In this document: piece after piece, positions 1 to 64,000 of the stretch
Position numbering within the stretch: the first letter of the stretch is position 1
Layout: the number at the start of each line of letters is the position of its first letter
From: Candidatus Aenigmatarchaeota archaeon
GTDB lineage: Archaea; Aenigmatarchaeota; Aenigmatarchaeia; QMZP01
Direction of reading: 5' to 3'
Length of the DNA stretch: 64,000 nucleotides
Assembly (NCBI GenBank): GCA_016185435.1
Contig: JACPNN010000005.1
Span: 22,588 to 86,587, forward strand
Position numbers and translations under genes: made by a program
The notes under the pieces: model-generated
Database searches by the model: none
Told to the model about the DNA's origin: nothing
What the model saw: only the letters and a program-made list of their open reading frames with translations

Positions 1-77
1 GGGAAAAGACGCCTGTAATAACCATGCTGCAGAAGGCGAAGGAGAAGCTTGAGAAACAGAAAGAATGAGCCGTTTCC

Positions 78-1124
78 TCATAAGCCATCCACTGACAATT
101 TGCTGTACATCGGCCTATAATTCCCCTCCCTTCCGAACAATTCCATATCAATTCTGTTGTGCCTTGGGTTCAGCAGCCAGCCGTCCTCATACAGCATGCG
201 ATGCTGCCTCGAGGGAAAAACAAGCCTGACTGTTTTCCTGTTCGGCAGTTTTGGTTTTGAGAGAGTCGATTTCAAACCTGTTTTTTTTGCCATTGCCTCA
301 ACCTGCTCCATGAGCTGGCTGCGCTTGTCGGCCAGAGAAATGGAACGATTGCTTCTGTTTATACTTCCGCCTGCGGAAAGGCAGCCCATTATAAATCCAG
401 AGCCTTGCACCCCTGAGAAATCTATGCCAATCATATCCGGAAAACCAAGTTCACTATGCCAGTTTACAAGCCCTTGAGAAGAGACGACGTAATGCTTCGG
501 ATTTCTCTTGTCAGGCTCAAGCTTCAGGCCATATATCCTCCTGAATTCATTCTCCACATAATTCCTGTAAAACTCTTCATCGCCCCTTTTTCTCGAAAAT
601 ATCAGATTATATATTTTTTCCCTCATAATCACACAGGCACCAAAATATGTTATTCCCAGCATTATGGTTTCAGGAACGCCAAGAGCCTCAGGAATCCTTA
701 ATTCTTTCCTCAGGTCACTGTTGCTCCATTCTACATCCATCATGTCGAGGTTGCCTTTATATCCGCCGAACTTCTTCCGCAAATAATGGATTGGAGGGAA
801 GTCACTTTCTTCCTCATAGGCGACAAATTCCCTTACAATCCTGTCTCCGCGGAATTTTGCCTGCATGAGGCTGGATTGCCTGTCAACAAGCATTGCTATC
901 GCCGTGTTCGTTATATGGTCCTTTTTACCCTTGTATACATACATCTCCGCAGCCTTTATTATCCTTTCCTCTTCGGAAGCAGGAGAGAATATCGACTTCA
1001 CCTCTTTCCGGGTGAATCCGTCGGAAAGATAATACATTCTCCCTATATCTTGGCATCTGCGGTAAGCCTCTTCAGTCACGCTTATTCTGCCGTCCCTTCC
1101 TATCGGAGGCCTGTATTTTGTCAT
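78..1124 (-). CDS. hypothetical protein (348 aa), no family recognised
   Basis: Long uninterrupted ORF on the minus strand; no motif I can assign with confidence. Confidence 0.5.
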   Translation of the reverse strand: MTKYRPPIGRDGRISVTEEAYRRCQDIGRMYYLSDGFTRKEVKSIFSPASEEERIIKAAEMYVYKGKKDHITNTAIAMLVDRQSSLMQAKFRGDRIVREFVAYEEESDFPPIHYLRKKFGGYKGNLDMMDVEWSNSDLRKELRIPEALGVPETIMLGITYFGACVIMREKIYNLIFSRKRGDEEFYRNYVENEFRRIYGLKLEPDKRNPKHYVVSSQGLVNWHSELGFPDMIGIDFSGVQGSGFIMGCLSAGGSINRSNRSISLADKRSQLMEQVEAMAKKTGLKSTLSKPKLPNRKTVRLVFPSRQHRMLYEDGWLLNPRHNRIDMELFGREGNYRPMYSKLSVDGL

Positions 1125-1591
1125 ATTTCAGCTTCCTTTTGACTTATTAATTCGATAGCTATCTATTTATTTCCGATATGATTACTTGGTTGAACTGCTG
1201 ATTCAGCTTATTCACCTCTCAAAGGCAGTAAACACCCATTTACGATATTTTTCTCTCAGCCCTTGCCATTACCATTTAAATCTGCCCTCCCACATAATCG
1301 GCATATGCCAGATGTTATCCAGGATCTCAGGGGAAGGCTTGTCACAGTCTATAGTACATTTGGCGTGGACAAGCGAGATAGATACAAGCTGGAGTTTTTG
1401 GGGACTGTCGGCAGAATGGAGACAGAAGGCCTTAAGATCAAGAGGCTACAGTTCACCGGCCCTGACAGGAAGAGGTATTTCAACGATTCCTAGCTTGATC
1501 ACCAAGAAACTGTAAACGATGTTATGATTGATGAACCTACAAGCATTTATGATATGACAGGAAAACATCTTATTTACCAGAAAGGTGGATT

Positions 1592-3001
1592 ATGGCACTC
1601 AGACTCTTCAACACCCTGACAAGAAAAAAGGAGGCTTTCAGGCCCCTGGAAGACAGGATAGTCAAGCTCTATACCTGCGGCCCTACTGTATATGATTTTG
1701 CGCATATCGGCAATTTCAGGGCTTATGTGGCCCAGGACTTGCTGAAAAGGTATCTACTGTATAAGGGCTACAAAGTGAGACATGTCATGAACCTGACTGA
1801 TGTCGATGACAAGACGATAAAAGGCTCGAGGGAGAAGAAGATGAGCCTCAGGGAATATACGGAATTCTACACAAAGGCCTTTTTTGAAGACCTTCAGCGG
1901 CTCAACATTTTAAAGGCTGAAATCATCTGCAAGGCGACAGACCATATTCAGGAGATGGTCCAGCTTACAAAAAAATTGCTCGAAAAGGGAATAGCCTATA
2001 CAGGCCAGGACGGGAGCATATACTTTTCAATTTCCAAGTTCCCCTCATACGGACAGTTTGCAAACCTTGATCTTTCGGGCCTGAAGCCAGGCGCAAGGGT
2101 AAGCCATGACACTTACACAAAGGACAGCGTATCCGACTTCGCCTTATGGAAGGCATACGGCAAGGATGACGGGAAGGTCTTCTGGGAGACGGAGATAGGG
2201 AAAGGGAGGCCCGGCTGGCATATAGAATGCTCGGCCATGAGCATGAAATATCTGGGCGAAACCTTTGATATCCATGCAGGAGGAGTCGACCTTGTCTTTC
2301 CCCACCACCAGAATGAAATAGCCCAGTCAGAGGCTGCGACAGGCAGACAATTCGTCAAATACTGGGCACATAACGAGCACCTGATAGTGAATGGCCAGAA
2401 AATGAGCAAAAGCCTGGGGAACTTCTATACTTTGCGCGACCTTGCAAAGCATGATTCCATGGCAATCCGTTTTGCCCTTCTTGCCACCCATTACAAGCAG
2501 CAGCTCGATTTTTCCTTTTCCAGCCTGGAGCAGGCCAAGGCCAATATCGAGAAGCTGCGCGAGCTGATGAGAAGTCTTAAGGCAACTGAAGGAACAGTGA
2601 AAGGAGATATGGAAAAACTGATCGAAGAAACAAAAAAGAGCTTTGAAAGGGCAATGGATGACGATCTGAATATAGCAAAGGCTATAGCATCAGTGCATCA
2701 GTTTGCAAAGGAAGTGAACATCCTGATTTCCGAAAAACAGATTTCAAGGGAGCAGGCTGCCAAGGGATATGAATTCATGCTCAGGCTTGATTCAATACTG
2801 GGGCTGAGGCTGGAAGACGTAACTGAGGAGTGGAAGCTGATTGATTCAGCTCCTCAATGGCTCAGGGAAGCGGTGGCTCAAAGAGAAGACATGAGGAAAG
2901 GAAAGAAATTCAGGGAATCAGACGAATTGAGAGAGGCAATCAGGAAGAAGGGCATACTTATTGAGGACACCGACGAAGGCGTGAGATGGAGGAAAGCGTG
3001 A
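1592..3001 (+). CDS. cysS: cysteinyl-tRNA synthetase
   Basis: Class I aaRS motifs: HIGN (HIGH-like, in CGPTVYDFAHIGNFRAY), KMSKS, and the Zn-binding Cys/His pattern (WHIECSAM...) typical of CysRS. Confidence 0.9.
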   Translation: MALRLFNTLTRKKEAFRPLEDRIVKLYTCGPTVYDFAHIGNFRAYVAQDLLKRYLLYKGYKVRHVMNLTDVDDKTIKGSREKKMSLREYTEFYTKAFFEDLQRLNILKAEIICKATDHIQEMVQLTKKLLEKGIAYTGQDGSIYFSISKFPSYGQFANLDLSGLKPGARVSHDTYTKDSVSDFALWKAYGKDDGKVFWETEIGKGRPGWHIECSAMSMKYLGETFDIHAGGVDLVFPHHQNEIAQSEAATGRQFVKYWAHNEHLIVNGQKMSKSLGNFYTLRDLAKHDSMAIRFALLATHYKQQLDFSFSSLEQAKANIEKLRELMRSLKATEGTVKGDMEKLIEETKKSFERAMDDDLNIAKAIASVHQFAKEVNILISEKQISREQAAKGYEFMLRLDSILGLRLEDVTEEWKLIDSAPQWLREAVAQREDMRKGKKFRESDELREAIRKKGILIEDTDEGVRWRKA

Positions 3002-6000
3002 TCAAATCTTCCCGAAGAACTGCAGGGCCCCGCCAATGACAATTATTATAAGGACGGCAACAGCCAGCAGCAGCGCGCCAGAATCTGCTGTCAGGGCAGT
3101 GCAGGGGGCGCAGCTGCCGCCGCAGTCGACTCCTTCCTCATTCCCGTCCTTTATGCCATTGCCGCAAGCCTGCTTCTCCGGGCAGCCCTCGTTTATCTGG
3201 CCGTCGCAGTTGTCATCAACATCATTCTCGCACGTCTCCTGCTGCGGCCCGACAGCCTTGCTGACCTCAACCCATTTGCCTTTCTGGCATATCTGTTTGC
3301 TAGGCTTGCATATCCCAACGTTCTTCCCGCCAGTTTCCATGACATCGTCTTCTTTGCAGCAGTTGCCGGCTTCGTCAATCTGCCCATTGCAGTCATTGTC
3401 AATGCCATCGCAGACCTCTGATGAAGGCAGGCCTCCATTGAAGCACTGGCATCCTGCTTCTTCCCTGCTTCTTGCCCCGCCAATATCATCCACCATGCCG
3501 TTGCAGTCATCATCCTTCCCATTGCAAACTTCCGGCTTCTTCTCATATGCTGTCTTTTCAATCCACTCCCCGCCAACACAGACTTTTTTTCTCGCTCCGC
3601 ACCCGCCTGCTGCAGGAGAAAGAAGAGCCTCATCCCCGTCATTGCATCCAAAACAGCCAAGCAGCGGCCTTTGAGGATCAGCCTGTTCATACTCATAGGT
3701 TTCGTCTGTTTTTCCGTCGCAGTCGTCATCAAGCCCATTGGCGCAGATCTCCTTCTTTTGCCCCACAGAGACATTGCCCCTGCAGATGACGCCGCTTCCA
3801 TCCAGGCTGCATGCCCATACGCCTTTGCAGATGCTGCCTTTCCAGTCATTGCACGAATTGCCCAAAATCTTCCCCGGCATGTCAAAGCCTTCATCAATCC
3901 GGCCATCGCAGTCATTGTCCCTTCCATCGCAGATTTCCAGAGCAAAAGGGCGGCTCCTGGGATCCGAATCATCGCAGTCTTCATAGTCGCAGTAGCCGTC
4001 CCTGTCATTGTCAGCGCAAGCTGCTACAGTAGCCTTTGCCGTGGAGACAGTCAGGTCAGATATGCCGACGACAGCCTCTGCCACAAAAACCTTTGTCTTA
4101 TTTGTCAGATTGTATCTGTGCTGAATGCTCCGGTTGATTCTGTTTTGCTGGCAGGACTCCCCTGAGTCACAAATGACAATTCCTGTGTCATCGCCGAAAT
4201 CAATCGACAGGCTGCTTATATTGAAATTCGCAGTGCCCTTCGGGAATGCTATGCTGAAATTAGCGTCTATTCTTGACTCAGTCACTGTCTTGCCGGTTAT
4301 GTTCAGCTCCACTTTCGGCATGACAGATATTGCCGCTGATGTCCAGTTTTTTGACTCCAGCATATCTGTCGCAGCCAGTGTCACATTGTATCTGCCCGGA
4401 TATTTGTAGGCATGCGTTATCGCTGATCCAGTGCCTGTCGAGCCGTCGCCAAAGTCCCATTTGAATTCAGTTATAGGGAATTCGTCTGCCGAATATGATT
4501 TGTCCGCGCTGAGGAATGTCGACTCGTCCGCAACCGGCAGTCCCGGGAAATATGTGAATATGGGCACCGGCACTGTCTTCTTCTTTTTGCACTCCCCGTT
4601 GCTGCATATCATCTTAAGTCTGTAGCAGTCGAAAATTTCTGAGGCGTTCTTGCTGTCCGGGGTGCAGTAATACTCATTCAGATACCGCTTGTCCACACAG
4701 CTATCATCATATGATTGCTTGAGGGCTGTGCCTGTCAGGCTTCCCTGAACCTCATAGTTCTGCCCGCCATCATCATCAACGCATCTCGCGTCAAATACGC
4801 GCACTGTTTTTGGGGAAGAGCGGGCCGAGGCCCCAAACTCGTCCGTGACTTTCAGGACAACATCATATGATTTTACCATCCTGTAGCTGTGGTATGTGTT
4901 CGGCCATGACGTCTTTTCAGTTTCCCCGTCCCCAAAATCCCACTCATAATATGCTATTTCGTCGCCATCCGGATCTTCGCTGTCCCCTGCATCAAAACTG
5001 ACATAGCCATTTACTTTCGTTCCCAGAGGGCTAATGGAGAAAATGGGCACAGGGGGGGAATTGGCAACAGGCAGGGAAGAGCTTGCATCAACCGTGACAA
5101 GCTTGCTAATGCTGCCGATTCCATCATTGTAGTAATCATACTCATTGTCAATCACAAAAAGCGTCACATTATAGACATTTGGCCGCCTGAATGCTATGTT
5201 GATTATGGGATCCCGTGAGACTGAATAATAGGACCCATTAATTCTCCAATAATATCCCCGTATCTCTCCGTCAGAATCGTAGCTTTCAGAGGCATCGAAT
5301 GTCGCGTTTTCCCTCGCCTTCGGCCTCTCCGGATAATAATTGAATTTGGCCACAGGATTGGTGTTCAGCTTTGACACAATTCTGACAGTGCCAGCCTTTG
5401 AGTTCTGGTCGCCGGTCGAATCGAATACTGTCAGTATTACAGAGTACTCTCCTGTGGATCTGTACTGGTGGGTTACTACAGATTTGGAAGTGCTGATTAT
5501 AGCGCCGTCTCCAAAGTCCCATTCATACCTTGTGATCCTGCCTTTCGTGGAATAGCTTCCGGTGGCATCAAATGTCACCTGCCTGTCTGGCAGAGCCTTT
5601 CTCGGGCTGATGGAAAAGTAGACGTGCACCGACGGCCACGAGGAGGTGACCCGTATATTCCTGCTCCTGGAGGACGAATTGCCTCCGCCATTCCTCACAG
5701 TGAGCCTGACAATATATGTCCTTTCAGACTGGAATATATGGTATGCCTGAGGCTCAATTGTAATGTCAGAATCCCCGTCGCTGTAATTCCATTCATACTG
5801 GCTTATCCCTCCCCTGGAATTCGAGGCATCAAAAAACACTTCCCGCCAGGGAGGAGGCCTGAAAGGGGAGTAGGAGAAAGCAGCTGTCAGAGGCTCGTTT
5901 TGGACAGCAATAGCCCTTGAAAAGGCTGATGTCTGGTTCCTGTTATCCTTGACTGTCAATACAGCGACATATGTGCCGGAAGTGTAGTAGGCGTGGGAGG

Positions 6001-6718
6001 TTATAATGCTTTCGTCCGACTCAATCACTGTCGTCCCGTCGCCGACATCCAAAGAATATTCTGTTATATTGCCATCAGGATCATAGCTGCCGGAAGTGTC
6101 GAACAGCACAGCTTCGGATTCGGCAGGATTCTGGGGGCTGATAGTGAAGAATGCAACAGGCAGAGCATTAGGCCTCTCGGCAGGCTGCCACGTGCCGGCC
6201 AAGCAGGTGAAGTTGCCTGTAGAGTTTGCAGCTGTCTCTCCCGGAGCCACGCATGCATTATCTCTCAGACACTCATCGGCATTGCAGCATCTCTTAGAAG
6301 TCGATAGATTAAAATTATTTCTGCAGACAACGCCGGAGCAACACTGATCTGAATCGCAGGTATCGCCTCTTGAAGAGCAAACCGGCTGCGAGACTCTAAC
6401 CACTTTGCCGGTCGAATTCCATCTGCTTGTGTTGTCAGTCAGGTTAAGGACAACGGTATAATTTCCGGCGGCTGAATAGCTGTGGCTCCTCGGGGCGGAA
6501 CTGCCGCTGACATTTGACCCGTCTCCAAAGTTCCATTTGAAGCTGGTTATTATACAGCCGCTGCATCTCGATGCAGCCGGGTCAAAGGTGACATTTGAGC
6601 CTGCCGAAGGATTCAGGGGCGTATAGCTGAATTGCGGCAAAGGGATGGCAAAAGCCAGAGGCGAAGCCAATACAGCAATAGAAAGGGCGAAAATGATGCC
6701 GTATGAAGGTGAGGCCAT
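3002..6718 (-). CDS. giant secreted surface protein: signal peptide, multiple PKD-like domains, Cys-rich CDGxDNDCDG repeats, C-terminal TM anchor
   Basis: N-terminal hydrophobic signal (MASPSYGIIFALSIAVLASPLAFA). Repeated FxYxP...VxFDASxSxDxDGxIxxYxWxFGDG blocks are PKD-like. Many DNDCDG / CxDxDDxCxG repeats. C-terminal hydrophobic stretch ALLLAVAVLIIIVIGGAL. Many N-x-S/T sequons. Confidence 0.8.
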   Translation of the reverse strand: MASPSYGIIFALSIAVLASPLAFAIPLPQFSYTPLNPSAGSNVTFDPAASRCSGCIITSFKWNFGDGSNVSGSSAPRSHSYSAAGNYTVVLNLTDNTSRWNSTGKVVRVSQPVCSSRGDTCDSDQCCSGVVCRNNFNLSTSKRCCNADECLRDNACVAPGETAANSTGNFTCLAGTWQPAERPNALPVAFFTISPQNPAESEAVLFDTSGSYDPDGNITEYSLDVGDGTTVIESDESIITSHAYYTSGTYVAVLTVKDNRNQTSAFSRAIAVQNEPLTAAFSYSPFRPPPWREVFFDASNSRGGISQYEWNYSDGDSDITIEPQAYHIFQSERTYIVRLTVRNGGGNSSSRSRNIRVTSSWPSVHVYFSISPRKALPDRQVTFDATGSYSTKGRITRYEWDFGDGAIISTSKSVVTHQYRSTGEYSVILTVFDSTGDQNSKAGTVRIVSKLNTNPVAKFNYYPERPKARENATFDASESYDSDGEIRGYYWRINGSYYSVSRDPIINIAFRRPNVYNVTLFVIDNEYDYYNDGIGSISKLVTVDASSSLPVANSPPVPIFSISPLGTKVNGYVSFDAGDSEDPDGDEIAYYEWDFGDGETEKTSWPNTYHSYRMVKSYDVVLKVTDEFGASARSSPKTVRVFDARCVDDDGGQNYEVQGSLTGTALKQSYDDSCVDKRYLNEYYCTPDSKNASEIFDCYRLKMICSNGECKKKKTVPVPIFTYFPGLPVADESTFLSADKSYSADEFPITEFKWDFGDGSTGTGSAITHAYKYPGRYNVTLAATDMLESKNWTSAAISVMPKVELNITGKTVTESRIDANFSIAFPKGTANFNISSLSIDFGDDTGIVICDSGESCQQNRINRSIQHRYNLTNKTKVFVAEAVVGISDLTVSTAKATVAACADNDRDGYCDYEDCDDSDPRSRPFALEICDGRDNDCDGRIDEGFDMPGKILGNSCNDWKGSICKGVWACSLDGSGVICRGNVSVGQKKEICANGLDDDCDGKTDETYEYEQADPQRPLLGCFGCNDGDEALLSPAAGGCGARKKVCVGGEWIEKTAYEKKPEVCNGKDDDCNGMVDDIGGARSREEAGCQCFNGGLPSSEVCDGIDNDCNGQIDEAGNCCKEDDVMETGGKNVGICKPSKQICQKGKWVEVSKAVGPQQETCENDVDDNCDGQINEGCPEKQACGNGIKDGNEEGVDCGGSCAPCTALTADSGALLLAVAVLIIIVIGGALQFFGKI

Positions 6719-6761
6719 ATAATTTAAGTTGGTCTAGCTTGCTTTTATTGGTAATATAATA

Positions 6762-9740
6762 TTGCCGCCCAATATACTTCCACATGCATGCCGGAGGATT
6801 ATGCAAAACGCATTCTATATGCTCCATCAGGATGTCCAGGCCCTGGCAGCCGAAAGGTTCGGCAGGCCGACCCCTGTCCAGCAGGCAGTGATACCAGCGC
6901 TGCTCAATAATAACGGACTCTCCGGCAAAGGGCTTTTGGTTATAGCGGAAACAGGATCCGGCAAGACAGAGGCCTGTATGCTTCCGTTATTCAGCAGGCT
7001 TGCTGAGAAGGAGCACAGGCCCATCTCCCTGCTGTACATTACCCCTCTCAGGAGCCTCAACAGGGACCTGATGAAAAGGCTCGTCTGGTGGTGCGAAAGG
7101 CTTGACATCAGCATATCCGTGAGGCATGGCGACACCTCCCAATATGAAAGGAGCATGCAGGCAGCCAACCCCGCTGAAATAATGATCCTTACCCCTGAAA
7201 CCCTTCAGGCCATCCTGGTGGGCAGGAGGATGAGGGAGCACCTGAAGAACGTCAGACATATCGTCATAGATGAAATACACGAGCTTGTCGGCAGCAAAAG
7301 GGGAAGCCAGCTTGCCGTAGGCCTGGAAAGGCTCAGGGCTGTAATAAATGAAAAAGGAGCACCTGATGCCGGAGATAAAGGAAAAGAAGAGCCTGACACA
7401 AGGCACAAAAATGCAGATGAAGAAGAAATAAATAAGGCGGATATTGAAAAAAATGAGACTGCAAAAGGGGAAAACAAGAATTCAGAGCCTTTCCAGATTA
7501 TAGGCCTTTCAGCGACAGTAGGCAATCCTGAAGAGGTGATGGCCTATCTTCATGCCGGTTCAATCCTTAACGCATTCAGCGCCAAAAGCATGCAAATTAT
7601 GGTCGAATACCCAAGAGAAAATGCCATAGACTATATCGCAAAGAAGATCGGGGAAAGCAAAAGCATGCTTATCTTTTCCAACACGCGGGAGACAGCTGAA
7701 GTGCTTTCAAGCAAGCTCAAAAGGGAGAATCTGGAGGTTGAAACACATCACTCCAGCCTTTCAAAAGAGGTGAGAGTCAAGGCTGAGGACGAATTCAAGT
7801 CAGGCAAAGTGAAAGCGATTGTATGCACATCAAGCCTGGAGCTGGGAATAGACATAGGGTCTGTAGACATGGTGCTGCAGTATGGCTCCCCCAGGCAGGT
7901 TTCAAAGCTCCTCCAAAGGGCGGGGAGGAGCGGCCACTCCTCGGGCAGGACGTCAAAGGGCCTGATAATAGCCCTTGATGCCGATGATGCTCTGGAGGCT
8001 GCTGCAATAGCAAGCCATGCAATGAAAGGGCTGATAGAGAAGGCAAGCATCTATGAGAAGCCGCTTGATGTGCTTGCCCACCAGCTTGCAGGGATGGCCT
8101 TGGACAAGTATGGCATAAGGCTGTCTGAGGCATATTCAATAGCAAAAAGGGCCTACCCCTTCAGGAACATTGAAATGCAGGAGCTTTTTGATGTCGCAAA
8201 AGCCATGGAAAGGCTGGGATTTTTCTGGATACTGGAAAGCGAAGATGGGAAACCTGAGAATTTTTCCATCAGGAGGAGGAGCAAGGCCTTTGAATACTAC
8301 AATGAAAACCTGTCCACGATACCTGTCACAAAAACTTACAGCATGATAGATGTCACAAGCAGGCAGCATGTGGCGACCCTTGATGCGGATTTCGTCTCAA
8401 TGAGCCTATACCCTTCGGCAGCATTCATCTCAAAGGGGCAGGGTTGGAAGGTAATCAGCATAGACAATGGCAAAGTTTTCGCAGAGCCCCTCGATGACAC
8501 CCAGGCAGCAGTGCCTGCGTGGCAGGGAGAGATGATACCTGTGCCGAAGGAGATAGCGAATGAGGTGGGAAAAATCAGGAGGAAAGTCAGGGAGATGCTT
8601 GAAAGCGGGACAGGCAATTCAAAGGCTGCGGCAGCAGAATATCTGGTTTCGAATTATCCTGTCAGCAAAAGCGCGGCAGAGCTGATTGCCGAGTACATTT
8701 CAAAGCAGCCGCCAGATGCGCTTGCCACTGACAGAAAGATAGTAATAGAGCACGGCATTGTGGAAAAGGAAGCATTCATGATAATCCATTCATGCAACGG
8801 CAGCAAGGCCAATGAGACTTTTGGCCGGGCTTTGGCCAGCCTGGCTCTCGGCAGGACCAGCAGCCTTGGGCTGGAAACAGATCCCTGCAGGATAATTTTC
8901 AGGCTTAAAAGGCGGTCGGACAGGTTCCATATGATGGACATGCTTGAAGGCATGTCAAAGCCGATGGTGCTGAAAGCTATCCAGCTTGGCCTGGCGGATT
9001 CAGAACTCCTGGCATGGCGTTTCAGCCATGTAGCCAGAAGATTCGGCATAATAGCAAAAGATGCCGATTATGGCAAGGTCTACCTGAAGAAGGCCGTCAA
9101 AGCCTATGTGCATCATCCGGCATACCTCGAGGCGCTCAATGAGGTGATCCAGGAAAAGCTCGACATACAGGCCGCTGAAGAGCTTGCAGAAGGCCTGAGA
9201 GATGGAACCCTTCACACGTCCAAGCATGACAGCCTTACGCCGATCGGCCTTGCAGGCATAGCAAAACGGTATGAAATAATAGCCTCTGCCCTGCCCAGCG
9301 AGGAGATACTGAGGATATTCAGGGAAAGGCTTCACAAAACAATGCTCGCCCTCGTGTGCTGCAATTGCGCCAGAATAGCCGCTATAGGAAGCGTCAAAGA
9401 ACTCCTTTCAAGGGACTTGTCCTGCAATAATTGCAGGTCAAAAATGCTTGGCATAACAAGCGTCCAAAGATCCTCCCAAATCCGGTCGGCAGTCGAAAAA
9501 AATCTTTCAAACAGGAAGCTTTCAGCAGAGGAGCAGAAGGAGCTTGACAGGCTGATGGACTCAGCAGCGCTTCTGGTAGCCTCGGGCCATCAGGCGCTGA
9601 AAGTGCTTGCAGCGAAGGGCATTGGAACCAAAACAGCGGCAAGGATACTTGCTAAAAGGAACACAGAGGACAAGCTATATGAGGATATACTGAAGGCAGA
9701 AAGGCAGTACATAAGGACCAGGGGGTTCTGGAGGGAATGA
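6762..9740 (+). CDS. lhr: Lhr-family large ATP-dependent helicase (DEAD/DEAH superfamily 2)
   Basis: Walker A (AETGSGKTEA), DEIH box (VIDEIHELVGSKRG) and a helicase C-domain (QRAGRSGH-like). ~990 aa with a Cys-rich C-terminal region. Internal low-complexity K/E/D-rich insert. Confidence 0.8.
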   Translation: MPPNILPHACRRIMQNAFYMLHQDVQALAAERFGRPTPVQQAVIPALLNNNGLSGKGLLVIAETGSGKTEACMLPLFSRLAEKEHRPISLLYITPLRSLNRDLMKRLVWWCERLDISISVRHGDTSQYERSMQAANPAEIMILTPETLQAILVGRRMREHLKNVRHIVIDEIHELVGSKRGSQLAVGLERLRAVINEKGAPDAGDKGKEEPDTRHKNADEEEINKADIEKNETAKGENKNSEPFQIIGLSATVGNPEEVMAYLHAGSILNAFSAKSMQIMVEYPRENAIDYIAKKIGESKSMLIFSNTRETAEVLSSKLKRENLEVETHHSSLSKEVRVKAEDEFKSGKVKAIVCTSSLELGIDIGSVDMVLQYGSPRQVSKLLQRAGRSGHSSGRTSKGLIIALDADDALEAAAIASHAMKGLIEKASIYEKPLDVLAHQLAGMALDKYGIRLSEAYSIAKRAYPFRNIEMQELFDVAKAMERLGFFWILESEDGKPENFSIRRRSKAFEYYNENLSTIPVTKTYSMIDVTSRQHVATLDADFVSMSLYPSAAFISKGQGWKVISIDNGKVFAEPLDDTQAAVPAWQGEMIPVPKEIANEVGKIRRKVREMLESGTGNSKAAAAEYLVSNYPVSKSAAELIAEYISKQPPDALATDRKIVIEHGIVEKEAFMIIHSCNGSKANETFGRALASLALGRTSSLGLETDPCRIIFRLKRRSDRFHMMDMLEGMSKPMVLKAIQLGLADSELLAWRFSHVARRFGIIAKDADYGKVYLKKAVKAYVHHPAYLEALNEVIQEKLDIQAAEELAEGLRDGTLHTSKHDSLTPIGLAGIAKRYEIIASALPSEEILRIFRERLHKTMLALVCCNCARIAAIGSVKELLSRDLSCNNCRSKMLGITSVQRSSQIRSAVEKNLSNRKLSAEEQKELDRLMDSAALLVASGHQALKVLAAKGIGTKTAARILAKRNTEDKLYEDILKAERQYIRTRGFWRE
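9711..9740 (+). repeat. 30-bp direct repeat copy 1 (last 30 nt of helicase gene incl. stop)
   Basis: ataaggaccagggggttctggagggaatga, identical to 10549..10578. Confidence 0.85.
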
Positions 9741-9825
9741 AGGCCTGGCGATTGCCCGGCCACCAAAATTTTTCCCCGGTCCGAGCATTTCCCGCTATTT
9801 AAATTGGGCATGCCAATATAACAAT

Positions 9826-10191
9826 ATGCGTAAGCCGAAGAGCATTATCAGTATGCAGGACATAAAAAACAGCAGAATAAGAAAAGGCGTGCGCAGCATA
9901 GTAGAGAGGCTTGAGAAGTACTACAAGCCTGAAAAAATATACCTCTTCGGCTCTGCCGCAAGGAGCGATTTCTCAGAATACAGCGACATAGATCTTCTTG
10001 TAGTAAAGGAAACAAATGAGACGAGCATACAAAGGATGTGGGAAGTATACAGGATTTTAAAGGGCAAAAGCCTGCCGGCTGATATCATTGTTCTCACACC
10101 CAGCGAACTGACAGCCAGAATAAGGTCCCAAGACCCATTTATTCTGGAGATAGTGCACCATGGGATCAATATTTATGAAAGAGTGGCTTGA
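9826..10191 (+). CDS. minimal nucleotidyltransferase (MNT) antitoxin-like protein
   Basis: GS...DxD nucleotidyltransferase motif (LFGSAARSDFSEYSDIDLLVV). Confidence 0.8.
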   Translation: MRKPKSIISMQDIKNSRIRKGVRSIVERLEKYYKPEKIYLFGSAARSDFSEYSDIDLLVVKETNETSIQRMWEVYRILKGKSLPADIIVLTPSELTARIRSQDPFILEIVHHGINIYERVA

Positions 10192-10552
10192 GAAGGCTGA
10201 GAAGGACAGCAGGGCCGCAAAAAAACTGGCATCAGACGAGCAGTTATGGGAACTTGCATGCTTTCATTGCCATCAGGCGGCGGAGAAATCCTTGAAGGCG
10301 TTCTTGGTTTTCAATAAGGGCAAGCTTCCGAGAATTCATGACCTAGAGACCTTAGCAGCCATGTGCGCCGAAATAGATAAGGATTTTGGAAGATTCGCCG
10401 ATGATGCCATATTCCTCAACCCTTTTTATATAATATCCAGATACCCTTCAGCAGCCTCAGATGTCTCCATGGATATTGTGCACGCTGCGCTGGTCGCCGC
10501 TGACACCATTATCGCAGAGGTCAGAAGGAAGATAGAAAAACAGGCCCAATAA
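10160..10552 (+). CDS. HEPN domain protein (toxin partner of MNT)
   Basis: Overlaps the MNT gene end. HEPN-like helical protein with an Rx4-6H-like region (ISRYP...H). Classic MNT-HEPN pair arrangement. Confidence 0.7.
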   Translation: MGSIFMKEWLEKAEKDSRAAKKLASDEQLWELACFHCHQAAEKSLKAFLVFNKGKLPRIHDLETLAAMCAEIDKDFGRFADDAIFLNPFYIISRYPSAASDVSMDIVHAALVAADTIIAEVRRKIEKQAQ

Positions 10553-10578
10553 GGACCAGGGGGTTCTGGAGGGAATGA
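10549..10578 (+). repeat. 30-bp direct repeat copy 2
   Basis: Identical to 9711..9740; lies immediately after the HEPN stop. Confidence 0.85.
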
Positions 10579-10596
10579 CAAGCCGGTGCAAACAGC

Positions 10597-11007
10597 CTAA
10601 TGCGCTTCTCCAGGCAGCATCCTTTTGACTGTTTTTGCCCTGTCAAAATCAGAATCAAGCGAGACGACATATGTCGTCCCATTGGCCATGGCAGCCTGCA
10701 CAACCATGGCATCTTCAATGTCCAGCCTGAAGCTCTCAGAGTGCTCCAAGGCCTTTATCCTGTCCCAGAGGGAGAGCGAATAGATGACCAGCCCCTTGTA
10801 AAGCGAAAGGGATGAGAGGAACTTTTTCATGTCATGGATCTTCTTCCCCTCCCTCTCCATGACTATCAGGATGGAATCTATTTCAATGTCAGAAATTACA
10901 GCCCTGATGCTGCCTTCCATCACCCTTTCCAGAAACTCCTCACATTCCCTGTGCCTGTCCTGCTGGAGTTCGACTTCAAGAAAGACGCTTGCGTCTATAA
11001 GATACAT
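10597..11007 (-). CDS. vapC: PIN-domain ribonuclease (VapC-like toxin)
   Basis: N-terminal MYLIDASVFLE with acidic residues spaced as in the PIN fold; ~135 aa. Confidence 0.75.
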   Translation of the reverse strand: MYLIDASVFLEVELQQDRHRECEEFLERVMEGSIRAVISDIEIDSILIVMEREGKKIHDMKKFLSSLSLYKGLVIYSLSLWDRIKALEHSESFRLDIEDAMVVQAAMANGTTYVVSLDSDFDRAKTVKRMLPGEAH

Positions 11008-11293
11008 GTCTCCACCTGTCTGCCCTTATTGTATGTGCTTCATGCCTCAGGTCCTTTGCAGATTTTTTAACATGCCTCAGCATGCCCTTTATGGCTTCAA
11101 TGGGATTGGAAATGCCCATTCCTGCAGCCATTTTCCTTGCCTCTTCCATGCTGCCGCTCGAGTCTGCCCAGCTTTTCAAGGCTATTTCCGCAGCATGGCT
11201 TATCGAGCCTTTCTGGTAGCCAAACCTTTCCATTGAGGCCTTCCTGAAGCCCCTTTCGGCTTCGTCCGATATTATGACCTTCAATTGTCCCAT
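10976..11293 (-). CDS. vapB: ribbon-helix-helix type antitoxin (VapB-like)
   Basis: Small protein immediately upstream of and overlapping the PIN gene. GQLKVIISDEAERGFRKASMERFGYQKGSISHAAEIALKSW resembles RHH/CopG. Confidence 0.6.
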   Translation of the reverse strand: MGQLKVIISDEAERGFRKASMERFGYQKGSISHAAEIALKSWADSSGSMEEARKMAAGMGISNPIEAIKGMLRHVKKSAKDLRHEAHTIRADRWRHVSYRRKRLS

Positions 11294-11368
11294 AAGTACT
11301 TATAGACTTATAGACTTAAATACCTCTAAATGAAGATGAGCGTGTCCAATTATTTCCGCAACATCCAG

Positions 11369-11941
11369 CTATCCCCTGCTGATCCCCACCTTCAGCCTGC
11401 CGTTTTCTGTCCCGAGGTTCTCTATCTTAAGCCTATGGATTCCCTTCTGAAGGACCATGTCCCCTGCAATATCAATGGCCGGATAATGGAGTATCATTTT
11501 GAGGGCATAGCCTGCCCCAAGGCCGAATGCAAAGCTTGGCTCGATGTTGGCCAAAAACACTCCTCTCTCCATGTCGCGCATCCTGTTCTCAATGCTCCTC
11601 CAGTCGCCGCGCGAGAACACGAGCAAAGCGCTGCTGTTGGCGCGCTGCTTCAGCTTGATAGTATGCGACCCTGCAGCCTTGTCAATCCCTATGGATACAG
11701 GAGAGCCATAAAGGGAGACGAGACTCTTTAACAGGCTGCCGTCCTGGGATGAGATGTAAAAATGGGGCGGAGTAAGATAATTGTTCGATGAGACTTCATA
11801 GGCAGGCTTCTCGCCTATTCCCGGAATGTAAAGAGAGCTATTGCCATCATTGATTTTAAGCTGCACTTCAAATGCGCCGGCCAAAGCAAGAGGGATGGCC
11901 AAGGAAAAGAGCATCATGGGCATAAGATGCAGAGCCTTCAT
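11369..11941 (-). CDS. secreted hypothetical protein
   Basis: N-terminal signal peptide MKALHLMPMMLFSLAIPLALAGA. Confidence 0.5.
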   Translation of the reverse strand: MKALHLMPMMLFSLAIPLALAGAFEVQLKINDGNSSLYIPGIGEKPAYEVSSNNYLTPPHFYISSQDGSLLKSLVSLYGSPVSIGIDKAAGSHTIKLKQRANSSALLVFSRGDWRSIENRMRDMERGVFLANIEPSFAFGLGAGYALKMILHYPAIDIAGDMVLQKGIHRLKIENLGTENGRLKVGISRG

Positions 11942-12025
11942 AACTATTATTTAAGCCCCTCCCCTAAATAACATTCTGCCCTGCCGAATTGGCAAAGAAA
12001 AGGAGCAGAAGGGGCAAGAGAAAAT

Positions 12026-12742
12026 ATGGCAGAAACAGACGGAAGAGCAATAAAGGAAGGCGATTTTGCAGAGATAGATTTCATAGGAAGAGTGAAGGGC
12101 ACAGGGGAAATATTTGACCTGACAGTGGAGGATGCTGCCAAAAAGGAAAGCATATACAGAAGCGATGCCATTTACAAGCCCGCCTTTGTGATAATAGGCA
12201 CAGGCATGATGCTCGAATCACTGGAAAGGATACTAACCGGCATGAAGGAAGGAGAGGAGAAGACAATAGATATTGAGGCAAAGGATGCCTTTGGGCCCAG
12301 GGATGCCTCAAAAATCAGGATACTTCCTTACTCGGCCTTTGCAAAAAACGAGGTCATGCCTGCAGCAGGGATGTTCCTCGAGGTTGACGGAAAGAGATGC
12401 AAAGTGCAGTCAGCGGGTTCAGGCAGGGTAAGGGCTGATTTTAACCATCCCCTGGCAGGAAAGGATGTGAGCTACTGGGTGAAGGTGAGGAGAATAATCG
12501 ACAGGCCCGAGGACAAGGCTTCAGCTTATCTGCAATATCTGGGAATCGACTCCACTCCAGCCTTTTCCGATGGAAAGCTCTCGATTGCCACAAAAATCAG
12601 GCTGGATGATAAGCTCAAGGAGTTCTTTGACGGGCAGCTGAGGAAGCATATGCAGGAGGTCAAGGAAATTGCTTTTTCTGAGGAAAAACAGGAAGGAGAA
12701 CAGAAGTTTAAGGATGGGAAAACAGAAGGCAATCAACAGTAA
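12026..12742 (+). CDS. FKBP-type peptidyl-prolyl cis-trans isomerase (long archaeal type)
   Basis: GDFAEIDFIGRVKGTGEIFD...TIDIEAKDAFG has the FKBP fold signature with an insert-in-flap region. C-terminal acidic tail. Confidence 0.85.
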   Translation: MAETDGRAIKEGDFAEIDFIGRVKGTGEIFDLTVEDAAKKESIYRSDAIYKPAFVIIGTGMMLESLERILTGMKEGEEKTIDIEAKDAFGPRDASKIRILPYSAFAKNEVMPAAGMFLEVDGKRCKVQSAGSGRVRADFNHPLAGKDVSYWVKVRRIIDRPEDKASAYLQYLGIDSTPAFSDGKLSIATKIRLDDKLKEFFDGQLRKHMQEVKEIAFSEEKQEGEQKFKDGKTEGNQQ

Positions 12743-12747
12743 AGATT

Positions 12748-12763
12748 ATAAACATCTGTTTAT
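12748..12763. promoter_or_regulatory. palindromic operator site 1 (ATAAACA-TC-TGTTTAT), overlapping a TATA-like box and the start of the wHTH gene
   Basis: Perfect inverted repeat. Same motif family as the three sites upstream of ftsZ. Confidence 0.6.
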
Positions 12764-12776
12764 GATTATACAGTAT

Positions 12777-13037
12777 ATGAAAAAAGGGCCAGTCAAGAAG
12801 GAAATCATCAAAAAGATCCTGAAGCTTTTGAATGACAATCCCAAGGGAGTGTGGCTAAGGAAATTGGCCAGAGAAATAAAGGAACCTTTGCCTACAGTCA
12901 ACAAGTATGTCAAGAGGCCCGACTATGCAGGCCAATACATAATTGTCGAGAAATTCCCAAAGGAGCTTGGAGGCCATCTTATGCTCAAGCTCAATTACAG
13001 AAAGAGCGCTGAAGTGTACAGGATGCTGAGGGAATAG
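12777..13037 (+). CDS. small winged-helix-like DNA-binding protein (putative regulator)
   Basis: ORF-track ORF 12669..13037 trimmed to the internal ATG after the FKBP stop. Basic, ~86 aa, wHTH-like (LRKLAREIKEPLPTVNKYVKR). The start choice is uncertain; ATG at 12762 is also possible. Confidence 0.4.
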   Translation: MKKGPVKKEIIKKILKLLNDNPKGVWLRKLAREIKEPLPTVNKYVKRPDYAGQYIIVEKFPKELGGHLMLKLNYRKSAEVYRMLRE

Positions 13038-13153
13038 CCATTCCCTTTGAAATTTGCTTTGCCTAAATGTTCAGGAGAATATTTTTGAAGTCAAAATATA
13101 TTTTTTTAGTTAAAATCAGATTTGATAACAGAACCAAAATTGGCCAAATAACT

Positions 13154-13169
13154 ATAAACACATGTTTAC
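13154..13169. promoter_or_regulatory. palindromic operator site 2 (ATAAACA-CA-TGTTTAC)
   Basis: Inverted repeat of the TAAACA / TGTTTA half-sites. Confidence 0.6.
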
Positions 13170-13216
13170 TATAGATAAAAATTGTTATTGGAAAAGACCA
13201 GGATTTTTGAATTACT

Positions 13217-13232
13217 ATAAACATCTGTTTAC
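13217..13232. promoter_or_regulatory. palindromic operator site 3 (ATAAACA-TC-TGTTTAC)
   Basis: Inverted repeat, same family. Confidence 0.6.
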
Positions 13233-13270
13233 TGTTCAGGCCTTCAGAAACCGCTACCCATCCCAATATA

Positions 13271-13286
13271 GTAAACACCTGTTTAC
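13271..13286. promoter_or_regulatory. palindromic operator site 4 (GTAAACA-CC-TGTTTAC), ~25 bp upstream of the ftsZ TATA box
   Basis: Perfect 7-2-7 inverted repeat. Confidence 0.6.
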
Positions 13287-13310
13287 AGTCTATGATAGCT
13301 TTAAAAACCC

Positions 13311-13320
13311 TTTATTATAA
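13311..13320 (+). promoter_or_regulatory. TATA-like box of ftsZ promoter (tttattataa)
   Basis: A/T box ~20-27 bp upstream of the ftsZ ATG, consistent with an archaeal leaderless promoter. Confidence 0.45.
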
Positions 13321-13337
13321 GTATTATTTGATCTTCA

Positions 13338-14429
13338 ATGGCAGAGATGCTACTTCAGGGAAGGAAAGTCGACAAGGAAACAGAAGAGGATGAGGAACTG
13401 AGAAAAATTCTTGAGGCAAGGAAGGCCGAAATCAAGGTTGTAGGGGTCGGAGGGGCAGGAAACAACACTGTTTCCAGGCTTATGGCAGTCGGCATTGTAG
13501 GGGCTGAAACAGTTGCGGTCAATACTGACGCCCAAGATTTGCTTTATACGGATTCAGACCATAAGGTTCTTCTTGGGAAGGAGATTACCCAGGGTTTAGG
13601 GGCAGGAGCGAACCCAAAGGTTGGGATGGAAGCTGCAAAGGAGAGCAAGAAGGATATCAAGAAATACCTTGAAGGAGCAGACCTTGTATTTGTTACTTGC
13701 GGCTTGGGAGGCGGAACAGGGACAGGCGCAAGCCCGATAATTGCCGATGTGGCCAAGAAACTTGGCGCATTAACTGTAGGCGTGGTCACGCTTCCCTTTG
13801 CAATGGAAGGCAAGCAGAGGCAGAGGAATGCGTTCGAGGGCCTTGAAAATCTCGAGAGCGTAGTTGACACCTTAATTGTTATCCCCAACGACAAACTGCT
13901 GGAAATCGTCCCTGATGCAAGCATCACGACTGCCTTCAAAGTGGCAGACGAGGTGCTGGTCAATGCTGTCAAAGGCATAGCGGAACTGATAACAAAGCCC
14001 GGTCTTGTCAACCTCGACTTTGCCGACATAAGGGCTGTCATGGGCTCAGGCGGCCTGGCCATGATAGGCATGGGAGAAAGCGACACTGAAAACCGCGCTT
14101 TGGAATCAGTCGAGAAGAGCCTGCATAACCCCCTTCTTGACGTCGATATAGAAGGCGCCACAGGGGCGCTGATAAATGTGTCCGGCGGAGAGGACATTTC
14201 AATAAGGGAGTGCCAGGAGATTGTCGAAACAGTTGCAAACAAGATAAATTCCGATGCAAAGATAATCTGGGGGGCACAGATAATCAAGGAGCTTGGCGAC
14301 ACAGTAAGAAGCCTTCTGATAATAACAGGCGTCAAGAGCAACCAGATCTACGGCCCGGCCAAGACCTTCACGGGAGAGAGGAAGAAGGAAGTGGAGAATG
14401 TGCTTGGCGTGGAATTTATTGAGTCGTAG
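13338..14429 (+). CDS. ftsZ: cell division GTPase FtsZ
   Basis: Tubulin/FtsZ signature GGGTGTG, N-terminal GVGGAGNN, T7 loop NxDFAD. Confidence 0.95.
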   Translation: MAEMLLQGRKVDKETEEDEELRKILEARKAEIKVVGVGGAGNNTVSRLMAVGIVGAETVAVNTDAQDLLYTDSDHKVLLGKEITQGLGAGANPKVGMEAAKESKKDIKKYLEGADLVFVTCGLGGGTGTGASPIIADVAKKLGALTVGVVTLPFAMEGKQRQRNAFEGLENLESVVDTLIVIPNDKLLEIVPDASITTAFKVADEVLVNAVKGIAELITKPGLVNLDFADIRAVMGSGGLAMIGMGESDTENRALESVEKSLHNPLLDVDIEGATGALINVSGGEDISIRECQEIVETVANKINSDAKIIWGAQIIKELGDTVRSLLIITGVKSNQIYGPAKTFTGERKKEVENVLGVEFIES

Positions 14430-14492
14430 ATAATGATTATTCCCTTTCCCTGCCTGTTTCATTTTGAAAACAGGATCCATATTCTCAAAGTA

Positions 14493-15551
14493 TTATATAG
14501 GGAAATCATTCTGATAATCAGTTGTACCCTGAATCATCTCAGCCCGCCTATCTATAGTGTTTTCAATCTCAGGGCCAGTGGAAATCAGCTCGATGCCGCT
14601 GAAAATTTCTTTCATTCTCATTCTGTCCACATATTGTTCGATATTCTCCAGAAACAGTTTCGCTTCATCTGTCAGCTTTTCATATTCTGTCACGCCTTCA
14701 TTGCCAGCAAACAGCCTGTCAACGCATGTCATTGCCGTCTGAGTGGCCGAGTTCGCCTGGACAGCTTCAGCCGCAAGCCTTTTATCGAAAGGGCCCAGCC
14801 TTCTCGGCCTGCCGCTCACAGTCCCTCTCTCGCTGAGCCCCATCTTCTTTAGCCTCTCTTCCTTCCATTCCTTCCCCATGGGCCCGGGCCCGACCCTCGA
14901 TGTGTACGCCTTGAAGACGACAGTCACTTCACCAACATCCAGAGGCCCTATACCCACATCAGCGGCGAACTGGCTGGCTGTAGTGTCCTGCGAAGTCACA
15001 TGTGGATATCTTTTGTTGAAAAGAGAAAGGCCATAGCCATGCACGCCCTCCACAAGCACGCTCTTTCCGCCCCTGATGGCGCCAAGGACAGTTTTCTGCA
15101 CGTCTGCAAGGAAAGGCCTCAGCTCATGCACATCCTGCGCAAGCTTCGCCCTCCTCAGCACCCTGTCAGCCCTTGCATAGCCTGTTCCTGCTCCCACAGA
15201 CCCTATCCTTTCCACAAGCTCCTTTTCCGCCTCAATATGGCGCTGCTCGATAACAGTGCATCTGTAATCGATTTGCAGCCTCCTGCCAACATCATATTCC
15301 TCCATTTCCTTCAGGAGAATTTTAGGATTGATGAGAGTCCCCCTTGAAACCAGCAGCCTTGATCTTCTGTTAACAACTCCGCATGGCACCTGCCTCACGC
15401 TTTTGCCTGGGAAGATTGTATGGCCCGCCTGTGGCCCTCCGCCGGCCCTCACAACATAATCGAAATCATCTGCCATGGAAAGATAGGCGCATATCTTTCC
15501 TTTCCCCTCATCCCCATAGAAGCCGCCGACAACTATGTGCAGCATACGCAT
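14493..15551 (-). CDS. purA: adenylosuccinate synthetase (short archaeal type)
   Basis: P-loop GDEGKGK (in FYGDEGKGKICAY) and the GGPQAGHT-like motif. Start trimmed to the internal Met (MRMLHIVVGG) to avoid overlapping the upstream HD gene; the ORF track extends to 15659. Confidence 0.8.
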   Translation of the reverse strand: MRMLHIVVGGFYGDEGKGKICAYLSMADDFDYVVRAGGGPQAGHTIFPGKSVRQVPCGVVNRRSRLLVSRGTLINPKILLKEMEEYDVGRRLQIDYRCTVIEQRHIEAEKELVERIGSVGAGTGYARADRVLRRAKLAQDVHELRPFLADVQKTVLGAIRGGKSVLVEGVHGYGLSLFNKRYPHVTSQDTTASQFAADVGIGPLDVGEVTVVFKAYTSRVGPGPMGKEWKEERLKKMGLSERGTVSGRPRRLGPFDKRLAAEAVQANSATQTAMTCVDRLFAGNEGVTEYEKLTDEAKLFLENIEQYVDRMRMKEIFSGIELISTGPEIENTIDRRAEMIQGTTDYQNDFPI

Positions 15552-15570
15552 GTTTTTGGAGCGAAGATTT

Positions 15571-16239
15571 TTATTGCTGCTGCAAGTACCTTCGGCCTTC
15601 CCATTCTTCAAAAAATTCCTCCAGAAAATTCTCCATGAACCTGTGCCTCTCTTCTGCAATCTCCTTTCCTGTTTCCGTGTTCATCAGATCTTTCAGCAGC
15701 AACAGCTTCTCATAGAAATGGTTTATTGTTGTTGATTCTGCATTTTTATATTCCTCAAAGGTTTTGTGTTTTCCAGGCAATATATTAGGATTGTATATCT
15801 CTTTTCCCTTAAATCCACCATATGCAAAAGCCCTTGCTATCCCTATCGCACCAATCGCATCCAGCCTGTCAGCGTCCTGGACAATCATCCCTTCCTTTGT
15901 CCTCATTCTTGCCTTTACTCCAGCCCCCCTGAATGAGACGTTCCCTATGATTTCGCATACATGGGAAGTGACATGCTCTTCGACACATAATTTTTCCAAT
16001 AATTTTCTTACATCTTTTTCTACTATGGAAACATCACCATCATTAAATTTCCAGTCGGCAATATCATGCAAAAGAGCAGCAAGCTGCACGACAAAGAGAT
16101 CCGCTCCCTCCTTTTTGGCGATACGGACAGCGGTTTTCCACACTCTCCAGGCATGCCACCAGTCGTGGCCTGATGCCTCGTCTTCCATTCTTTTTCTCGC
16201 GTATTCGGCTGTCCGTCTCACGATAAGTTCCTGGTTCAT
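15571..16239 (-). CDS. HD-domain phosphohydrolase
   Basis: H...HD motif (ALLHDIADWKF) and metal-binding His residues (WWHAWRVW). Confidence 0.75.
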   Translation of the reverse strand: MNQELIVRRTAEYARKRMEDEASGHDWWHAWRVWKTAVRIAKKEGADLFVVQLAALLHDIADWKFNDGDVSIVEKDVRKLLEKLCVEEHVTSHVCEIIGNVSFRGAGVKARMRTKEGMIVQDADRLDAIGAIGIARAFAYGGFKGKEIYNPNILPGKHKTFEEYKNAESTTINHFYEKLLLLKDLMNTETGKEIAEERHRFMENFLEEFFEEWEGRRYLQQQ

Positions 16240-17495
16240 ATTTCCGATATTTCCCCCCTCTCTTTAAACTTATGTAACACAAAAATCGGCAGGGGGTACA
16301 CAGAGGCCTTAGGATTATAATCCTTCTTGCTCAATATTATGGTGTCCTTTCTTGGACTTACCCTTTCTGACCATTTGACTTCCATCTTTTTCCCGTCAGC
16401 CCAGAAGTCCGTCTCCCCGTCAGAAGCTATTATGAACACATCTCTGCTCACTGCTTTTAAGGAATTGAAAGCGATCATTTCGGCCATTTTGGTTTCCCCC
16501 GCAACAGTTTTGCCCAGAATTTTTTTCTCGAACGTCCTGGCAATGAATGGATCAGTAAAATATATCTTCTTTTCTTTCCTGAACACAGGAAGCTTTTTCT
16601 GTAGGTCCAACTGGTAGCAAAAGTCGGCATACATCAGATTTTTCATCTCCTCCACATACTCTCTAACTATTCTGTGCGAAACACCTATATAATTTCCTAT
16701 CGAATGAAATGCAACCCTTGTCGTCAGAGTTTCCAGAATCCTTGAAATCAGTGCCTTTGATATCTCTTCGCTCCTCCCCAGTTTAAGCATATCGCCCCTG
16801 AACCATGAATAGATTTCATCATAATTTTCCTGCTTAATTGAACCGTCTTCCATCAGCTGCAAAGCAGGCTTGGGAAAGCCCCCGCATTCCATGTATTTCA
16901 GAAAGAGGTTAAATATTTCAGGGAAATGAGGCATAAGGTCTTCCATGTCTTTGAACCTTTCTAGCGTTTCCTTGAGACTGATGCTGCCGAAAATTCCTGA
17001 AAATCTCAGGAAATCCAGAGGCATGAACGGCAAAAAAGTTATCTTCCTGCCGGGAAAGGTCTCTTTTCTCAAGAAGGCAGTTGAAGAGCCTGTAATATAA
17101 AGCACTCTGTTTTTCAAAATGCCCTGGTCAATGGCGAACTTTACGGCCCTCTCCCATCCTTCGACAAAGGTTATCTCGTCCAAAAAGACATATTTCGAGT
17201 TGATAAGCCTCAGCAGCTCTATTATATCAGAATGTTCATTGAGAATTTCGCATGATACATATAGCACCTCATCAGGATTAATTTTTTTGTTAATAAGGAG
17301 ATCGTATATAAGCAGCTTGAAATAAGTCGTTTTCCCAACCCTTCTCGGGCCTATCAAAATCAGGTTCCTCTTTTCATGGAACGAATACAGGATTTTGTGT
17401 TTTCTGGAAAAAACCTCCCTCACATGATCATCATTTTTTATCTCTTCCCTGTTTCGCCTCCACGGGTTCTTCTCCAGTATTATCGATATGTCCAT
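16236..17495 (-). CDS. AAA-family ATPase (ATPase + DUF4143-like C-terminal domain)
   Basis: Walker A GPRRVGKTT and Walker B-like ILFLDEITF... region. Start placed at MDISIIL so the operator/TATA region lies upstream; the ORF track extends to 17582. Confidence 0.65.
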   Translation of the reverse strand: MDISIILEKNPWRRNREEIKNDDHVREVFSRKHKILYSFHEKRNLILIGPRRVGKTTYFKLLIYDLLINKKINPDEVLYVSCEILNEHSDIIELLRLINSKYVFLDEITFVEGWERAVKFAIDQGILKNRVLYITGSSTAFLRKETFPGRKITFLPFMPLDFLRFSGIFGSISLKETLERFKDMEDLMPHFPEIFNLFLKYMECGGFPKPALQLMEDGSIKQENYDEIYSWFRGDMLKLGRSEEISKALISRILETLTTRVAFHSIGNYIGVSHRIVREYVEEMKNLMYADFCYQLDLQKKLPVFRKEKKIYFTDPFIARTFEKKILGKTVAGETKMAEMIAFNSLKAVSRDVFIIASDGETDFWADGKKMEVKWSERVSPRKDTIILSKKDYNPKASVYPLPIFVLHKFKERGEISEI

Positions 17496-17496
17496 A

Positions 17497-17515
17497 TTGA
17501 TACTAACAGTATCAA
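17497..17515. promoter_or_regulatory. 19-bp palindrome TTGATACTAACAGTATCAA (operator copy 1), abutting the ATPase start codon
   Basis: Perfect 8-3-8 inverted repeat. Part of a 23-bp direct repeat catattgatactaacagtatcaa (17493..17515 and 17527..17549). Confidence 0.6.
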
Positions 17516-17530
17516 GTGTATTTAAGCATA

Positions 17531-17549
17531 TTGATACTAACAGTATCAA
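17531..17549. promoter_or_regulatory. 19-bp palindrome TTGATACTAACAGTATCAA (operator copy 2); a TATA-like box (rc cttaaatac) lies between the two copies
   Basis: Identical to copy 1; flanks the putative TATA box at ~17517..17526. Confidence 0.6.
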
Positions 17550-17590
17550 TGGGTCGAATGAGAAAGCAGCTCCTCTATTCATCCCCTTTA

Positions 17591-18730
17591 CTAATCAATA
17601 TATTCAGCCCTCACGCCTTCAAAATCAATATCAGTCTCAACCACATATATCCCGCTCCTTTCCCAATTTTCTATTATATCGATTTCAGCATCCTCATCAA
17701 AACAGAAGGCTATCCCGCAATCGCCTCCTCCTGCCCCCGAGAGCTTGCCTGCCTGGCCATGGGCTTCTGCCATTTCAGCCAGTTGTTTCAGGCCTTCTGT
17801 CTCTATGTTCAGCCTGCTTTTTTCCCCTAGCTCCTTCAATAGCTGCCTGTTCTTTTTTATCAGCTCCAGAATCTTTTTCTTGTCCTTATTTTTCCAGGAA
17901 GAAACAATCTCCCTTACAGTATCCGCTATATTGCCATATATTCTATCATATTCCTCTCTGTCAGAATTCCTGAAGGAATCCATCTGCCTTATCATCTCGG
18001 CAGTGTCGGCAGATTCCTTTGTCCAGCCTATCAGCAGATGCATGCCTTCTATTCTTGCAAGCGGCTCAATTGAAAAGGAAGGCCATATGCTATTGACAAT
18101 CGGCCTCATTCCTTCATTCAGCCTGATCCTTTCCAGCAACCAGTCAGGATCAAACCTCTGGTAAACAAATATCCCGCCATATGTGCTGGCTGCCACATCA
18201 AAGCCTGAGCCGACTTTTCCTTGCGCAAGATAATGCGCTATCGCTGACAATTTGCATATAACATCTTTGGCCTCTTTTGATCTTATTTCCATTCCATTGA
18301 ACCTTAATACAGCGGCCATACAGGCTACAACAGCGGCCGCACTCGACCCGAAACCTATCTTTTTCCTCACCCCGTCAATCTCAGCTTCCATGTCCTTTCC
18401 ATAGCTTTTTATTCTAAACGGCCTCCATGGGCCAAGGTATTGCAAAGCGGCCTCTATGGCGGCCTTTATGAAGGCCAGCTTCTTTTTCTGCTCATCCGGA
18501 ACCTCTGATTTGTATATGATGCTTTTCCCGTCAAATGCGGCCTCTATCCCTTCTATTCCGAAGTCAGGCAGATCAATAAGTATATTCCCCTGCCTCTCCT
18601 CAACCTCAGCAAACACTCTCCTGTCAACAGCGGCCACTATCCCCGGATTTCCCGTTTCAAGGACTGCCCATTCCCCTGCAAGGAAAAGCTTTCCGGGGGC
18701 TGAAATCTTAATCATTTGCACCTCATTCAT
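17591..18730 (-). CDS. GHMP kinase, likely phosphomevalonate kinase (ERG8/bacterial PMK type)
   Basis: N-terminus ISAPGKLFLAGEWAVLETGNPG matches the PMK pattern (GKLyxAGEYAVxEPG). GHMP ATP-binding motif GFGSSAA. Clustered with MVK and MDD. Confidence 0.65.
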   Translation of the reverse strand: MNEVQMIKISAPGKLFLAGEWAVLETGNPGIVAAVDRRVFAEVEERQGNILIDLPDFGIEGIEAAFDGKSIIYKSEVPDEQKKKLAFIKAAIEAALQYLGPWRPFRIKSYGKDMEAEIDGVRKKIGFGSSAAAVVACMAAVLRFNGMEIRSKEAKDVICKLSAIAHYLAQGKVGSGFDVAASTYGGIFVYQRFDPDWLLERIRLNEGMRPIVNSIWPSFSIEPLARIEGMHLLIGWTKESADTAEMIRQMDSFRNSDREEYDRIYGNIADTVREIVSSWKNKDKKKILELIKKNRQLLKELGEKSRLNIETEGLKQLAEMAEAHGQAGKLSGAGGGDCGIAFCFDEDAEIDIIENWERSGIYVVETDIDFEGVRAEYID

Positions 18731-18808
18731 CTTGAATCGGATTCATATAAAAGCAACCGGCTGCCCTTCGGAACCTCCAGAAATGCCACGCATAAGTTCA
18801 GCATAAAA

Positions 18809-19309
18809 TCATTCATCCTCTCCAATATAAACTCTGAAGGCCTTCCTGAATCCTGCCGAAAACATTTCAGGCTCGGCCGCCATTTTCTCCTTTATGTAAC
18901 CCATACTAAAGAACCTTGCCTCATCGATTTCCTCCTTATTTATTGAAAATGGGCCGTCATGCTTCCCTTTGAACAAGACATCTATTTCACTTTCCTTTTC
19001 CAGGAAACATCTGTATTTGGTTACAGGCTTCAATTCAGCCTTGATCCCCAGCTCCTCAAAAAGTTCCCTTTCTGCCGCCTCTTCATATGCTTCTCCGGAA
19101 TCCAGATGGCCGCTTGAAGAGCTCGCCCAGAGGCCTGGGTATAAGTCCTTCTTCATGCTCCTTTTCTGGAGCAGGAGCTGGCCTTTCGAATTGAAGATGA
19201 AGATGTCAACACCTCTGTGAATAAGATTCTTGTTTGTGTGGCACTCCTGGCGTGTGGCTTGGCCTATCACACTGTCGTTTGAGTCGACTATGTCGAAAAG
19301 TTCTGGCAT
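18809..19309 (-). CDS. Nudix-fold isopentenyl-diphosphate isomerase (type 1 IDI-like) or Nudix hydrolase
   Basis: Nudix box GHLDSGEAYEEAAERELFEELGI. Sits between PMK and MDD in the mevalonate cluster. Confidence 0.55.
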   Translation of the reverse strand: MPELFDIVDSNDSVIGQATRQECHTNKNLIHRGVDIFIFNSKGQLLLQKRSMKKDLYPGLWASSSSGHLDSGEAYEEAAERELFEELGIKAELKPVTKYRCFLEKESEIDVLFKGKHDGPFSINKEEIDEARFFSMGYIKEKMAAEPEMFSAGFRKAFRVYIGEDE

Positions 19310-19406
19310 AAATCAATATGTAAGCACGCGATATAAGATTCAGTCTGCCTACAGTCGATATATTTACAATATAAAGTATTTAAATATATGATAATATAAA
19401 TACACT

Positions 19407-19646
19407 ATGGGAACTATAACAGTCTCAATCAGCGATTCAGCTGAAAAGAAGCTGAGGAATGTGGCTGAAGCGCTTTATGGCAGGAGGAAAGGCTATCTTG
19501 GCCATGCCATAACAGATGCCATTGAAGAATGGGTGAGCAAGAAGGATAAGGCAGAGACAATATTTAAGGCTCTGCAGCTGATTGAGGAAGGAAGGAATAT
19601 GGGAAAGATGACATTCAAGAAGAGGGAAGACCTTTATGAGCGATAG
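19407..19646 (+). CDS. vapB: ribbon-helix-helix/CopG-type antitoxin
   Basis: MGTITVSISDSAEKKLRNVAEAL is a typical RHH N-terminal strand. Overlaps the downstream PIN gene by 11 nt. Confidence 0.6.
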   Translation: MGTITVSISDSAEKKLRNVAEALYGRRKGYLGHAITDAIEEWVSKKDKAETIFKALQLIEEGRNMGKMTFKKREDLYER

Positions 19647-20070
19647 TTGTTTTATCGACAGCAACATACTTATTTATACTGTTGACTCTTCAGAAAGGAA
19701 GAAGCATAACATTTCCAAGCAACTAGTAAAGGCCATATTCAATGGGGAAAAGAAAGCAGTTGTTTCAAACCAGATCCTTGCAGAATTCTTCTTCATCGCC
19801 ACCCATAAAATAGAAAGGCCCATTTCTCCGGAAGAGGCAGAAACTGTTGTCAATGCCATCATATTCTCTGAAAGCTGGATCAAGGTGAATTATGGATTAG
19901 GCACAATAAGGAGGGCCATGGGCCTTGTCAAAGAGCATAAGGCGAGCTTCTGGGACGCCTTGATAGGCGCCACAATGCACGAAGCCGGGGTGTTCAAAAT
20001 CTACACTGAGAATGTGAAGGATTTCCAGATGCCGGGGATAGAGGCGGAAAGCCCATTCGTACGTGTTTAG
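19636..20070 (+). CDS. vapC: PIN-domain toxin VapC
   Basis: CFIDSNILIY N-terminal PIN motif; ~144 aa. Confidence 0.75.
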   Translation: MSDSCFIDSNILIYTVDSSERKKHNISKQLVKAIFNGEKKAVVSNQILAEFFFIATHKIERPISPEEAETVVNAIIFSESWIKVNYGLGTIRRAMGLVKEHKASFWDALIGATMHEAGVFKIYTENVKDFQMPGIEAESPFVRV

Positions 20071-20258
20071 CTCATAGAAATAAGTAACTAGCGAGTACAT
20101 CAAGATAAAGTCAATTCACTATGCAAAAAGCGACAAAATTAAAAAACGATAGCATTAGGCTCTGAGGTTATTCTAGGTATTTTTATCCAAGACGCACAGA
20201 CATGAAGAAAATCAATAGACTGAGGACTTATAGAAGGTAGCTAAACACATACGGCTGC

Positions 20259-21254
20259 TTAAAACAGATCCCTTTTGACAAATTCCGCCCCCCTTCCCGG
20301 CCCAGAAACAATAACATCCTCCACTCCCTCTATCCTGGCGGCCATCTCAGCAATCTCCTTCGAGTCCTTTTCCAAGCATATTATTTTTACCTGCGGGCCG
20401 GCATCGCATGTGAAGTAGCATTTCATGCCATTGTCTCTCAATTCAAGAACTGAATGTATAACGGACATGCTGGCCGGATTCCAGTAAATTATGGGAGGCT
20501 TTGTAGAAATCATTGTTGCATACATCTTCAGGCAGTTGTGTTCGGCTGTTGAGCCAACCGCTTCCAAATCCTTTTTCAATATGCCTTTTTTCAATGCATC
20601 AATATCACTTTCCACAGACTCGATCCATGATTTATAGAACGGGCTTGTGGCCACTGACTGGGCCATCCCGGCACGGCTTTTGATCTTCTTCTCCTTTTTG
20701 CTTGCAATGCAGACGACCATCCTGAAATCCTTCCAGTAATTTTCATCAGCTATCTGGACAGCATGGCTGTCAGAGCCATCGCTTTTGACGCCTTTCTGCC
20801 ATTCGACAAAGCCGCCATATACGCTTCTGCTGGCTGATCCTGAACCCCTTCTGGCGAGGATTGACAATTCCTTTTTGCCCAATTCCAAACCTGCGGCCTT
20901 TGAGCCGGCAAGGGCGAGAGCTGCCAAACCAGAGGCCGAGCTTGCAAGGCCTGCAGCAGTTGGAAAAGTATTGTTGCTGACAACTTTCGCAAATTCCTTT
21001 ATTTTGGCCATTTCTTTTATTACATCAAGCTGTATAGTGACTTCCTGCTTTGCGTCACCCTCAGGCAGTTCTGCGCCATCCAGAATTACAATATGGCTTC
21101 TGTATTTGCCATCAAACTCGCATGTGGTATGGCTGAACAAACCGTCAAGAGTCATGCTTATGCTGCTGTTGTGCGGCAGCATTAGTTTAGCGTCTCTTTT
21201 GCCCCAGTACTTGGCCAGGGCTATATTGGAGTTTGCCACTGCGGAGGCTTTCAT
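20259..21254 (-). CDS. mvaD: diphosphomevalonate decarboxylase
   Basis: N-terminal ASAVANSNIALAKYWGKRD and GHMP motif GLASSASG(LAALA). Confidence 0.85.
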   Translation of the reverse strand: MKASAVANSNIALAKYWGKRDAKLMLPHNSSISMTLDGLFSHTTCEFDGKYRSHIVILDGAELPEGDAKQEVTIQLDVIKEMAKIKEFAKVVSNNTFPTAAGLASSASGLAALALAGSKAAGLELGKKELSILARRGSGSASRSVYGGFVEWQKGVKSDGSDSHAVQIADENYWKDFRMVVCIASKKEKKIKSRAGMAQSVATSPFYKSWIESVESDIDALKKGILKKDLEAVGSTAEHNCLKMYATMISTKPPIIYWNPASMSVIHSVLELRDNGMKCYFTCDAGPQVKIICLEKDSKEIAEMAARIEGVEDVIVSGPGRGAEFVKRDLF

Positions 21255-21290
21255 ATCCGTTGAATTTGGAAAAGGAATTTAAAAATACGA

Positions 21291-21935
21291 TTATCTTGCA
21301 GTCAAGTGCCTTGTGTCATTAATCTTCACAACCCTCAGCTTTTTTTCGTCATACTCCAGCACAGTGATGGAGCAGTTGTCGATGTCAAACTCATTCAGAT
21401 AGCTTGCCGGCTTCCTCTTGACGGCAAGAACAAGGTTCTTTATGAAGCCGCCATGGCTGACTACAAGCACAGTCTTTCCCATATTCTCTTTTGCTATTTT
21501 CATGTGAGCCTTATAGGACCTTATTTTCACTTCCCTGACCGTCTCCACATCTTTGACGCCCGGCAGCTCCCTTATCCTTTTCCATGTCTCAAAAAGCTTT
21601 TTGCGCTTCCTTATGTTTTCATCGAACGTCTTTCCCTCCAGACTTGCGGGAAAGTGCCTCTCCCTGAGAGAATCCATGATCCTGATTTCCATTCCATCCG
21701 GTTTCAGCATATTTGCGGTCTCAATTGCCCTTTCCAGCGGGCTTGAATAGACAGCATCTATCCTGATCTTCTCCCTTATCAATCTCTCTTTCACCAGCCT
21801 TGTCTGCCTTCTGCCCTCTTCCGTGAGCCTGCTGAAGTCGCTGTCGCCCTGAATCAGGTTCTTGGTATTCCAGTCCGTCTGGCCGTGCCTGACGAGCAGG
21901 ATTTTTGTTTTCATGAAATATATTGGTGCTGGCAC
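21291..21935 (-). CDS. histidine phosphatase family protein (phosphoglycerate mutase-like)
   Basis: RHG catalytic motif (ILLVRHGQTDWN) and SH..G late motif (VVSHGGFI). Confidence 0.7.
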   Translation of the reverse strand: MPAPIYFMKTKILLVRHGQTDWNTKNLIQGDSDFSRLTEEGRRQTRLVKERLIREKIRIDAVYSSPLERAIETANMLKPDGMEIRIMDSLRERHFPASLEGKTFDENIRKRKKLFETWKRIRELPGVKDVETVREVKIRSYKAHMKIAKENMGKTVLVVSHGGFIKNLVLAVKRKPASYLNEFDIDNCSITVLEYDEKKLRVVKINDTRHLTAR

Positions 21936-22001
21936 CTATACAAATGCGTGCAAACATATGCACGGCAAAAGGCCATTCCTGCAGAAATAAATTCGCCAAG
22001 G

Positions 22002-23051
22002 CTATTTCTCAACCCTCACGCCCTCAACGCCAAGCTCAGTTTCTATCGGGCTGTATCCTGATTCCTTTATCAGGTGAGCCAGCTTTTCCCTGTCTTCATG
22101 GTAGCAGAGCACAGTCCCTCCCCCTCCGGCCCCGCACAGCTTCGCTGCGCCGCCTATTGATACCACCTTCTCTGCCAGCCCATCAATCTGCTTTGTGCTC
22201 ACGCCAAGCTCTGCAAGATTTCTCTGGGCCAGATTCATCAAGTGTTTCGCCTTGCTGAAATCCTTTCTCTTAAGAGCTGCAAGCATCTCATAGGTCGCTT
22301 TTCCCAAAATCTCTATCCTCGCATTCCTGTAACTCTCCTCAAGCCTCATCACATGCTGGACAAGCTCACCTGTAGTTTTTTCAGGCTTTCCGGTATGGAC
22401 AAGCAGGAAGCCGTCCAAAGCATATGGTATTTCATTCTCAAGAGGCTGGATTATATTTGGCCCATTCGCATTTTTCTGGAACCATATCAGCCTGCCATAG
22501 CAGCATGTGGAATTGTCCCCGCCAGAAGGCATTCCATGGTTCAATTTCTCTATTTCATAAGCGATTTCATTGACCCTCTGCTTCACCAGCTTTTTCCCGT
22601 AAGCTTCTGATATCGCCTTTACCATCGCGACAGCCATTGCCGACGAGCTCCCCAGGCCAGAGCCGAGCGGTATTTCGGAATTTATTCCGACTTTTATACC
22701 TTTCCTTATCCTGAGGGCTGACAGGGCCTCCATGCAGGCGCAGATTATTGGTTTATAATAATCCTGCTTCATGAGGGCAAACAGCCTCGAGAAGTCCTTC
22801 TTTTCCTTCCCTTCGATCCATTCTTTTTTGGCCCTCAGGTAAAGGAGCTTTGAATCTTCTATTGTGAATTTTTTGTTCAGATTGAGGGAAGAAGAAATAA
22901 TTTCTATATTTTCGCTTTTTTCCGCCGTGACAAAGCATCTCTTCCCTATGGATGCTATGATAGCAGGTTTTCCATAGACAACGGCATGTTCCCCTATAAG
23001 ATGCACCTTTCCAGGAGCTGAGGCTGAAGGCATTGTATTTTTTGTTTCCAT
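22002..23051 (-). CDS. mvk: mevalonate kinase
   Basis: N-terminal APGKVHLIGEHAVVYG and GHMP motif PLGSGLGSSSAMAVA. Confidence 0.8.
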   Translation of the reverse strand: METKNTMPSASAPGKVHLIGEHAVVYGKPAIIASIGKRCFVTAEKSENIEIISSSLNLNKKFTIEDSKLLYLRAKKEWIEGKEKKDFSRLFALMKQDYYKPIICACMEALSALRIRKGIKVGINSEIPLGSGLGSSSAMAVAMVKAISEAYGKKLVKQRVNEIAYEIEKLNHGMPSGGDNSTCCYGRLIWFQKNANGPNIIQPLENEIPYALDGFLLVHTGKPEKTTGELVQHVMRLEESYRNARIEILGKATYEMLAALKRKDFSKAKHLMNLAQRNLAELGVSTKQIDGLAEKVVSIGGAAKLCGAGGGGTVLCYHEDREKLAHLIKESGYSPIETELGVEGVRVEK

Positions 23052-23067
23052 AATTTAAAAGCAGCTA

Positions 23068-23817
23068 TCAGTTGCTTTTCATCAGCCTTTCAACCTGCCT
23101 TTTCACATTGCCTCTCCTTATGATAGGAATACCCAGTTTTACGGCCTTTTCAATCTGTTCTTTCCCCCCGTACCCCCATTCGACAAGGGCGGCCTTCACA
23201 CCTATTTCCTTGGCCATGATGGCATTCTCCACCAGATCCTCTATGAAGAGGATTTCCGATGCCCTGATTTTCATCCTTTCCGCTATCCTCCTCAGATGGT
23301 CGGCCTTGCCGCCATCTTCCTCCCTCCCCAAAATCCGCTCCTTTTCCATCCCGATGCCGAAATGCCGGAGAAGCTTCAAGGCCGAATCAGAATCCCTTGC
23401 GGTAACTATCAGCACAGGGCACCTCCTTTCCAGCTCCGTGATCGTTTCCTTTACTCCTTCATACAATGCATGCATCTCCAGCCACTTAGCGAAATCACTC
23501 CCCATCCTTTCCTTTCTGATCAAATAGAACTCCAGGACAAATTCCCTGCTGTTTTTGTATTTTCTTTTCAGCCCTGCAAACCCGGCCGGTGCCATCTTGC
23601 TGAAATCAATGTTCTCTTCCTGCACGGCCTTCAAAACAGGCCAATAGTCCTCAGCAACCAGGATGAACTTCCTCGCCTCCCTGAAGGCAGCCCATGATTT
23701 TTCGTTCCGCTCTATTTTCCCGCCCATCCCCCTGAAGGCATCCAGGGCCGTGACATAATGCTCACGCTCGCTGTCCACAATCACTCCGTCAAGGTCAAAA
23801 ACCACGGCCTTTATCAT
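23068..23817 (-). CDS. HAD-superfamily hydrolase
   Basis: Motif I DLDGVIVDS at the N-terminus; motif IV-like EDLVENA. Confidence 0.75.
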   Translation of the reverse strand: MIKAVVFDLDGVIVDSEREHYVTALDAFRGMGGKIERNEKSWAAFREARKFILVAEDYWPVLKAVQEENIDFSKMAPAGFAGLKRKYKNSREFVLEFYLIRKERMGSDFAKWLEMHALYEGVKETITELERRCPVLIVTARDSDSALKLLRHFGIGMEKERILGREEDGGKADHLRRIAERMKIRASEILFIEDLVENAIMAKEIGVKAALVEWGYGGKEQIEKAVKLGIPIIRRGNVKRQVERLMKSN

Positions 23818-24215
23818 ATAATCCCTTTTTCTATCATATGGTTCAGTATCTTCTTTGTGTAGTGCGTCACGTCAAGCTTCTCCATCCCTTTGAGGGAAAA
23901 CCAGCCCAATTCAGCGGCATCAGACCCTGCCCTGACATTCCCTTCCGGCTTCCCGTGGAAGGCATGGCACCTATGCCGATGCAGAATTCCGGCATCATGG
24001 ACAAAAACAAAAAAAGGCCTCTTCTCTATTTTGAAGTCCCCCACCTCTTCTTTAGCTTCCCTCCGCATGCACCTGTAAGGCGTCTCGCCCTTGTCAACAT
24101 GACCCCCGGGAAAGGCCCAGAAGCCTTTTTCAGGGCTGTGGCCCCTCTTTATAAGGAGGAATTTTCCACCTTTCATGGCGACAAGAGCTGTCGTATCATG
24201 CCGGACTATTTCCAT
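23814..24215 (-). CDS. Nudix hydrolase
   Basis: Nudix box GGHVDKGETPYRCMRREAKEEVG. Confidence 0.75.
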   Translation of the reverse strand: MEIVRHDTTALVAMKGGKFLLIKRGHSPEKGFWAFPGGHVDKGETPYRCMRREAKEEVGDFKIEKRPFFVFVHDAGILHRHRCHAFHGKPEGNVRAGSDAAELGWFSLKGMEKLDVTHYTKKILNHMIEKGII

Positions 24216-24274
24216 ATAGAGAGAAGTTATTGCATATCAGCTTAATAAATTACAGAACAAATACCTACACTATT

Positions 24275-24562
24275 GCCCCAGTAGCTCAGCCGGTGGAGCG
24301 TCACCTTGGTATAAACCCTTTTCTTTTTAAGAAAAAGAAAAGCGAATGGGAGACAGAAGCATATCAGCGGATATGCTTCATAACCAAACGTGGAAAAGAA
24401 AAATAAATGCAAAGGAAGAAGAAAATGATGTAAAACAAAAAGGTGAAGGCCGCGAGTTCAAATCTCCACCCTTTCTTTTGTAAAAGAAAGGGTAGGTTAT
24501 CCAAAGAAAACAGTTACAGAGAGTGAATATAAAATATCCGAGTGAACGTCTCGCCTGGGGCT
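24275..24562 (+). tRNA. tRNA-Thr(GGU) with two introns (24312..24440 at 37/38; 24464..24549 in/after the T-loop)
   Basis: Exons reconstruct a cloverleaf: acceptor gccccag/ctggggc, D-stem gctc/gagc, anticodon stem tcacc/ggtga with loop ttGGTa|a, T-arm gcgag-ttcaaat-ctcgc. All four stems pair perfectly only after removing the two inserts. CCA is not encoded. Confidence 0.6.
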
Positions 24563-24642
24563 TTGTTTTTCTCACTAGCAGCCTGAGAATCCATGCGCCA
24601 ATTTAAGCGGGCAAAAGAAATCTTATTGACCGAAGGGCATAT

Positions 24643-25146
24643 ATGATATCCCTCCCCGCAGGCATCCCAGGCAGGACAGGCCATGCCATAATCATCCTTT
24701 CCCTCATACTTCTCGCTGTCCTCTATTCCCTCACATCAGAGATTGTCAACATGGGCAAAGAGCTCCACAAGAACTGCCCGCTTCCTCCGGGCATGTGCAT
24801 TTTCACAAGGAGCATACCGGTAGAATCAGCACTCGGCCTGATTGCCGTCCTATCCCTTCTTTTTCTCGGCCTGAATATCATAATCCAGGCAAGAAGGACA
24901 AAGTCTGTCAGCTTGCAGAGCAGCCGGAAGCTGACCAAGGCGGCAGAGAGCCTTGCAGGCGACGAGAAGCTGGTTTTCGAGGCAATAGCTGCAGATGATG
25001 GCTTTGCCTTCCAGAATGAGCTTGCCACTAAACTCGGGATGTCTAAAGTAAGGATCACAAGAGCCCTTGACAAGCTGGAGGGCAGAGGGCTGATTGAAAG
25101 GAAGAGGAGAGGCATTACGAACGCTGTTATTCTCAAGCACGAATAG
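24643..25146 (+). CDS. membrane-anchored winged-helix transcriptional regulator (MarR/TrmB-like HTH)
   Basis: Two N-terminal hydrophobic helices followed by an HTH-like region (LATKLGMSKVRITRALDKLEGRGLIERKRRG). Confidence 0.55.
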   Translation: MISLPAGIPGRTGHAIIILSLILLAVLYSLTSEIVNMGKELHKNCPLPPGMCIFTRSIPVESALGLIAVLSLLFLGLNIIIQARRTKSVSLQSSRKLTKAAESLAGDEKLVFEAIAADDGFAFQNELATKLGMSKVRITRALDKLEGRGLIERKRRGITNAVILKHE

Positions 25147-25152
25147 GATGGC

Positions 25153-25728
25153 ATGGAAACTTTTTTAAATAAGGGAGGAGAGAAGGCAGGAATCGAAATA
25201 GCAGACAAAAGGCTATTCCTCAGGTATGCAATACCCTGCACGTCCACACTTGTGAAGAGAGGAACCGTTAAGAAGGAGCTTGTCAATGAGCTTCTTGATT
25301 ATGCTTTGAGAAAGAGGGAAATGCAGACAGATATAAGAGAGACCTTTCCTGTGGCTTACCTCGCCTGCAGGAAAATAGCTCAAAACAGAGGAAAAGGGGA
25401 GATAGGGCCAGAGGAGATAAGGGAGTATTTCTGGAACCTGCATGACGATGTCATCGAAAGGAGATTTGAGGAGAAGAGGGACTTCGACAAGGATGACTGC
25501 AGGATATGGGCCGGAAAGGTGCTGAGGCTGTTGGAAGACAACAGAGCAGAGGTGCTGACCCAGAGGAGAGAGAGAATTTTCAGAAATGCATTCGAGCCTC
25601 ACCTAAAGAAGGATGATTATGTTGTCACCCATTACGATTTCATCACAGAGAAGGTTTCAAGGGAAAATGCAAAAGCGATCTGGGAAGACAAAAACAGGCG
25701 GCTTGGGATAGGGACAACATTCCCATAA
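25153..25728 (+). CDS. hypothetical protein
   Basis: ORF of 191 aa, no recognisable motif. Confidence 0.4.
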   Translation: METFLNKGGEKAGIEIADKRLFLRYAIPCTSTLVKRGTVKKELVNELLDYALRKREMQTDIRETFPVAYLACRKIAQNRGKGEIGPEEIREYFWNLHDDVIERRFEEKRDFDKDDCRIWAGKVLRLLEDNRAEVLTQRRERIFRNAFEPHLKKDDYVVTHYDFITEKVSRENAKAIWEDKNRRLGIGTTFP

Positions 25729-25765
25729 ATTTATATCCCTGAACCAATAAGTATGCGGTGGAAGC

Positions 25766-26680
25766 TTGGAAAAAGAGCAGAAAGGCACAATTCTCGCATT
25801 TATTGCCGCCATAATCAGCGGTTTCGCCATATTCGCCAACAAGATATTCATAGTCGACCTAGAGCCGGTTGTTTTTACAGCAGTAAGGGCAATGCTGATA
25901 GGCCTTCTCTTTTTTCTCCTGTCCTTATGGTCCTTCAATTTTGATCTTTCCGGATTCAGGAAAGCCAGATGGAATTATCTGCTTGCAATAGGCATAATCG
26001 GGGGAGGCCTGGCATTCTATTTATTCTTCAGCGGCCTCAAGCTTACGACTGCGGGAAGAGCAGCCTTTTTGCACAAGACCCTGCCGCTCTTCACAACCAT
26101 TATTGCTTATGTCTTCCTGAAGGAAGCGATAACCAAAAAGCAGCTTATTGCCCTGATTCTCATGCTTGCAGGGGCGCTTGCCATATCGTCCACAGCCATC
26201 TCCCCTGACGCATTCTGGACAAATCCGGCTTTTGGCGATCTGCTTGTGATTGCAGCCACAATACTGTGGGGCGTGGAGAATGTGATTGCCAAGAAAGCTC
26301 TTCTTCAGAAAGAATCCCATTTTGTGGTGATGTTCGGAAGGATGTTCTTCGGCGCTGTCTTCCTTTTCGGAGCAATGCTCCTTTTAGGCAAATTTGAGCT
26401 TCTGCTTATGCTAAAGCAGTCACAAATACTAAACCTCATTGCATCAGCAGCAATACTTGCTGGCTATGTCCTGACCTACTACTGGAGCCTGAAACTCATC
26501 AATGTCTCAAAGGCTTCCACAATCCTCCTGTTTGCGCCGCTCATCACGCTTCTCCTGAGCATGGCCTTCATGGGCGAGCAGCCGCCATTGCTCCAGCTCG
26601 CAGGCTCTGCCCTGATCCTTGCAGGCGCTTTCGCGATTGCCAAAGTGAAGAGCGGGATTGAGCAGCCAAAGGCTGTCTGA
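25766..26680 (+). CDS. EamA/DMT-family transporter
   Basis: ~10 predicted TM helices in two internally repeated halves, typical of EamA. Confidence 0.8.
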   Translation: MEKEQKGTILAFIAAIISGFAIFANKIFIVDLEPVVFTAVRAMLIGLLFFLLSLWSFNFDLSGFRKARWNYLLAIGIIGGGLAFYLFFSGLKLTTAGRAAFLHKTLPLFTTIIAYVFLKEAITKKQLIALILMLAGALAISSTAISPDAFWTNPAFGDLLVIAATILWGVENVIAKKALLQKESHFVVMFGRMFFGAVFLFGAMLLLGKFELLLMLKQSQILNLIASAAILAGYVLTYYWSLKLINVSKASTILLFAPLITLLLSMAFMGEQPPLLQLAGSALILAGAFAIAKVKSGIEQPKAV

Positions 26681-26723
26681 CACGGATTCACACTGAATCG
26701 TCTAAAAATAAGGAGGTGACAAA

Positions 26724-27128
26724 ATGGATCTGAAGAAAGGAGTGATCACAGGCGTTGTTGCAGGAATAGTCATGATAGCGCTGGGCTTCGTCTTCATGGC
26801 AGCCACAGGGACAAGCGACTGGTACCAGAAGACATTCCCGATGATGGTTTCCCAGCAGGCGATGCCATTCTTCATACTGTCCATCTTCCTGGCGGGCCTG
26901 TTCATGGGTCTGGTGTATTCGGTAGTAAACCCCTCGATATCAGGTGCCGGCTGGAAGAAGGGAGCGTATTACGGCCTTTTTGTGTGGCTTCTTGCAGGGA
27001 CGATGTGGCCAGTCATGATGATCGGCTTCGCAGGGATCAACATCTGGCTGGTTGAACTGATAGCAGGCCTGATAGAGTACGCGATAACAGGAGCAGTGAT
27101 TGCCATTGTCTACAGCAAGCTGAAGTAG
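26724..27128 (+). CDS. small integral membrane protein
   Basis: Four hydrophobic segments; good RBS-like ggaggtga upstream. Confidence 0.5.
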   Translation: MDLKKGVITGVVAGIVMIALGFVFMAATGTSDWYQKTFPMMVSQQAMPFFILSIFLAGLFMGLVYSVVNPSISGAGWKKGAYYGLFVWLLAGTMWPVMMIGFAGINIWLVELIAGLIEYAITGAVIAIVYSKLK

Positions 27129-27522
27129 CCGACAGAGAATCTTTACTGGAAGATCAAATGCAAAAAGATACTTGCAGTTTTGTATTCACTGCGCCATAAA
27201 GAGACTGCTTCCTACTGAAAATGATGGTCCAAACAATTACAAAACTTCCGGCAGCAGTCGTCAGTCCTTGGCCTTCCTGTGTATCCAATAGCTCTCGATG
27301 CTGTCAGCGTTTACCCAGTGGGTCTCAGTCCCTCCATCTATCCTGATTGTCTTTGCCCTGTCAATGAATTCGATGTTGTGCCTGTGCAGCTCATATACCT
27401 GGTTCGCCGCAGTCCTCACCATAACTTCCCCGAATTCCTCCACGGCCTTCTTCAGGCTCTCGTAATCTATCATAATCAGGGATAATAAGCAGGGTTAATA
27501 AAGACAGCGGCCAGAATCAGAT

Positions 27523-27912
27523 ATGAGACATGTCATCTATGTCTTCGGCAACCCCCTGCTGAAAGAGGACAGCCTGCCACTTAAATTGCTGCCTCGCCTG
27601 AGAAAAGAGTTTCCTGATATTGATTTTGTTGAACTGGACCCTTCTGACAATATACATGAGCTCGGAAAAGAGCTGATCATACTTGATACTGTGCAGGGAA
27701 TAAGGAAAGTGGAAATTATAGAGAATACCGATTCCATAGAGACTGGTAAAGCTTATTCCCTGCATGACTTTGATCTCGGCCAGAACCTGAAATTAATGAA
27801 AAAATTAGAGCTGATAGAGAGGATAAGGATAATCGGGATACCTATGGGGATGAATAAAAATGAAGCCATAGAGCAAGTAAGAATCATACTGCAAAATCTT
27901 TTTTCAAAATAA
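27523..27912 (+). CDS. putative hydrogenase maturation protease (HycI/HybD-like)
   Basis: N-terminal IYVFGNPLLKEDSLP resembles the GNxLxxDDG motif of [NiFe]-hydrogenase C-terminal peptidases. A hydrogenase large subunit with a C-terminal extension after DPCMSCASH is 3 kb away. Confidence 0.5.
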   Translation: MRHVIYVFGNPLLKEDSLPLKLLPRLRKEFPDIDFVELDPSDNIHELGKELIILDTVQGIRKVEIIENTDSIETGKAYSLHDFDLGQNLKLMKKLELIERIRIIGIPMGMNKNEAIEQVRIILQNLFSK

Positions 27913-27917
27913 TCCTA

Positions 27918-28358
27918 TCAAAATTCCAGCTTATTCACCCACTCGGGTATTTTCCCATCCTCAACCCTGTCATACTGCGGCCAGTATGGCTTGATATCGA
28001 TCACCGGCGTACCGTCCAGAATGTCAAGGCCTTTCACCTTTATCCTGTTGCCCTTATGCCCCATCAATCTGACTGTTGTGATTCCTATCGGGTTCGGCCT
28101 CTGGGGGCACCTGCACGCAAAGATCCCTACAACCGGCACATGGGGGTTGCCCTGCGGCTGATGCTTTATCACATGGCCCTTTACTTTATCCATCCAGTAT
28201 ATTATTATCACATGGGAATAGTCATCAATCCCGTCCAGGGCCCCAGTGAATTTCTCGTCCACAACAATTTCCGAAACCTCATCTGCGAAGCCGCCAAATC
28301 TCGGTTCTTTGATGTTGTTTTTGACGAAGCCTATTGGCCTTAAAGTTATGTCTGCCAT
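27918..28358 (-). CDS. TsaA/TrmO-family tRNA methyltransferase (UPF0066/YaeB)
   Basis: RPIGFVKN...PRFGGFADE...IKPY, characteristic of TrmO/TsaA beta-barrel SAM-dependent methyltransferases. Confidence 0.7.
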   Translation of the reverse strand: MADITLRPIGFVKNNIKEPRFGGFADEVSEIVVDEKFTGALDGIDDYSHVIIIYWMDKVKGHVIKHQPQGNPHVPVVGIFACRCPQRPNPIGITTVRLMGHKGNRIKVKGLDILDGTPVIDIKPYWPQYDRVEDGKIPEWVNKLEF

Positions 28359-28674
28359 GATAATTAGAAGTAAATAAAATCAGACAATTTAAAGGCAGTT
28401 GCAGGAGTTCTCAGCCTATTTGTCCTTCATTGCCTTTGCCATCAGGGTGCATGGATTGTAACTTTATAGTCGGCTATCTGCACGGCATAAAAGTATTGGC
28501 AGAATCGGAAAACTCCATAATGCACACCTTCGTTGACTGAATATTTATCATGGTTTTCCTTCTGCGTGTCTCCTACCTCAAGAATTCCAATGATCCAGCT
28601 TTTTGTGCTGAAATTTTCCGTGTGTTTCAACTCCTATGCAAGCACCCGATGTTTTGTATAAAAAATTCTTGGTC

Positions 28675-30027
28675 CTAAAACAGCCCCCAACTGAAATATG
28701 CCATCCCAGCCATAATAAGTGCTCCAGCAATCGAAATCAATATCCCGGCCTTTATCATTTCCTTCACATGGATATATCCTGTGGAATAGGCCAAAGCAGA
28801 AGGCGGCGTGCCCATGGGGAAGATGAAGTCAAGGCTTACCCCTATGGCCGCTGCAACCACGAGGTTTGTCATGTCAACGCCGAGCATGCCTGACAGGGCT
28901 GTTACTATGGGTATCAGGACTGCTGATGCTGCAGTATTGCTGATGAAGCTTGTCAGGGCTATGCCGACAACTCCCATGGCCAGCAGCACAAAGAAATAAT
29001 GCTGGCCTGCCAGCGAGGAGCCGAGGGAAGAGGAGACAATGTCGTCCAGCCCTGATTTGTCTATGGCCATTCCCAGGGCAATCCCCCCTCCAATAAGTAT
29101 CAGGGAGTCCCACCCCACCTTGTGGAAATCATGTGTATCGATGAGCCTGAACAGGTAAAGCAGGATTATGGGAACCAATGCTATAATGCTGTTATGTATC
29201 CCATGAACACTTTCTGTAACCCAGAGAAAGACTGTCAGGACAAATATTGCGGCTACCTTCTTCTGCTCCAGAGTGAACGGGTGGGGATGCTTTTTTGTGG
29301 CCAGCTTCCTGATTTCAGGCCTGAAAACATGATGGAGTACGAGCCAGCATGCAATGACCATCAGGACCATGAACGGAAAGCCTCTCACGCCCCATTCGAC
29401 AAAGCCGAATGTTATCCCTTTTTCGGCCAGGAATTTCTGGGTGATGACATTCGGCGTGCTGCCTATCAGCGTGCCTATCCCGCCTATGGTCGCCCCATAG
29501 CCGACAGCAAGCACCATTGATTTGGCAAAGTTGGAATGCATCTTCTTTATCCTGTTTTTCCTCAGAAGAATTACGGCTATGGGCATCATGATTGCCGCAG
29601 CAGCGGAATTGCTCATCCACATTGAAAGGAAGGCAGTGACAGCCACTGTTCCCAGCAGAACGGACTTGGCCGAGCTTCCAAACCTGCCCAGCACCTTGTA
29701 ACCCAGATACTCATCAAGCTTATGCCTGCTCATTGCCACTGCTATGGCGAACCCTCCCAGGACAAGGACAACCACCCTGTCAAAGAACTGGGAAAAAACA
29801 GCATCTGCCTGGAATCCCCCGGCAATCACAAGAAGAAAGGCCACAAGCAGAGCAGTAGCCTCAAGGGGCATGGCCTCTGATATCCACAAAGTCATGGCAA
29901 GAAGCGTTATCGCAAGAGTAGCTCTAGCCTGCGGCTGGAGATCAATCGGGAGCACATAAACAAGCGAGAACAGCATAAGTGCAAGAAATATTTTTCCGTA
30001 GAACCATTTTCTGTTCACTTCTATCAC
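28675..30027 (-). CDS. DASS/SLC13-family anion (sulfate/carboxylate) symporter
   Basis: ~450 aa polytopic membrane protein with duplicated halves and the SNxAA-like hairpin motif (SNSAAAAIMMP / SNTAASAVLIP). Confidence 0.7.
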   Translation of the reverse strand: MIEVNRKWFYGKIFLALMLFSLVYVLPIDLQPQARATLAITLLAMTLWISEAMPLEATALLVAFLLVIAGGFQADAVFSQFFDRVVVLVLGGFAIAVAMSRHKLDEYLGYKVLGRFGSSAKSVLLGTVAVTAFLSMWMSNSAAAAIMMPIAVILLRKNRIKKMHSNFAKSMVLAVGYGATIGGIGTLIGSTPNVITQKFLAEKGITFGFVEWGVRGFPFMVLMVIACWLVLHHVFRPEIRKLATKKHPHPFTLEQKKVAAIFVLTVFLWVTESVHGIHNSIIALVPIILLYLFRLIDTHDFHKVGWDSLILIGGGIALGMAIDKSGLDDIVSSSLGSSLAGQHYFFVLLAMGVVGIALTSFISNTAASAVLIPIVTALSGMLGVDMTNLVVAAAIGVSLDFIFPMGTPPSALAYSTGYIHVKEMIKAGILISIAGALIMAGMAYFSWGLF

Positions 30028-30950
30028 TCTTCTTTATAATCTATATATACGCTCCTTCCCTTTACAAACTTCACAGCGGCCAGAGCTGCATTGCATCCCT
30101 CCCCTGCAGATTTCAGGGCCTGGGGATTTCCTCCCGTGCAATCACCGGCTGCAAAGATACCATCAACATTCGTCTTGCCGTCCCTGTCCACAACCACATT
30201 GCCTGCTGTGTCCATCCCTATACCGAGCCTGTTTGAAAAAGCAGAGGCTGAGGCCACACCTACAGCGATGAAAACGCCGTCAAGCTGGGCTTTTGAACCG
30301 TCTGCCATCAGAAGATTCCTGAAGAACCTGTCGCCTTCGAAAGCTGAAATTTTTCCTTCAGTGAAACCGATATTGTTTTCCTTCAGTTTTTTCAAAAGAT
30401 TTTCTGATATCTCAACTGTTTCATCATTCGAAAATATCGTAATATTTTTTGTATAGGACAGAAGCTCCAGAGCTTCTTCAGCCGCATAGTTCCCGTTACC
30501 AATGACAGCAACTTTTTTGCTTTTATAGAAATAGCCGTCGCAGATGACGCAGTAATGGACACCCTTCCCTACGAATGTCTCCTCATTCTGCAGGCCTATC
30601 CTCTTGTACGATTTCCCGCAGGCTATGACGATGGCCTTTGCTTCATACTCGTTTTCGTCAGAGGTTTTGACCCTGAAGCCTTTCTCCTGCCTATCTACGC
30701 TTACCACCTCCTTTTCAAGAACCGCGGCCTTATATCGCTCCGCCTGTCTTCTGGAAGCCTGCTGGAACTCTTCCCCCCCTATGCCCTCAGGGAAGCCGAG
30801 GTAGTTGAACACTCTCTTGGCCTTGGCCATATTGCTTTTGCTCGGGAATCCTAGAACAAGGGTTTTCATATTTGCCCTGGCAGCATACATGCCTGCCGCC
30901 AAGCCCGCAGGTCCGGCGCCTATGATGAGCACATCAAATCCCTCAGCCAT
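30024..30950 (-). CDS. thioredoxin reductase-like FAD/NAD(P)-binding disulfide oxidoreductase
   Basis: FAD-binding motif GAGPAGLAAG, second Rossmann motif IGNGNYAAEEA, redox CxxC (CVIC), C-terminal GDCTGG. Confidence 0.75.
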   Translation of the reverse strand: MAEGFDVLIIGAGPAGLAAGMYAARANMKTLVLGFPSKSNMAKAKRVFNYLGFPEGIGGEEFQQASRRQAERYKAAVLEKEVVSVDRQEKGFRVKTSDENEYEAKAIVIACGKSYKRIGLQNEETFVGKGVHYCVICDGYFYKSKKVAVIGNGNYAAEEALELLSYTKNITIFSNDETVEISENLLKKLKENNIGFTEGKISAFEGDRFFRNLLMADGSKAQLDGVFIAVGVASASAFSNRLGIGMDTAGNVVVDRDGKTNVDGIFAAGDCTGGNPQALKSAGEGCNAALAAVKFVKGRSVYIDYKEE

Positions 30951-32235
30951 CTTCCCACCTCACCTTCAGGAAATGGCTGGCGCAGGACATGCACGGGTCA
31001 TAGGCCCTTATCAGCTTCTCTATCTCGTGCTCTATATCATGCCTTTCCATATCCCTGGACAGAAGCTCCGGAACAAAAGCTTTTATGTCCTTCTCCATCT
31101 GTATCTGGTTCTGGGCTGTCGGTATCACAAGGTTTCCATACCTTATCCTTCCATCTTCCATGAAGGAAAGGAGATAGTAAAGAGTGCCCCTTGGGGCCTC
31201 TATCACTCCAACGCCTTCGCTTGCCTTCGGCTTTATGACAGGCCTCGGCTCCTGTTTAAAGTCCCACGTCTCCATGATCTCAATCGCATTGTCTATCGAA
31301 TGGAGCATTTCCACCGCCTGTGCGAGATTGTTGGAGTATATGTTGTCGGAAGGGAATTTGGCAACGGCTTCAGGCACATCATGCAATGTGTCAGGATGCA
31401 TGTTATGCCTGTTGAGGTTCATCCTGGCCAGAGCCCCTACAGTGTATTCTTTACCCTCGAACCTGAATCCTGTTGCCTGCGAATAGGGTATCACAACCCT
31501 GTTCAGGTGGTCCCAGTAATGCCTTTCAGGTATGCAGGTTCCCTCTGAACTCATTATCTCCCCCCTCATGAAATTGTAATTCTCATTGGCTATCCCTACA
31601 TAGTTGCTTTTTCTTGTGAAATTGAAGTCGGATTCAAGCAGAATATCTATTAATTCAGTGGCAAATGCCCTTACAGAATAAAGCTCTTCAATGGATTTTT
31701 TTATGCCATTTTTCTCAGGCAATTTCAGAAACCCCCCAACCCCGGAAAAAATGGGGTGTATGGCCCTTCCTCCAACAAGCTTACAGAGCCTATTTCCAGC
31801 CCCCTTCACGATGAATGCCTGCCTCACAAGATCCTCATCCTTGTCCGCAAGCTCCATGACAGACTGCACGCCAAAGATGTCCGGAAGGACAAAGATATAC
31901 AGATGCAAGGCATGGTCCCTTATCATCAGCCCATACATGTTCAGATGCCTCAGGGCCCTGGTCTGGTCGCTGGGCTTGAAATCCAGGGCATTCTCAACAG
32001 CCTCTGTGCAGCATGACAGGTGAGCCACGCTGCATGTCCCGCATATCCTCGAGACAAGCTGGGGGACAGAATTGAACATCTTGCCCCTTATGGCCTGCGT
32101 ATAGAACCTCTTGTTCTCCACTATCTTCAGCTTGGCATCCAATACTTCCCCTTTCCTGACCTTGATATACAGATCTGCATGGCCCTCTATCTTGCTCAGG
32201 TTTTCGATGTTGATATCAAAGCTGTGCTGGTGCAT
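30943..32235 (-). CDS. [NiFe]-hydrogenase large subunit (group 3-like, minimal)
   Basis: N-terminal RICGTCSVAH and C-terminal DPCMSCASH Ni-binding motifs, with a short C-terminal extension (cleavage substrate). Confidence 0.85.
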   Translation of the reverse strand: MHQHSFDINIENLSKIEGHADLYIKVRKGEVLDAKLKIVENKRFYTQAIRGKMFNSVPQLVSRICGTCSVAHLSCCTEAVENALDFKPSDQTRALRHLNMYGLMIRDHALHLYIFVLPDIFGVQSVMELADKDEDLVRQAFIVKGAGNRLCKLVGGRAIHPIFSGVGGFLKLPEKNGIKKSIEELYSVRAFATELIDILLESDFNFTRKSNYVGIANENYNFMRGEIMSSEGTCIPERHYWDHLNRVVIPYSQATGFRFEGKEYTVGALARMNLNRHNMHPDTLHDVPEAVAKFPSDNIYSNNLAQAVEMLHSIDNAIEIMETWDFKQEPRPVIKPKASEGVGVIEAPRGTLYYLLSFMEDGRIRYGNLVIPTAQNQIQMEKDIKAFVPELLSRDMERHDIEHEIEKLIRAYDPCMSCASHFLKVRWEDG

Positions 32236-32303
32236 TCTATCCTCTTCTCCGAATATATTATTGCTTATCTTTTCAAAGTTTATGCAAAATCTTATTAATC
32301 ATT

Positions 32304-32681
32304 TCAACCGCCCAGTGAACAGCCGCTCATCTGGCTCAGCTTTTCAAAGGTAAGAAGGCCCTCAGCCCTCTTTCCGTCCCTGAACTCCCATGTCGGGTAG
32401 CCTGTTATTCTTGCCTGTTTGCAGACTTCTGTTTGGGTCCTGTCGGCATTTGAGCATTCAATATAGTTCACTTTGCTCCAGCTCGTGCTGAACATCTTCT
32501 TCTGCTCTTCGCAATGCGGGCACCAGAAGGCCCCATACATCTTTGCCCCGCTGTCTGTCAGGCATTTTGCGAAGGAATCGTATTTGCCTTCTATATTTTT
32601 GTTCATGCTCAAAAATACAATGGCTGCAATTATTACCACCCCCGCTGTCAATCCAATCTGAATCTTTTTCTCAGTTTTCAT
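32304..32681 (-). CDS. membrane-anchored thioredoxin-fold protein (CPHC active site)
   Basis: N-terminal TM helix then WCPHCEEQK thioredoxin/DsbA-like motif. Confidence 0.6.
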   Translation of the reverse strand: MKTEKKIQIGLTAGVVIIAAIVFLSMNKNIEGKYDSFAKCLTDSGAKMYGAFWCPHCEEQKKMFSTSWSKVNYIECSNADRTQTEVCKQARITGYPTWEFRDGKRAEGLLTFEKLSQMSGCSLGG

Positions 32682-33214
32682 TGCTTACCCCCTTTTTCAT
32701 TGCTATCCCGGCCCACAATGCCAAACTCAATCAGATATTTATTCAGTATATTAAGAAAGCTTTCCTCAACTATGGGGCATCCGGGCACAGTCTCATCCAC
32801 CCTGATTATCTCGTGCAAAGGAGATACCTTCTTTCTGTAGGGGAATTTCCTGAGAATGGGCATAATCTCCCTCGTGGTCTGCTCATCGAAGAAATTCCTG
32901 TGGTTTGAGGGGGAGCCGTCAATAGCGCAGCTGCCTATGGCCACAACCCTTTTGCTGTTCCTCCTGATCTTCCTCAGCATCTTTTCCTCCTTGAAGCCTG
33001 ATATGGCCCCCTCCACAAAGGCCACATCAATATCCTTCACAACATTCTTCTGCTGTATAACCCTTGCATACTTGAACTCCACAAGGTCCCTCCACCTGAA
33101 AAAATATTCATTGAGAAGCTCTGTAAAAACAATGACGCAGCCCTCATCACCGGTAAATGAGAATACACCGACCTTCAGTTTCTTTTTCCCGTCGCCTTTG
33201 GCTTCCAGGACCAT
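32678..33214 (-). CDS. [NiFe]-hydrogenase small subunit (MvhG/delta-like)
   Basis: Fe-S ligating motifs GDEGC, GSCAIDGS and VPGCP. Confidence 0.7.
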   Translation of the reverse strand: MVLEAKGDGKKKLKVGVFSFTGDEGCVIVFTELLNEYFFRWRDLVEFKYARVIQQKNVVKDIDVAFVEGAISGFKEEKMLRKIRRNSKRVVAIGSCAIDGSPSNHRNFFDEQTTREIMPILRKFPYRKKVSPLHEIIRVDETVPGCPIVEESFLNILNKYLIEFGIVGRDSNEKGGKQ

Positions 33215-33331
33215 ATTTATTATTGCCCATTCTCCTTATATCCGCCCTCCCCAAGTGAGATGGACGCCTCCTGCAAATTCCAATCCTCTGCAGGAAGCAT
33301 CCATCACGGGTTAACATACAACGCAATATTA

Positions 33332-33656
33332 TCAAGCCGCCCTTCTTGTCTCTTCCCTTGTTCTCCCGTCTCTTCTGTAGGTTTCGAATTCTCTTGCAGC
33401 CCTTTCATCTGTTGCCCTCAGCAGCCTTGCGGCTTTTTCCCTTATTGTCGCTGTGTTTGTCGTCCTTAGGTCCTCCTCTATGTCCCTCGCTACATCCCTC
33501 GCTGTTTCAGCGCTTGCGCCGGCCCTTCTCAGAGCTTTCTCGATCTTGCTCCTGTCGAAGTCCTCTGCTCTCCTGTCCCTTTTCCTGACCCTTATCGTGG
33601 TCAAAATTCTCACCTCCTTCCGTACTCTTGCCTGAAACGGATTATATACGCGCATT
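33332..33656 (-). CDS. ATP-cone domain protein
   Basis: IRVRKRDRRAEDFDRSKIEKALRRAG matches the ATP-cone N-terminus. Start trimmed to MRVYNPF; a palindrome TTGAAAC-GT-GTTTCAA (33656..33671) overlaps the start, and a TATA-like tttttatag lies upstream. Confidence 0.45.
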
Positions 33657-34107
33657 GAAACGTGTTTCAAGGGTGCTATAAAAACTGTTTCACCCAAAAT
33701 CGGCCATAGGAGGCATTATGGTGCTGTGCATCGTATCTCTAATAATATTTGCAGTGCTGGGGATTTTCTCAGCCAGATACAGGCCTCTGGCCAAAGAAGC
33801 GTTCAACTGCACATTCAGGCTGGTGACCCTGAGGCCCTGCGAGAGCGGCCTGGACAGGAGGATAAAGATGGCCTTAGTCGTAAGAACCTCAAAAAAAGCC
33901 CCTTTTTTATCAGGCTTTGTCTATAAACATTTCAGCATTCTTTCCATGGTTTTCACGATAATATTTTTCGCAAGCCTTCTGATAGCCGCAAACGGCCTCT
34001 ACAACTACTTCATACACGGGTCGTGCGACCCGAATGGAGGAGTGTGCGTGCTGAACGGGGGGAAGTAGATTTTCTATTACTGATTTTGGCCTATTGTTTG
34101 TGGCCTA

Positions 34108-34920
34108 TCACTCTTTATCTCTGTACAACTTTTGGAGGTTTACCATTGCCGATGGCACAGAAAAAAGAACCACACCAACGAGCGCTATGAAATAAGCAAG
34201 CATCTTATTACTGATTTCAGCACTTTCATCTTGAGTTGGAAATACCATATTTCTACTCACATGCAAGCTTAATCTTTCTCCTTTGCTGTCAATGCCATCT
34301 ATCTCGAAATAAATTCTTTTTGTGTTTTCTAATGCGATGAACCATATTTCATTTTGCCTGTGAAAAGTAGTTGGAATATCATCTTTATCCGTCAGTGTTA
34401 TTGCTGCATCAAATTGCTGTAATTCAGGTTTTGTTACTTTACATATCACCCTATTACCTACTATATATTGCCCCCCAAACGAAATTTCGTTTTGTTGTGA
34501 CTCGTCAAGGCAGTCAATTACTCCTACAATTTGGTTGTTATTTCTATCTCTCAAAACCGAGTCCAAATTAGGTGGACTTACAGTATAATTAATTGCGATT
34601 GTTCCCACATAAAGAAGTACAAAACTAATCACGATAGTTAACGTAAACCATTTGTTGAATTTTTCGCCCAATTCATGAGCGAACTTCCTGAATTCATAGT
34701 AAATATATCCAACAATAATGGCTGCCAGAAAATGCAAAGCTATTAAAGAAACAAAAGAGCTTCCAAACATCGCTAAAAGCGAATTATGCCACATGTTGAA
34801 TGTGATGTTGAATCCATAAACAAAAACAATGGCAAGAGCAATAATAATAGCAAGCAACATCCATTTTCTCTGGATAAACCCAAGAATCTTATTTTTTTCC
34901 TTTTGAAACTTTTTAGACAT
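34108..34920 (-). CDS. integral membrane protein, hypothetical
   Basis: Four N-terminal TM segments then a soluble domain. Confidence 0.5.
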   Translation of the reverse strand: MSKKFQKEKNKILGFIQRKWMLLAIIIALAIVFVYGFNITFNMWHNSLLAMFGSSFVSLIALHFLAAIIVGYIYYEFRKFAHELGEKFNKWFTLTIVISFVLLYVGTIAINYTVSPPNLDSVLRDRNNNQIVGVIDCLDESQQNEISFGGQYIVGNRVICKVTKPELQQFDAAITLTDKDDIPTTFHRQNEIWFIALENTKRIYFEIDGIDSKGERLSLHVSRNMVFPTQDESAEISNKMLAYFIALVGVVLFSVPSAMVNLQKLYRDKE

Positions 34921-35308
34921 ATATAAAGTAAGGAAAGTTCAGAATATATATCTCCTATGTTGTGATTTTTTCTCCATTGTGTTCAAGGCAACAATATCCA
35001 TGACATTTTTTCACACATTTCTTGATGCCTTTTATATCCGCTTATGAAATTATTATATATTATGGGCAAAATTAGGACAATCCTTGGCCTCATCCTTATC
35101 GCCGCAGGCCTTGTCTTCTTCTTCATCCCGGCACAGACTCTGAAGGCCTATAAAATGAACCTTGTTCCGGATGCCATGCAGTGGATGCTTGCCGGAGGCT
35201 TTATTGTCATAGGCCTGCTTGTGATGCTGGCGAGATGGAAAAAATGAGAATCTCCCCTGATATCAGAGTGGCTTAATGCTTTTTAATTGAAGAACTTCCA
35301 ATCACTTT

Positions 35309-35920
35309 ATGACCCCTTCAAAAGGCATACACGAAATCCCGGGAAATGATGAATCCGGATTCATAGATTATGGGAAGAGAAAACTGCATTACAGAGGCTT
35401 TGAATTTTCTATTGATGATGCTTCTTCCCTGGATTTTTCCGGAACAATCTTTGAAAGCCTCAACAGGCTTCATGCAGCTTCCAAAGCCTTCTTTTCAAGC
35501 CTGACAAACGTGCAGATATGCCACTCCCTGTATGTGAAAAAGAGGCTCGTCGACAGATTCTATTTGATTTTATCCCCTTTCAGGGAAGCAGACGACTTCA
35601 GGCAGCTAGTTGATGAGGGTATTGTATTAGCAAAAGGAGAAGAAGGACTTGACAGAATAGAGCTTTTCATGGAAAATGCAAAAAGACATGTACCCTTACA
35701 GGAAGGCAGCATAGTGACCGGCACAATAGCAGCATACAGCCAGTATGATATTCCTTTTTTGAATCTGCCAACTACTTATGGCAGATACAAAATATATGTC
35801 CATGGAACTCCCACTGAATTATGGAAAGGGGAGAGGATAGAGGCTGCAATCACAGACGCTGAGGACAGAAATGGTCATGCTGTTTTCAGAAAAAGACTAA
35901 ATACTGACACATGGCCTTAA
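35309..35920 (+). CDS. hypothetical protein with C-terminal TRAM-like beta-barrel
   Basis: C-terminal GSIVTGTI...YKIYVHG...GERIEAAITDAEDRNGHAVFRK resembles TRAM domains. Confidence 0.4.
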   Translation: MTPSKGIHEIPGNDESGFIDYGKRKLHYRGFEFSIDDASSLDFSGTIFESLNRLHAASKAFFSSLTNVQICHSLYVKKRLVDRFYLILSPFREADDFRQLVDEGIVLAKGEEGLDRIELFMENAKRHVPLQEGSIVTGTIAAYSQYDIPFLNLPTTYGRYKIYVHGTPTELWKGERIEAAITDAEDRNGHAVFRKRLNTDTWP

Positions 35921-35999
35921 GATGCTGCCCATGTGAAAAAATCTTTCCGCGGCTTCCCAAGACAGCCAAGCTTTTAAGTTACCAAAAGGATAGCATCAT

Positions 36000-36677
36000 A
36001 TGACGGCTTTCCGCAAGAAGCTTGTTTCTGAAATAGGCAGGAAGCATATCAGCCAGCACCCTTTCTATCGGCTCTGGAAGGAAGGAAAGCTTTCCATAGA
36101 GCATCTCCAAACCTATGCCAAGCAGTATCACAAATTTGTCCGGAGCTTCCCGAGATTTGTCGCTTCTGTCTACTCAAGCTGCCACGATGCGGACACCAGA
36201 AGGAGGATCCTTGGCAATCTTATTGAAGAGGAGACCGGCAACTTTGAGAAGCCGCATGATGAACTGTGGCTGCAGTTTGCAGAAGCCCTTGCGGTTAAAA
36301 AGAAACATGTAATTTTATCAGAGGAATTCAAAGAGACAAACGAGGCAGTAAAAGCATTCGAGTCCCTTTCAAAAAAATCCCTCATAGAGGGGGCTGCATG
36401 CCTCCTTTCATACGAGTTCCAGATACCTGAGATTGCAAGGCTCAAGAAAGAGGGCCTGAAGAAATTCTATGGGATAAAGGGCAAGAAATCTCTCGAATTT
36501 TTTGACAAGCATCAGGAAGTGGATATAGAGCACTCAAAAGTGTGGCTCGATCTGCTGGAAAAATTTGCAAGGACAAAGGGCGACAGAAGAGCAGCAATAA
36601 AGTCCCTCAGGCAGGGCCTGGAAGCCCAGTGGCTCCTGCTTGACGGTGTGATGAAGAATATTGATGTTGCATGCTGA
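36000..36677 (+). CDS. TenA/PqqC-like (haem-oxygenase-fold) protein
   Basis: HPFYRLWKEGKLSIEHLQTYAKQYHKFV pattern of the TenA/PqqC family. Confidence 0.5.
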   Translation: MTAFRKKLVSEIGRKHISQHPFYRLWKEGKLSIEHLQTYAKQYHKFVRSFPRFVASVYSSCHDADTRRRILGNLIEEETGNFEKPHDELWLQFAEALAVKKKHVILSEEFKETNEAVKAFESLSKKSLIEGAACLLSYEFQIPEIARLKKEGLKKFYGIKGKKSLEFFDKHQEVDIEHSKVWLDLLEKFARTKGDRRAAIKSLRQGLEAQWLLLDGVMKNIDVAC

Positions 36678-38018
36678 CTACAGCCTGAAATCGTAAGGAA
36701 CTGTTCCAGAAACCAGCACTTCTGTCAACCTCTTTCTGCCCCCATAGCTTTCTGAAATATTGAGCTGCGAGCATGCTGACAGCTCCCCTATATAGCTCCT
36801 GCATTCCTGCTTTGTTATCCCGGCCTCTTCAACCCACTTCGGGTACACGAAAAGACTGTACCCCCTGCTGTTTTCCGGATACCTGCCCCTCACCTCTTCA
36901 GCCATTTCAGCTCCCCCCATCTTCCGCAGCAGCCACCCCACCTCCGTCCTGAAACGGTTTTCAAGGCCGCCCCTCCTCGCTCCATACCCTCTGGATGCCA
37001 TCTTTTCAAGAGATGCCGCAATCCCATTGGCCTTCCTTGGACTGGAGCTGTATGATGCCGATTTTCCAAGGAAAAGCATGCTTTTTGCGGCCTTATGGGC
37101 ATCAGGCACTTTGCCCGAATCCCTCTGTCTGCCCATCCAGCTGCCGAGATATAAGGGAAAAAGGCTGAACATTACTGATATTTTTCTGCCATTGTATTCG
37201 CTGGTTTCCAGTTCCGACAAGGGAAAATGTTCCTTGATGCGCCTCCTCTGCAGCATGTCCAATCGGCTGCCTTTAGCGCTCTTATATTCCACTTTCGTGA
37301 CAGCAGCCGGAAATCTGCCGAGGGAAAACATTTCCAGGAATCCCTCCCATCCGTTTCCAGCACTGAAGTGGAGATGCGGAGTGCCATGTTGTAGACCGGC
37401 AAATCCGTGCCTGTCAAAGAGCCCCTGGAAATACGCCGGCTCTTTGCCATTTTCAGGAACGAAAGCTATCCTATAACTCCCGCTCCCCTGCCTTTCAGCC
37501 AGCCCTTTCTTATCCAGCGCCTTGAGGAATGCCTGCTTTATCCCGCCCACAGGCGTGGCAAGCAGGCTGTTGGTACCAGGTGTAAGCTGCGTCCTGCACA
37601 TTCTTTCGTGCCGGGGCAGGATGCCTGCCAGCTGCACAAGCTGGGGATATATGTATGCTGTGAAGATATCATCGCCGTTTTTCATCCACCTGTGCCCCCT
37701 GACACAATAGAAGCTCCTGCTGGCGCTTTCTCCTAGGAGATACATTCTCCCTGGAGTTATTTCAATATCCTCAGGCCTGTACAGATCTGGCTCCCTCTCG
37801 CCACTGGCCCACCTTGATATTGTCGAATAATCAATTCCAGTGAGTTTCCTGACTTTATCATGGCTCTCTTTCAGCAATGCCCGGAAGAACGGCTCGAAAA
37901 ATGCAAACCTTCTGTTCTCCCTCAAGAACAGTTCCATGCCCAGGGATTTCTGGGCGTTCTCTCTTTCCTTCGGATTCAGCCAGTCTATATCCTCATACAG
38001 ATGCCTTTCAGATGCCAT
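36678..38018 (-). CDS. hypothetical protein (446 aa) with an HTH-like segment
   Basis: LTGIDYSTISRWASGE resembles the HTH of some transposase/regulator families. No catalytic motif recognised. Confidence 0.45.
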   Translation of the reverse strand: MASERHLYEDIDWLNPKERENAQKSLGMELFLRENRRFAFFEPFFRALLKESHDKVRKLTGIDYSTISRWASGEREPDLYRPEDIEITPGRMYLLGESASRSFYCVRGHRWMKNGDDIFTAYIYPQLVQLAGILPRHERMCRTQLTPGTNSLLATPVGGIKQAFLKALDKKGLAERQGSGSYRIAFVPENGKEPAYFQGLFDRHGFAGLQHGTPHLHFSAGNGWEGFLEMFSLGRFPAAVTKVEYKSAKGSRLDMLQRRRIKEHFPLSELETSEYNGRKISVMFSLFPLYLGSWMGRQRDSGKVPDAHKAAKSMLFLGKSASYSSSPRKANGIAASLEKMASRGYGARRGGLENRFRTEVGWLLRKMGGAEMAEEVRGRYPENSRGYSLFVYPKWVEEAGITKQECRSYIGELSACSQLNISESYGGRKRLTEVLVSGTVPYDFRL

Positions 38019-38096
38019 AGAGAGATATTTGGAAAAAAACTATAAATTCGCATCAGTGCAGTTGTTCTTGATTTTGCTCCAAAAAAGAGGAGGCTT

Positions 38097-39038
38097 TCAT
38101 ACGCCCAGCCTTCCTGTAAGGGCAAAAATTATCCCATACCCAATCAGGGATCCTGCAGTTATAAACGGCATCGCAGGATAGAACTTCCCTTTCCTTGCAA
38201 GCAGAAGGAGCAGCAGGAGGCTTGCCGCTGAAGTTGCGGTTATGACGAGGGAAAAGTTGAGGGAAGTCAATTTGTCAAAGCCATTCCTGAACAAATCCTG
38301 CATCACCACTGAGGAGAACAGCATGGGAAATGTTATGTCCCCTCCGCCAAGTATGGCAGCCTGATACTGCTTTTCTTCAGCCTCTCCTGTTTTATTTGCT
38401 TTCATGATTTTTTGGCCTGATATAGCGGCCTCCTTTTTGCTGCCCTGTATGGGCAGTGATATTCCCGGGAACAGCTTTGTCCTCATGCTGAACTTGGCCA
38501 TGCTCACCATATGCCCGGTCTTGAAGACCGCCAGGAAATCGTACACAGATATGACAAGCAGGAGCGCTACGACCCAAATGACATCGAACATGGGGAAAAG
38601 CAGGAGCACTATGCCTGAATATACCAGCACCTCTGCTATATTATGGACAATCGGATTGGGCCTGAACACCTTTACAGAGGCTATAACCAGGGCCACAATG
38701 AAGGCTTCGATTTGCCCCATGACAATGGAAAAGCTTATCCACATGGTCAGCAGGACTGCAAAGAAGAACCACAGCTTCCACAGCCTGTAAAGCCTGAACC
38801 TGACTATCAGGAGGAAAAGGCCTGTGGCGAACGCGATGCCAATCAGGATGAACAGAAGCGACTCAAAGCCTGTTGTCTCAGGCCTCTCGACAGGTATAGT
38901 TGAATAGGTGATGATCTTCTCCCCAGTCTCAAGGATCTTCAGTTCCTTTATGCTGGCATTTGCGAGGCCCAGCCCCACAACCTGCGAGAAAATGAATATC
39001 AATATCAGAACAAGGGTAATCTGCAGATTGTATTTCAT
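38097..39038 (-). CDS. presenilin/signal-peptide-peptidase-like intramembrane aspartyl protease
   Basis: Polytopic membrane protein with a YD motif (SVYDFLAVF), GxGD motif (ILGGGDITFP) and a PAL-like region (PFITAG). Confidence 0.55.
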   Translation of the reverse strand: MKYNLQITLVLILIFIFSQVVGLGLANASIKELKILETGEKIITYSTIPVERPETTGFESLLFILIGIAFATGLFLLIVRFRLYRLWKLWFFFAVLLTMWISFSIVMGQIEAFIVALVIASVKVFRPNPIVHNIAEVLVYSGIVLLLFPMFDVIWVVALLLVISVYDFLAVFKTGHMVSMAKFSMRTKLFPGISLPIQGSKKEAAISGQKIMKANKTGEAEEKQYQAAILGGGDITFPMLFSSVVMQDLFRNGFDKLTSLNFSLVITATSAASLLLLLLLARKGKFYPAMPFITAGSLIGYGIIFALTGRLGV

Positions 39039-39091
39039 AAATACATATCATGTTCAGTGTATTAAAAGCCAAACAAATATTGTCTGCTTCC

Positions 39092-39384
39092 TTTCCCCTG
39101 GAACCTCTCAAAAACAGTCGACAAAACCTTTTATTGGTTTTATAAGCCCAAAAGGTTTTATCCAAAAGATGTTTTTTGGGTCGAGCCTTTTGACGCTTAC
39201 GGTTCAAAAAGGGTCGCAAAAAGTTTTATCCAAAAACTGAACCCTTCTACCGTCCTAATCCCTTCTGAAATCTCTGGAATACAGTCGACAAGTCAATCCT
39301 GTACTTGCCTTCGGCAAGCCTTATGACAAGCGGTTTCTGGGCGAACAGCTTGGTGACATCTATATTGTACTTGCCCGGTTTAAG
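39092..39384. repeat. long direct repeat copy 1 (~231 bp shared with 40858..41088, plus a 68-bp internal insert 39168..39235). Includes an orphan 3' gene fragment (C-terminal 46 codons of the Zn-ribbon gene, minus strand 39247..39384)
   Basis: Near-identical alignment with 40858..41088. Copy 1 lacks the rest of the gene. Confidence 0.85.
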
Positions 39385-39484
39385 AGGCATTTGAATAAAT
39401 TGATTCTTCAAGAACATGCTTATGGCATCCGATAGCTTTATAAATATAACCTCAAATTATATTTTGTTAAAGAGGTGATATAAT

Positions 39485-39688
39485 ATGAAGGCTTTCTCAA
39501 AGGTGAAAACCGTTGGAGGCAGTCTCATGGTAAGGATACCCATGGAGCTTGCAAGAGAGGAAGGAATAACTTCTGGCCAGACTGTCGAGATAGATGTGAA
39601 GAAAATGAGGAAAAGCTACTTCGGCATTCTCAGGGGCATAGGAAGTTTCACAGAAGAAGATGAAAAAACAATGGATACGCATGACTAG
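39485..39688 (+). CDS. vapB: AbrB/SpoVT-type antitoxin (VapB)
   Basis: VKTVGGSLMVRIPMELAREEGITSGQTVEIDV is a swapped-hairpin AbrB/MazE fold. Confidence 0.65.
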   Translation: MKAFSKVKTVGGSLMVRIPMELAREEGITSGQTVEIDVKKMRKSYFGILRGIGSFTEEDEKTMDTHD

Positions 39689-40061
39689 ATATATAATTGA
39701 TGCATACGCTTGGATAGCTTACTTGGAGGGGGGCAACCCAAAAGCCAAGGACATAATAGAGACTAGGGAAAACGAACTTGTAACTCCGATTCTAGTCTAT
39801 GCTGAAGTTATAAGCAAAGTGCAGAGAAAGGGAATGGACTACAGAATTGCTTCTGAAGCCATACTCAGCAATTCAACAATCGCATATATTAATGTCGAAC
39901 TTGCTTCCAAGGCTGCCCTTTTCCATGCAGAAACAAGGCAGAAAGTCAGGGATTTTTCCTTGCCTGATGCATTCGTTCTTGCAACGGCCAGAGAACTCAA
40001 TGGCAGAATATTAACAGGCGATATGCATTTCAAGGACTTTAAAGAGGCTGTGATGATATAG
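39660..40061 (+). CDS. vapC: PIN-domain toxin VapC
   Basis: YIIDAYAWIAYLEG N-terminal PIN motif; overlaps the antitoxin. Confidence 0.75.
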   Translation: MKKQWIRMTRYIIDAYAWIAYLEGGNPKAKDIIETRENELVTPILVYAEVISKVQRKGMDYRIASEAILSNSTIAYINVELASKAALFHAETRQKVRDFSLPDAFVLATARELNGRILTGDMHFKDFKEAVMI

Positions 40062-40079
40062 GCTGATTTATGTGTTCTT

Positions 40080-40499
40080 TCATTTGGCTCTCTGGCTGAG
40101 ACTTCCAATGATATCATTAAATATTTTCTGTCCGACAGTGCCAATGAAGATCCAAATAGCAGATGTAATTGATCCCTCAATGAGCATAGCTATATAGCCT
40201 GAAGCATCGGCGACTAATGCAAAAAGACGTGCAACAAAGAAGACCAAGAGCTCCCAACTGATGGTATTTGCCACGGTTAGAGGATACAACACAGAAAGCA
40301 TGGCATCAATTATCGGATTGCAAGGAACAACATCTGGACAGCTTGCACCATAACCAAGGCTGTAAAAGAACATTCCATATGAAATAGTGCTGTAAAGAAA
40401 GCCAGCTATAGCATCAAATTTATTTTCTTTTAAGAAGCCGATAACAGTTTTCGTAAGCAATGGCATTTTATCCGTAGTAGGTGCAAGTAATTTTCCCAT
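40080..40499 (-). CDS. small membrane protein
   Basis: Three hydrophobic helices. Confidence 0.4.
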   Translation of the reverse strand: MGKLLAPTTDKMPLLTKTVIGFLKENKFDAIAGFLYSTISYGMFFYSLGYGASCPDVVPCNPIIDAMLSVLYPLTVANTISWELLVFFVARLFALVADASGYIAMLIEGSITSAIWIFIGTVGQKIFNDIIGSLSQRAK

Positions 40500-40773
40500 C
40501 TGGCAACGTAGCTTTCTTTATGATTTTGGTTACATTTTCAAGATTAACCCCGAATTTATCTGCAACGCTAACAACATCATTATCAAAGCGCCTTCGTTCA
40601 AGATAAGCCCTGCAATCATCAAAGCTGGTTAAATCATCTGTGCATGAGTCGCAATCAAGAGAGATAAACCTCTGAACCCTAAGGGGAAATTTAGAGCCGC
40701 TAAAGACAACAATAATGGCTACAGATAATAGGGCAGCAATTACCAGGAGCAGAAACATATAGTTTTTTTTCAT
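40468..40773 (-). CDS. small secreted Cys-containing protein
   Basis: Signal peptide MKKNYMFLLLVIAALLSVAIIVVF. Confidence 0.4.
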   Translation of the reverse strand: MKKNYMFLLLVIAALLSVAIIVVFSGSKFPLRVQRFISLDCDSCTDDLTSFDDCRAYLERRRFDNDVVSVADKFGVNLENVTKIIKKATLPDGKITCTYYG

Positions 40774-40857
40774 GATTTATTGTTGTTTGGCCAAGCATAA
40801 AAGTATATAAGAACCAAAAGAATCAGCTTTATTTAGCATAACAGTCTCTGAACCTTA

Positions 40858-41088
40858 TTTCCCCTTCCTCCGGAACCTCTCAAACACAGTCGACAAAACC
40901 TTTTATTGGTTTTATAAGCCCAAAAGGTTTTATCCAAAAACTGAGCCCTTCTACCGTCCTAATCCCTTCTGAAATCTCTGGAATACAGTCGACAGATCAA
41001 TCCTGTACTTGCCTTCGGCAAGCCTTATGACAAGCGGTTTCTGGGCGAACAGCTTGGTGACATCTATATTGTACTTGCCCGGTTTAAG
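40858..41088. repeat. long direct repeat copy 2 (overlaps the 3' end of the Zn-ribbon gene)
   Basis: See 39092..39384. Confidence 0.85.
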
Positions 41089-41355
41089 GACCCTGATGGC
41101 CTCGAGGTCCAGTATCACTGTTTCCTGGCCGGCCTCACTTTCCTCAGGCTCCTCCTCCTCCACTATCTCCCTTATGTCCTTCTCGATCGTTTCAATCTCC
41201 TGCTTGTTCAGCTTGAGCCTCTCCTGTTCCACAATCTCGATAAGGTCCTGCCTGACAAAGAAGAAGAACTTGCTGCCACATGAATCGCAGCCGTTAAGCA
41301 GATAAGGCGCATCATCAGGGTGTATCTTGCCGCACTTCGCGCATGTGTTGGGCAT
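40951..41355 (-). CDS. Zn-ribbon protein
   Basis: CAKCGK...CDSCGSK double CxxC. Confidence 0.5.
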   Translation of the reverse strand: MPNTCAKCGKIHPDDAPYLLNGCDSCGSKFFFFVRQDLIEIVEQERLKLNKQEIETIEKDIREIVEEEEPEESEAGQETVILDLEAIRVLKPGKYNIDVTKLFAQKPLVIRLAEGKYRIDLSTVFQRFQKGLGR

Positions 41356-41409
41356 ATTAAATATTGGGCAAAGGGAATATAAAGGGAAAACTGTTTCAGA
41401 ACTAAAACA

Positions 41410-41745
41410 CTAAACCTTCCTTTTTATCCCGATTTCCCCTTCACCCAAGAGCTCTATTTCCACTTTCTGACCTTCTTTGAAACCGATGCCTGCAGCTTCC
41501 TGCGGCAGTGTGACACCTATTGAATTGCCTATTCTCAATATCTTCCTGGTTGTTTTGATTTTCCTGGCCTCTTCCCTCAGCCTGAGCAGTTCTTTCGCTG
41601 TATCTAAAGGAAGCCCTGTATCTCCGCATTTTTCGCACACATTGGCGTTGATAAGGAAGCCCTCGATGAAAGCCTTCTGCACGTTGATTGTCCCTCCGCA
41701 CCTGCAGATGAGGCCTTTCCTCCTCAGATTTTTCATGTTTTCCAT
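41410..41745 (-). CDS. Zn-ribbon + AbrB/SpoVT-like domain protein (putative antitoxin/regulator)
   Basis: CRCGG...CEKCGD then ILRIGNSIGVTLPQEAAGIGFKEGQKVEIEL (swapped-hairpin). Confidence 0.5.
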   Translation of the reverse strand: MENMKNLRRKGLICRCGGTINVQKAFIEGFLINANVCEKCGDTGLPLDTAKELLRLREEARKIKTTRKILRIGNSIGVTLPQEAAGIGFKEGQKVEIELLGEGEIGIKRKV

Positions 41746-41746
41746 A

Positions 41747-42034
41747 TTATATCCTCCCTTCTTCCTTGATGATTGTAACTATTCTGATGAAATTTGGATG
41801 GAGACCGGCTATGACAGTGTATGTGGCGTTCTCCTTGCCGTAATAGAGCCTGAAGCATACATTCTGCCTTTTCTCATCGGATTTTTCAGGCACAGGCCTG
41901 CCCCTTCTTATGGTTTCCTCAGCCATGTCAATGTCAGCCGGTGTCAGGTTTTTATGCTTCAAGGCATGCAGACTGATGTCGATATACACTGTCTGCCTGT
42001 CATACCTCTGCAAGGCCTCCGGTATCCAATCCAT
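41747..42034 (-). CDS. small hypothetical protein, possible toxin partner
   Basis: Immediately upstream of and co-directional with the AbrB-like gene (1-nt gap). Confidence 0.35.
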   Translation of the reverse strand: MDWIPEALQRYDRQTVYIDISLHALKHKNLTPADIDMAEETIRRGRPVPEKSDEKRQNVCFRLYYGKENATYTVIAGLHPNFIRIVTIIKEEGRI

Positions 42035-42106
42035 TCCAATAATAATTGTGTTATAACAATATAAAGCTTTTGTTATAACAAAATCAGCACAAAAGAAGGA
42101 TAAAAA

Positions 42107-43603
42107 TCAGCTTTCAGGCACAGGGTCCACTATCCACCAGAGCTCGTTGCCCAGCCTTGCGCCATAGGCTATTTTTCTGTCGTCTGAACTGAAGACAGGA
42201 TCTCCAATCCAATCATATGGTCTGCCCTCATTGTGGCCGACGACAACTAGCCATTTATCTTCTTTTTTGGCTTTATATGCAACAATTCTGTCATCATGAC
42301 TGAAAATAGGATAACTCACTTCATCATATGGTTTGCTTTCTTTGTTTCCAATCACTACGAATTGCTTTCTCCCCTGTTTTACACTGTAAGCTATTGTATC
42401 TCCATCATGACTGTACACAGGAAAAGATACCTCATCATATATTCCTTCATACTGTTTACCCTCTATACCATCAAAGACTATAAACATTTTTCCTGCTCTC
42501 CCTGCTTTATAAGCAAGTTTCTGACCTTTTGGGCCAAACTCAAAATCCCATATAAGATCATATGGTTCACTTTCTTTGCTCTCAACTACTATTATCGAAC
42601 TGCCGTTCTTGCTAGCTGCATAAGCCACTTTTTTGCTGTCAGCACTGAAGACAGGATCTGATACCCAATCATATCGTTTCTCTTCTTTTTCTCCTATGAC
42701 TACAAATCCTGCTTCTTCTTCCCTAAAATTGTTTTGCCTTTGACGAACCATATAGGCAACATGACGGCTGTCCGGGCTGAAGACAGGCCATGATACAGAA
42801 TCATAGGGTTTGCCTTCTTTTCCTTCAACGACAATGAACCCCTTCTCCCCTTCTGCAGCCTGATAAGCAATTTTTTTGCCGTCTGGGCTGAATACTGGGT
42901 TTACAACCCAACGATAATTCTTGCCTTCCTTCCCCCCAACGACTACAAACTGATTGCCTCCTTTGCTTGCCACAAAGGCCAGTTTGTTGTCCTTGCTGGA
43001 AACAACTTGTGACACATAATCATATAAGTTTCCCTCATTTTCCTCTGTTACAACACGCCACTTACCTCCCTCCTCTGCGATATAAGCCATTTTTTGTCCA
43101 TCTGAGATGAATAGGCGATAGAAGGGGGCCACTATGAAATCATATGGCTTCCCTTCTTTGGATCCCGTAATCACAAATGACTTATTGCCTCTAAAAGCTC
43201 TATATACTATTTGCCCGGCCGGGCTGAATACCAAACTGTCTACCATATTGTAAATGTTGCCTTCCCTATTCCCTACAACAACAAACCATTCCCCGCTCTT
43301 ATTCACACTATAAGCTACCTCCCTACCATCAGGGCTAAAAACAAGTTTGGTTAAGTTATATCCATAGGGAATAGTAGCCAGCTTCGTTGTCTTCAGATTA
43401 AGATCCAATATCAGCTGTTGTCGGTTTTCTGGATTTGCAGCACTCTCCGGAGATGCAGCTTGGTCGTCTGAGCCTTGGTCTCCAGAAGACCTGAATTCAG
43501 AGGGAATTATATAGCTTCCTGCAACCAAAACCGCTATCAATAAAATAACTGCTAGTACACTTTTGCTTTCCATTTTGACTATTTGTCCGCTTCTGCTAAT
43601 CAA
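42107..43603 (-). CDS. secreted PD40/TolB-like beta-propeller repeat protein
   Basis: Signal-anchor, then >8 repeats of FSPDG(K/R)xIAY (PD40 motif). Confidence 0.8.
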   Translation of the reverse strand: MISRSGQIVKMESKSVLAVILLIAVLVAGSYIIPSEFRSSGDQGSDDQAASPESAANPENRQQLILDLNLKTTKLATIPYGYNLTKLVFSPDGREVAYSVNKSGEWFVVVGNREGNIYNMVDSLVFSPAGQIVYRAFRGNKSFVITGSKEGKPYDFIVAPFYRLFISDGQKMAYIAEEGGKWRVVTEENEGNLYDYVSQVVSSKDNKLAFVASKGGNQFVVVGGKEGKNYRWVVNPVFSPDGKKIAYQAAEGEKGFIVVEGKEGKPYDSVSWPVFSPDSRHVAYMVRQRQNNFREEEAGFVVIGEKEEKRYDWVSDPVFSADSKKVAYAASKNGSSIIVVESKESEPYDLIWDFEFGPKGQKLAYKAGRAGKMFIVFDGIEGKQYEGIYDEVSFPVYSHDGDTIAYSVKQGRKQFVVIGNKESKPYDEVSYPIFSHDDRIVAYKAKKEDKWLVVVGHNEGRPYDWIGDPVFSSDDRKIAYGARLGNELWWIVDPVPES

Positions 43604-43962
43604 GCGCTCATCTCCAAAAACAACGCCTTCGGCTGCCTCTTTATCCTCTTGATGAGCTTGGCCGGGCCAATCACTGTCATGCCCCTTTTCCTGCCCACCA
43701 CGGTCTCGACAACCCTGTTCCTTATCCTGGCCAGTATGCCAGCCTCCTCTGCCGGAGTGAACTCCATGCTGCCCAGCTCTATGCCCTTGAACTTGTCTGA
43801 AATCTTTTTCATGGTTTCCTCTATCAGCTCTGTCTCCTGCTCTGCAGAAAGCTTGGCGTCTATCATGATTATCGTGTCCTTCTCTATCTCATCCAATATA
43901 TGCTCCACCTTCTTCTCTTCCACCTTCTCGTAAGGGATGAATTTTATCCTGAGCTTTGTCAT
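43600..43962 (-). CDS. small conserved archaeal protein (GTPase-associated; DUF2073-like guess)
   Basis: Translationally coupled (overlap) with the upstream GTPase gene. Confidence 0.4.
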   Translation of the reverse strand: MTKLRIKFIPYEKVEEKKVEHILDEIEKDTIIMIDAKLSAEQETELIEETMKKISDKFKGIELGSMEFTPAEEAGILARIRNRVVETVVGRKRGMTVIGPAKLIKRIKRQPKALFLEMSA

Positions 43963-43984
43963 ATTCTGCCTCCATCAGATCCTT

Positions 43985-44629
43985 TCATTTTTTGACCTCC
44001 AGCATGGTCTTGTACAGTTCCTTCATATTGTAGCCTGTCTTGGCCGAGACCCCTATTACAGGATACTGGGGGAAGGCCGATCTGATCCTGTAGGCCTTGG
44101 AGCTCTTGACATCCAGCTTGTTGGCCACTATGATGACGGGCTTGCCCCTCGCCTCGAGATTGCCCAGTATGGTGACATTCACCTGGTCCACGGGCTCCTT
44201 TGTCGAGTCCATGATGACAAGAACAAGGTCCATCTTGTCCAGCCACTTTATGGCCTCTATCACGCCCTTTGTCGCTTCTTTCGCCCTTTTCCTTGCGGCC
44301 TGCTTGCTCATGCCGAACTTCAGGAAATCCTCAAAATCAATCTTGGTGGCTATGCCTGGGGTGTCGATCAGGTTGAAAACGAGCTTCTTCCCGTCCTGCT
44401 TCATCTCCACATGCTCCTTCATCTGTATTTCTCTGGTCTCATGGGGTATGGCAGAAACCTTCCCCAGCTCCTCCCCAAGCCAGTCCAGGCAGATGGTATT
44501 GGCAAGCGTTGTCTTGCCCGCATTGACAGGGCCGTACACACCTATCTTCATCAGTTTCCTCTTGCCGAAGAATGAGCCAATGATATCCGCCAGCCTGCCA
44601 TGGAGCCTCTGAAGATGCCTTAGAACCAT
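43985..44629 (-). CDS. small GTP-binding protein
   Basis: G1 GPVNAGKTT, G3 DTPG, G4 NKLD. Confidence 0.75.
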   Translation of the reverse strand: MVLRHLQRLHGRLADIIGSFFGKRKLMKIGVYGPVNAGKTTLANTICLDWLGEELGKVSAIPHETREIQMKEHVEMKQDGKKLVFNLIDTPGIATKIDFEDFLKFGMSKQAARKRAKEATKGVIEAIKWLDKMDLVLVIMDSTKEPVDQVNVTILGNLEARGKPVIIVANKLDVKSSKAYRIRSAFPQYPVIGVSAKTGYNMKELYKTMLEVKK

Positions 44630-44685
44630 TAGTTTATTTAGGCCGAATCCATTTATTAAGCTGAGTCAAGGAAAATATATATTGA

Positions 44686-44900
44686 GGGGTCATGAGGTTA
44701 ATGGCAACCTGGCGGGCTCCAGGCCAGCCTTTCTTTCTCGAAAGAAAGGCTAGGTTACCCAAAGAAAGGAAATACAGATGTTATGCTCGGGAGCATTGAG
44801 CCGACGAGGGAGCTGCCATATGCGGCGAGCATGATGACAGATACCCAAGGCTGTGAAAGGAAGACACCCGTACATGGGAGTTCGAATCTCCCTGACCCCA
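44686..44900 (+). tRNA. tRNA-Trp(CCA) with a 143-nt intron at 37/38 (44723..44865)
   Basis: Acceptor ggggtca/tgacccc, D-stem aggt/acct, anticodon stem gcggg/cccgt with loop ctCCAg|a, T-arm gggag-ttcgaat-ctccc. The intron contains the palindrome cctttctttctcgaaagaaagg and an ATGATGA (box C-like) motif. Confidence 0.65.
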
Positions 44901-45048
44901 TTGCGCACCCCTTTCTTTTAGAAAAAGAAAGGGTACCGCCCTATCCAAAGAAAACCAATTACCTCCACTGAACTTGACATTTCCTGCTCGATATCGGTAA
45001 TTCCTTTTTCTGGATAACCTACCCTCTTTTTTGGAAAAAGAGGGTGGT

Positions 45049-45082
45049 GTACATGGGAGTTCGAATCTCCCTGACCCCATTC
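45049..45082 (+). pseudogene. orphan duplicate of the tRNA-Trp 3' half (34 nt identical to 44870..44903), preceded by an intron-type palindrome
   Basis: gtacatgggagttcgaatctccctgaccccatt repeated. A third partial copy (tctccccattgcgca) lies at 45146..45158. Confidence 0.7.
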
Positions 45083-45573
45083 CCAGAAGGGAGGTATCCC
45101 TTCTATGGTTTACTTCCCTCTGAATACTAATATCAATCTTGATCTCCCCATTGCGCATTCCCTACGCAGAGGGAAGGTATTCCCTCTACCGTCCTACTCC
45201 CTTCAGATTACAAGTATCGCCACCTGTAATCCCTTTCTTTGCCGAACGGGCTTTCTTTTGGAAAGAAAGCCTGTAAAGGTCTACCGCTCTACCCCCAAAA
45301 GAAAAGGCAATACTAATCAGAGAGGTGTAGTATAGGCTTTTCTTCCAGAGAAAAGCCAATTGGAGACAGAAGCATATCAGTGGATATGCTTCATAACCAA
45401 ACGGGCAAAAGAAGGATATACCAATGATAAGCATATCCTTCAGTTGCTGGGGGCTGATAACACTTGGCCAGCCTGTGACAGTGAAGTAAAGACTTCAAAA
45501 AAGTTGGCTGACCAAGTGAAGGGCCCGCAGAGGCCCTTATTGGGATACCTCCCCTCTAGGGAAAGAAAGGCAG

Positions 45574-46032
45574 TTATACTTTCTTCCGCTTCTTGAAATC
45601 TTGCCACAGGAGGCTGAGTTTTGCCTCAATTCTGCCCAGCTCTATCAGAACAGCCCCTGTAAGCAATGTATCCAGGCTGATGTCGGCAGGAGAATGTATC
45701 ACGCCCAAAGCCTTGAGCAATACGACTGCAACAACTGTGCCTATAATGCCCCATGCCAGTATCCTGAGCGCAAAGTCAACCTTATCAGATACCATTCAGC
45801 CCCTTTCCATCCTGTCAAAGGCAAACGCAGCAGAAAGGCCTGCTGCAAAGCCTGCTGCAATGCTCGGCAGCAACTCAAATCCCGCGATGACCATAGCAAC
45901 TGCCACAAGCACGAATACGGCCGCACCCGCAAGAAAATTCTTGTCATCCTTGGACACCATAAATAATAATATTCGATCAAGCCATAAAAATCTTTTTCGG
46001 AAAAGACTTAACAAAAGCAGTACAGACTGCAA
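45574..46032 (-). CDS. two small hydrophobic proteins (73 aa and 78 aa) adjacent to the pilus locus
   Basis: ORFs 45574..45795 and 45796..46032, each with predicted TM helices. Confidence 0.35.
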
Positions 46033-46043
46033 GAATCCTGTCT

Positions 46044-46448
46044 TTAGCTGTAGCTTATCTGCACCACATTGTCAAAGGCCTCCACAGACACCTTATAAGT
46101 GCCTTCCCTCGTCGGCAGGCTGCCGTTAAGGGGGGAAATTGATGTTTCAGAGAAGTTAGAGATGCTTTGGCCTGTCCTTAGGGCCACAATAATATTTCTG
46201 CCATTGATACTGATGTTTTCCACCCCCTTCGGTATATATACATCCATCCTTATTTTGGCAGGCTTCCCCTGCGAGAAAACAGAATCAGCGGCTTTTGCCA
46301 GCCTTGAGACAGCTGATTCGGCATACGACTGGGTAAGCTCAGCGGCAGTGCTGGCCTGCAAGGTGCTGACATAGTACCAGACAGGTATAAGGAAAGCCAG
46401 AACCAATGCCACAATGGCCAGCATCTCAGTGGCTGCCTGCCCTTTCAT
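46044..46448 (-). CDS. class III signal peptide (type IV pilin-like) protein
   Basis: N-terminal MKGQAATEMLAIVALVLAFLIP matches the archaeal prepilin pattern. Confidence 0.55.
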   Translation of the reverse strand: MKGQAATEMLAIVALVLAFLIPVWYYVSTLQASTAAELTQSYAESAVSRLAKAADSVFSQGKPAKIRMDVYIPKGVENISINGRNIIVALRTGQSISNFSETSISPLNGSLPTREGTYKVSVEAFDNVVQISYS

Positions 46449-46542
46449 ATTAAATATTGCAGTCTGCCAAATAAATGGATGAAAAACAAAAGAAAAAGAT
46501 GAAGGTAAAAATAAAAAGAAAGTCTGGCCCAGTCCAATACTT

Positions 46543-47010
46543 TTAACTTACCGTGCCAGTCAGTGTACCTGATGATACGAAGCCACTCAAGCCTGTGTCA
46601 AGATTGTTGTATGTCACTGTCACATTGGCCGAATAGCCTGCTCCTGAAGTCCTTGTGCCGCAGCCAGTGAATGTCGCTGTGTAAAGGCCATTTGTTGGCA
46701 GATTGCCGCTTGCTCCGCTGGTCATGGTGCATGTTGTCGTTCCTACAGTCGCTCCAACAGTGGTTACATTGATGGGTGCTCCAGCGCTATTTCTTAGCTG
46801 GATAGTCAATGCGCCTGCAGCAGTCAGTTGCCACCCTCCCGCCGGAATCTCAAATGCCGACAGTCCTGCCTTTGTCGTTGGTGCCACATTTGTCGGGTTG
46901 AAGACACCGAGGGCCCACAGCGCTGCAGCCACTATTATCACTATCAGGATGGCCCATCCGTAGGTCATCAGGTATTCCATCGCTGCTTGTCCTTTAAGCT
47001 GTTTTCCCAT
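46543..47010 (-). CDS. archaeal type IV pilin
   Basis: MGKQLKGQAAMEYLMTYGWAILIVIIVAAALWALG is a canonical class III signal peptide, with a Thr/Gly-rich body. Confidence 0.75.
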   Translation of the reverse strand: MGKQLKGQAAMEYLMTYGWAILIVIIVAAALWALGVFNPTNVAPTTKAGLSAFEIPAGGWQLTAAGALTIQLRNSAGAPINVTTVGATVGTTTCTMTSGASGNLPTNGLYTATFTGCGTRTSGAGYSANVTVTYNNLDTGLSGFVSSGTLTGTVS

Positions 47011-47159
47011 ATACCTCTTATTATTATATGTCGGGCCTCCCTTATAAACTTTGGCCGCCGCTTTCCATCATGCATATGACTCCAGCATATCGGTTAACTT
47101 TTTTATTTTGTGAAATTCTCATATTTTCTTACTTCACGATAAGGAATAGAATAAATATC

Positions 47160-48110
47160 TCAGCCGGTGCCAAGGAAGGTGTTGAATATGGACTGTATCA
47201 TGGAGCCTGTGATGAAATAGACTGCAAGGGAGGCTATCACAAGGAAAGGTATATACTTTATTCCCCCACTCTCCTTTCCTGTCGAAATCAGGCCTATTAT
47301 GAGGCTGCCGAAGATCGCTGTGACAAGCATGGCGGCTATCGAGAACTGGAACATGAACTCCTGGCTGATGGCCGTCTTCCCGAAGCCTGCAAACTTGATT
47401 TTAGATACGGAAACATCAGGCAGGTCCACAGAACCGAAGCTTGACAGGGTATTGACAAGGAAGGCAGACATTGAATAGAGCATGGGCGCTCCAATAGCTC
47501 CTGCAAAGAAGATGAAGAAGATGTACATCGCAATATTGGCCCCCATCTCCTTCTTTATAACCTGCATCCTCCTCAAGTCAGCTGCATTCTCCTCAAGGAG
47601 GTTGGCAAACTTGCCCCCGGAGGAAATCCCCTCTATTATCAGCTTTATGGTCCTTTCAAAGGCCCCTGACCTCACATATCTTGTCATCCCCTTCAAAGCC
47701 TCTTCGAGCGGCATGCCTGTCATGACGTCCTTCCCTGCATGCTGTATGGCCTCTGAAAGGGGGCCGAATTCGGGCCTGGCTGACATTATGAATGCCCTGG
47801 ACGGGATGTATCCGGCCCTGCTGTTGCTCGCCATCAGCTGGAGGGCATCAGGCAATATGTTCTCCAGAAAGCCTGTCCTCCTTTCAACGGCAAGGACAAC
47901 AAACCCGTGGAAGAGCAGGAGGCTGCCGATGAAGACAGCGGCCCATACAAGCGAAAAATACTGCCCTGTCAGCAGGGCTGCCACAAAGCCCAGGGCAAAG
48001 GAGAGCGCAAAGGAATAGTTTGTAAACATTTCAGGGGAGCGCCTGATACCTGCCAGTGTAAACCACTCCCCCACCTTCCTTTTGTACGCATCAGGCATCA
48101 GTCTGTACAT
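47160..48110 (-). CDS. type IV pilus/archaellum assembly membrane protein (TadC/FlaJ-like half)
   Basis: T2SSF-like domain between TM helices. Confidence 0.7.
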   Translation of the reverse strand: MYRLMPDAYKRKVGEWFTLAGIRRSPEMFTNYSFALSFALGFVAALLTGQYFSLVWAAVFIGSLLLFHGFVVLAVERRTGFLENILPDALQLMASNSRAGYIPSRAFIMSARPEFGPLSEAIQHAGKDVMTGMPLEEALKGMTRYVRSGAFERTIKLIIEGISSGGKFANLLEENAADLRRMQVIKKEMGANIAMYIFFIFFAGAIGAPMLYSMSAFLVNTLSSFGSVDLPDVSVSKIKFAGFGKTAISQEFMFQFSIAAMLVTAIFGSLIIGLISTGKESGGIKYIPFLVIASLAVYFITGSMIQSIFNTFLGTG

Positions 48111-48117
48111 GCCTCCC

Positions 48118-49002
48118 CTATAGCCCCACAGGCCTCTTGCTCTTTATTATCCCGATGAAAATGAACTGGAAGAGGATAAGGAAGCCAATGACCATCATCA
48201 GCACGAACTGGATGTTTATGACATTGCCAACAAAGCCCGTCATTATGAGAAGAAAGACTATGCCAAGGGTGGGGAAAATGACCACAAGCAGCATGTACAT
48301 CAGGGCCAGCGGGTTGAGCTGGCTGCCGTACTTCTTTATCTCAGCCTTCTGGTCAACTATGATGCTGTCGACTATTTCATTCAAGGTCACGCCGATGTCA
48401 GACCCTGTCTTCAGCGCATTAAGCAGCTGCCACATCACGCGCCTGAAGTAGAGGGAGGGATTGGATCTGGTAAGCCTTTCCAGGGCCTCAATCTCTGACA
48501 TGCCTGTGTTTATCTGCTTTACAGCCTTCCTGAACTCGGCCGACAGCACGCCATAGTCGGCCATGGATATGGAGACCATGGAGTTGTAGAGAGGCATGCC
48601 GCCCCTTACCTGTATCAGCAGATGCCTCATCGCATAAGGCAGGTTATCCTCCAGGGCCTTCACCTTCCTTGCAACAAGCAGCTTCGGATAGAATAGTATG
48701 TATAAGGAGGCAAGAAGACCAGCAAATATACCTGTGCCAAGGGCGACAAGTATGGCCCTTATGACCTCAACCTTTGCTATCAGGGAGACCAGAAATACGC
48801 CTCCTGCGGCCATAGTAAAGAGGTTGGTGAACGCCAATATGGCAAAAGCCACCCATTCCTTTGCCGAAGAAGCGAATTCTGCCTGCTGCAGCTTCATCTC
48901 AAGCTCAGGGAAGAACCTGCTGACTGTCTCCGCTGCCGGCAGGTAATGCCTTGAGACTTTTTTCATCCTCTCCGACATCGCAAAAGGTTTCGCAGGCATC
49001 AC
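48118..49002 (-). CDS. type IV pilus assembly membrane protein (TadB/FlaJ-like half)
   Basis: T2SSF-like domain; adjacent to the TadC-like gene (split FlaJ arrangement). Confidence 0.7.
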   Translation of the reverse strand: MMPAKPFAMSERMKKVSRHYLPAAETVSRFFPELEMKLQQAEFASSAKEWVAFAILAFTNLFTMAAGGVFLVSLIAKVEVIRAILVALGTGIFAGLLASLYILFYPKLLVARKVKALEDNLPYAMRHLLIQVRGGMPLYNSMVSISMADYGVLSAEFRKAVKQINTGMSEIEALERLTRSNPSLYFRRVMWQLLNALKTGSDIGVTLNEIVDSIIVDQKAEIKKYGSQLNPLALMYMLLVVIFPTLGIVFLLIMTGFVGNVINIQFVLMMVIGFLILFQFIFIGIIKSKRPVGL

Positions 49003-49153
49003 TTGATAATGGTTTTTCTGGGTTAAAAATGGAAAATGAGCTCGCTTCCTTGGTAATGATCCATTTTAGTGATCACAGCAGCAGCCGACTATGGAGAAAA
49101 TCGGGCTTTGCTTGGACACAAAATGGAACCTTCGGTTTTATGAGGAATAAATA

Positions 49154-49567
49154 TCAGCCATCTATGACATTTATCCCCTCTGTCTTCCTGAAAGCAGTGT
49201 CAAAGGTTGCTATGGTTTTAATTCCGAACTTCTCAACAAAGATCCTGCTTGTGCAGTCGGTGAATGACATCCTCTCCTTGTTGCCCTTCCGGAAGAGCTC
49301 CCATGCCGCATAGAGAACGGCATTATTTACAACGGCTATTTGCACTGAATCCATTATATATTGACCCATCCTGACAGCATGGTCAAGGCTCTTTGTTCTG
49401 ACGAGCATGACTGTCACGGCCTCGTCAAAAATATAGTCTGAAGTCATTGGCTTTCCATAGTTTCCAGATGCAATATCAGAAATAATCTTTTTCGCCTTCC
49501 CATGGTTCTGGTCTGCCTCGTTGTAAAAGGAGACAAATACGCTGGTATCGATAAAGATTGTCATCAT
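49154..49567 (-). CDS. vapC: PIN-domain toxin VapC
   Basis: IFIDTSVFVSFYNEAD PIN N-terminus. Confidence 0.75.
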   Translation of the reverse strand: MMTIFIDTSVFVSFYNEADQNHGKAKKIISDIASGNYGKPMTSDYIFDEAVTVMLVRTKSLDHAVRMGQYIMDSVQIAVVNNAVLYAAWELFRKGNKERMSFTDCTSRIFVEKFGIKTIATFDTAFRKTEGINVIDG

Positions 49568-49794
49568 CTCATCCCGTAAAGCGTTTTATCAATCTCCTCG
49601 CTCAGTTTTTCGCTTCCCTTGCCCAGATTGACAGACCTGAAATCCAGCATGTTTCTGATGGGTTTCGCGTGCTCTTGGAGCCAGAAGCCCATGGCAAGGG
49701 TAATAGCCTTGCCGACAGGCAGGCCTTCCCTGGTGGCCTCTGCCTTGAATTCCCTAAATGTCTTTTCGTCCACATCCCTGATGCTGAGCTGCAT
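49564..49794 (-). CDS. vapB: RHH-type antitoxin VapB
   Basis: MQLSIRDVDEKTFREFKAEA (RHH strand-helix). Overlaps the vapC start. Palindrome ATGTAATAC-TT-GTATTACAT immediately upstream (49796..49818). Confidence 0.6.
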   Translation of the reverse strand: MQLSIRDVDEKTFREFKAEATREGLPVGKAITLAMGFWLQEHAKPIRNMLDFRSVNLGKGSEKLSEEIDKTLYGMR

Positions 49795-50545
49795 ATGTAA
49801 TACTTGTATTACATGTATATAAAGGTTATTTCTGTCATATATCGAGCTAAGAGAATTGGCTGCTTCGCTTCAAGCTTTTCAAGCTTCTCTGTATCCCTGG
49901 CCAGCTGCTCGAACAACCACCTGTTGCTCTCGACAAGCTGCAGCCATCTTTGCCTTGTGCCCATATTTGATATGCGCAATCGCTGGCGAGAACGTTAAGT
50001 TTAAATTTCTTACTGTTGTAATTCACTTATGACGAAAAAACTTTCCATAGAATTAGATATACAGGGACACATAGAAGTAGACAAAAGAGCGGATCCCCTT
50101 GAACGTGGTCCAAATTATTTTAGACCAACCATTTTAAGGGAAGATCTGCCTCCTGAAGCAGTTAGAGCTTGGGTTAATTCTTATATGGGTGGTCTAATAA
50201 ACGAGGTAGTACAGAAGAGCGGATATACAGGACCCGCTAACCTAATCATTACTATAAAATATCAATCAGAATAGTTCGCCAGCGACTTTCTCCTCGCTTG
50301 TGCCCGTCGAATCCTTCTGTGATATAAATGAAGGGCACATAACAGCCGCTAAACGGCTCATTTCGATTCGCCCAAAGTTTCGCAAAGCGAAACCTTCGCT
50401 TAGCGGCATACGATAGATGGTATCCTCATTTCTTTTTTTCAGGGATGCTGCGCCTTTATAGTCATCACATGATATTGGTTTTTTGTGCTAAAAAAGAAGA
50501 GGAATCAGGAAACAATTGAACAGGATTGATGAAAAGAGCATGAAC

Positions 50546-51268
50546 CTATATCTCAATCACCTTCAGCCCTTCTGGGGTGACGTCAAACGGATGTATCATT
50601 GTCGAATGCTTCGTCCTCCTCATCTTCCTTACTGTCAAAGTCCTTTTGTATTCCTCGGCAACAGGCACGAAATCAAGCTTGATGACAGTGTCGACAATGA
50701 ATTCGATAATCCCCCCGCCTGAAAGGCTCTCGCTGGCCTCAGGAATGGTCCCCGTAAGCAGGGATGTGACACCCAGATGCCTCAGCTTTTCCGTAAGGGC
50801 TGTCAGGGCAACCCTGCTGACATACTCGTCCTTTATGAACATCTCTATTATCGATACCGAATCGACCACAACCCTTTCGGCCTTCACTTCCTCAATGGCC
50901 TTCTCTATTTTCGACATCAGATCGTATATGTAGAGCCTCACGAGCCTGTTCAGGTCTTCCACATCCTTGGACGGGAAAAGGGGCTTTATCGAGAAAATCT
51001 TGACTATGCCCGACTTCTCAAGGCCCTCAAAATCCCAGTCAAACATGGCCACTATATCCTTCTTTATTTCCTCCGCGCCCTCCTCAGTCGTGATATACAC
51101 TCCAGGCTGGTTCTCCCTTGTCCCCTGATAGAGGAATGTTGAGCAAAAACTGGTCTTGCCAGTCCCTGTCTTGCCCGTGACGAGGTTGATGCTTCCTTTG
51201 ACAAATCCGCCCTCCATCTTCTCGTCCAATCCTATCACTCCTGTCGATATCCTCTCAACATGCCCCAT
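50546..51268 (-). CDS. KaiC/RadA-like RecA-superfamily ATPase
   Basis: GLDEKMEGGFVKGSINLVTGKTGTGKTSF (Walker A in a KaiC-like context). Confidence 0.75.
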   Translation of the reverse strand: MGHVERISTGVIGLDEKMEGGFVKGSINLVTGKTGTGKTSFCSTFLYQGTRENQPGVYITTEEGAEEIKKDIVAMFDWDFEGLEKSGIVKIFSIKPLFPSKDVEDLNRLVRLYIYDLMSKIEKAIEEVKAERVVVDSVSIIEMFIKDEYVSRVALTALTEKLRHLGVTSLLTGTIPEASESLSGGGIIEFIVDTVIKLDFVPVAEEYKRTLTVRKMRRTKHSTMIHPFDVTPEGLKVIEI

Positions 51269-51542
51269 TATTAAAATGTTGCCTCAAGCCTGCTTAAATT
51301 CATGACATATCGCCAGGAAACTGAGATCATGAGAAGGAAAATGGAGGATGCCAGCAAATTTTTGCCTCCAAAACAAAGCTTATAAATCCCCCTTTCCTAA
51401 AAGAAAACATGAACCAAACGGCATGGCTTCCCAAGCGCAGGATTGATTCTACATACACAGCCTTGCCGGGCTTCTCAATGGCCTGTTATTGATCCTTCAT
51501 CTGTTTCCGGTCAACATATAACCGCTTCAAAACCTGTCGATT

Positions 51543-51932
51543 ATGGCGAAACCTTATCAAAACCCGGTGAGAGGAGAAAAAGAAGACAATACCAATACGA
51601 ATGGAAACGCAGATGATGAGATGGTAGAGATATTCAAGCAGATGGCCTCCCGCTTCCTAAGCGAGGAAGAGCTTGCAATCATGAAGTTCCTTGCAGACAT
51701 AAAGCAGGATGGAACGACGCAAGCAGAGGCGAGAAACGGCATGGAGGGGACAAGGGACTGGGTCCAGGCATCCCTGCTGAACGGTTTAGGCCTCACCTTC
51801 TGCGAGGCAAGGAAGCCGCTGACAATAGAGCAGGCAATAGAGCACATATTCAATGTGGAGCTTTCAGGGCCTGCCAAGGAGCAGGAGGCTGAAGAGGGCA
51901 TGGAAGAGGAATATCTGGAAGGGGAACAATAG
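51543..51932 (+). CDS. acidic hypothetical protein
   Basis: ORF of 129 aa, E/D-rich C-terminus. Confidence 0.4.
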   Translation: MAKPYQNPVRGEKEDNTNTNGNADDEMVEIFKQMASRFLSEEELAIMKFLADIKQDGTTQAEARNGMEGTRDWVQASLLNGLGLTFCEARKPLTIEQAIEHIFNVELSGPAKEQEAEEGMEEEYLEGEQ

Positions 51933-51935
51933 CAA

Positions 51936-52628
51936 CTAGCCGTTTGACTGCAGCCTTTTCAGCACCTCATAGGCCTTCAGGACATGCTCTTCCTTTACAT
52001 ACACAAGCAGTTCCCTGCTGGCCGTCAGCATTTCTGTCATGACAATATCATTGATATGCAGCTCCCTTGCGACCACCGATAATACGCCTTTCGATTCTAT
52101 GGCCTCTTCAGGGAACATCATGCTTATTTCTGATATGTCATCATACCTGTTTTTCATCCTGAAGAGATCGAAAACTGTTTTGAAATCCTTCTCCTTCTTC
52201 CTGTCTATGAAAATCGTGATTGAAGAAGAGCCGACAACGATCTTAAGAGTATCCCCTTTGTCATAGTCTGTCTGGGCTATTATTTTTTCCAGCCTCTTCA
52301 GAAGGTCCTTGTCCTTCTCGAAATCAAGAATGAGAATCCCGTCCTTCAGGGAGATCCTGATATCCCTGAACAGATCAATGGCCTCTTCTTCCACCTTGCC
52401 GAACTCGAACCTCCTGAGCATGGCTATCAGGGCCTCCATCTGGCCTTTCTGGGCCACCTTCTGCCGGATAAGGTATCTGGCCAAGGCCCTCCTGTTTATC
52501 AGGCCCTGCTGGTAGCACTTCTCTATCTCTGGTTTTTTGCTCAGCAATTGCCTGAAGTTCTGCTCTATTTGGGACATAATTTTAATATTTATGCTATTAA
52601 TTAATAAATCTTTCATTTTATGACACAA
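51936..52628 (-). CDS. hypothetical protein, possibly ACT-domain containing
   Basis: Weak resemblance to tandem ACT domains; uncertain. Confidence 0.35.
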   Translation of the reverse strand: MCHKMKDLLINSINIKIMSQIEQNFRQLLSKKPEIEKCYQQGLINRRALARYLIRQKVAQKGQMEALIAMLRRFEFGKVEEEAIDLFRDIRISLKDGILILDFEKDKDLLKRLEKIIAQTDYDKGDTLKIVVGSSSITIFIDRKKEKDFKTVFDLFRMKNRYDDISEISMMFPEEAIESKGVLSVVARELHINDIVMTEMLTASRELLVYVKEEHVLKAYEVLKRLQSNG

Positions 52629-52660
52629 GACTTAAATACACTTGCCAGCCAAATCAGAAA

Positions 52661-53056
52661 GTGATGGATATGGAAACGGCCCAGGCATATTCTCGGGACG
52701 CAGGGTATGGGATAAAGCAGCCGACTGTAGGCCAGATACATGATGTGAGGTTTCACACCAATGAGATTGTGAGGAAGTTTGAGAGGAAAAGCTCAGGGGG
52801 ATGGGAGGAGAGGCAGCACGAACTTCTGGAGACCCTCCCCTTCGATGTCATGGCAGACATAGGCGGAGAGAAAGTTGTTGTCAGAGGTTCAGTGAAATAT
52901 TCTTCGGCGTCCAGAGAAGAGATGATAAATCATGGAAGGAGCTATAGAGGAAAGCATGTCGAATTTGGAAGCCGCTTTGATATTCCGGACATAATTTACG
53001 GCGGCTTCAGCAGCAAGAGCACCCGCTTATATGAGATCAGAACTATTACAGACTAA
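52661..53056 (+). CDS. hypothetical protein
   Basis: ORF of 131 aa. Confidence 0.35.
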   Translation: MMDMETAQAYSRDAGYGIKQPTVGQIHDVRFHTNEIVRKFERKSSGGWEERQHELLETLPFDVMADIGGEKVVVRGSVKYSSASREEMINHGRSYRGKHVEFGSRFDIPDIIYGGFSSKSTRLYEIRTITD

Positions 53057-53155
53057 AGCGGCAGCTGGACTCCGGGGGTGATTTTTATAGAACACGGCCA
53101 TATACAGAAGAATGGAAGCATACAGACAGAGATAGTCGAGGGGCTGACGTTCTGA

Positions 53156-53632
53156 ATGCTGGAAATCAGCTTCATATTTAAGCAAAGAAACAAACAACTA
53201 TCCATGGAAACTCTAAATGTCAGGATGAAGCTGCTGAAGAAGTTCCTAAGAACGCAGGATTTTGTCAGGGCTGTCTATCTTTTCGGTTCCATGGCAACGG
53301 GAAAATCGTCAAGGCACAGCGACATAGATATAGCTGTTCTCTTTGACAGGAAACTGACAAGGCAGGAAAGGAATGCGAAAGAGCTATTTCTTATAAGCTC
53401 GCTCACCTCAATGCTCGGCAGGGAAGATCTCGATGTAGTCGTGATGAACGATGCTCCGCTCCTCCTGAATTTCAACATAATAAGGGATGGGAGGATTCTT
53501 TATTGTAAAAGCAGCCGCGAGAAAATACAGAACGAGGTAAGAATCATGTCATCTTACCTTGATAGGGATTATTACGATTCCCTGTTCATAAAAAGGGATT
53601 TTGGCAGGATAAGAAAAGAGGGGATACTGTGA
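53156..53632 (+). CDS. nucleotidyltransferase (MntA-like antitoxin)
   Basis: LFGSMATGKSSRHSDIDIAVLFD. Confidence 0.8.
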   Translation: MLEISFIFKQRNKQLSMETLNVRMKLLKKFLRTQDFVRAVYLFGSMATGKSSRHSDIDIAVLFDRKLTRQERNAKELFLISSLTSMLGREDLDVVVMNDAPLLLNFNIIRDGRILYCKSSREKIQNEVRIMSSYLDRDYYDSLFIKRDFGRIRKEGIL

Positions 53633-54051
53633 TAAAAGAGATACACGCCAAGCTGAGAGAGCTAGAAAGGCACACAAAGTTTCTCCAAGAATGCACAAAG
53701 TATTCTGCCAAACAGCTTGAGGAAGATATGCTGGCAAGAGGCGCTGTAGAGCGGTATCTTCAGCTTGCAATAGAAATGGTTATCGAAATCTCCGAGATTC
53801 TTATTGCAGGGAAGGGCTTCAGGAAGCCGGAGAAATACAGGGATGCAATCCTTATCCTCGGTGAGGAAGGTATCCTGCCGAAGAGCTTTGCTGAAAAATT
53901 TGCGCCTTCGGCAGGCTTCAGAAACATCCTCGTTCACCATTATTCCGATGTTGACGTGCACAAACTGCACAGCTTTCTGAAAAATGACATCAAAGATTTT
54001 GACTCCTTTGCGAGATACATAGTAAAATATCTTGAGAAGCAACTCAAATAA
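53629..54051 (+). CDS. HepT/DUF86 HEPN-family toxin
   Basis: Rx4HxY motif (RNILVHHY). Overlaps the MntA stop. Confidence 0.75.
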   Translation: MIKEIHAKLRELERHTKFLQECTKYSAKQLEEDMLARGAVERYLQLAIEMVIEISEILIAGKGFRKPEKYRDAILILGEEGILPKSFAEKFAPSAGFRNILVHHYSDVDVHKLHSFLKNDIKDFDSFARYIVKYLEKQLK

Positions 54052-54093
54052 GGCTGCAGGATCCCGGCAGAACTCCAATATTAATGATCTGGC

Positions 54094-55188
54094 ATGAAGC
54101 CCTCAATCGACCCCTGGGGAAAAGGAGAGGTGAAGGATTACGGCAGGCTCATGGAGGAATTCGGTTTGAGGCCATTCGATGATTTCATAAAAAAACTCCC
54201 GGATCCTCCTTTGCTCATAAGAAGAGGCGCTGTGTATGCGCATAGAGACTTTGAAAGGATACATTCTGCAATAAAATCAAAAAAGCCCTTTGCCATGATG
54301 ACAGGCCTCATGCCTTCAGGCAAGTTCCATCTGGGCCACATGATGGTCGCCCAGCAGATTGTCTATTATCAGAGTCTTGGGGCCCATGTTTTCGTTTGTG
54401 TTGCCGATGTGGAGGCCTATAATGTCAGGAGGATGCCTTTTGATGAATTGAGAAGAACAGCAATTGAAGAATACCTGATCAATTACATAGCATTGGGATT
54501 AAGGCCGAAGAGCTGCACATTCTATTTCCAGTCGGCTCATACCGTTCCTTATTACAGACTAATTTCCATGCTTCCAAGAAGGACAACGCAGAATGAATTC
54601 GAGGCCATATACGGCACTTTCGATCCCCAGAAGCTGATTTCTGTTTTCTACCAGATAGCGGACATCCTCCATCCCCAGCTTCCCGATTATCTCGGGCCTC
54701 TCCCCCTTGTCGTGCCTGTAGGGGTGGACCAGGACCCTCACATAAGATACACAAGGGACATCGCCTCGAGGATAAACGAATTCAGATTCATTCCGCCTTC
54801 ATCAACCTACCACAAATTCGCCAAAGGCCTTCAGGGAGGCAAGATGAGCTCCTCAGATCCCACAAGCTATATCGCTCTGACAGACACGCCTGAAGAGGCC
54901 AGAAAGAAAATCATGAAGCACGCATTTTCAGGAGGCAGGGACACAGTGGAAGAGCACAGGAAGCTTGGGGCCAATCTGTCTGTCGATGTGAGTTATGAAT
55001 ATTTGTATTATTTGTTCGAAGAGGATGACAGGAAAATGAAAAAAATAACAGAGGATTACGGCTCCGGGAAGATGCTTACCGGAGAGGTGAAGAAGTTTCT
55101 TTCAGAAAAGCTGGAGAAGTTCCTGATCAGGCATAGAGAAAAGAGAGAGAAAGCTATTGATTTGGTACCTAAGTTCTTGGAGAAATAA
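54094..55188 (+). CDS. trpS: tryptophanyl-tRNA synthetase (archaeal type)
   Basis: Class I motifs HLGH (FHLGHMMVAQQ) and KMSSS. Size and N-terminus are consistent with archaeal/eukaryal-type TrpRS; TyrRS is not fully excluded. Confidence 0.75.
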   Translation: MKPSIDPWGKGEVKDYGRLMEEFGLRPFDDFIKKLPDPPLLIRRGAVYAHRDFERIHSAIKSKKPFAMMTGLMPSGKFHLGHMMVAQQIVYYQSLGAHVFVCVADVEAYNVRRMPFDELRRTAIEEYLINYIALGLRPKSCTFYFQSAHTVPYYRLISMLPRRTTQNEFEAIYGTFDPQKLISVFYQIADILHPQLPDYLGPLPLVVPVGVDQDPHIRYTRDIASRINEFRFIPPSSTYHKFAKGLQGGKMSSSDPTSYIALTDTPEEARKKIMKHAFSGGRDTVEEHRKLGANLSVDVSYEYLYYLFEEDDRKMKKITEDYGSGKMLTGEVKKFLSEKLEKFLIRHREKREKAIDLVPKFLEK

Positions 55189-55263
55189 TTCAATTTCTGC
55201 AATCCCTTTATTCGAATAGACTCGCCTTTTTTTCTGAAAAAATCGATGCACCTTGCACGGTAG

Positions 55264-55421
55264 CAGGCCCGACGGGATTTTCGTCTTGGGTATTTTCCAG
55301 ATAGATGTTTGTATTTCCTTTTTCTGGATACCCTACCCTCTTTTTTGGAAAAAGAGGGTGGTGTCGAACCCGTATCCCCTGCTCCGGAGGCAGGTGTTCT
55401 ATCCGACTGAACTACGGGCCT
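55264..55421 (-). tRNA. tRNA-Arg(CCG) with an 86-nt T-loop intron (55279..55364)
   Basis: On the minus strand: acceptor aggcccg/cgggcct, D gttc/gaac, anticodon stem cctgc/gcagg with loop ctCCGga, T-stem acggg/cccgt, and T-loop ttcga|at restored only after excising the insert. The insert begins caccaccctctttttccaaaaaagagggtagggtatccagaaaaagg. Confidence 0.5.
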
Positions 55422-55473
55422 AATATACCTTTCTCTGCTTCTTATATCCCTTTGCGGCCTAAATTATACTATT

Positions 55474-55762
55474 GCGGGGGTTCCCGAGAGGCCAAAGGGG
55501 CGGGACTTAAGAAAACCTTTTCTTTTCCAAAAAGAAAAGGTTTTATCCAAAAGAAAACAAATGAAAAACAAGCGCTTGCGGAAAAGAAAACAACATACAG
55601 AAATCTTAAGTATTGAGCGAAAGCTGTGAAATAAGAGATCCCGTGACTTAGTGTCTTCGCAGGTTCGATAGGCTTTCTTTTCAGAAAAGAAAGCCCATAC
55701 GGCAAAGAAAACATAATACAAAAACTGAAACAATAACCAGAACGAAAATCCTGCCTCCCGCA
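55474..55762 (+). tRNA. tRNA-Leu(UAA) with two introns (55512..55637 at 37/38; 55669..55747 in the T-loop)
   Basis: Acceptor gcggggg/ctcccgc (one G-U), D ccc/ggg with long D-loop, anticodon stem cggga/tcccg with loop ctTAAg|a, long variable arm (tgacttagtgtcttc), T-arm gcagg-ttcga|at-cctgc. Confidence 0.6.
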
Positions 55763-55784
55763 CTGACCCAATATGCAACAGGCT

Positions 55785-57983
55785 TTAGGCGGCACCCTTC
55801 TTTCCGAATTTCCCCTGGAGAAACTCCACAAGGGTGGTGTGGCCCCTCAGGCCGAAGTGGTAGAAAGTGATGTCGTTCTTCCTGCAGTGTCTTTTGAGCT
55901 GGTAGTAGATGGGATGATACACTGATGCGACCACACATACAACGGCATCCTCCTGGCCGATGCCGGAGATATCCTTTCTTCTATTGAACTCGTCAAACAC
56001 CTCCACTGGCGTGTCAACGGCATGCTTTATCTTCTCCGACACATCATGTCCGTACTGGCCTCCCCAGACGATTATCCTTTTGTAGGAGGGCCTTTCTTCT
56101 CCGGCAGACAGTCCGGCTTCACGGATTACTTCTCCAGCAGGGGCAGGAGGATAAATATCTACATGCAGAAGGCTGCCGATTTCCCTATATATATTTCTGC
56201 TTTGTGATCTGGCAATTTCATGCAGTTTGCCGCGAAAAGCATCATCATTGAGCCTGGATTTGTAGGCCAAGAACAGAGAATAGTCGCTGAGGATGAGCTC
56301 ATAAGCCTTTGTGCCGCCAAGCCCAACCGCGTCCCTGCAGAAATCTTCCAAGGATTCCCTCCGGTTTACCCATATGTCCCTCAGCCTTCTGGAACTGGAG
56401 GGGCCGAGGGAATTGTAGGTTTCCCTTACAAGACCGACAACTTCAGGCCCTGCGCCTGACTTCTCCAGCTCCTGCATCATGGCTTCATGCCAGCCTGCAC
56501 GCTTTTTCTTAGACTTCATTTGCGTCTGTTCAGCCTTGGCCGGAGATCTTTCAGCCCTGAGCAGATTCTCTACCAGCTGGTCCGCAGAAAGAGAATCAGA
56601 CACCCAGGAGAGCCCTCCGTCGTCCAGCTGCCTCAGCTTCTGCCTCAGTTTTTTGAGCTCTTCAGCGGATGGCATATATTCCCCTATCATCAGCAGGGCC
56701 AAGGTCTTGTTGCTTTCAGAGGCAGCCGCTGAAGCCAGATAGTCGCTGATAATAAGATCCGCCAGATGGTAATGCTTCGCGATGTCCAGAAGCCTCCCGG
56801 CATTCGGGTCGACAAGGATGTCAGGCCCGTTCCTTAGAATACAGGCGGCTGCCTCCGCCTGTCCGGAGACTGATGCGATTTCCTGCACCAGATCAAGAAG
56901 ACTCCCATCCCTCAGGCCCCATCCGATATCGGCTGTTGTCAGCAGGAACTCATTGTATTCCTTCGCCGAAACCTGGACCCTGCGGAGCCCTTTGTAAACG
57001 CTGGCGGCAGCCGGCCTGCGTGCGAGATAGTCAAGGATCTCCATCTTCTGATCTGCACCGGCTCCGGAAATCAGATGCCATATGGTGTGCGCGTCCGCGT
57101 TATGAGCCTTCAGCCTGCCTGTTCTGTCCGCGACAAAGGAAACGATCTCAGGTCCTTTCATCTCAGCTTTCCTGAAGCAGTCGAGGATTGCCAGTTCCTC
57201 ACTCCCCCCGAGAGCGATATATGCATCCTTTGCCTTCCCCACCCTTTCATGGGCAATTTTCGCGTCCTCGATGTTGCTGACAAAAGCAGACAGCGGAATC
57301 ATGTGAGCTACGCGTTTCCGTTGACCGGCAGTTAACAGACCCTTGATGTCACTGACAATGGCATTCTCCGGAGTCATGTACCCAGTACCGGCTATAGGAT
57401 CGCTTGTCTCTTTCCTGAATTCCCATATGAAATCGGCGACATACCTCTGAGCCGCCCCCTCCCCTCCCTTCTCAAAAACCTCCCTGAAATGTCCTGCTGC
57501 ATCATGCAGGTAGCCAAGGCTTTCTGTTTCATACAAATCCATTGTGTGGTTCACCAGCATTGTGTAGTTCATGAGCCAGCTAAAACCAGGAGTGTCGATG
57601 AAAGATGTGTCGGCAGCCTCAGGCCCAAGCGCAGACCTCAATGCCTTTTTCAGACTCTGAAAATCCGCAGAGGTTTCCGCCACTTTCTGCGCCACAGGAT
57701 TTGCCCTCATCCTGTCCAGCCAGCCCTCGTATTCTGTCACAGCCCTGTCCAGGTCATCAAGCGCTTCACCATACTTCCTGCTGACTTTGAAAGCTTCTTC
57801 CAATGCTCCAAGAAGTTTGAACATCGGCTCAGCACGCACCAGGTCACCGTATGATTTGGCCTCCCATTCGGCTATGCCGTATAGGTGCTGGAGCGCCTTG
57901 ATCGCAACGCTCTTGTTTCTCTTCTTTTTTTCCTCAAATTCCTTCAGCCAGCTTCTTCCTTTCCAGAAGGACTTGCCTGCCAT
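55785..57983 (-). CDS. large hypothetical protein (732 aa)
   Basis: Long ORF, comparatively GC-rich. No family recognised. Confidence 0.5.
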   Translation of the reverse strand: MAGKSFWKGRSWLKEFEEKKKRNKSVAIKALQHLYGIAEWEAKSYGDLVRAEPMFKLLGALEEAFKVSRKYGEALDDLDRAVTEYEGWLDRMRANPVAQKVAETSADFQSLKKALRSALGPEAADTSFIDTPGFSWLMNYTMLVNHTMDLYETESLGYLHDAAGHFREVFEKGGEGAAQRYVADFIWEFRKETSDPIAGTGYMTPENAIVSDIKGLLTAGQRKRVAHMIPLSAFVSNIEDAKIAHERVGKAKDAYIALGGSEELAILDCFRKAEMKGPEIVSFVADRTGRLKAHNADAHTIWHLISGAGADQKMEILDYLARRPAAASVYKGLRRVQVSAKEYNEFLLTTADIGWGLRDGSLLDLVQEIASVSGQAEAAACILRNGPDILVDPNAGRLLDIAKHYHLADLIISDYLASAAASESNKTLALLMIGEYMPSAEELKKLRQKLRQLDDGGLSWVSDSLSADQLVENLLRAERSPAKAEQTQMKSKKKRAGWHEAMMQELEKSGAGPEVVGLVRETYNSLGPSSSRRLRDIWVNRRESLEDFCRDAVGLGGTKAYELILSDYSLFLAYKSRLNDDAFRGKLHEIARSQSRNIYREIGSLLHVDIYPPAPAGEVIREAGLSAGEERPSYKRIIVWGGQYGHDVSEKIKHAVDTPVEVFDEFNRRKDISGIGQEDAVVCVVASVYHPIYYQLKRHCRKNDITFYHFGLRGHTTLVEFLQGKFGKKGAA

Positions 57984-58100
57984 GCTTAGAATTGTGTGCT
58001 AATTTTTTTAAGGCTTCACCAATGCGCTTATCCCAAAACTGCATGCAGAAAGCACAAAAAACAAGCCTTTCCGTTTATTTCCCGCCGTGTCTAAAACAGC

Positions 58101-59456
58101 TCACCTGTACCCTTTTTTCTTCCCCACATACTCCTTCCTCGAGCCCGCATACCCCACATCGCCTGTCCCGTAGAGGCTGAGGCCTTCTCCCATGCTGCTG
58201 CCTTTGGACGCATATCTGTCCTCCTTTTCTGATGCGGCCTCCTGCTGCCATGTGACCTTGAATGTATCCTTCACCTCATAGGGATTATCTATATGGAAAG
58301 GGGCTGGAGTGGAAATGCTCGTATGGAATTTCCAGAGGACATTCCCGTCCATCGAGAGGGCATACAGGTTGCCGTCCCAGCCGCCGAAGATTATCTTTTC
58401 TCCCGCGACAGTCGGCGTGCCCACAACCAGCGATCTGGTGTTGAACTTCCATTCCAGATGGCCTGTCTTTGCCTTCACAGCATACAGATTGTTGTCAGCA
58501 GAACCGAAAAATAAAAGTCCGCTGCCAATATCGGACCCTATCCCAACCCACTCGTTTGTCGTGAAGGTCCAAAGGCGGCTGCCTTCCAGGGAAACAGCAT
58601 GCATCACCCCGTCCCTTCCGCCAAGGTATACGGCATCTTTTGTGACAAGCTGGCCATTGTCCTGCGGAGAATTAGTCGGATACTTCCATATCAGCTGCCC
58701 ATTTCCGGCATCCACCGCATAGAGGTTCTTGTCGAAGGAGGAGAAGTAGACAACACCGTCCTGATACGAGACCCACATGATTATTTCCCCCTTTGTAGGG
58801 AAGGTCCATAAGAGCCCTCCATTCTCATCCACAGCATATAAGTTGTAGTCGTAGCTGCCGAAATATATCACTCCGTTGCCGTATGCGGGCCCTGAAGACA
58901 CAGGCCCCTTTGTCCTGAAGGCCCACTGCTTTTCACCATCAGAATTGACAGCGTAAAGGTTCTTGTCCTGCGAGCCGAAACAGATCATATCATCCACAAC
59001 CAGAGGCTTGCTGAATATCTTTCCTGTGGTCCCGAATTTCCAGAGCAGATTCCCCTCAAGGTCAAGGGCATAGAGGATGTTGTCATAGGAGCCAAAATAC
59101 ACCGCTCCTCCCGCAACTGTTGCATTCCCGCATATTGGCCCCTTTGTAGCAAACCTCCACAGTTCCTGCCCTTTCTCTGTCAGGCAGTAGAAGTTCTTGT
59201 CGCATGCGCCAAAGTATATCCTCCCATTGCTCCACTGCGGCTTGGATTCAATGCTCCCACCTTCTCCTATCTCCCAGTTCAAGGTCTTGCCTGAAGTGAC
59301 TGCCTGCAGCACCATATCGACAAGCTGGAAGCTGCCGAAGCCGCTGACATCGGCCGACAGCGAGGGCCCTGATGTGCCGGTCCCATATGTCTGGTAGCGC
59401 ATATATATGATTGTTTTTGCTTCTTTAAAATATCGCATCTGTCTGCTACTATCCAC
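58101..59456 (-). CDS. PQQ-like beta-propeller repeat protein (BamB/YVTN-like)
   Basis: Repeated NLYA(V/L)...G...LW(K/T)F motifs (PQQ-enzyme-repeat-like). Confidence 0.75.
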   Translation of the reverse strand: MDSSRQMRYFKEAKTIIYMRYQTYGTGTSGPSLSADVSGFGSFQLVDMVLQAVTSGKTLNWEIGEGGSIESKPQWSNGRIYFGACDKNFYCLTEKGQELWRFATKGPICGNATVAGGAVYFGSYDNILYALDLEGNLLWKFGTTGKIFSKPLVVDDMICFGSQDKNLYAVNSDGEKQWAFRTKGPVSSGPAYGNGVIYFGSYDYNLYAVDENGGLLWTFPTKGEIIMWVSYQDGVVYFSSFDKNLYAVDAGNGQLIWKYPTNSPQDNGQLVTKDAVYLGGRDGVMHAVSLEGSRLWTFTTNEWVGIGSDIGSGLLFFGSADNNLYAVKAKTGHLEWKFNTRSLVVGTPTVAGEKIIFGGWDGNLYALSMDGNVLWKFHTSISTPAPFHIDNPYEVKDTFKVTWQQEAASEKEDRYASKGSSMGEGLSLYGTGDVGYAGSRKEYVGKKKGYR

Positions 59457-59495
59457 TTAAGCCTTTAAAAGCCAGCACATATTAATCTTATCCAT

Positions 59496-59512
59496 GGCCT
59501 CGTTGGTGTAAT
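59496..59512 (+). pseudogene. orphan duplicate of the first 17 nt of tRNA-His, fused to an intron-type palindrome module
   Basis: ggcctcgttggtgtaat is identical to 59617..59633, followed directly by ccgccctctttttccaaaaaagagggcaggttgcccagaaaaagg. Confidence 0.6.
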
Positions 59513-59616
59513 CCGCCCTCTTTTTCCAAAAAAGAGGGCAGGTTGCCCAGAAAAAGGAATTACATGTACTAAACATGCAATTTCAACTAATACGAGACCT
59601 GAACAATAAGGCATAT

Positions 59617-60072
59617 GGCCTCGTTGGTGTAATGGAAGCACAGAAGCCTGTGGGCCACCCTCTTTTTCCAAAAAAGAGGGTAGGATATCCAGAAAAAGGC
59701 AATGCAGATGTCGTAAGTAATAACAAATTACGGCATGGCTGCTGGGGGTTAATAAGGGCTGCTCATCATGAGTGATGGCATGCCTTCGCAAGAGCGAAGC
59801 GCACCGCTGGAGGCCCCTTTCGTATAAGCTCAGCAGGAAGCAAGGGGTACTATGGGGATGCGCAGCCTTTGGCTGGCATGCCTTCGCTTCAGCGAAGTGC
59901 ACAGCATGTCCCCATGCAGAAAGCTTCTAGCCTGGGTTCAAATATAGGCTTTTCTTTTGAAAAGAAAAGCCCATTCGGCAAAAGAAACATAATACATCTG
60001 TTGAATGGGTCGATAGCCCATTCGGCAAAGAAAACAGATACCGGATGTATATTGAAAATCCCAGACGAGGCC
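59617..60072 (+). tRNA. tRNA-His(GUG) with two introns (59654..59921 at 37/38, ~268 nt; 59944..60059 in/after the T-loop)
   Basis: G-1 paired to C73 (His identity element). Acceptor gcctcgt/acgaggc, D gtgt/gcac, anticodon stem gaagc/gcttc with loop ctGTGg|a, T-arm ctggg-ttcaa|at-cccag. All stems are perfect only after removing both inserts. Confidence 0.55.
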
Positions 60073-60180
60073 CATTCTTTTTTTAGCTGCATTACGAAAA
60101 TTTCTCTATCCTATGGTTGTAAAATTCTTTTGCTATCCTGATGCATTACATTTATTATACATAAATACTACATATGTAAT

Positions 60181-61140
60181 ATGAATGTAATGCGAAAGAA
60201 AATCTTTGCGCTATCCGTCATTTTTGCCGCACTTATAGTGTCGCATGCATCTTCTTTACCATCCTTTGTCAATCCGGGCATAGACCCGGGCATGACAATC
60301 TTCACCATCGAGGAGAACCTCCTCAACAAGACAGCTTTTGGAGGCCTGAGGGAGGCAAGATACATTTTCAAAGGGGAAGGGGCGGAATATTTCATCCTCG
60401 CAAGGCATGCTCTGGGCAGCGGGAACATAGGCAATTCTTATGCGATAGTGGGGAATAAGGGAGCATTGTGTAACCCCAAAAATGATCTGACATTCAGGAA
60501 CGGGGCCAATCAGTCATACATCCTGAACAGGACAGGGACAACGTTCATAAACACAACTGACAAGTTGTTCCACTGCCTGTTCACCGTGCGTTCCGAATCA
60601 GGGAATCAGACACTCACCCTGGCCGTGAATTCTCTGCTGTCAGGCCATGGGGAGTCCAATTTCTCCTGGCTTTTCAACCCCTCCACATATCCATTGAATG
60701 TTAGTATCATATCCCTGGGCTATTTCAACAACGCCACAGGCCTCTTTCCGCCCCAGATAACAATCCTCAACAACAATTCCATAAGAGTCATGCTCTTCAT
60801 GAGCGGGACAGACCTTTATGGCAAAGGCCTGTGTCTGGGCGCAAAGAACTTCAACATAAGCAAAATAACATACAGGGCGACAAATGGAACGCTTGACAGC
60901 GGTTATGTGCCTATCAGGAAATTCAACCAGAACTTCGGCTGCACCCCTTCAGCATGCAAAACACTGGTATCAACCCCTAATGGCATTCCCCTCCACTCAG
61001 GCATAGATCCCTCGCATCCTCTGGGGCAGATTATAAATCCTGGAGCGACTGTTACCATCAGCCTGAACACCAGCCAGCCAGTATTATGCGCACAAGGATA
61101 CAACAGGGGATTGCTGAGATTCCATACCCTGCCGCTATAG
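60181..61140 (+). CDS. secreted N-glycosylation-rich hypothetical protein
   Basis: Signal peptide MNVMRKKIFALSVIFAALIVSHA; many N-x-S/T sequons. Confidence 0.5.
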   Translation: MNVMRKKIFALSVIFAALIVSHASSLPSFVNPGIDPGMTIFTIEENLLNKTAFGGLREARYIFKGEGAEYFILARHALGSGNIGNSYAIVGNKGALCNPKNDLTFRNGANQSYILNRTGTTFINTTDKLFHCLFTVRSESGNQTLTLAVNSLLSGHGESNFSWLFNPSTYPLNVSIISLGYFNNATGLFPPQITILNNNSIRVMLFMSGTDLYGKGLCLGAKNFNISKITYRATNGTLDSGYVPIRKFNQNFGCTPSACKTLVSTPNGIPLHSGIDPSHPLGQIINPGATVTISLNTSQPVLCAQGYNRGLLRFHTLPL

Positions 61141-61324
61141 GGCTGGGACATGGATTGAGCGACTTATGCGCTGTGATTTTATTCCGCTTTGTCATCCTAC
61201 AAAATAAATTCACACACACCCAGTAGTAAAATAAGTTCGATGTAGTGCGTTTTGCGATACCATTATAAGGCCTGGAAACAATCAGTTGGCATAAGAAGTA
61301 TTTCTACAAAAGGAGGGTCAAATT

Positions 61325-61861
61325 ATGAAAAAATCTAAACTTGCTCTGCCATTGGCAATTCTTGCCCTGTTTGCTGTCCTAGTTTCGGCAGCGGGCATGA
61401 TAGACACGACAATTTCAGCCTCTGCTTCAGGCGGCAGCCTGAACACCTACAAAGGCCTTGATCTCTCACTGGTTACGATGAAGAAGATCAGCTTTGATAC
61501 AGACGCTTTCCAGAGGCAGATGATCCCGAGCATGGCCATAAGCCAGCAGGCGAACAGCAAGCTTGAAGTCATGGGATGGGCGGGCATAGTTCCTTTCCAT
61601 TCAGTCACGAGCTCACATGGCCACGAGCTGCAGTTCACATGCAGCCAGTTCGCAGCCCAGCATCTGGAATGTACGGGCCCAGGAAAGCTTGATGTCAGGT
61701 CTTGGGATTACAGCATCAAGAGATGGGTTGTCGACATCTGGTTCCATGTCAACAAGGCGACAGGAAAGGCTGACTATGTGGCAAAGAACCATGATACAGG
61801 CGAAGTCCTTATAAATGTCACAGGCATGGATGTGGGCAAGTTCTGGTACAGGTCAGGATAA
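61325..61861 (+). CDS. secreted hypothetical protein
   Basis: Signal peptide MKKSKLALPLAILALFAVLVSAAG; RBS-like aggagggtca upstream. Confidence 0.5.
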   Translation: MKKSKLALPLAILALFAVLVSAAGMIDTTISASASGGSLNTYKGLDLSLVTMKKISFDTDAFQRQMIPSMAISQQANSKLEVMGWAGIVPFHSVTSSHGHELQFTCSQFAAQHLECTGPGKLDVRSWDYSIKRWVVDIWFHVNKATGKADYVAKNHDTGEVLINVTGMDVGKFWYRSG

Positions 61862-61884
61862 GTCCAATTCATTTTTTGTTTTTC

Positions 61885-62469
61885 TTATCTTGTTTTTGTT
61901 TTCCTAGTTTTTTCCTTCTCCCTCAGCTGCCTGTTTATCTTCCTGAGGGAGGGGCAGACGATCTTGATTTTATTGAATTTTTCCAGTTTCCTGTCATACT
62001 CAAAGGCCATGATCTTCATGTGGTACCTGTTCCCGATGTCCCCGACTATGCCTTTGTCCTTGGCCTTCCAGCCGTGGGCCTTTCTTTTGATCCTGTTCAG
62101 GACAACTAGGATGGTCAATGCCAGCCCGCCTTTCTTGACGTCCTTCTTGTCTGTGGGGCTAAGCCTGGATGGGAAATCCGGATGCGAATGGAAATCCCCG
62201 ACAACCCTCAGGTCAGTGAGGCGAGAGAGCACATAGTTGACCCTGTTGATCCTTATAGACGGGACATTGACATACTCATAGCCTCTTATCGCGCTCTGGA
62301 AATTAATCGCATCCCGCACCATGTAGTGCTTTTTGTGCTTCACCCCGATCAGGAGGCCAATTGCCTCTTTCTTGTAGACCTCAGTGCAGGCAGTGGCTAT
62401 GTCAATCAAGGCCCTTTCCGACAGCGTGAGGTTCCTTCTGAATGCAGGCATTAATATAAATGTGCACAT
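61885..62469 (-). CDS. JAMM/MPN+ metalloprotease
   Basis: E...HSHPx7SxxD motif: EAIGLLIG ... GDFHSHPDFPSRLSPTD. Confidence 0.65.
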   Translation of the reverse strand: MCTFILMPAFRRNLTLSERALIDIATACTEVYKKEAIGLLIGVKHKKHYMVRDAINFQSAIRGYEYVNVPSIRINRVNYVLSRLTDLRVVGDFHSHPDFPSRLSPTDKKDVKKGGLALTILVVLNRIKRKAHGWKAKDKGIVGDIGNRYHMKIMAFEYDRKLEKFNKIKIVCPSLRKINRQLREKEKTRKTKTR

Positions 62470-62570
62470 CCGTATAAAAAATGCCGATTATCTGCCAATG
62501 ATTTATTTCTGCAAGAGAAATAGAAAAGATCGAGATATGGAAACATATGAGAAGTTGTTAATCGAAACAA

Positions 62571-63869
62571 TCATTCCTGCTTTTCCTTGCCCTTCCTCTT
62601 CCTGCTGTTGTCCCAGGCAACATAGGCTATTGCCGCAGTGATGAGTATCACAAGCACCGCAACAAGCACAAATCCTGCACTTAGCTGCTGCTCCCCCTTA
62701 CCAGTCTCCTTTGTCTGAGGCTGCTCCCCAGGCAGGATTCCAGAGGGCTCTTGAGGGACAGAGCTTTCCGTCTCTTTCGGCGCTTCTGCGGGCGCGGTTG
62801 CAGATACGGGAACAGTTCCGGCAAACGGCGTAATGGTCACCTCTGCCTTGCTGTTGGCTATAGTCTTCAGAAATACGGCAAGGTCAAAGCTGCCGTCCCC
62901 GTCGAAGTCCTTCCTCTTCTCCTGGCCAATTCTCAGGCTGAAGACTTCCCATGATGAGGAAAGATTGAATGTGGCAGTGGTATTCGTAAGGTTTGCAAGC
63001 TTCAGCTGGTGCGCCTGGCCCTTGAGATTAAATTTGACAACATCTCCTTTGGCAAGCGATTGCGTCACAGATCTCAAAATCTCTCCCTTGTCATATGTGT
63101 TTGCTCCTCCTCCTCCGCCTCCGCCGCCTCCTGTGGTGCCTGTTCCAGGCGTTTCAGACGATGCTGCCGTCACGGTTACTGAAACTGTTTTTGTTATCGA
63201 GTCAGCGTTTGAGGGCGCTATGATGACTGTCAGCGTCTGCGCGCCAGTGGATGCGGAAGGCGAGACAGCGATGCTGCAGCTTATGCCGGCGCTCTGGCCA
63301 CCTGAGATTTCGGATGGGGAACATCCTGAAGAGACAGAGAAAATGCTGGGGGATACTGTTATTGTCCCGAACCTTGCGGAGGTCTCTCCGCTGTTCACGA
63401 TATTGAGGCTGAGAGCCAGGTTGGATCCCTGGGCCGCGCTCGCCGAACCTGGCGAAACAGTCGCTGATATGGAAGGGGCAGTTATGACATTGAAGGTGCT
63501 TGAGGTAGCGGTTTCAGGACTCCCCTGGCCGCTGATGGAAACAGAAATGGTTTGGCCGCTCAGCTTCTGAGAAATTACAGTAGTCGTCCATGAAACGGAT
63601 CCACTGCTGCTTGCGGTTTTTGTGAAGCTTTCCCCTGTCAGGCTGAAACCTGCGGGATATGATGTTATTATGGCCTGCGCATTGGCAGTAGCTCCTGCAA
63701 CAGAAACGGTGAAGACCCTGCCCTGCATGACTGAATTGGAATCAGCCCCCGACTGGGAAATGCTCACGCTCGCCGCCGCGAAAGCCAGCCCTGGCAAAAT
63801 CAAAGCTGCAGCCAGAATATATATCAGTATTTTCATGTTCACCATCCGCACACTCCTACGCAGAACCAC
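62571..63869 (-). CDS. Ser/Thr-rich cell-surface protein with C-terminal TM anchor
   Basis: Signal peptide, low-complexity S/T/G-rich body (poly-Gly run), C-terminal hydrophobic helix plus basic tail (RKRKGKEKQE). Confidence 0.6.
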   Translation of the reverse strand: MVLRRSVRMVNMKILIYILAAALILPGLAFAAASVSISQSGADSNSVMQGRVFTVSVAGATANAQAIITSYPAGFSLTGESFTKTASSSGSVSWTTTVISQKLSGQTISVSISGQGSPETATSSTFNVITAPSISATVSPGSASAAQGSNLALSLNIVNSGETSARFGTITVSPSIFSVSSGCSPSEISGGQSAGISCSIAVSPSASTGAQTLTVIIAPSNADSITKTVSVTVTAASSETPGTGTTGGGGGGGGGANTYDKGEILRSVTQSLAKGDVVKFNLKGQAHQLKLANLTNTTATFNLSSSWEVFSLRIGQEKRKDFDGDGSFDLAVFLKTIANSKAEVTITPFAGTVPVSATAPAEAPKETESSVPQEPSGILPGEQPQTKETGKGEQQLSAGFVLVAVLVILITAAIAYVAWDNSRKRKGKEKQE

Positions 63870-64000
63870 CTCTCATACGTCTCATTTCCTGCTGAAGCCT
63901 GGATGTTCAGCATGATCTGATAATTTCCGTCAGGCCATGTGCCTGCAGGGGCAGAAGCTATCTGCACAGGGGATACCCTGACCAGGCTGTAGCCGTATGA

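Follow-up and report, generated by a model that had tools for sequence, protein, structure and literature searches.

The window analysed here, 64 kb of DNA from an uncultivated, Aenigmarchaeota-like DPANN lineage, contains five tRNA genes (Thr, Trp, Arg, Leu and His) with eight introns in all. A search of the unspliced window with standard tRNA finders returned none of them, and after in-silico splicing ARAGORN called all five (Thr-ggt, Trp-cca, Leu-taa, His-gtg and Arg-ccg). The tRNA-Thr(GGU) gene (24275..24562, plus strand) consists of three exons separated by introns at 24312-24440 (position 37/38) and 24463-24548 (59/60), and its spliced product is 73 nt long. The single intron of tRNA-Trp(CCA) (44686..44900, plus) lies at 44723-44865 (37/38), while tRNA-Arg(CCG) on the minus strand (55264..55421) has a T-loop intron at 55278-55362 (59/60) and an exon 1 that gives a sub-threshold Rfam tRNA match of 27.8 bits. 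Two introns each are present in tRNA-Leu(UAA) (55474..55762, plus; 55512-55637 at 37/38 and 55670-55748 at 59/60) and in tRNA-His(GUG), whose G-1 is encoded (59617..60073, plus; 59654-59921 at 37/38 and 59943-60058 at 59/60) and which has orthologs in the related loci L065 and L066. The related contig L064 carries genes for RtcB and Archease.

All eight introns are placed either at 37/38 or at 59/60, its structural equivalent in the T-loop, and all of them fit the bulge-helix-bulge (BHB) geometry. The central helix is fully paired (4/4) in six introns, including both of tRNA-Leu, and 3/4 paired in two; in tRNA-Thr the central helices are 3/4 and 4/4 paired and H1 measures 5 bp. The anticodon or T stem (5-6 bp) serves as the outer helix, and the inner helix comprises 0-3 bp formed with the 3' part of the intron or is replaced by the hairpin of the module described below. 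Removal of the predicted introns yields canonical tRNAs, as is expected of BHB introns. Judged by their predicted folds, the window introns would be cleaved and ligated as ordinary protein-spliced BHB introns.

The module is a repeat of ~50-90 nt with a constant order: a short flank of pyrimidines (...CC), a hairpin whose 5' arm (arm 5) consists of pyrimidines and whose 3' arm (arm 3) consists of purines, a linker, a purine tract mirroring the purine arm (the tail) and usually a WWTAC motif, which is conserved 3' of the tail. The stems are perfect over 9-12 bp, and the hairpin occurs in 21 distinct sequences with compensatory pairs (CG<->GC and TA<->CG); three imperfect hairpins carry C.A mismatches on the sense strand, not G.U. 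Four linker types were distinguished among the parsed copies, the C-type being a long linker with a second hairpin. RNA folding of the module gave z-scores of -3.5 to -5.2, and the tail was unpaired in all 2D predictions.

The window holds 13 complete and two hairpin-less copies of the module, all in the five tRNA loci. An exhaustive palindrome scan of the 64 kb recovered the family hairpins at 24318, 24468, 44726, 44909, 45021, 45249, 45335, 55335, 55515, 55671, 59515, 59657 and 59947 and at no other place. The palindrome-plus-tail family reported in the initial annotation is real and its coordinates are correct within 1-3 nt; its list of copies holds as far as it goes, having missed the minus-strand copy in tRNA-Arg (55335-55359) and the hairpin-less ones at 45280-45313 and 60015-60041. 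The A-type pattern of hairpin end and tail was matched six times, against 0.00 expected from 100 dinucleotide shuffles. Each of the 11 all-pyrimidine/all-purine hairpins of the window has a mirrored tail on exactly one side, and 200 block shuffles produced a mean of 0.02 such hairpins and none with a tail. No copies are expected in the window by chance. A further 10 kb of the same contig contained neither module copies nor tRNA genes. In total, the analysis covers a small sample, 74 kb from this genome and ~20 related loci. Comparison of the modules with Rfam covariance models gave no relevant match, in line with the initial view that no described family corresponds to them.

The introns were defined independently of the module, by BHB geometry checked by in-silico splicing, and each of the eight opens with a module 1-6 nt past the splice site, which bears out the earlier statement that every tRNA intron carries one. 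In tRNA-Thr these are a C-type copy in intron 1 (24318..24410, plus; hairpin 24318-24342, mirrored tail 24394-24403), whose tail GAAAAGAAAAA is identical over 11 nt to arm 3 read backwards, and an A-type copy in intron 2 (24464..24517, plus; hairpin 24468-24493, tail 24503-24510). A-type copies also lie in the Trp intron (44724..44775, plus; hairpin 44726-44751, tail 44761-44767), the Arg T-loop intron (55311..55361, minus; hairpin 55335-55359) and His intron 1 (59655..59705, plus). Leu intron 1 has an A-like copy (55513..55557, plus) and Leu intron 2 a B-type copy (55671..55719, plus), both with the helix starting at intron nt 2, and His intron 2 has a B-type copy (59947..59995, plus). Further downstream in the latter, a hairpin-less B linker with tail (60015..60041, plus) is preceded by a T-loop-like fragment, GGGTCGA-TAG, and is orthologous to the only tail in L065.

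The module helix starts at intron nt 2 in five of the eight introns, as it does in the orthologous introns of L062 and L065, and in two of the eight it is preceded by a 3-bp inner helix involving the 3' part of the intron. Nucleotide 2 is where the inner helix (h') of the splicing motif belongs, and from the modelled folds we infer that the module hairpin may act as helix h'; a helix h' supplied in this way makes a three-way junction, not a textbook BHB. The 3' end of the intron provides 4 nt pairing with the exon loop, in T-loop introns as YGAA+NN, a sequence compatible with any tRNA. Splicing does not depend on the module, since orthologous introns without it exist in L013 and L063.

It had been proposed that the palindromes act by the logic of split tRNAs, the exons being separate transcripts that end in a palindrome and are joined in trans by ~23 bp of palindrome pairing. 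A T-rich hairpin does stand behind each exon, and a 3' exon together with YGAA could by our estimate pair with the 5' piece over ~16 bp. As in the split tRNA genes of Nanoarchaeum equitans and Caldivirga maquilingensis, the exons are separated by non-tRNA sequence and joined via a BHB. However, the 'exact reverse-complement variants' that were taken for partners are one palindromic element read on opposite strands, and the exons, unlike those of split genes, are collinear within 0.15-0.46 kb and have neither separate promoters nor long complementary leaders. Each intron forms a BHB in cis by pairing with its own exon in a central helix of 4 bp. The YTTTWAAR box found ~30 nt upstream of genes here is absent past the tails and upstream of internal exons, and the complementarity of H2 and leaders amounts to just 0-3 bp. 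Known split tRNAs have long leader duplexes. The window tRNAs are thus predicted to be spliced in cis, and joining in trans is extremely improbable.

Copies outside introns, which the initial annotation had rightly listed as well, lie near tRNA-Trp and ahead of tRNA-His. A solo copy with an A2 linker in its 3' trailer (44909..44962, plus) begins 8 nt past the discriminator and is shared with L062. It forms an inverted pair with a solo A-type copy on the minus strand (44997..45047), which is absent from the L062 ortholog. Next come an inverted solo B-type copy (45226..45271, minus), an adjoining remnant consisting of a hairpin-less A2 linker with tail (45280..45313, plus), to which the latter half of the L062 3' solo copy corresponds, and a solo C-type copy (45335..45421, plus). 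The 33-nt 3' segment of tRNA-Trp (44870..44902, plus) is repeated exactly at 45049..45081 (plus), abutting the inverted module, in a block absent from L062. Ahead of tRNA-His, a solo A-type copy (59513..59563, plus), absent from the orthologs L065 and L066, stands behind a duplicate of the 17-nt 5' end of that tRNA (59496..59512, plus; identical to 59617-59633). A promoter-like CTTTAAAAG is found upstream of this duplicate. Exon-fragment repeats of 17, 33 and 12 nt adjoin solo copies, and hybrid and nested copies also occur.

Such duplications could suggest that the modules are ends or remnants of a tRNA-gene-targeting integrative element or of a MITE, with mobility conferred in trans by an integrase or transposase whose gene lies at another place. 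Inserts containing a module are flanked by direct repeats of tRNA segments (17, 33 and 18 nt), and inverted module pairs occur at 44909/45021, there with the 33-nt flanking repeat, and in L010. A published survey reports a very high MITE density in Ca. Altiarchaeum, and a group II intron is present in L009. With REP/BIME elements and MITEs the modules share a short, palindromic sequence, the lack of autonomy, a location at gene 3' ends and nested or clustered copies. In contrast to those elements, neither terminal inverted repeats nor a target-site duplication of constant length surrounds the introns, and junction offsets range between 1 and 6 nt. Insert boundaries coincide with points of module-module recombination. 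No transposase, integrase or RAYT was found among the 30 window ORFs scanned, nor were there any real viral or plasmid matches. The mirror tail, moreover, is not a feature of REPs or MITEs. We consider an element of this kind distinctly unlikely.

This tail is the main structural point, and the initial annotation overlooked it. Its purine tract is a mirror copy of the purine arm of the hairpin, that is, its reverse and not its reverse complement. When arm 3 and tail are each read from the GC clamp, 184 of 197 positions are identical over 25 distinct variants; their G positions coincide 25 times, against at most three when the tracts are slid by 1-2 nt and at most nine in direct orientation, and none of 20000 permutations (0/20000) reached the observed value. 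The clamp-adjacent A-run has the same length in arm and tail in all 27 parsed copies (27/27), across the four linker types, and the match spans 7-11 nt with the GC clamp excluded. Orthologs point the same way: in the Trp intron a C/G is shifted by one position between the window and L062 in arm 5, arm 3 and tail alike, and a joint change of arm 3 and tail in the 3' solo copy of L062 has not been followed by arm 5, so that a C.A mismatch results. Some of the co-variation of arm and tail, as in His intron 2, is replacement of the whole unit and not in-situ change.

This three-strand covariation is the sequence signature of an intrastrand triplex motif of class II, in which a pyrimidine domain is followed on one strand by a Watson-Crick complementary purine domain and then, 3' of it, by a third, mirrored domain (A.A-T and G.G-C triads, antiparallel). 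The ITxF definition sets short loops of 1-6 nt; loop 1 (1-5 nt) lies within this range, and loop 2 (8-13 nt, or ~50 nt in the C-type, clamp counted) exceeds it. Only 7-9 triads would be canonical because the tail-side GC clamp is Watson-Crick complementary to the arm 3 clamp instead of mirroring it. We infer that a triplex may form, probably in single-stranded DNA. RNA reportedly does not support triplexes of the purine motif, which would restrict the fold to DNA. The strictly sense orientation of modules placed 3' of exons, at odds with a fold confined to DNA, suggests a constraint related to transcription or RNA.

That orientation would be accounted for if the module were a structured RNA domain of introns and trailers, aiding the splicing endonuclease or ligase or stabilising excised or circularised introns, in the form of a hairpin with a purine tail and possibly as an RNA triple helix or a protein-binding platform. 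The helix start at nt 2, exactly that of h', the single-stranded tail and the conserved WWTAC are consistent with such a role. It is difficult to reconcile with the reported absence of purine-motif triplexes in RNA, with C.A instead of G.U in the three imperfect hairpins, with orthologous introns that are spliceable without the module, and with copies that lie outside introns and in inverted orientation. Both the role and its proposed form appear improbable.

The sense orientation also enters into another explanation, namely that the primary function of the module is at the 3' end of tRNA and some mRNA transcription units and that intronic copies are by-products, trailer sequence caught between exon pieces in the course of rearrangements. 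In six loci of other genomes (L007, L009, L011, L025, L028 and L035) it lies 3-7 nt past the discriminator of complete tRNA genes, and in CAYJTA01, a close relative, it follows protein-gene ends or lies between convergent genes. The earlier view that the family is specialised for tRNA loops is not supported by these placements. The T-rich arm 5 (CTTTTCTTTTT, CCCTCTTTTT) resembles the terminators of module-less tRNA genes here (TTTGTTTTTCTC, TTCTTTTTTT; CTTTTCTTTTT in L063) and could serve as an archaeal oligo-T terminator, with hairpin and tail as stabiliser or processing signal. However, eight copies are intronic, where termination would destroy the tRNA. In L028 and L035 the T-runs come after the module, which therefore lies within the transcript. 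BoxC/PIT elements are reported to have no terminator activity, and the mirror tail is left unexplained. A 3'-end origin is in our opinion rather unlikely, and we are equally hesitant about the roles assigned to arm 5, hairpin and tail.

Close relatives vary in intron presence, module type and duplicated exon fragments, in agreement with the propagating behaviour suggested earlier for the family. The T-loop intron of tRNA-His is polymorphic, being present in the window and L065 and absent in L066, and His intron 1 carries another module type in relatives. The Trp intron has orthologs in L062 and L063, the latter without a module, and the Leu ortholog in L013 has introns at the same sites, again without modules. 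The insertion of a 5' fragment with a module and a 190-nt inverted-module block are found in the window alone among the relatives compared.

The closest parallels are the BoxC/PIT/TMECO elements, bacterial intrastrand triplex repeats (Holder et al., 2015, PMC4666352; Hoyne and Maher, 2000, as cited there). TMECO/BoxC repeats have a Y-R-R architecture, inverted pairs and hypervariable flanks and are linked to genomic instability (PMC4666352). Likewise, the module has a pyrimidine domain, loop, complementary purine domain, loop and mirrored purine domain (class II purine motif), occurs in dispersed, highly similar non-coding copies including inverted pairs, has flanks unusually rearranged between close relatives and, as far as the 30 window ORFs scanned show, lacks an associated transposase. 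It differs in being archaeal and A/T-rich with a single G marker (theirs are G/C-rich), in a GC clamp outside the mirror and a loop 2 of 8-13 or ~50 nt instead of 1-6, and in its strictly sense placement directly 3' of tRNA exons and within BHB introns; the 2015 TMECO paper makes no mention of tRNA (PMC4666352). The module does not belong to the TMECO/BoxC sequence family, as it does not match the consensus CCCTCNCCC-N3-6-GGGNGAGGG-N3-GGGNGAGGG; the likeness is architectural only. By that likeness, the module can be seen as an archaeal, A/T-rich analogue of these repeats.

Near-identical introns in different tRNA genes are described for Thermoproteales (Fujishima et al., 2010, as summarised in PMC4090602). 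According to that summary, they too occupy canonical and non-canonical positions with BHB junctions kept, and they imply intron gain at the DNA level by a mechanism left unexplained there. Compared with these Crenarchaeota, the host here is a DPANN archaeon, and what its introns have in common is a well-defined structured module at their 5' end, which also occurs outside introns. Disrupted DPANN tRNA genes (PMC5829648) resemble those of the window in their multiple, non-canonical BHB introns and in tRNA sets missed by standard predictors; that study catalogues intron positions and endonuclease types and describes no conserved intron-borne module.

The reading that we favour, with moderate confidence, is that the module is a non-autonomous, recombination-prone triplex-motif repeat, which settles 3' of tRNA exons and whose presence in BHB introns is tolerated. 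It would have colonised the DNA immediately 3' of tRNA exons in the host lineage and, inside genes, would be carried by protein-spliced BHB introns at 37/38 and T-loop 59/60. There it would be tolerated because it is spliced out, and would be harmless because its hairpin at or near intron nt 2 supplies, or stacks on, the inner helix, while the intron 3' end brings the 4 nt pairing with the exon loop. Turnover of copies probably takes place at the DNA level, through recombination or template switching at the hairpin or triplex, and not through a dedicated transposase with a gene in the vicinity. This could give rise to gains and losses of introns, to exchanges of one module for another, to nesting of copies and to the duplication of exon fragments.

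More tentatively, hairpin and mirror tail might constitute a three-stranded cassette that folds by itself and is the driving force of tRNA intron gain in archaea, a bolder proposal that we think unlikely to hold in full. The cassette would stall replication or transcription beside highly expressed tRNA genes, and the resulting template switching would copy the module, sometimes together with exon fragments, into an anticodon loop or T-loop, where the hairpin at intron nt 2 and the YGAA 3' end would allow the insert to be spliced immediately. If this is true, it would offer a transposase-free mechanism for the 'intron transposition' of Thermoproteales, which was inferred but never explained, and it would mean that a natural, selected intrastrand triplex exists in Archaea. 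The repeat at the intron starts provides a concrete handle on the origin and spread of archaeal tRNA introns.

The hairpin family is clearly non-random in the window. A scan for perfect palindromes found thirteen family hairpins, with pyrimidines in the 5' arm and purines in the 3' arm, at 24318, 24468, 44726, 44909, 45021, 45249, 45335, 55335, 55515, 55671, 59515, 59657 and 59947, and none elsewhere in the 64 kb. A degenerate pattern joining the hairpin end to the A-type tail (types are defined below by their linkers) matched six times, with 0.00 matches expected. Two hundred composition-preserving block shuffles gave such hairpins at a mean of 0.02 and never one with a matching tail. An extra 10 kb on the upstream side of the same contig contained neither a module copy nor a tRNA gene, and all copies in the window and in this extension sit at tRNA loci. 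The initial annotation, which described a palindrome-plus-tail module in every tRNA intron, had placed the hairpins accurately according to the palindrome scan. Its list is extended here by a minus-strand copy inside an intron (55335-55359) and by two copies that lack the hairpin (45280-45313 and 60015-60041). The finding is genuine and has more structure than was seen at first.

We oriented 26 copies from the window and from loci of other genomes, and added six from orthologous loci for the analysis of the tail (32 altogether). Their common order is a flank (T)(CT)CC, a hairpin of 9-12 bp consisting of a GC clamp and a T/C tract, a linker, a second clamp and a purine tract, which is followed by WWTAC in the Aenigmarchaeota and Altiarchaeota copies. 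The linker is (T)AGGnTAT in type A, TACCGSCCTAT in type A2, CATAC or CRTTC in type B, and in type C about 50 nt long with a second conserved hairpin, GAAGCATATCAGYGGATATGCTTC. The two strands of the module hairpin covary: its 21 distinct sequences differ by compensatory CG<->GC and TA<->CG exchanges. It is also the main feature of the predicted folds (z from -3.5 to -5.2); in these, CC of the flank is paired to GG of the linker past a bulged A, and the purine tract is left unpaired. No Rfam family for the module came out of E-value scans, which covered the tRNA loci together with two loci from Altiarchaeota. The idea that the tail together with WWTAC forms a promoter was rejected after the sequences upstream of 44 genes had been compared; the promoter box of the window is YTTTWAAR, located about 30 nt upstream of genes.

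The new point is that the purine tail is a mirror of hairpin arm 3, that is, its reverse and not its reverse complement. With A(b)-G-A(a)-clamp standing for arm 3 and clamp'-A(a')-G-A(b') for the tail, a' and a have the same value in 27 of 27 parsed copies (a being 1, 2, 3 or 4) across all four linker types, and b' follows b within one. Counted from the clamps, arm 3 and tail are identical at 184 of 197 positions in 25 distinct variants. The G residues of the two coincide 25 times; sliding the tail by 1-2 nt leaves three coincidences or fewer, and taking it as a direct repeat nine or fewer, and none of 20000 permutations of the tails among copies reached the observed agreement. The orientation and shift controls thus exclude a direct repeat of arm 3, and the CCCTCTTTTT/AGAAAAA class does not allow Watson-Crick pairs between the tail and arm 5.

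Two orthologous comparisons show the relation between arm and tail to have been kept up in place. Compared with the window, the tRNA-Trp intron of JAIYGZ01 (locus L062) has its internal C/G one position further in arm 5, arm 3 and tail, a covariation of all three strands; in the 3'-trailer copy of the same locus arm 3 and tail have changed jointly and arm 5 has not, which leaves a C.A mismatch. Part of the family-wide covariation reflects the replacement of whole units, and in the second tRNA-His intron a complete second unit is inserted ahead of an older tail.

A reversed purine tract that follows the purine strand of a hairpin is by definition a class II (purine-motif) intrastrand triplex motif, the complementary strand of which is a class IV pyrimidine motif (PMC4666352). 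We infer from this correspondence that the module would form a triplex. Since the purine motif has been reported not to form in RNA (PMC4666352), the likelier substrate is single-stranded DNA exposed in replication or transcription. The pyrimidine type could be formed by the antisense strand, and this would also explain two clamp positions in the A-type copies.

No tRNA was reported in the window by ARAGORN and Rfam at default thresholds. We spliced the genes manually on the basis of the bulge-helix-bulge (BHB) motif, with cuts after nucleotide 2 of each 3-nt bulge, a central helix of 4 bp in which the exon's final nucleotides pair with the 3' end of the intron, and the anticodon stem or the T stem as the outer helix. 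This gave eight introns in five genes: tRNA-Thr(GGU) at 24275-24562 (+; introns 24312-24440 and 24463-24548), tRNA-Trp(CCA) at 44686-44900 (+; intron 44723-44865), tRNA-Arg(CCG) at 55264-55421 (-; intron 55278-55362), tRNA-Leu(UAA) at 55474-55762 (+; introns 55512-55637 and 55670-55748) and tRNA-His(GUG) with an encoded G-1 at 59617-60073 (+; introns 59654-59921 and 59943-60058). All five spliced sequences were called as tRNAs with these anticodons, and the central helix pairs fully in six introns and at three of four positions in the other two. Given this cis geometry and the valid spliced products, the earlier suggestion of a split-tRNA logic with pairing in trans is to be dropped. Further tRNA genes are not present in the window; a permissive BHB scan was too noisy for use.

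The introns lie at 37/38 or, in the T-loop, at 59/60, which is the exact structural counterpart of 37/38 because the T arm is a 5-bp stem with a 7-nt loop. All four T-loop introns build the central helix from T54-T55-C56-R57 and YGAA, the latter followed by two nucleotides and T60; an intron 3' end of the YGAA type would suit the T-loop of any tRNA.

Several further features were observed at these genes. When introns are allowed, ARAGORN makes a call at 44686-45079 that joins the Trp 5' exon to a second, duplicated 3' segment at 45049-45079 instead of the proximal one, so a spurious intron of 300 nt could enter automated annotation. At 55421-55474 a single palindromic promoter-like segment, CTTCTTATATCCC / GGGATATAAGAAG, is shared by the divergent genes for tRNA-Arg and tRNA-Leu. 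C/D guide RNAs occur in archaeal tRNA-Trp introns, and the stretch 44826-44884 (+) of the tRNA-Trp intron, with a weak C/D-box snoRNA-like Rfam match (E 0.45) and the C-box-like GCATGATGACAG, may be a candidate for such an RNA. The first tRNA-His intron carries a GC-rich insert of about 215 nt (59706-59921, +), which is missing from the 66-nt orthologous introns, has no Rfam match and contains the unit TGGCATGCCTTCGC-n5-GCGAAG-YGCAC twice, at about 59774 and 59873.

The module is placed regularly with respect to the splicing motif. Including flank pairs, its helix starts in five of the eight introns at intron nucleotide 2, which is the first position past the 5' bulge and the required start of the inner BHB helix h'; the orthologous introns of L062 and of L065 (CAYJTA01) begin likewise. 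In two other introns the module helix comes behind an h' of 3 bp, one strand of which is given by the 3' part of the intron (CTC:GAG, ATA:TAT), and in one it comes behind five unpaired nucleotides. The module hairpin would therewith supply h' or stack on it, resulting in a BHB in the form of a three-way junction, and insertions in the loop would be tolerated, as the hairpin gives h' and the intron end gives the central helix. Such a role is not essential for splicing, as seen from the more distant relative JACQOC01: its tRNA-Leu(UAA) has introns at the two sites used in the window and at a third, its tRNA-Trp has the 37/38 intron, and these introns carry GC-rich hairpins and no module. This tRNA-Leu(UAA) ortholog with three module-free introns lies at 6158-6395 (+) of L013, in a GC-richer Aenigmarchaeota MAG. 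In its T-loop intron the A2 linker TACCGCCCTA stands between GCCCTTC and CTTCCC, a mirror of the pyrimidine type, for which a plain hairpin CGCCCT/AGGGCG is an equally good explanation. On a related contig that has no tRNA at this site (L064, 870-2735), genes for Archease and the tRNA ligase RtcB adjoin a GTPase ortholog.

The mobile or propagating behavior proposed in the initial annotation is supported by polymorphism between relatives, which differ by gain and loss of introns, module swaps and hybrid copies. The T-loop intron of tRNA-His is present in the window and in CAYJTA01 and precisely missing from JAIYGZ01, and the first tRNA-His intron is 268 nt long and A-type in the window and 66 nt long with another module type in both relatives. 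Among these three closest genomes, a 17-nt His 5' fragment with a module, preceded by a promoter-like box, and a 190-nt block downstream of tRNA-Trp, which combines an inverted module with a 33-nt copy taken from the 3' part of the tRNA, are found in the window only. Half a B hairpin is fused to an A module at L005; at 45226-45313 an inverted B has an A2 tail without hairpin beside it, and at 60007-60041 a fragment of a T-loop exon is joined to a hairpin-less B. These arrangements suggest that the modules undergo recombination or template switching, and do not suggest cut-and-paste with defined ends. The structure of the module, which is oriented in sense immediately 3' of exons, would promote its own duplication through stalling and template switching.

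Hairpin-guided insertion at a fixed target, as in IS200/IS605 elements, was rejected on the grounds that the 5' flanks have no common tetranucleotide and the offset varies, and no transposase or integrase was found among the 30 window ORFs scanned. A BHB spanning the tRNA 5' leader and 3' trailer was likewise rejected for the trailer copies, since a reading of the Trp leader by hand showed nothing complementary to the trailer.

When 185,579 species genomes and public metagenomes were searched by pattern, the module turned up in the Altiarchaeota MAGs NJEG01 and JAYEGX01 (loci L007, L009), the Aenigmatarchaeota MAG JAZDGV01 (L006), two unclassified archaeal MAGs, CAYJTA01 and JAOZNG01 (L005, L008, L010, L011), and four distinct metagenome contigs (L018, L025/L051, L028/L057, L035). 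An unrelated, highly sampled bacterial gene accounted for 39 of the 45 metagenome matches; viral contigs had no match to the A pattern and one chance coding match to the B pattern. Away from the close relatives of the window, at L007, L009, L011, L025, L028 and L035, the module lies 3-7 nt past the discriminator of complete tRNA genes, and the hairpin of L018 is without a 5' arm. CAYJTA01, with 86-91% protein identity to the window, has three copies after the ends of protein genes or between convergent genes.

At the Altiarchaeota-type loci L007 (3476-3620), L009 (minus strand, about 1940-1790) and L011 (3510-3650) a conserved element of about 130 nt (...GGATGGGTT...GGGGAARGCRCCCTTACYTNGCAATCCC) comes after the trailer module. 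The final 18 nt of this element repeat the tRNA 3' end directly, and its 5' part is complementary to this repeat. The element has no BHB and no Rfam match; in appearance it is similar to a tRNA-like minihelix or to an integrated element of miniature size. L009 also has a group II intron domain match (5836-5912, -; 45.7 bits), and its genome may thus have a reverse transcriptase at its disposal. A tRNA-Glu-like gene in L006 (3150-3340, +) has an intron with two modules, one of them inverted. Its reconstruction was unsuccessful. The 3' strand of the anticodon stem was not found, and a GTCGGC direct repeat was present in its place; the locus may represent a pseudogene, or else a gene that is split or has been rearranged in some other way.

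The window also encodes housekeeping functions (CysRS, TrpRS, FtsZ, the mevalonate pathway and a hydrogenase), and for two of its proteins most homologues carry the label Aenigm(at)archaeota. Adjoining the PGK and CysRS genes, a free-standing ORF of 348 aa (78-1124, -) has a LAGLIDADG_3 homing-endonuclease-like domain (E 7e-6), with no intron or intein context evident. Two tandem copies of the 21-nt palindrome ATTGATACTAACAGTATCAAT, where two ORFs meet at 17497-17550, may be an operator-like site, and a near-identical repeat of about 60 nt (...CTTAAACCGGGCAAGTACAATATAGATGTCACCAAGCTGTTCGCCCAGAAACCGCTTGTCATA) occurs at about 39342 and 41046 (-), 1.7 kb apart.

The closest known systems are the bacterial intrastrand triplex repeats BoxC, PIT and TMECO, which form triplexes in vitro and are linked to genomic instability, and which have neither promoter or terminator activity nor a transposase (PMC4666352). 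The module shares with them its architecture, the dispersal of nearly identical copies, the presence of inverted pairs, and flanks that are hypervariable. However, it is A/T-rich with one G, has an unmirrored clamp and a longer second loop, and is archaeal and strictly tied to tRNA exons, whereas PMC4666352 is silent on tRNA. A precedent for near-identical introns in different tRNA genes is found in Thermoproteales, where introns were gained at the DNA level by a mechanism that is not known (PMC4090602). Split tRNAs, MITE/REP elements and terminators were weighed as further comparisons. With guarded confidence, we lean towards the view that the module is an archaeal, tRNA-associated variant of the intrastrand triplex-type repeats and serves as the conserved 5' module of a mobile-looking family of BHB introns.

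The "transposition" of archaeal tRNA introns has so far been inferred from sequence similarity, without a known mechanism. What the introns have in common here is a defined, structured module whose three strands covary and which also occurs outside introns. The question of intron origin is thereby turned into testable predictions: triplex folding, stalling of replication or transcription, endonuclease substrates and insertion polymorphism in populations. Intrastrand triplex repeats, characterised until now only in bacteria and without a clear role, are by this reading extended to Archaea and to a specific niche. DPANN lineages have heavily disrupted tRNA genes that predictors overlook (PMC5829648), and all five tRNA genes of the window are invisible to default ARAGORN and Rfam; recognition of the module would help to complete the tRNA sets of these organisms.

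Follow-up and report, generated by a model that had tools for sequence, protein, structure and literature searches.

The four genes at 30024-33214 on the minus strand of the window (the whole 64-kb stretch of DNA analysed here) encode the small subunit (SSU) and large subunit (LSU) of a [NiFe]-hydrogenase, a membrane-anchored thioredoxin-fold protein (TrxL) and a flavoprotein resembling thioredoxin reductase (TrxR). On balance we lean to the view, judging from the sequences, that the SSU, LSU and flavoprotein constitute a cytoplasmic three-protein H2:disulfide oxidoreductase, most likely an H2:thioredoxin oxidoreductase, and that TrxL is separate and not its substrate. The DNA belongs to a Candidatus Aenigmarchaeota archaeon. 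In related archaea the TrxR-like protein and the SSU are fused in one protein, which suggests that H2 probably powers disulfide reduction directly.

Gene organisation

The ORF list of the window contains four co-directional reading frames on the minus strand, with exactly the coordinates and the order (SSU, TrxL, LSU, TrxR) given in an earlier note on this DNA. These and the neighbouring genes referred to below are as follows.

32678-33214 (-): SSU, [NiFe]-hydrogenase small subunit; 178 aa, PF01058 (2e-18)
32304-32681 (-): TrxL, thioredoxin-fold membrane-anchored protein; 125 aa, WCPHC, best PDB match 3KP8/3KP9
30943-32235 (-): LSU, [NiFe]-hydrogenase large subunit, 3b-like; 430 aa, PF00374
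30024-30950 (-): TrxR-like flavoprotein; 308 aa, PF07992 (8e-44), best PDB match 5NII
28675-30027 (-): DASS-family anion:Na+ symporter; TIGR00785, 308 bits, above cut-off
33718-34068 (+): orf116, 2-TM protein with five invariant Cys; family-less, alignment A2
27523-27912 (+): putative hydrogenase maturation endopeptidase; 129 aa, weak HycI/TIGR00072 matches
25766-26680 (+): EamA-family (DMT) transporter; PF00892 (7.5e-46)
25153-25728 (+): HypC-like/DUF6390-like accessory protein; 191 aa, PF01455 (5.9e-5, below cut-off)

The stops and starts of the four genes had been described as overlapping. This holds for SSU/TrxL (4 nt) and LSU/TrxR (8 nt) and fails only at the TrxL-LSU junction, where there is a 68-nt A/T-rich gap. 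The run extends beyond 30024, as the TrxR stop and the DASS start overlap by 4 nt.

The hydrogenase subunits

Of the 261 residues of the Pyrococcus furiosus PfSH-I delta subunit the SSU matches 3-152 and nothing beyond, and it also aligns with residues 12-174 of HoxY. It has three cysteines in total (C26, C96 and C155), and in a motif survey of 88 SSUs its first Cys-ligand position proved to be Asp23, within the motif TGDEGC. Neither a Tat signal nor a TM helix was found in it. By these alignments the SSU is truncated to the proximal-cluster domain, the domain for the medial and distal clusters being missing, so that the 178-aa product differs from a 3b-type small (delta) subunit with its proximal, medial and distal clusters. 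HoxY, the small subunit of the group 3d NAD-reducing enzyme, has only the proximal cluster and delivers electrons to a flavin-containing module. The SSU resembles it in being short (PDB 5XF9, 189-aa chain; match 2e-13), but the LSU is not 3d-like, HoxF and HoxU are lacking, and Asp stands for the first Cys in the cluster motif.

Alignment A1 shows the N-terminal RICGTC (C65, C68) and the C-terminal DPCMSCASH (C415, C418, H421) of the LSU as invariant, and a 9-residue C-terminal extension follows the latter motif. The LSU is 100% identical to a protein at NCBI from an Aenigmarchaeota MAG. Its top NCBIfam scores, 265 bits for the sulfhydrogenase alpha family ShyA and 224 bits for HydA, are far under the curated cut-offs of 700 and 880, respectively. 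Among PDB entries PfSH-I alpha matches best (9NEZ, 1.4e-62), with 5YXY at 1.6e-61 and MvhA at 1.4e-42. From these comparisons the LSU appears nearest to the group 3b references and is best called 3b-like, though its NCBIfam scores are sub-cut-off. It shares with the group 3b enzymes (P. furiosus sulfhydrogenases I and II, and the cytosolic hydrogenase of T. kodakarensis) its overall similarity, a cytoplasmic location, the active-site motifs and the C-terminal extension for protease processing. Unlike them, the present system lacks beta and gamma subunits, its SSU has no medial/distal domain, the canonical CxGC of the small subunit is replaced by DEGC (or C[CS]EDS), and the partner is a flavoprotein of the TrxR fold.

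The earlier note had called this hydrogenase minimal and without a typical diaphorase or HdrA-sized partner, and both descriptions are borne out. Neither a 3b beta (FeS) nor a gamma (FAD/[2Fe-2S], NAD(P)-binding) diaphorase subunit was found in the window, and the same search of the window gave no other diaphorase, Hdr, ferredoxin or other FeS/flavoprotein partner. Gene clustering of 80 related loci (here and below, related loci beyond these 80 included, a locus number has the prefix L) yielded no diaphorase subunit cluster, no third conserved redox gene is present among these loci or in the window, and MvhD and HdrABC are absent from both. The note had allowed that a 3b enzyme might stand beside a flavoprotein that is a known diaphorase subunit. 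The LSU is 3b-like, but the flavoprotein is not the known 3b diaphorase, and the note's reading is not overturned on that ground.

The TrxR-like flavoprotein

The flavoprotein contains the FAD motif GAGPAG at residues 11-16 and a redox-active CVIC that aligns with the CATC of canonical TrxR. Besides the PF07992 match it scores 256.9 bits against TIGR01292, under the cut-off of 343.45. It retains the GxGxxA motif; the HRRxxxR site for the 2'-phosphate of NADPH is missing (TrxR-like, TIFSNDETVEISE; canonical enzyme, TLIHRRDTLRSEK). SNDE replaces HRR(D), and the C-terminal tail is YIDY. The acidic residues at the SNDE site are not kept across the family, as the relatives have SNGK, SQGK or SHGK.

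The closest solved relative is DvTRi (PDB 5NII, 8e-63), with structures of FFTR (ferredoxin-dependent flavin TrxR) as more distant homologues (6GNA, 1.5e-32). FFTR, DTR and DDOR are counted with DvTRi among the nearest known systems. NAD(P)H does not reduce DvTRi, which reduces Trx1 and has a physiological reductant that is unknown (PMC5627308). Both proteins keep FAD and CxxC and have lost HRRD. The TRi group is defined by TQ/NGK at that position and no member was found in Archaea (PMC5627308); the window protein, in contrast, has SNDE (relatives S[NQH]GK) and the YIDY tail, is archaeal and is hydrogenase-linked. We predict that it is an NAD(P)H-independent disulfide reductase and propose it as the electron acceptor of the hydrogenase.

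Association of the flavoprotein with the hydrogenase

The genetic coupling of hydrogenase and TrxR homologue recurs in other genomes, in at least three arrangements as well as in gene fusions, and so the synteny that the earlier note had wished to see checked is not unique to this organism. In L076 and L080 a single ORF joins a TrxR-like domain to an SSU through a linker rich in Ala and Pro. A database search gave at least 29 clusters (at 90% identity) of such fusions with both PF07992 and PF01058, 416-561 aa in length, plus one fragment, with 52-100% identity to the query. CxxC is kept in 29 of the 29 clusters and the SSU Cys motifs in all 25 aligned full-length fusions, and an LSU gene follows the fusion gene in every fusion locus whose context was inspected. 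An AlphaFold2 model of one fusion had a pTM of 0.52, and a defined interdomain interface is therefore not supported.

Split TrxR, SSU and LSU genes, abutting or overlapping, occur in that order in L006, L082, L083, L092 and L093, while the order in L094 is TrxR-HypC...SSU-LSU. The window and L095/L096 share LSU-TrxR-DASS with identical overlaps. Neighbour-joining trees of LSU and TrxR contain at least two TrxR-linked clades, and in L021 a non-orthologous TrxR (34% identity, CIVC, no HRR) occupies the same upstream slot. Together the fusion family, the split operons and the non-orthologous TrxR of L021 support the link, and, judging from the variety of arrangements and the fusions, the association exceeds chance. 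It is not universal in this hydrogenase family, since in approximately 68 of the 80 species-representative loci no gene of the TrxR fold lies within 6 kb.

These gaps are among the points that favour incidental adjacency, ie a housekeeping TrxR in a unit with DASS that has become a neighbour of the hydrogenase through the compactness of a DPANN genome. The TrxR-DASS overlap is conserved (it is the same in L081 and L095), an opposite-strand methyltransferase gene sits between LSU and TrxR in L081, and the TrxR-like family occurs broadly across DPANN and CPR organisms, with homologues in L084-L086 that have no adjoining hydrogenase. Against this stand the three or more arrangements plus fusions, the hydrogenase linkage of 9 of the 11 nearest TrxR homologues looked up, and the fact that DASS is itself part of the conserved neighbourhood in the fusion clade, where it is the first gene of the hydrogenase cluster. 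We regard chance proximity as improbable.

Accessory and transporter genes

The gene at 27523-27912, previously taken for a maturation protease, gives weak matches to HycI/hydrogenase-protease profiles (E values of 9e-4 and 3e-4). In 74 of the 80 related loci the surroundings of the LSU, to within a few kb, include a homologue, which is mostly encoded just downstream on the other strand. The HypC-like segment is the C-terminal part of the 25153-25728 product. Homologues are found near the hydrogenase in many loci and are annotated DUF6390/HupF_HypC in L087, L091 and L093. The adjoining EamA gene belongs to a cluster present in 35 of the 80 loci, and in L087-L091 it is immediately upstream of the TrxR::SSU fusion. 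DASS also occurs in L003 and L021, and recurs beside the hydrogenase cluster in other Aenigmarchaeota.

TrxL and orf116

The best PDB match of TrxL is the Trx-like domain of Synechococcus VKOR (3KP8/3KP9; E = 1.1e-18 with 3KP8 over residues 39-122), the match to Pfam Thioredoxin being weak. The CPHC and the EC...C pair line up with that domain, and topology heuristics give one N-terminal TM helix at residues 7-25. TrxL thus shares with bacterial VKOR proteins these cysteines, the overall sequence and the membrane tether, but it is unfused, tblastn detected no VKOR homologue in the window, and its gene lies inside a hydrogenase operon. In L021 the homologue bears a lipoprotein-type signal, and its gene lies between a VKOR (PF07884, 6.5e-26) and a CcdA-like gene. 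TrxL is probably a VKOR-type thioredoxin, extracytoplasmic and DsbA-like. The gene is inserted between SSU and LSU only in L081, the nearest relative of the window having that region sequenced, and in none of the 80 species-representative loci. The thioredoxin-fold protein had been proposed as a redox partner of the hydrogenase. A role as TrxR substrate or cytoplasmic partner is unlikely given its resemblance to a periplasmic VKOR domain, and that part of the proposal is not upheld. No cytoplasmic thioredoxin gene was found in the 64-kb window.

The product of orf116 has no Pfam or NCBIfam match. Alignment A2 shows invariant cysteines at C4, C31, C41, C103 and C110, and topology heuristics give two TM helices. 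In Micrarchaeota it is fused to a DsbA-like domain, and in 14 of the 80 loci its gene is no more than 6 kb from the hydrogenase. We consider it a candidate membrane partner of TrxL. TrxL itself would be expressed together with the hydrogenase and probably acts jointly with this Cys-rich protein.

Proposed electron path and alternatives

In the proposed enzyme the 3b-like LSU would split H2 at its [NiFe] site. The truncated SSU, whose only [4Fe-4S] cluster would be the proximal one, ligated by Asp/Cys3, would take up the electrons and deliver them to the FAD of the TrxR-like flavoprotein. Direct transfer from SSU to FAD is suggested by the absence of the medial and distal clusters and of the beta/gamma diaphorase. 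The CVIC disulfide would then reduce a cytoplasmic thioredoxin or other disulfide substrate encoded elsewhere in the genome. The analysis establishes the gene order, motifs, homologies, fusions and synteny; from these we infer that the complex forms in this organism, as we do the direct path from cluster to flavin, the direction of electron flow and the identity of the final acceptor. The flow would be downhill, from H2 (-414 mV) to dithiol (approximately -270 mV).

Electrons passing directly from H2 to TrxR have been reported for FrhAGB of Thermococcus onnurineus, according to the accounts in the citing papers (Jung et al. 2020, cited in PMC7278568 and PMC13333549), so that H2-driven thioredoxin reduction is not wholly new. 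As there described, a soluble [NiFe]-hydrogenase donates directly to a low-molecular-weight TrxR flavoprotein, which is what we propose here. Unlike the present system, FrhAGB is a three-subunit enzyme with FrhB and a full three-cluster FrhG, and its TrxR mainly uses NAD(P)H. The TrxR described here has no NADPH site, and it either shares an operon with a single-cluster SSU or is fused to one. We know of no operon or fusion reported for FrhAGB and TrxR. Of the H2-linked thiol/disulfide module that the earlier note had put forward as a non-standard partner set, the coupling to TrxR therefore stands, without a part for TrxL and with a precedent in Thermococcus.

In MvhAGD-HdrABC (group 3c), too, a hydrogenase docks to a flavoprotein and H2 drives the reduction of a disulfide, as proposed here, and HdrA has a TrxR-like fold. 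However, there is no MvhD, HdrA, HdrB or HdrC here and the LSU is closer to 3b. The flavoprotein, at 308 aa, is an ordinary TrxR that has CxxC and is free of FeS insertions, and electron bifurcation is unevidenced.

The alternative that survives best, though we think it unlikely, is a link through ferredoxin. The flavoprotein would be FFTR-like and the hydrogenase an H2:ferredoxin oxidoreductase, with no direct transfer from SSU to FAD, and the genes would cluster through a shared ferredoxin and regulation. A small single-cluster ferredoxin (Fer4_15) adjoins the TrxR-linked loci L006, L082, L083, L087 and L093, so ferredoxin could be the actual carrier; it also accompanies TrxR in the hydrogenase-free L086 (peroxiredoxin-TrxR-ferredoxin) and is missing from all hydrogenase loci without a TrxR link. 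The FFTR structures, moreover, are detectable homologues. Covalent TrxR::SSU fusions are nevertheless hard to square with a diffusible carrier, the 64-kb window contains no detected Fer4_15 ferredoxin, and the single surface-near cluster of the SSU could itself act as the ferredoxin.

We give little credence to the flavoprotein being a replacement diaphorase or terminal reductase for an acceptor other than thioredoxin, such as NAD+, polysulfide or S0 (as with sulfhydrogenase), a low-molecular-weight disulfide brought in by DASS or EamA, or O2. The 3b relatives are sulfhydrogenases, both transporters are conserved in the cluster, no locus has an adjoining Trx gene, and the retained GxGxxA is combined with an acidic SNDE where NADH-specific enzymes often have Asp/Glu. 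Those acidic residues are not family-wide, however, CxxC is strictly conserved in the fusions, and DvTRi, the nearest relative to have been characterised, reduces Trx1 and does not accept electrons from NAD(P)H (PMC5627308).

Also very unlikely is an H2-powered transmembrane thiol relay, in which the TrxR-like CxxC would reduce C31/C41 of orf116 on the cytoplasmic side, and C103/C110 on the outside would pass the electrons to the extracytoplasmic CPHC protein, TrxL. The same holds for a still bolder variant, prompted by the ferredoxin found with the TrxR-linked loci, in which the three proteins would form an electron-bifurcating H2:ferredoxin/disulfide oxidoreductase of the Mvh/Hdr kind. If the relay did operate, an archaeal symbiont lacking a respiratory chain could keep its surface proteins or external substrates reduced with H2.

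Significance

The DPANN members of this hydrogenase clade have been filed as 3b (PMC8561730, PMC8407114). Such enzymes, routinely annotated in DPANN genomes, are now read as NADPH-coupled and fermentative by analogy with the four-subunit enzymes, despite the required subunits being missing. A three-protein H2:disulfide oxidoreductase, if correct, would give them a physiological partner and a role. It would also single out H2 as the electron source of one branch of the NAD(P)H-independent TrxRs, a family whose donor is an acknowledged open question (DvTRi, PMC5627308). The chain from NiFe through one [4Fe-4S] cluster and FAD to CxxC would be about the smallest conceivable from H2 to thiol, and the single-chain fusions found in nature already provide constructs for biochemical and structural work. 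If true, it suggests that ultra-small symbiotic archaea may balance their thiol redox state directly from environmental H2, without recourse to the pyridine-nucleotide pool.

Gene organisation

Four co-directional genes had been described at this locus by the earlier note, and this was borne out by the ORF coordinates, all of which are exact and on the minus strand. The features concerned are as follows.

32678-33214, minus strand, small [NiFe]-hydrogenase subunit (SSU), 178 aa, PF01058
32304-32681, minus strand, CPHC thioredoxin-fold membrane protein (TrxL), 125 aa, with weak Thioredoxin matches in Pfam and NCBIfam
30943-32235, minus strand, large subunit (LSU), 430 aa, PF00374, with ShyA and HydA as best equivalogs, far under their cut-offs
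30024-30950, minus strand, TrxR-like flavoprotein, 308 aa, PF07992, scoring 257 bits with TIGR01292 against a cut-off of 343 bits
28675-30027, minus strand, transporter of the DASS (anion:Na+ symporter) family
27523-27912, putative hydrogenase protease, with weak matches in Pfam and NCBIfam

The stops and starts overlap as claimed between SSU and TrxL (4 nt) and between LSU and TrxR (8 nt), but TrxL and LSU are separated by an A/T-rich spacer of 68 nt. The gene run extends past 30024, as the GTG start codon of the DASS gene overlaps the stop codon of the TrxR-like gene. Intergenic sequences were inspected by eye, and scanning the window against Rfam produced no matches. A stand-alone ATP-cone domain protein of 121 aa (33332-33697, minus strand) lies immediately upstream of the operon and is not conserved among related loci. 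A protein from an NCBI MAG labelled "Candidatus Aenigmarchaeota archaeon" matches the LSU at 100% identity, which assigns the window to a DPANN archaeon; a methanogen or Methanosarcinales source, to which GC content and gene types had pointed, was rejected on this match.

A minimal hydrogenase

The LSU motifs RICGTC and DPCMSCASH are both intact. Its nearest solved enzymes are of group 3b (PfSH-I alpha at 1.4e-62, versus 1.4e-42 for MvhA), and DPANN and Aenigmarchaeota genome papers class this clade as "3b", read as NADPH-coupled or fermentative (PMC8561730, PMC8407114). The SSU is much reduced, its alignment covering just residues 3-152 of the 261-aa delta subunit of P. furiosus. It has three cysteines in total, and its proximal-cluster motif (residues 19-26, window 33136-33159) is TGDEGC, with Asp in the first ligand position, compared to CxGC in canonical enzymes. 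All SSU homologues are likewise non-canonical, with either xDEGC or C[CS]EDS and never CxGC. Among known enzymes, FrhG has an Asp-ligated proximal cluster and HoxY is a small subunit with the proximal cluster alone; HoxY (5XF9) was detected as a relative of the SSU at 2e-13. Because the SSU has neither a Tat signal nor a TM helix, the hydrogenase is predicted to be cytoplasmic, and judged from its sequence it is a minimal heterodimer.

Eighty species-representative loci, with LSUs 53-61% identical to that of the window, were used for comparison. They derive from Aenigmarchaeota, Micrarchaeota, Iainarchaeota and, unexpectedly, Nitrososphaeraceae, and their common core is SSU plus LSU. After all neighbouring ORFs of the 80 loci were clustered, the recurrent neighbours were HypC-like, EamA, protease and Hyp genes only. 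The clustering revealed no conserved redox subunit (beta/gamma diaphorase, Hdr, ferredoxin or any other), and none was found in the 64-kb window either, so the absence of a diaphorase or Hdr-type partner noted earlier stands. The putative protease has a homologue within a few kb of the LSU in 74 of the 80 loci, in most cases immediately downstream and on the other strand. Small HypC, VKOR, CcdA-like, DsbA and HypD/HypE homologues were sought in the 64-kb window and none was found; WCxxC thioredoxins were searched for there with the same result, and the window is without a cytoplasmic thioredoxin.

The DASS transporter, a small HypC, a DUF6390/HypC-like protein of 170-190 aa and EamA (35/80 loci) form a conserved hydrogenase neighbourhood, drawn from window 25153-26680 and 28675-30027 and from related loci L087-L091 and L092-L094. 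The two-subunit hydrogenase is shared by MAGs labelled Nitrososphaera or Nitrososphaeraceae (L005, L007, L017, L018, L032, L033, L042, L053, L057, L059, L062 and L077), with LSUs 53-59% identical and flanking HypE-like genes. These labels denote ammonia-oxidising archaea (AOA), for which a review gives hydrogenases only as four-subunit 3b enzymes (Nitrosocaldus) or Ehr complexes (PMC10432482).

The TrxR-like flavoprotein

The FAD motif is kept and the redox-active pair is CVIC. At the NADPH 2'-phosphate motif the canonical TrxR has TLIHRRDTLRSEK, whereas the TrxR-like protein has TIFSNDETVEISE. A C-terminal YIDY tail is conserved across the family, which is common among DPANN and CPR organisms. 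The nearest solved relative is DvTRi, the NAD(P)H-independent TrxR of Desulfovibrio vulgaris (5NII, 8e-63). The TRi signature TQ/NGK does not appear as such in the window protein (SNDE), but many of its family relatives have S[NQH]GK. Known NAD(P)H-independent TrxRs include TRi, FFTR, DTR and DFTR.

Linkage of TrxR to the hydrogenase

The synteny is not unique to this genome. In two loci (L076 and L080) the TrxR-like domain and the SSU are a single ORF with an Ala/Pro-rich linker between them. A search with the fusion ORF gave 29 clusters at the 90% identity level in which PF07992 and PF01058 occur together (416-561 aa, 52-100% identity to the query, and one fragment besides), mostly from Aenigmarchaeota where the source gives a label. 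The CxxC is kept in all 29 and the SSU Cys motifs in all 25 aligned full-length fusions; the linker between the two parts is a variable, low-complexity sequence. An LSU follows every fusion gene for which the context was examined. The order in L087-L090 is DASS, HypC, DUF6390/HypC-like, EamA, fusion, LSU, and L091 is the same from HypC on, with an ABC-transporter gene in the DASS position. A protease homologue follows the LSU on the opposite strand in L087 and L089/L090. AlphaFold2 modelling of a natural fusion, P0241, from a 25-sequence alignment gave a mean pLDDT of 71.6 and a pTM of 0.52, with the linker disordered. When 1.84 billion representatives were searched with a profile, every fusion fell in one 50%-identity cluster, which implies a single origin of the fusion and no recurrence across phyla.

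Unfused genes show the same association. Five split operons (L006, L082, L083, L092 and L093) have the order TrxR-SSU-LSU, with the genes abutting or overlapping, and L094 has TrxR-HypC...SSU-LSU. L095 and L096, from independent samples and with TrxRs 93% identical, have LSU-TrxR-DASS with the 8-nt and 4-nt overlaps of the window. The closest relative with this region sequenced, L081 (83% identity), has an N6/N4 DNA methyltransferase gene (L081:2313-3233, minus strand) inserted between its LSU and TrxR genes in the opposite orientation, and transposase fragments after DASS, indicating recent rearrangement of that locus. In neighbour-joining trees of LSU and of TrxR the linked loci fall in at least two clades, one of fusions and split operons and one comprising the window, L081, L006, L082 and L083. 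In L021 the corresponding position upstream of the SSU is taken by a non-orthologous TrxR (L021:2860-3801; 34% identity, CIVC, no HRR, degenerate GxGxxA). The linkage is accordingly read as having originated independently more than once. Nine of the 11 TrxR-like homologues with genomic context looked up are hydrogenase-linked. The linkage far exceeds chance adjacency and, by the Rosetta-stone argument, points to a physical association between the TrxR-like protein and the hydrogenase.

Approximately 68 of the 80 loci have no TrxR-fold gene nearby, which makes TrxR a lineage-specific partner and not one of the whole family. Close TrxR homologues also occur away from the hydrogenase, eg in L084/L085 and in L086, where the order is peroxiredoxin-TrxR-ferredoxin. 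In one hydrogenase clade (L031, L039, L041 and L071) a TrxR-fold flavoprotein lies about 1.5 kb upstream of the SSU on the opposite strand. Its CxxC is replaced by TTLF or STLF and GGGNSA is kept, so that it has the look of a TrxR-type ferredoxin/flavodoxin-NAD(P)+ reductase, not that of a disulfide reductase.

Proposed electron path and alternatives

From these components and their linkage we infer, leaning slightly towards it, a path from hydrogenase to TrxR as the central mechanism. H2 would be oxidised at the NiFe site of the LSU, and the electrons would pass through the one [4Fe-4S] cluster of the SSU, with its Asp/Cys3 ligands, and reach FAD in the TrxR-like protein, which would be docked in place of the missing medial/distal-cluster domain; from there they would go through the CVIC pair to thioredoxin or another disulfide. 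With H+/H2 at -414 mV and Trx at about -270 mV, H2-driven reduction is favoured, and the reaction is near equilibrium only at ppm-level H2.

A ferredoxin may instead be the electron carrier, or a third participant. Small, single-cluster Fer4_15 ferredoxins are confined to TrxR-linked hydrogenase loci and to the hydrogenase-free L086, where the gene comes directly after TrxR:

L006:4096-4329
L082:9245-9493
L083:9095-9340
L087:9436-9660
L093:8026-8259
L086:5920-6180

None was found in hydrogenase loci without a TrxR link, nor in the 64-kb window.

TrxL had been proposed as a further partner in the redox module, and this part of the proposal is unlikely to hold. TrxL has WCPHC and a single N-terminal TM helix with positive charge N-terminal to it. 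Among solved structures it is closest to the periplasmic Trx-like domain of Synechococcus VKOR (3KP8/3KP9, E 1e-18), and the second conserved Cys pair is part of the match. The sole other homologue among the 80 loci, in L021 (32% identity), has a lipoprotein-type signal and is flanked by a bona fide VKOR (PF07884, 6.5e-26) and a CcdA-like membrane protein. TrxL lies between SSU and LSU in L081 and in 0 of the 80 representatives. A reading of TrxL as a cytoplasmic thioredoxin was rejected because of the VKOR homology, the L021 lipoprotein and the positive-inside charges. By the domain likeness, the L021 context and the insertion only in L081, TrxL is most likely located outside the cytoplasm, as a DsbA-like oxidoreductase and not as a substrate of the cytoplasmic TrxR. 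The L021 trio (L021:9609-11330) is about 5 kb from the non-orthologous TrxR. An ORF of 1238 aa at 3002-6718 (minus strand) has a signal-like N-terminus and contains 52 cysteines. It probably encodes a Cys-rich surface protein, which would depend on extracytoplasmic disulfide machinery.

An unclassified 2-TM protein, orf116 (33718-34068, plus strand), has five invariant cysteines (C4, C31, C41, C103 and C110) and a strongly basic inter-helix loop, which is therefore probably cytoplasmic. Homologues include L003:1454-1930, L008:3562-4032 and L027:9935-10888, among others. In Micrarchaeota the module is fused N-terminally to a DsbA-like domain (PF13462/PF01323), and orf116 may represent a novel thiol-disulfide module in the membrane, akin to DsbB/VKOR/CcdA. 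Envelope thiol-disulfide genes are recurrent neighbours of the hydrogenase: of the 80 loci, 14 have orf116 no more than 6 kb away, and about 17 carry genes of the DsbA-like, Trx-CcdA-like and VKOR types within that distance. L008, L011 and L013 have, at about 1.7-7.3 kb, a long co-directional run of DsbA-like, SufS-like, orf116, two small ORFs, a Ferric_reduct/MsrQ-like membrane protein (PF01794), SSU and LSU, which ties the hydrogenase once more to envelope redox functions. An H2-powered transmembrane thiol relay through orf116 to TrxL seems improbable.

Mvh-Hdr is a known system for H2-driven disulfide reduction. No description was found in the searchable literature of a dedicated module of a two-subunit, single-cluster [NiFe]-hydrogenase with an NAD(P)H-independent TrxR, either in an operon or fused, and to that extent the module lies outside the described partner sets, as had been suggested. 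The suggestion is weakened by direct hydrogenase-to-TrxR electron transfer, reported for T. onnurineus FrhAGB (Jung et al. 2020, as cited in PMC7278568 and PMC13333549).

What the first reader, a model, noticed from the sequence alone, without database searches (positions are those of the whole stretch)
39092..41088. 1.5-kb cassette (vapBC plus two small membrane/secreted genes) bounded by ~231-bp direct repeats that duplicate a gene 3' end
39092-39384 and 40858-41088 are near-identical. The repeat includes the last 46 codons of the Zn-ribbon gene (40951-41355), so copy 1 is an orphan gene tail. Copy 1 also carries a 68-bp insertion flanked by a 12-bp duplication (ttttatccaaaa). The repeats share a 30-nt core (cccttctaccgtcctaatcccttctgaaatc) whose close variant also sits in the tRNA-Trp fragment region (45182-45210). 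This hints at a common recombination site used by integrating elements.
Basis: seen in the sequence. Interest (0 to 1): 0.6.

Follow-up and report, generated by a model that had tools for sequence, protein, structure and literature searches.

The report
Toxin-antitoxin cassette flanked by duplicated gene tail
In a DPANN (Aenigmarchaeota) archaeal genome, a foreign 1.5-kb block carrying a VapBC toxin-antitoxin pair sits just after the vesicle-operon gene oapC/arvC, flanked by two copies of that gene's last 227 bases; I found no integrase and no shared integration site, so it is a fairly ordinary repeat-flanked insertion.

Summary
Bases 39090-39384 and 40862-41088 are direct repeats, 96.9% identical over 227 aligned bases, plus a 68-bp indel. 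They flank a low-GC 1,477-bp cassette: vapB, vapC and two orphan membrane genes.

The "Zn-ribbon gene" is OapC/ArvC. Copy 2 completes it. Copy 1 is an orphan tail of 45 codons plus the stop.

Relatives L008 and L091 have one tail and no cassette, with a thioredoxin-like gene in that slot.

The integrating-element reading is weak:
- No recombinase domain was found among about 55 ORFs scanned in the window.
- The cassette has no terminal inverted repeats.
- The repeat is 3-10 times longer than known archaeal att sites.
- The "30-nt core" is only the stop-codon region of oapC. It is absent from JGI metagenome and IMG/VR contigs.
- Its third copy is a 52-nt patch of the ancestral tail-hairpin junction.
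- The "68-bp insertion" is ancestral, so copy 2 lost it.

The same architecture recurs independently in L091, where a 55-nt oapB tail duplication flanks a nucleotidyltransferase cassette.

Best reading: insertion through a circular intermediate that carried its own gene tail, with homology-driven crossover, then retention by toxin-antitoxin addiction. A decayed integrase element and template switching remain live rivals. Interest is modest.

The parts
39090..39384 (.). Direct repeat copy 1 (R1, 295 bp). It is the orphan copy lying between the cassette and the SPP gene.
39247..39384 (-). Orphan oapC tail of 45 codons plus stop. It encodes the same protein sequence as the true tail. An in-frame ATG lies 2 codons upstream, at 39388-39390.
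   Evidence: OapC C-terminus, E=1.6e-5
39124..39235 (+). Structured two-unit hairpin element (hpB), which includes the '68-bp insertion'. It is homologous to L091 3639-3748 (81% over 113 nt). It shares a 20-nt exact stretch (39150-39169 = 55535-55554) with the 5' module of the tRNA-Leu intron, and by inspection also the 10-nt opposite stem arm AAAACCTTTT.
39385..40861 (.). Inserted cassette of 1,477 bp, GC 0.392. Only 1.6% of equally long windows are this low. It has no terminal inverted repeats.
39485..39688 (+). vapB antitoxin (AbrB/MazE fold).
   Evidence: PF04014, 6.9e-9
39681..40061 (+). vapC PIN-domain toxin. It overlaps vapB by 8 nt. The acidic residues D6, E41, D93 and D111 are present.
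   Evidence: (PF01850, 8e-14)
40080..40499 (-). 139-aa predicted membrane protein. It is an orphan: the only match among 5.8 billion proteins is itself.
40468..40773 (-). 101-aa protein with an N-terminal hydrophobic segment and no family match.
40862..41088 (.). Direct repeat copy 2 (R2, 227 bp). It is continuous with oapC and has the one-unit form of hpB.
40951..41355 (-). oapC/arvC, the Zn-ribbon 'origin-associated protein C', intact.
   Evidence: PF09845, 4.3e-23; PMC10927574
40852..40894 (-). Decayed older duplicate of the oapC tail ('tail b'), lying downstream of the hairpin. It is shared with L008 and is single-copy in L091.
41410..43603 (-). Separate insertion splitting oapB from oapC: a PD40-repeat protein, a weak DUF4258 hit and an AbrB/Zn-ribbon protein. 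No flanking duplication.
43600..44629 (-). oapB (43600-43962) and the oapA/arvA GTPase (43985-44629).
44686..44900 (+). tRNA-Trp(CCA). Exons are 44686-44722 and 44866-44900, with a 143-nt intron at the canonical position.
45049..45157 (+). Extra copies of the tRNA-Trp 3' part. 45049-45081 is an exact 33-nt copy; 45135-45157 is degenerate.
   Evidence: (D10, D16)
45156..45207 (-). Third copy of the 'core'. It is a 52-nt patch comprising the last ~6 codons of oapC, the stop, the L008-type hairpin and the start of tail b.
   Evidence: (D8)

Best explanation
A horizontally acquired 1.5-kb block was added immediately 3' of oapC/arvC by a duplicative insertion through a circular intermediate. The block carries vapBC and two orphan membrane-protein genes.

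The incoming DNA carried its own copy of the last ~227 bp of the oapC region. A single (Campbell-type) crossover within that homology placed the block between two copies of the tail. The gene-proximal copy keeps oapC intact, and the distal copy is an orphan.

I think the crossover was driven by homology (RadA-type recombination), not by a dedicated integrase acting on a short core. A 227-bp direct repeat at 97% identity should readily delete what lies between it. Persistence of the block is best explained by VapBC addiction, where cells that lose it are poisoned.

Shown: the repeats, the intact gene, the orphan tail, the foreign composition, absence from relatives, and no recombinase domain among the ORFs scanned.

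Inferred: the circular intermediate, the homology-driven crossover, and stabilisation by the toxin-antitoxin pair.
For: - The repeats abut the insert on both sides, and relatives L008 and L091 have a single tail.
- Cassette GC is 0.392 against 0.472 for the window, in the lowest 1.6% of equally long windows.
- The 139-aa gene has no homologue other than itself. The nearest VapC is 66% identical, and the only homologue whose context I read (61% identical) lies in an unrelated locus.
- No integrase, transposase or Cas1 domain was found among about 55 ORFs scanned. There are no terminal inverted repeats.
- At 227 bp the repeat is far longer than archaeal att sites, which span 8-69 bp (PMC6563490).
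- End points differ between events. An independent case in L091 duplicates 55 nt of the oapB tail around a ~1.0-kb HTH-nucleotidyltransferase plus 139-aa cassette, and its orphan copy has a frameshift and a premature stop.
- Both coding differences between the two copies are synonymous at sites that also vary among relatives. Four of the 7 mismatches fall in the outer 24 nt (P=0.003). This suggests the two copies have partly separate histories.
- Both repeat-flanked cassettes carry toxin-antitoxin-type gene pairs. That fits survival by addiction.
Against: - No circular form and no true empty site (oapC-R-SPP) has been seen.
- The donor would have to be a close relative that already had the cassette next to oapC, so the first arrival of the cassette still needs another event.
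- Only 64 kb of the genome was searched for recombinases.
- Seven mismatches are too few to phase donor and recipient parts.
- Nearby small duplications with filler (57 nt + 15 nt; 33 nt + 146 nt) are too small for circles and point to a replication-based process.
Confidence: 0.4

Rival explanations
1. The cassette is a decayed integrase-borne element, analogous to E. coli e14 in icd. A larger integrative plasmid or virus carrying a replacement oapC tail in its attP integrated site-specifically into the 3' end of oapC. Later deletions removed the integrase and left only the addictive vapBC and two small genes. It might still be mobilisable in trans.
For: - Direct repeats that duplicate a gene's 3' end, with an intact gene and an orphan tail, are the classic outcome of such integration. 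Examples are e14 flanked by icd and the icdC fragment (PMC13626634), and 14 of 68 thaumarchaeal elements integrated in the 3'-distal parts of protein genes, including a Zn-finger gene (PMC6563490).
- Toxin-antitoxin pairs are typical survivors of decayed elements.
- The cassette is compositionally foreign.
Against: - No integrase domain was found in the cassette or among the other ORFs scanned in the 64 kb.
- The repeat is 3-10 times longer than reported archaeal att sites.
- The core is not found in JGI metagenome contigs, IMG/VR or 90 other loci, apart from the orthologous oapC tail.
- None of 37 relatives duplicates its oapC tail.
- The second case, in L091, also lacks an integrase and uses a different gene and repeat length.
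Confidence: 0.25
2. The structure arose as a one-step duplication with captured filler during replication or break repair (template switching, MMBIR-like). A broken or stalled end in the hairpin-rich oapC 3' region copied foreign DNA, then resumed on the chromosome 227 bp behind the break. That would create the flanking duplication directly.
For: - The same locus shows smaller events of this form. A ~57-nt tandem duplication of the oapC tail carries a 15-nt filler that is an inverted copy of the preceding 8 nt; it is present in the window and L008, while L091 is unduplicated.
- A 52-nt patch of that junction was copied to a site 4 kb away.
- A 33-nt duplication of the tRNA-Trp 3' half flanks 146 nt.
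- In L091, a 55-nt duplication flanks 1.0 kb.
- The repeats contain stable hairpins, z = -3.7 to -4.5.
Against: - Copying 1.5 kb of intact foreign genes with their own promoters by template switching is unusual.
- No microhomology is evident at 39384|39385.
- A fresh duplication should start identical, yet 4 of 7 mismatches cluster at one end.
- No direct evidence exists for this pathway in DPANN archaea.
Confidence: 0.2
3. The R-C-R order is an assembly artefact or population mixture. The reads might come from a chromosome with one repeat copy (SPP-R-oapC) plus a separate 1.7-kb R-C circle or a second strain, threaded together by the assembler.
For: Short-read contigs from seven runs all break at the repeat edges. 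None spans a whole copy: L001 ends at 40946, L002/L003 at 39143, and L005 covers 39355-40915. The junction between the repeat's right end and the cassette's left end would exist in a circle as well.
Against: - The two copies differ by 7 substitutions and a 68-bp indel. Each left-end variant is linked to its own flank in independent assemblies: the SPP side in L002/L003, the cassette side in L005.
- A 1.7-kb circle without a replication gene should not persist across the six or more samples in which the cassette contig is seen.
- The same architecture in L091, from a different assembly, argues that such structures are real.
Confidence: 0.08

Closest known systems
E. coli cryptic prophage e14 (and phage 21) integrated in icd, leaving the icdC C-terminal fragment (PMC13626634; the phage 21 detail is from my own knowledge)
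   Same: The insert sits in the 3' end of a conserved gene, and the gene stays intact because a second copy of its tail is supplied. An orphan tail lies at the far end, and the copies differ mainly by synonymous changes. Recombination between the tails deletes the insert.
   Different: e14 encodes its integrase and excises site-specifically at a short core. Here no recombinase was found, the insert is only 1.5 kb, and the host is a DPANN archaeon.
[quoted passage not shown]
   Same: The target is the 3' end of a protein gene (one example there is a Zn-finger gene). Direct repeats flank the element, and the stop codon can be re-supplied by the insert.
   Different: Those elements are multigene with integrases, and their att sites are 8-69 bp. 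Here the repeat is 227 bp, no integrase was found, and the end points are not fixed.
Cis-mobilisable elements (CIMEs) of streptococcal integrative conjugative elements (from my own knowledge, not tested)
   Same: A small insert bounded by att-like direct repeats and lacking its own recombination genes.
   Different: CIMEs retain the att sites of a known integrase family present in the same species. No cognate integrase or shared att site is known here.
VapBC type II toxin-antitoxin modules as addictive, horizontally mobile two-gene cassettes
   Same: A PIN toxin with an upstream overlapping AbrB-type antitoxin. Distribution is patchy: the nearest homologues are 66%, 61% and ~52% identical, and the ~52% ones include named Bathyarchaeia proteins.
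   Different: Nothing unusual in the module itself. The point of interest is only its position between long direct repeats.
Campbell-type integration of circular DNA by homologous recombination, and tandem duplications with filler DNA from template switching (textbook mechanisms, from my own knowledge)
   Same: Both give an insert flanked by direct repeats of arbitrary length equal to the shared or re-copied segment.
   Different: Neither has been documented for natural gene-cassette gain in DPANN archaea, and neither could be tested here.

Membership tests
VapBC type II toxin-antitoxin | PIN-domain toxin | tested here: met
   PF01850, E=8e-14, 52.7 bits against a cutoff of 23.6. The NCBIfam VapC model scores 30.5 bits, below its cutoff of 80.
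VapBC type II toxin-antitoxin | Conserved acidic active-site residues of PIN | tested here: met
   By inspection of the translation: D6, E41, D93 and D111 of the 126-aa form. No alignment-based check was done.
VapBC type II toxin-antitoxin | Small DNA-binding antitoxin gene immediately upstream, translationally coupled | tested here: met
   PF04014 MazE/AbrB, 6.9e-9. The vapB stop and vapC start overlap by 8 nt, 39681-39688.
VapBC type II toxin-antitoxin | Toxicity neutralised by the antitoxin | not testable with these tools
   Needs expression experiments.
Integrase-mediated integrative element (attL/attR) | Tyrosine or serine recombinase encoded in or next to the element | tested here: not met
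   No such Pfam, PHROG or NCBIfam hit in the cassette or among the other ~50 ORFs scanned in the window. The rest of the genome was not available.
Integrase-mediated integrative element (attL/attR) | Flanking direct repeats that include part of the target gene | tested here: met
   227/295-bp repeats.
Integrase-mediated integrative element (attL/attR) | att length typical of archaeal elements (8-69 bp) | tested here: not met
   227 bp against the ranges given in PMC6563490.
Integrase-mediated integrative element (attL/attR) | Same core used at other sites or in other genomes | tested here: not met
   There were 0 matches in JGI metagenome contigs and IMG/VR. Among 92 loci only the orthologous oapC tails match. 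No tail duplication was found in 37 relatives. The third copy in the window is a 52-nt patch with different end points.
Integrase-mediated integrative element (attL/attR) | Empty site in a close relative | tested here: inconclusive
   L008 and L091 have one tail and no cassette, but the slot holds a thioredoxin-like gene that is absent from the window.
Integrase-mediated integrative element (attL/attR) | Excised circle or restored site in the population | not testable with these tools
   No read data were available, and the Logan contigs break at the repeat edges.
Transposon / IS / MITE / casposon | Terminal inverted repeats and a short target duplication of fixed length | tested here: not met
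   No inverted repeats join the cassette ends. The duplication is 227 bp.
Transposon / IS / MITE / casposon | Transposase or Cas1 | tested here: not met
   None found.
Integron gene cassette | IntI integrase, attI site and hairpin attC at each cassette end | tested here: not met
   No integrase was found. A hairpin element lies in the repeat here, but by inspection the analogous repeat in L091 has none.
Campbell-type (homology-driven) insertion | The repeat equals a segment that is single-copy in relatives, and both copies abut the insert | tested here: met
Campbell-type (homology-driven) insertion | No fixed crossover; independent events have different end points | tested here: met
   227 nt at oapC (window), 55 nt at oapB (L091) and a 52-nt patch.
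Campbell-type (homology-driven) insertion | Circular donor carrying the homologous tail | not testable with these tools
   No donor genome or circle was found. The cassette contig L005 occurs alone in six samples, but only because assemblies break at repeats.
OapC/ArvC (gene whose tail is duplicated) | Match to PF09845 and linkage to the OapA GTPase and OapB | tested here: met
   PF09845 4.3e-23, OapB PF09846 5.2e-18, and a GTPase. The trio is adjacent in most of 38 relatives but is split here by 2.2 kb. A role in vesicle formation is shown only in Haloferax (PMC10927574).

The most novel reading that the evidence does not exclude
In this Aenigmarchaeota clade the arv/oap operon may act as a capture site where toxin-antitoxin or defence-type cassettes are added at the 3' ends of conserved genes. 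The process would duplicate the gene tail and need no element-encoded integrase. It might be promoted by a family of structured hairpin modules that also form the 5' ends of this genome's tRNA introns, that is, DNA-level mobility of intron-derived modules.
Probability: 0.12. Interest if true: 0.7.

Novelty: new member of a known kind. Interest (0 to 1): 0.33.

Why it matters
If the reading is right, this is a clean natural example from a DPANN archaeon, with a second example in a sister genome. It shows a small foreign cassette added next to a conserved gene without damaging it, and then held in place by a toxin-antitoxin pair despite flanking repeats that should delete it. That is useful for understanding how reduced archaeal genomes gain and keep accessory genes, and it warns against reading every repeat-flanked islet as an integrase product. 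It does not change current concepts. The repeats also predict a testable deletion and circle, and a hybrid oapC tail, in the source population.

Tried and rejected
- **Core searches.** The degenerate core gave 0 hits in JGI metagenome contigs and in IMG/VR. The 17-nt hairpin tail gave 44 single hits in IMG/VR, which I regard as chance and did not follow.
- **tRNA detection.** ARAGORN and Rfam on the raw window found no tRNA or RNA family. A permissive Rfam scan of 44.6-45.65 kb gave only weak chance-level hits.
- **Empty site or cassette in other contexts.** Exact-protein look-ups returned only short contigs that stop at the repeat edges. The orphan-tail ORF is not on record.
- **Tail duplication in relatives.** None of 37 relatives showed an oapC-tail duplication. 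A wider self-repeat scan of 667 kb found only the window and L091 cases at gene tails. Repeats in L012 and L021 lie at or near gene 5' ends and were not pursued.
- **Other window-specific insertions.** I tested for flanking duplications around p446 and around the oapB|oapC block. None was found.
- **p446 as a hidden recombinase.** It has no family hit and no solved relative. The single-sequence AlphaFold model was unusable, pLDDT 35. Only 9 homologues exist, two of which resemble LAGLIDADG proteins.
- **Promoter and terminator scan.** The bacterial-type scan was uninformative.
- **Rejected idea.** I considered that 45081-45126 is a fourth oapC-tail copy. Part of it is ancestral tRNA-Trp downstream sequence also present in L091, so I dropped it.
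- **Not completed.** I aligned the hairpin modules but did not build a covariance model of them.
Full report
The repeat finder and a MAFFT alignment show two direct-repeat blocks. Block 39090-39167 matches 40862-40939 (78 nt, 95%), and block 39217-39384 matches 40921-41088 (168 nt, 98%). They are separated in copy 1 by an extra 68 bp bounded by TTTTATCCAAAA. Over 227 aligned positions there are 7 mismatches, 96.9% identity. The 31-nt core occurs twice exactly, and no shuffle of the window gives a single match.

Between the copies lie 1,477 bp carrying four genes:
- vapB (39485-39688, PF04014 6.9e-9);
- vapC (39681-40061, PIN 8e-14), overlapping vapB by 8 nt and retaining the acidic PIN residues by inspection;
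- on the other strand, a 139-aa and a 101-aa protein with hydrophobic segments and no family.

**The gene and the organism.** The "Zn-ribbon gene" 40951-41355(-) is OapC (PF09845, 4.3e-23). OapB (PF09846) and the OapA GTPase lie upstream at 43600-44629. These genes are also called arvA/B/C, and in Haloferax volcanii they are needed for normal extracellular-vesicle production (PMC10927574).

Relatives found through OapC are DPANN archaea (Aenigmatarchaeota, Nanoarchaeota, Woesearchaeota) and Thermoplasmatales. One source names the window's own proteins as Candidatus Aenigmarchaeota, locus prefix HYX24. In most of the 38 relatives the three genes are adjacent. Here oapB and oapC are separated by 2.2 kb of other genes.

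**What the repeat contains.** Copy 2 supplies the last 45 codons, the stop of oapC and 89 nt downstream. Copy 1 is an orphan with the same reading frame intact, and it still scores as the OapC C-terminus.

The downstream part of the repeat is composite.
- First comes a structured hairpin element. On the + strand it folds with z = -3.7 in the window and -4.5 in L091, with three conserved hairpins.
- Then comes a ~40-nt stretch that is a decayed direct copy of the oapC tail itself (0 to 3 of 2,000 shuffles score as well).

**Close relatives.** Three comparators were recovered.
- L008 (2.8 kb; oapC 91% nt) reads oapC, a thioredoxin-like gene, SPP, TenA.
- L091 (11.7 kb; oapC 90% nt) spans from the pilus genes through tRNA-Trp, oapA, oapB, oapC, a thioredoxin-like gene and SPP to TenA.
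- L092 covers SPP and TenA only.

None of them has the vapBC cassette or a second long oapC tail. The thioredoxin-like gene leaves no trace in the window. The slot after oapC has therefore been exchanged wholesale, and no strictly empty site was seen.

L091's oapC ends ...STVFERFSDKRK* with a single tail and no hairpin. The short tail duplication shared by L008 and the window is therefore an older event: about 57 nt repeated, with a 15-nt filler that is an inverted copy of the preceding 8 nt. That event also rewrote the C-terminus of OapC.

**The 68-bp "insertion".** Window 39124-39235, which includes the 68 bp, matches L091 3639-3748 at 81% over 113 nt. L091 has the same internal repeat at a spacing of 68 nt. 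The two-unit form is thus ancestral to this element, and copy 2 most likely lost one unit by deletion between the 12-nt repeats. In L091 the element sits elsewhere, near tRNA-Trp, and in the opposite orientation relative to the operon.

**The "core" and the tRNA-Trp region.** ARAGORN and Rfam see no tRNA in the window. This is because the tRNA genes carry long introns. After manual splicing ARAGORN calls four genes:
- tRNA-Trp(CCA), exons 44686-44722 and 44866-44900;
- tRNA-Tyr;
- tRNA-Arg;
- tRNA-Leu.

Extra copies of the tRNA-Trp 3' part lie at 45049-45081 (exact, 33 nt) and 45135-45157. L091 also has a duplicated fragment, so these partly predate the split.

The core variant at 45182-45207 belongs to a 52-nt match (45156-45207, 90%) to L008's oapC end, stop codon, hairpin and start of the decayed tail. 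It is a copied patch of the ancestral junction, not a shared att core. Its end points differ from those of the 227-bp repeat.

**Tests of the integrating-element idea.**
- No integrase, transposase or Cas1 domain appears in the cassette or among about 55 ORFs scanned across the 64 kb.
- The cassette ends carry no inverted repeats.
- The core is absent from JGI metagenome contigs and IMG/VR. Among 92 fetched loci it occurs only in the orthologous oapC tails.
- None of 37 relatives duplicates its oapC tail.
- Reported archaeal att sites are 8-69 bp (PMC6563490), against 227 bp here.

Some evidence points the other way. Integration into the 3' end of protein genes with a re-supplied tail is a well-known pattern. 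Examples are e14 between icd and icdC (PMC13626634) and 14 of 68 thaumarchaeal elements. Toxin-antitoxin pairs are also typical survivors of decayed elements.

**A second, independent case.** In L091 the last 15 codons, the stop and 6 nt of oapB (5257-5311) recur at 6309-6362 (82-97% identity). The distal copy has a 1-nt deletion and an in-frame TAA. The two copies flank a ~1.0-kb block encoding an HTH-nucleotidyltransferase (PF01909, above its cutoff) and a 139-aa partner. The partner's identity is unverified.

So two related genomes each hold a toxin-antitoxin-type pair between duplicated tails of different arv/oap genes, with different repeat lengths and no integrase. Other window-specific insertions (the oapB|oapC block; p446) have no flanking duplication.

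**Foreign origin and age.**
- Cassette GC is 0.392 against 0.472 for the window. Only 1.6% of equally long windows are as low.
- The 139-aa protein matches only itself among 5.8 billion sequences.
- The closest VapC homologues are 66%, 61% and then ~52% identical; the ~52% ones include named Bathyarchaeia proteins. The 61% homologue lies with its own vapB in an unrelated chromosomal context.
- The two coding differences between the copies are both synonymous, at codons that also vary among L008 and L091.
- Four of the seven mismatches fall in the outermost 24 nt (P=0.003). This fits partly separate histories or later gene conversion.

**Mechanism.** An insert that abuts both copies of a repeat cannot come from a plain tandem duplication. 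It needs one of three routes:
- (a) a circle carrying its own tail copy that crosses over once;
- (b) the same, catalysed by an integrase that has since been lost;
- (c) a one-step duplication with captured filler during replication or repair.

I favour (a), with confidence 0.4. No recombinase was found, the repeat is long, and the end points are variable.

Route (b) gets 0.25 because of the e14 precedent and because I could search only 64 kb.

Route (c) gets 0.2. It is supported by the smaller duplication-plus-filler events at this locus and by the copied 52-nt patch.

An assembly or mixture artefact gets 0.08. Short-read contigs from seven runs all break at the repeat edges, so they cannot distinguish R-C-R from one repeat plus an R-C circle. 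However, each repeat variant is linked to its own flank in independent assemblies.

In all three biological routes, 227 bp of 97% identity should allow deletion of the block by recombination. That both surviving cases carry addiction-type gene pairs fits retention by post-segregational killing. This last step is an inference.

**Verdict.** The structure is real and was correctly described. Its interpretation as a shared recombination site for integrating elements is not borne out. It is a small, lineage-specific, repeat-flanked toxin-antitoxin islet at the 3' end of arvC, a new member of a known kind. It has some added interest because a parallel case exists in a sister genome, and because the repeat embeds a hairpin module related to this genome's unusual tRNA introns.

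Noticed in passing
window 24275-24562, 44686-44900, ~55264-55420 (-), 55474-55762, ~59495-60070: Every tRNA gene I could recognise is interrupted by 1-3 long introns (about 90-170 nt), some in the T-loop, so ARAGORN and Rfam report none in 64 kb. After manual splicing ARAGORN calls Tyr(GTA), Trp(CCA), Arg(CCG) and Leu(TAA). The gene near 59.5-60.07 kb was not resolved.
   Followed up: partly
window 24312-24372, 24462-24522, 44722-44782, 44905-44965, 44992-45052(-), 45218-45278(-), 45331-45391, 55306-55366(-), 55507-55567, 55668-55728, 59509-59569, 59651-59711, 59944-60004; also 39124-39235 and 40895-40939: These introns each begin with a polypyrimidine/polypurine hairpin followed by a conserved tail (TAGGTTATCCARAGAAAAC or CATTCGGCAAAGAAAAC). 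The same module also occurs outside tRNA genes: downstream of tRNA-Trp, and inside the repeat studied here. This suggests a dispersed, possibly mobile, intron-derived element family.
   Followed up: partly
L091 5257-6362: A second repeat-flanked cassette in a related genome. A 55-nt duplication of the oapB 3' end flanks an HTH-nucleotidyltransferase plus a 139-aa gene pair. The distal copy is decaying (1-nt deletion, in-frame TAA).
   Followed up: yes
window 40852-41010; L008 745-900; L091 8180-8240: The C-terminus of OapC was remodelled in the common ancestor of the window and L008 by a ~57-nt tandem duplication, with a 15-nt inverted filler that creates a hairpin and a new stop. L091 keeps the unduplicated end (...STVFERFSDKRK*).
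   Followed up: yes
window 36678-38018 (-): A 446-aa gene is inserted between the convergent SPP and TenA genes and is absent from L008, L091 and L092. Only 9 homologues exist among 1.84 billion representatives. Two distant ones hit LAGLIDADG/homing-endonuclease models, so it may be a free-standing homing-endonuclease-like gene 1 kb from repeat copy 1.
   Followed up: partly
window 41410-43603: The usually contiguous oapB-oapC pair is split by a PD40-repeat secreted protein, a weak DUF4258 (toxin-like) hit and an AbrB/Zn-ribbon (antitoxin-like) gene. L091 has different genes in the same slot. The operon in this clade has three variable slots between conserved genes.
   Followed up: partly
window 44829-44865: The tRNA-Trp intron contains a C-box-like ATGATGA and gives a weak C/D-box snoRNA-like Rfam hit (18 bits, E=0.5). 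This is reminiscent of the box C/D guide known in euryarchaeal tRNA-Trp introns (from my own knowledge).
   Followed up: no
window 44870-45081: An exact 33-nt duplicate of the tRNA-Trp 3' half lies 179 nt downstream of the first. The 146 nt between consists of two hairpin modules in inverted orientation. This could be a further intron or a remnant of an insertion.
   Followed up: no
window 78-1124 (-): A 348-aa ORF with a LAGLIDADG_3 domain (E=7e-6) at the window edge, showing that this genome carries homing-endonuclease-type genes.
   Followed up: no
window 49002-50546: About 1.5 kb between the pilus membrane genes and a KaiC-like ATPase has no ORF of 150 aa or more. It may be a disrupted gene (for example a secretion ATPase).
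   Followed up: no
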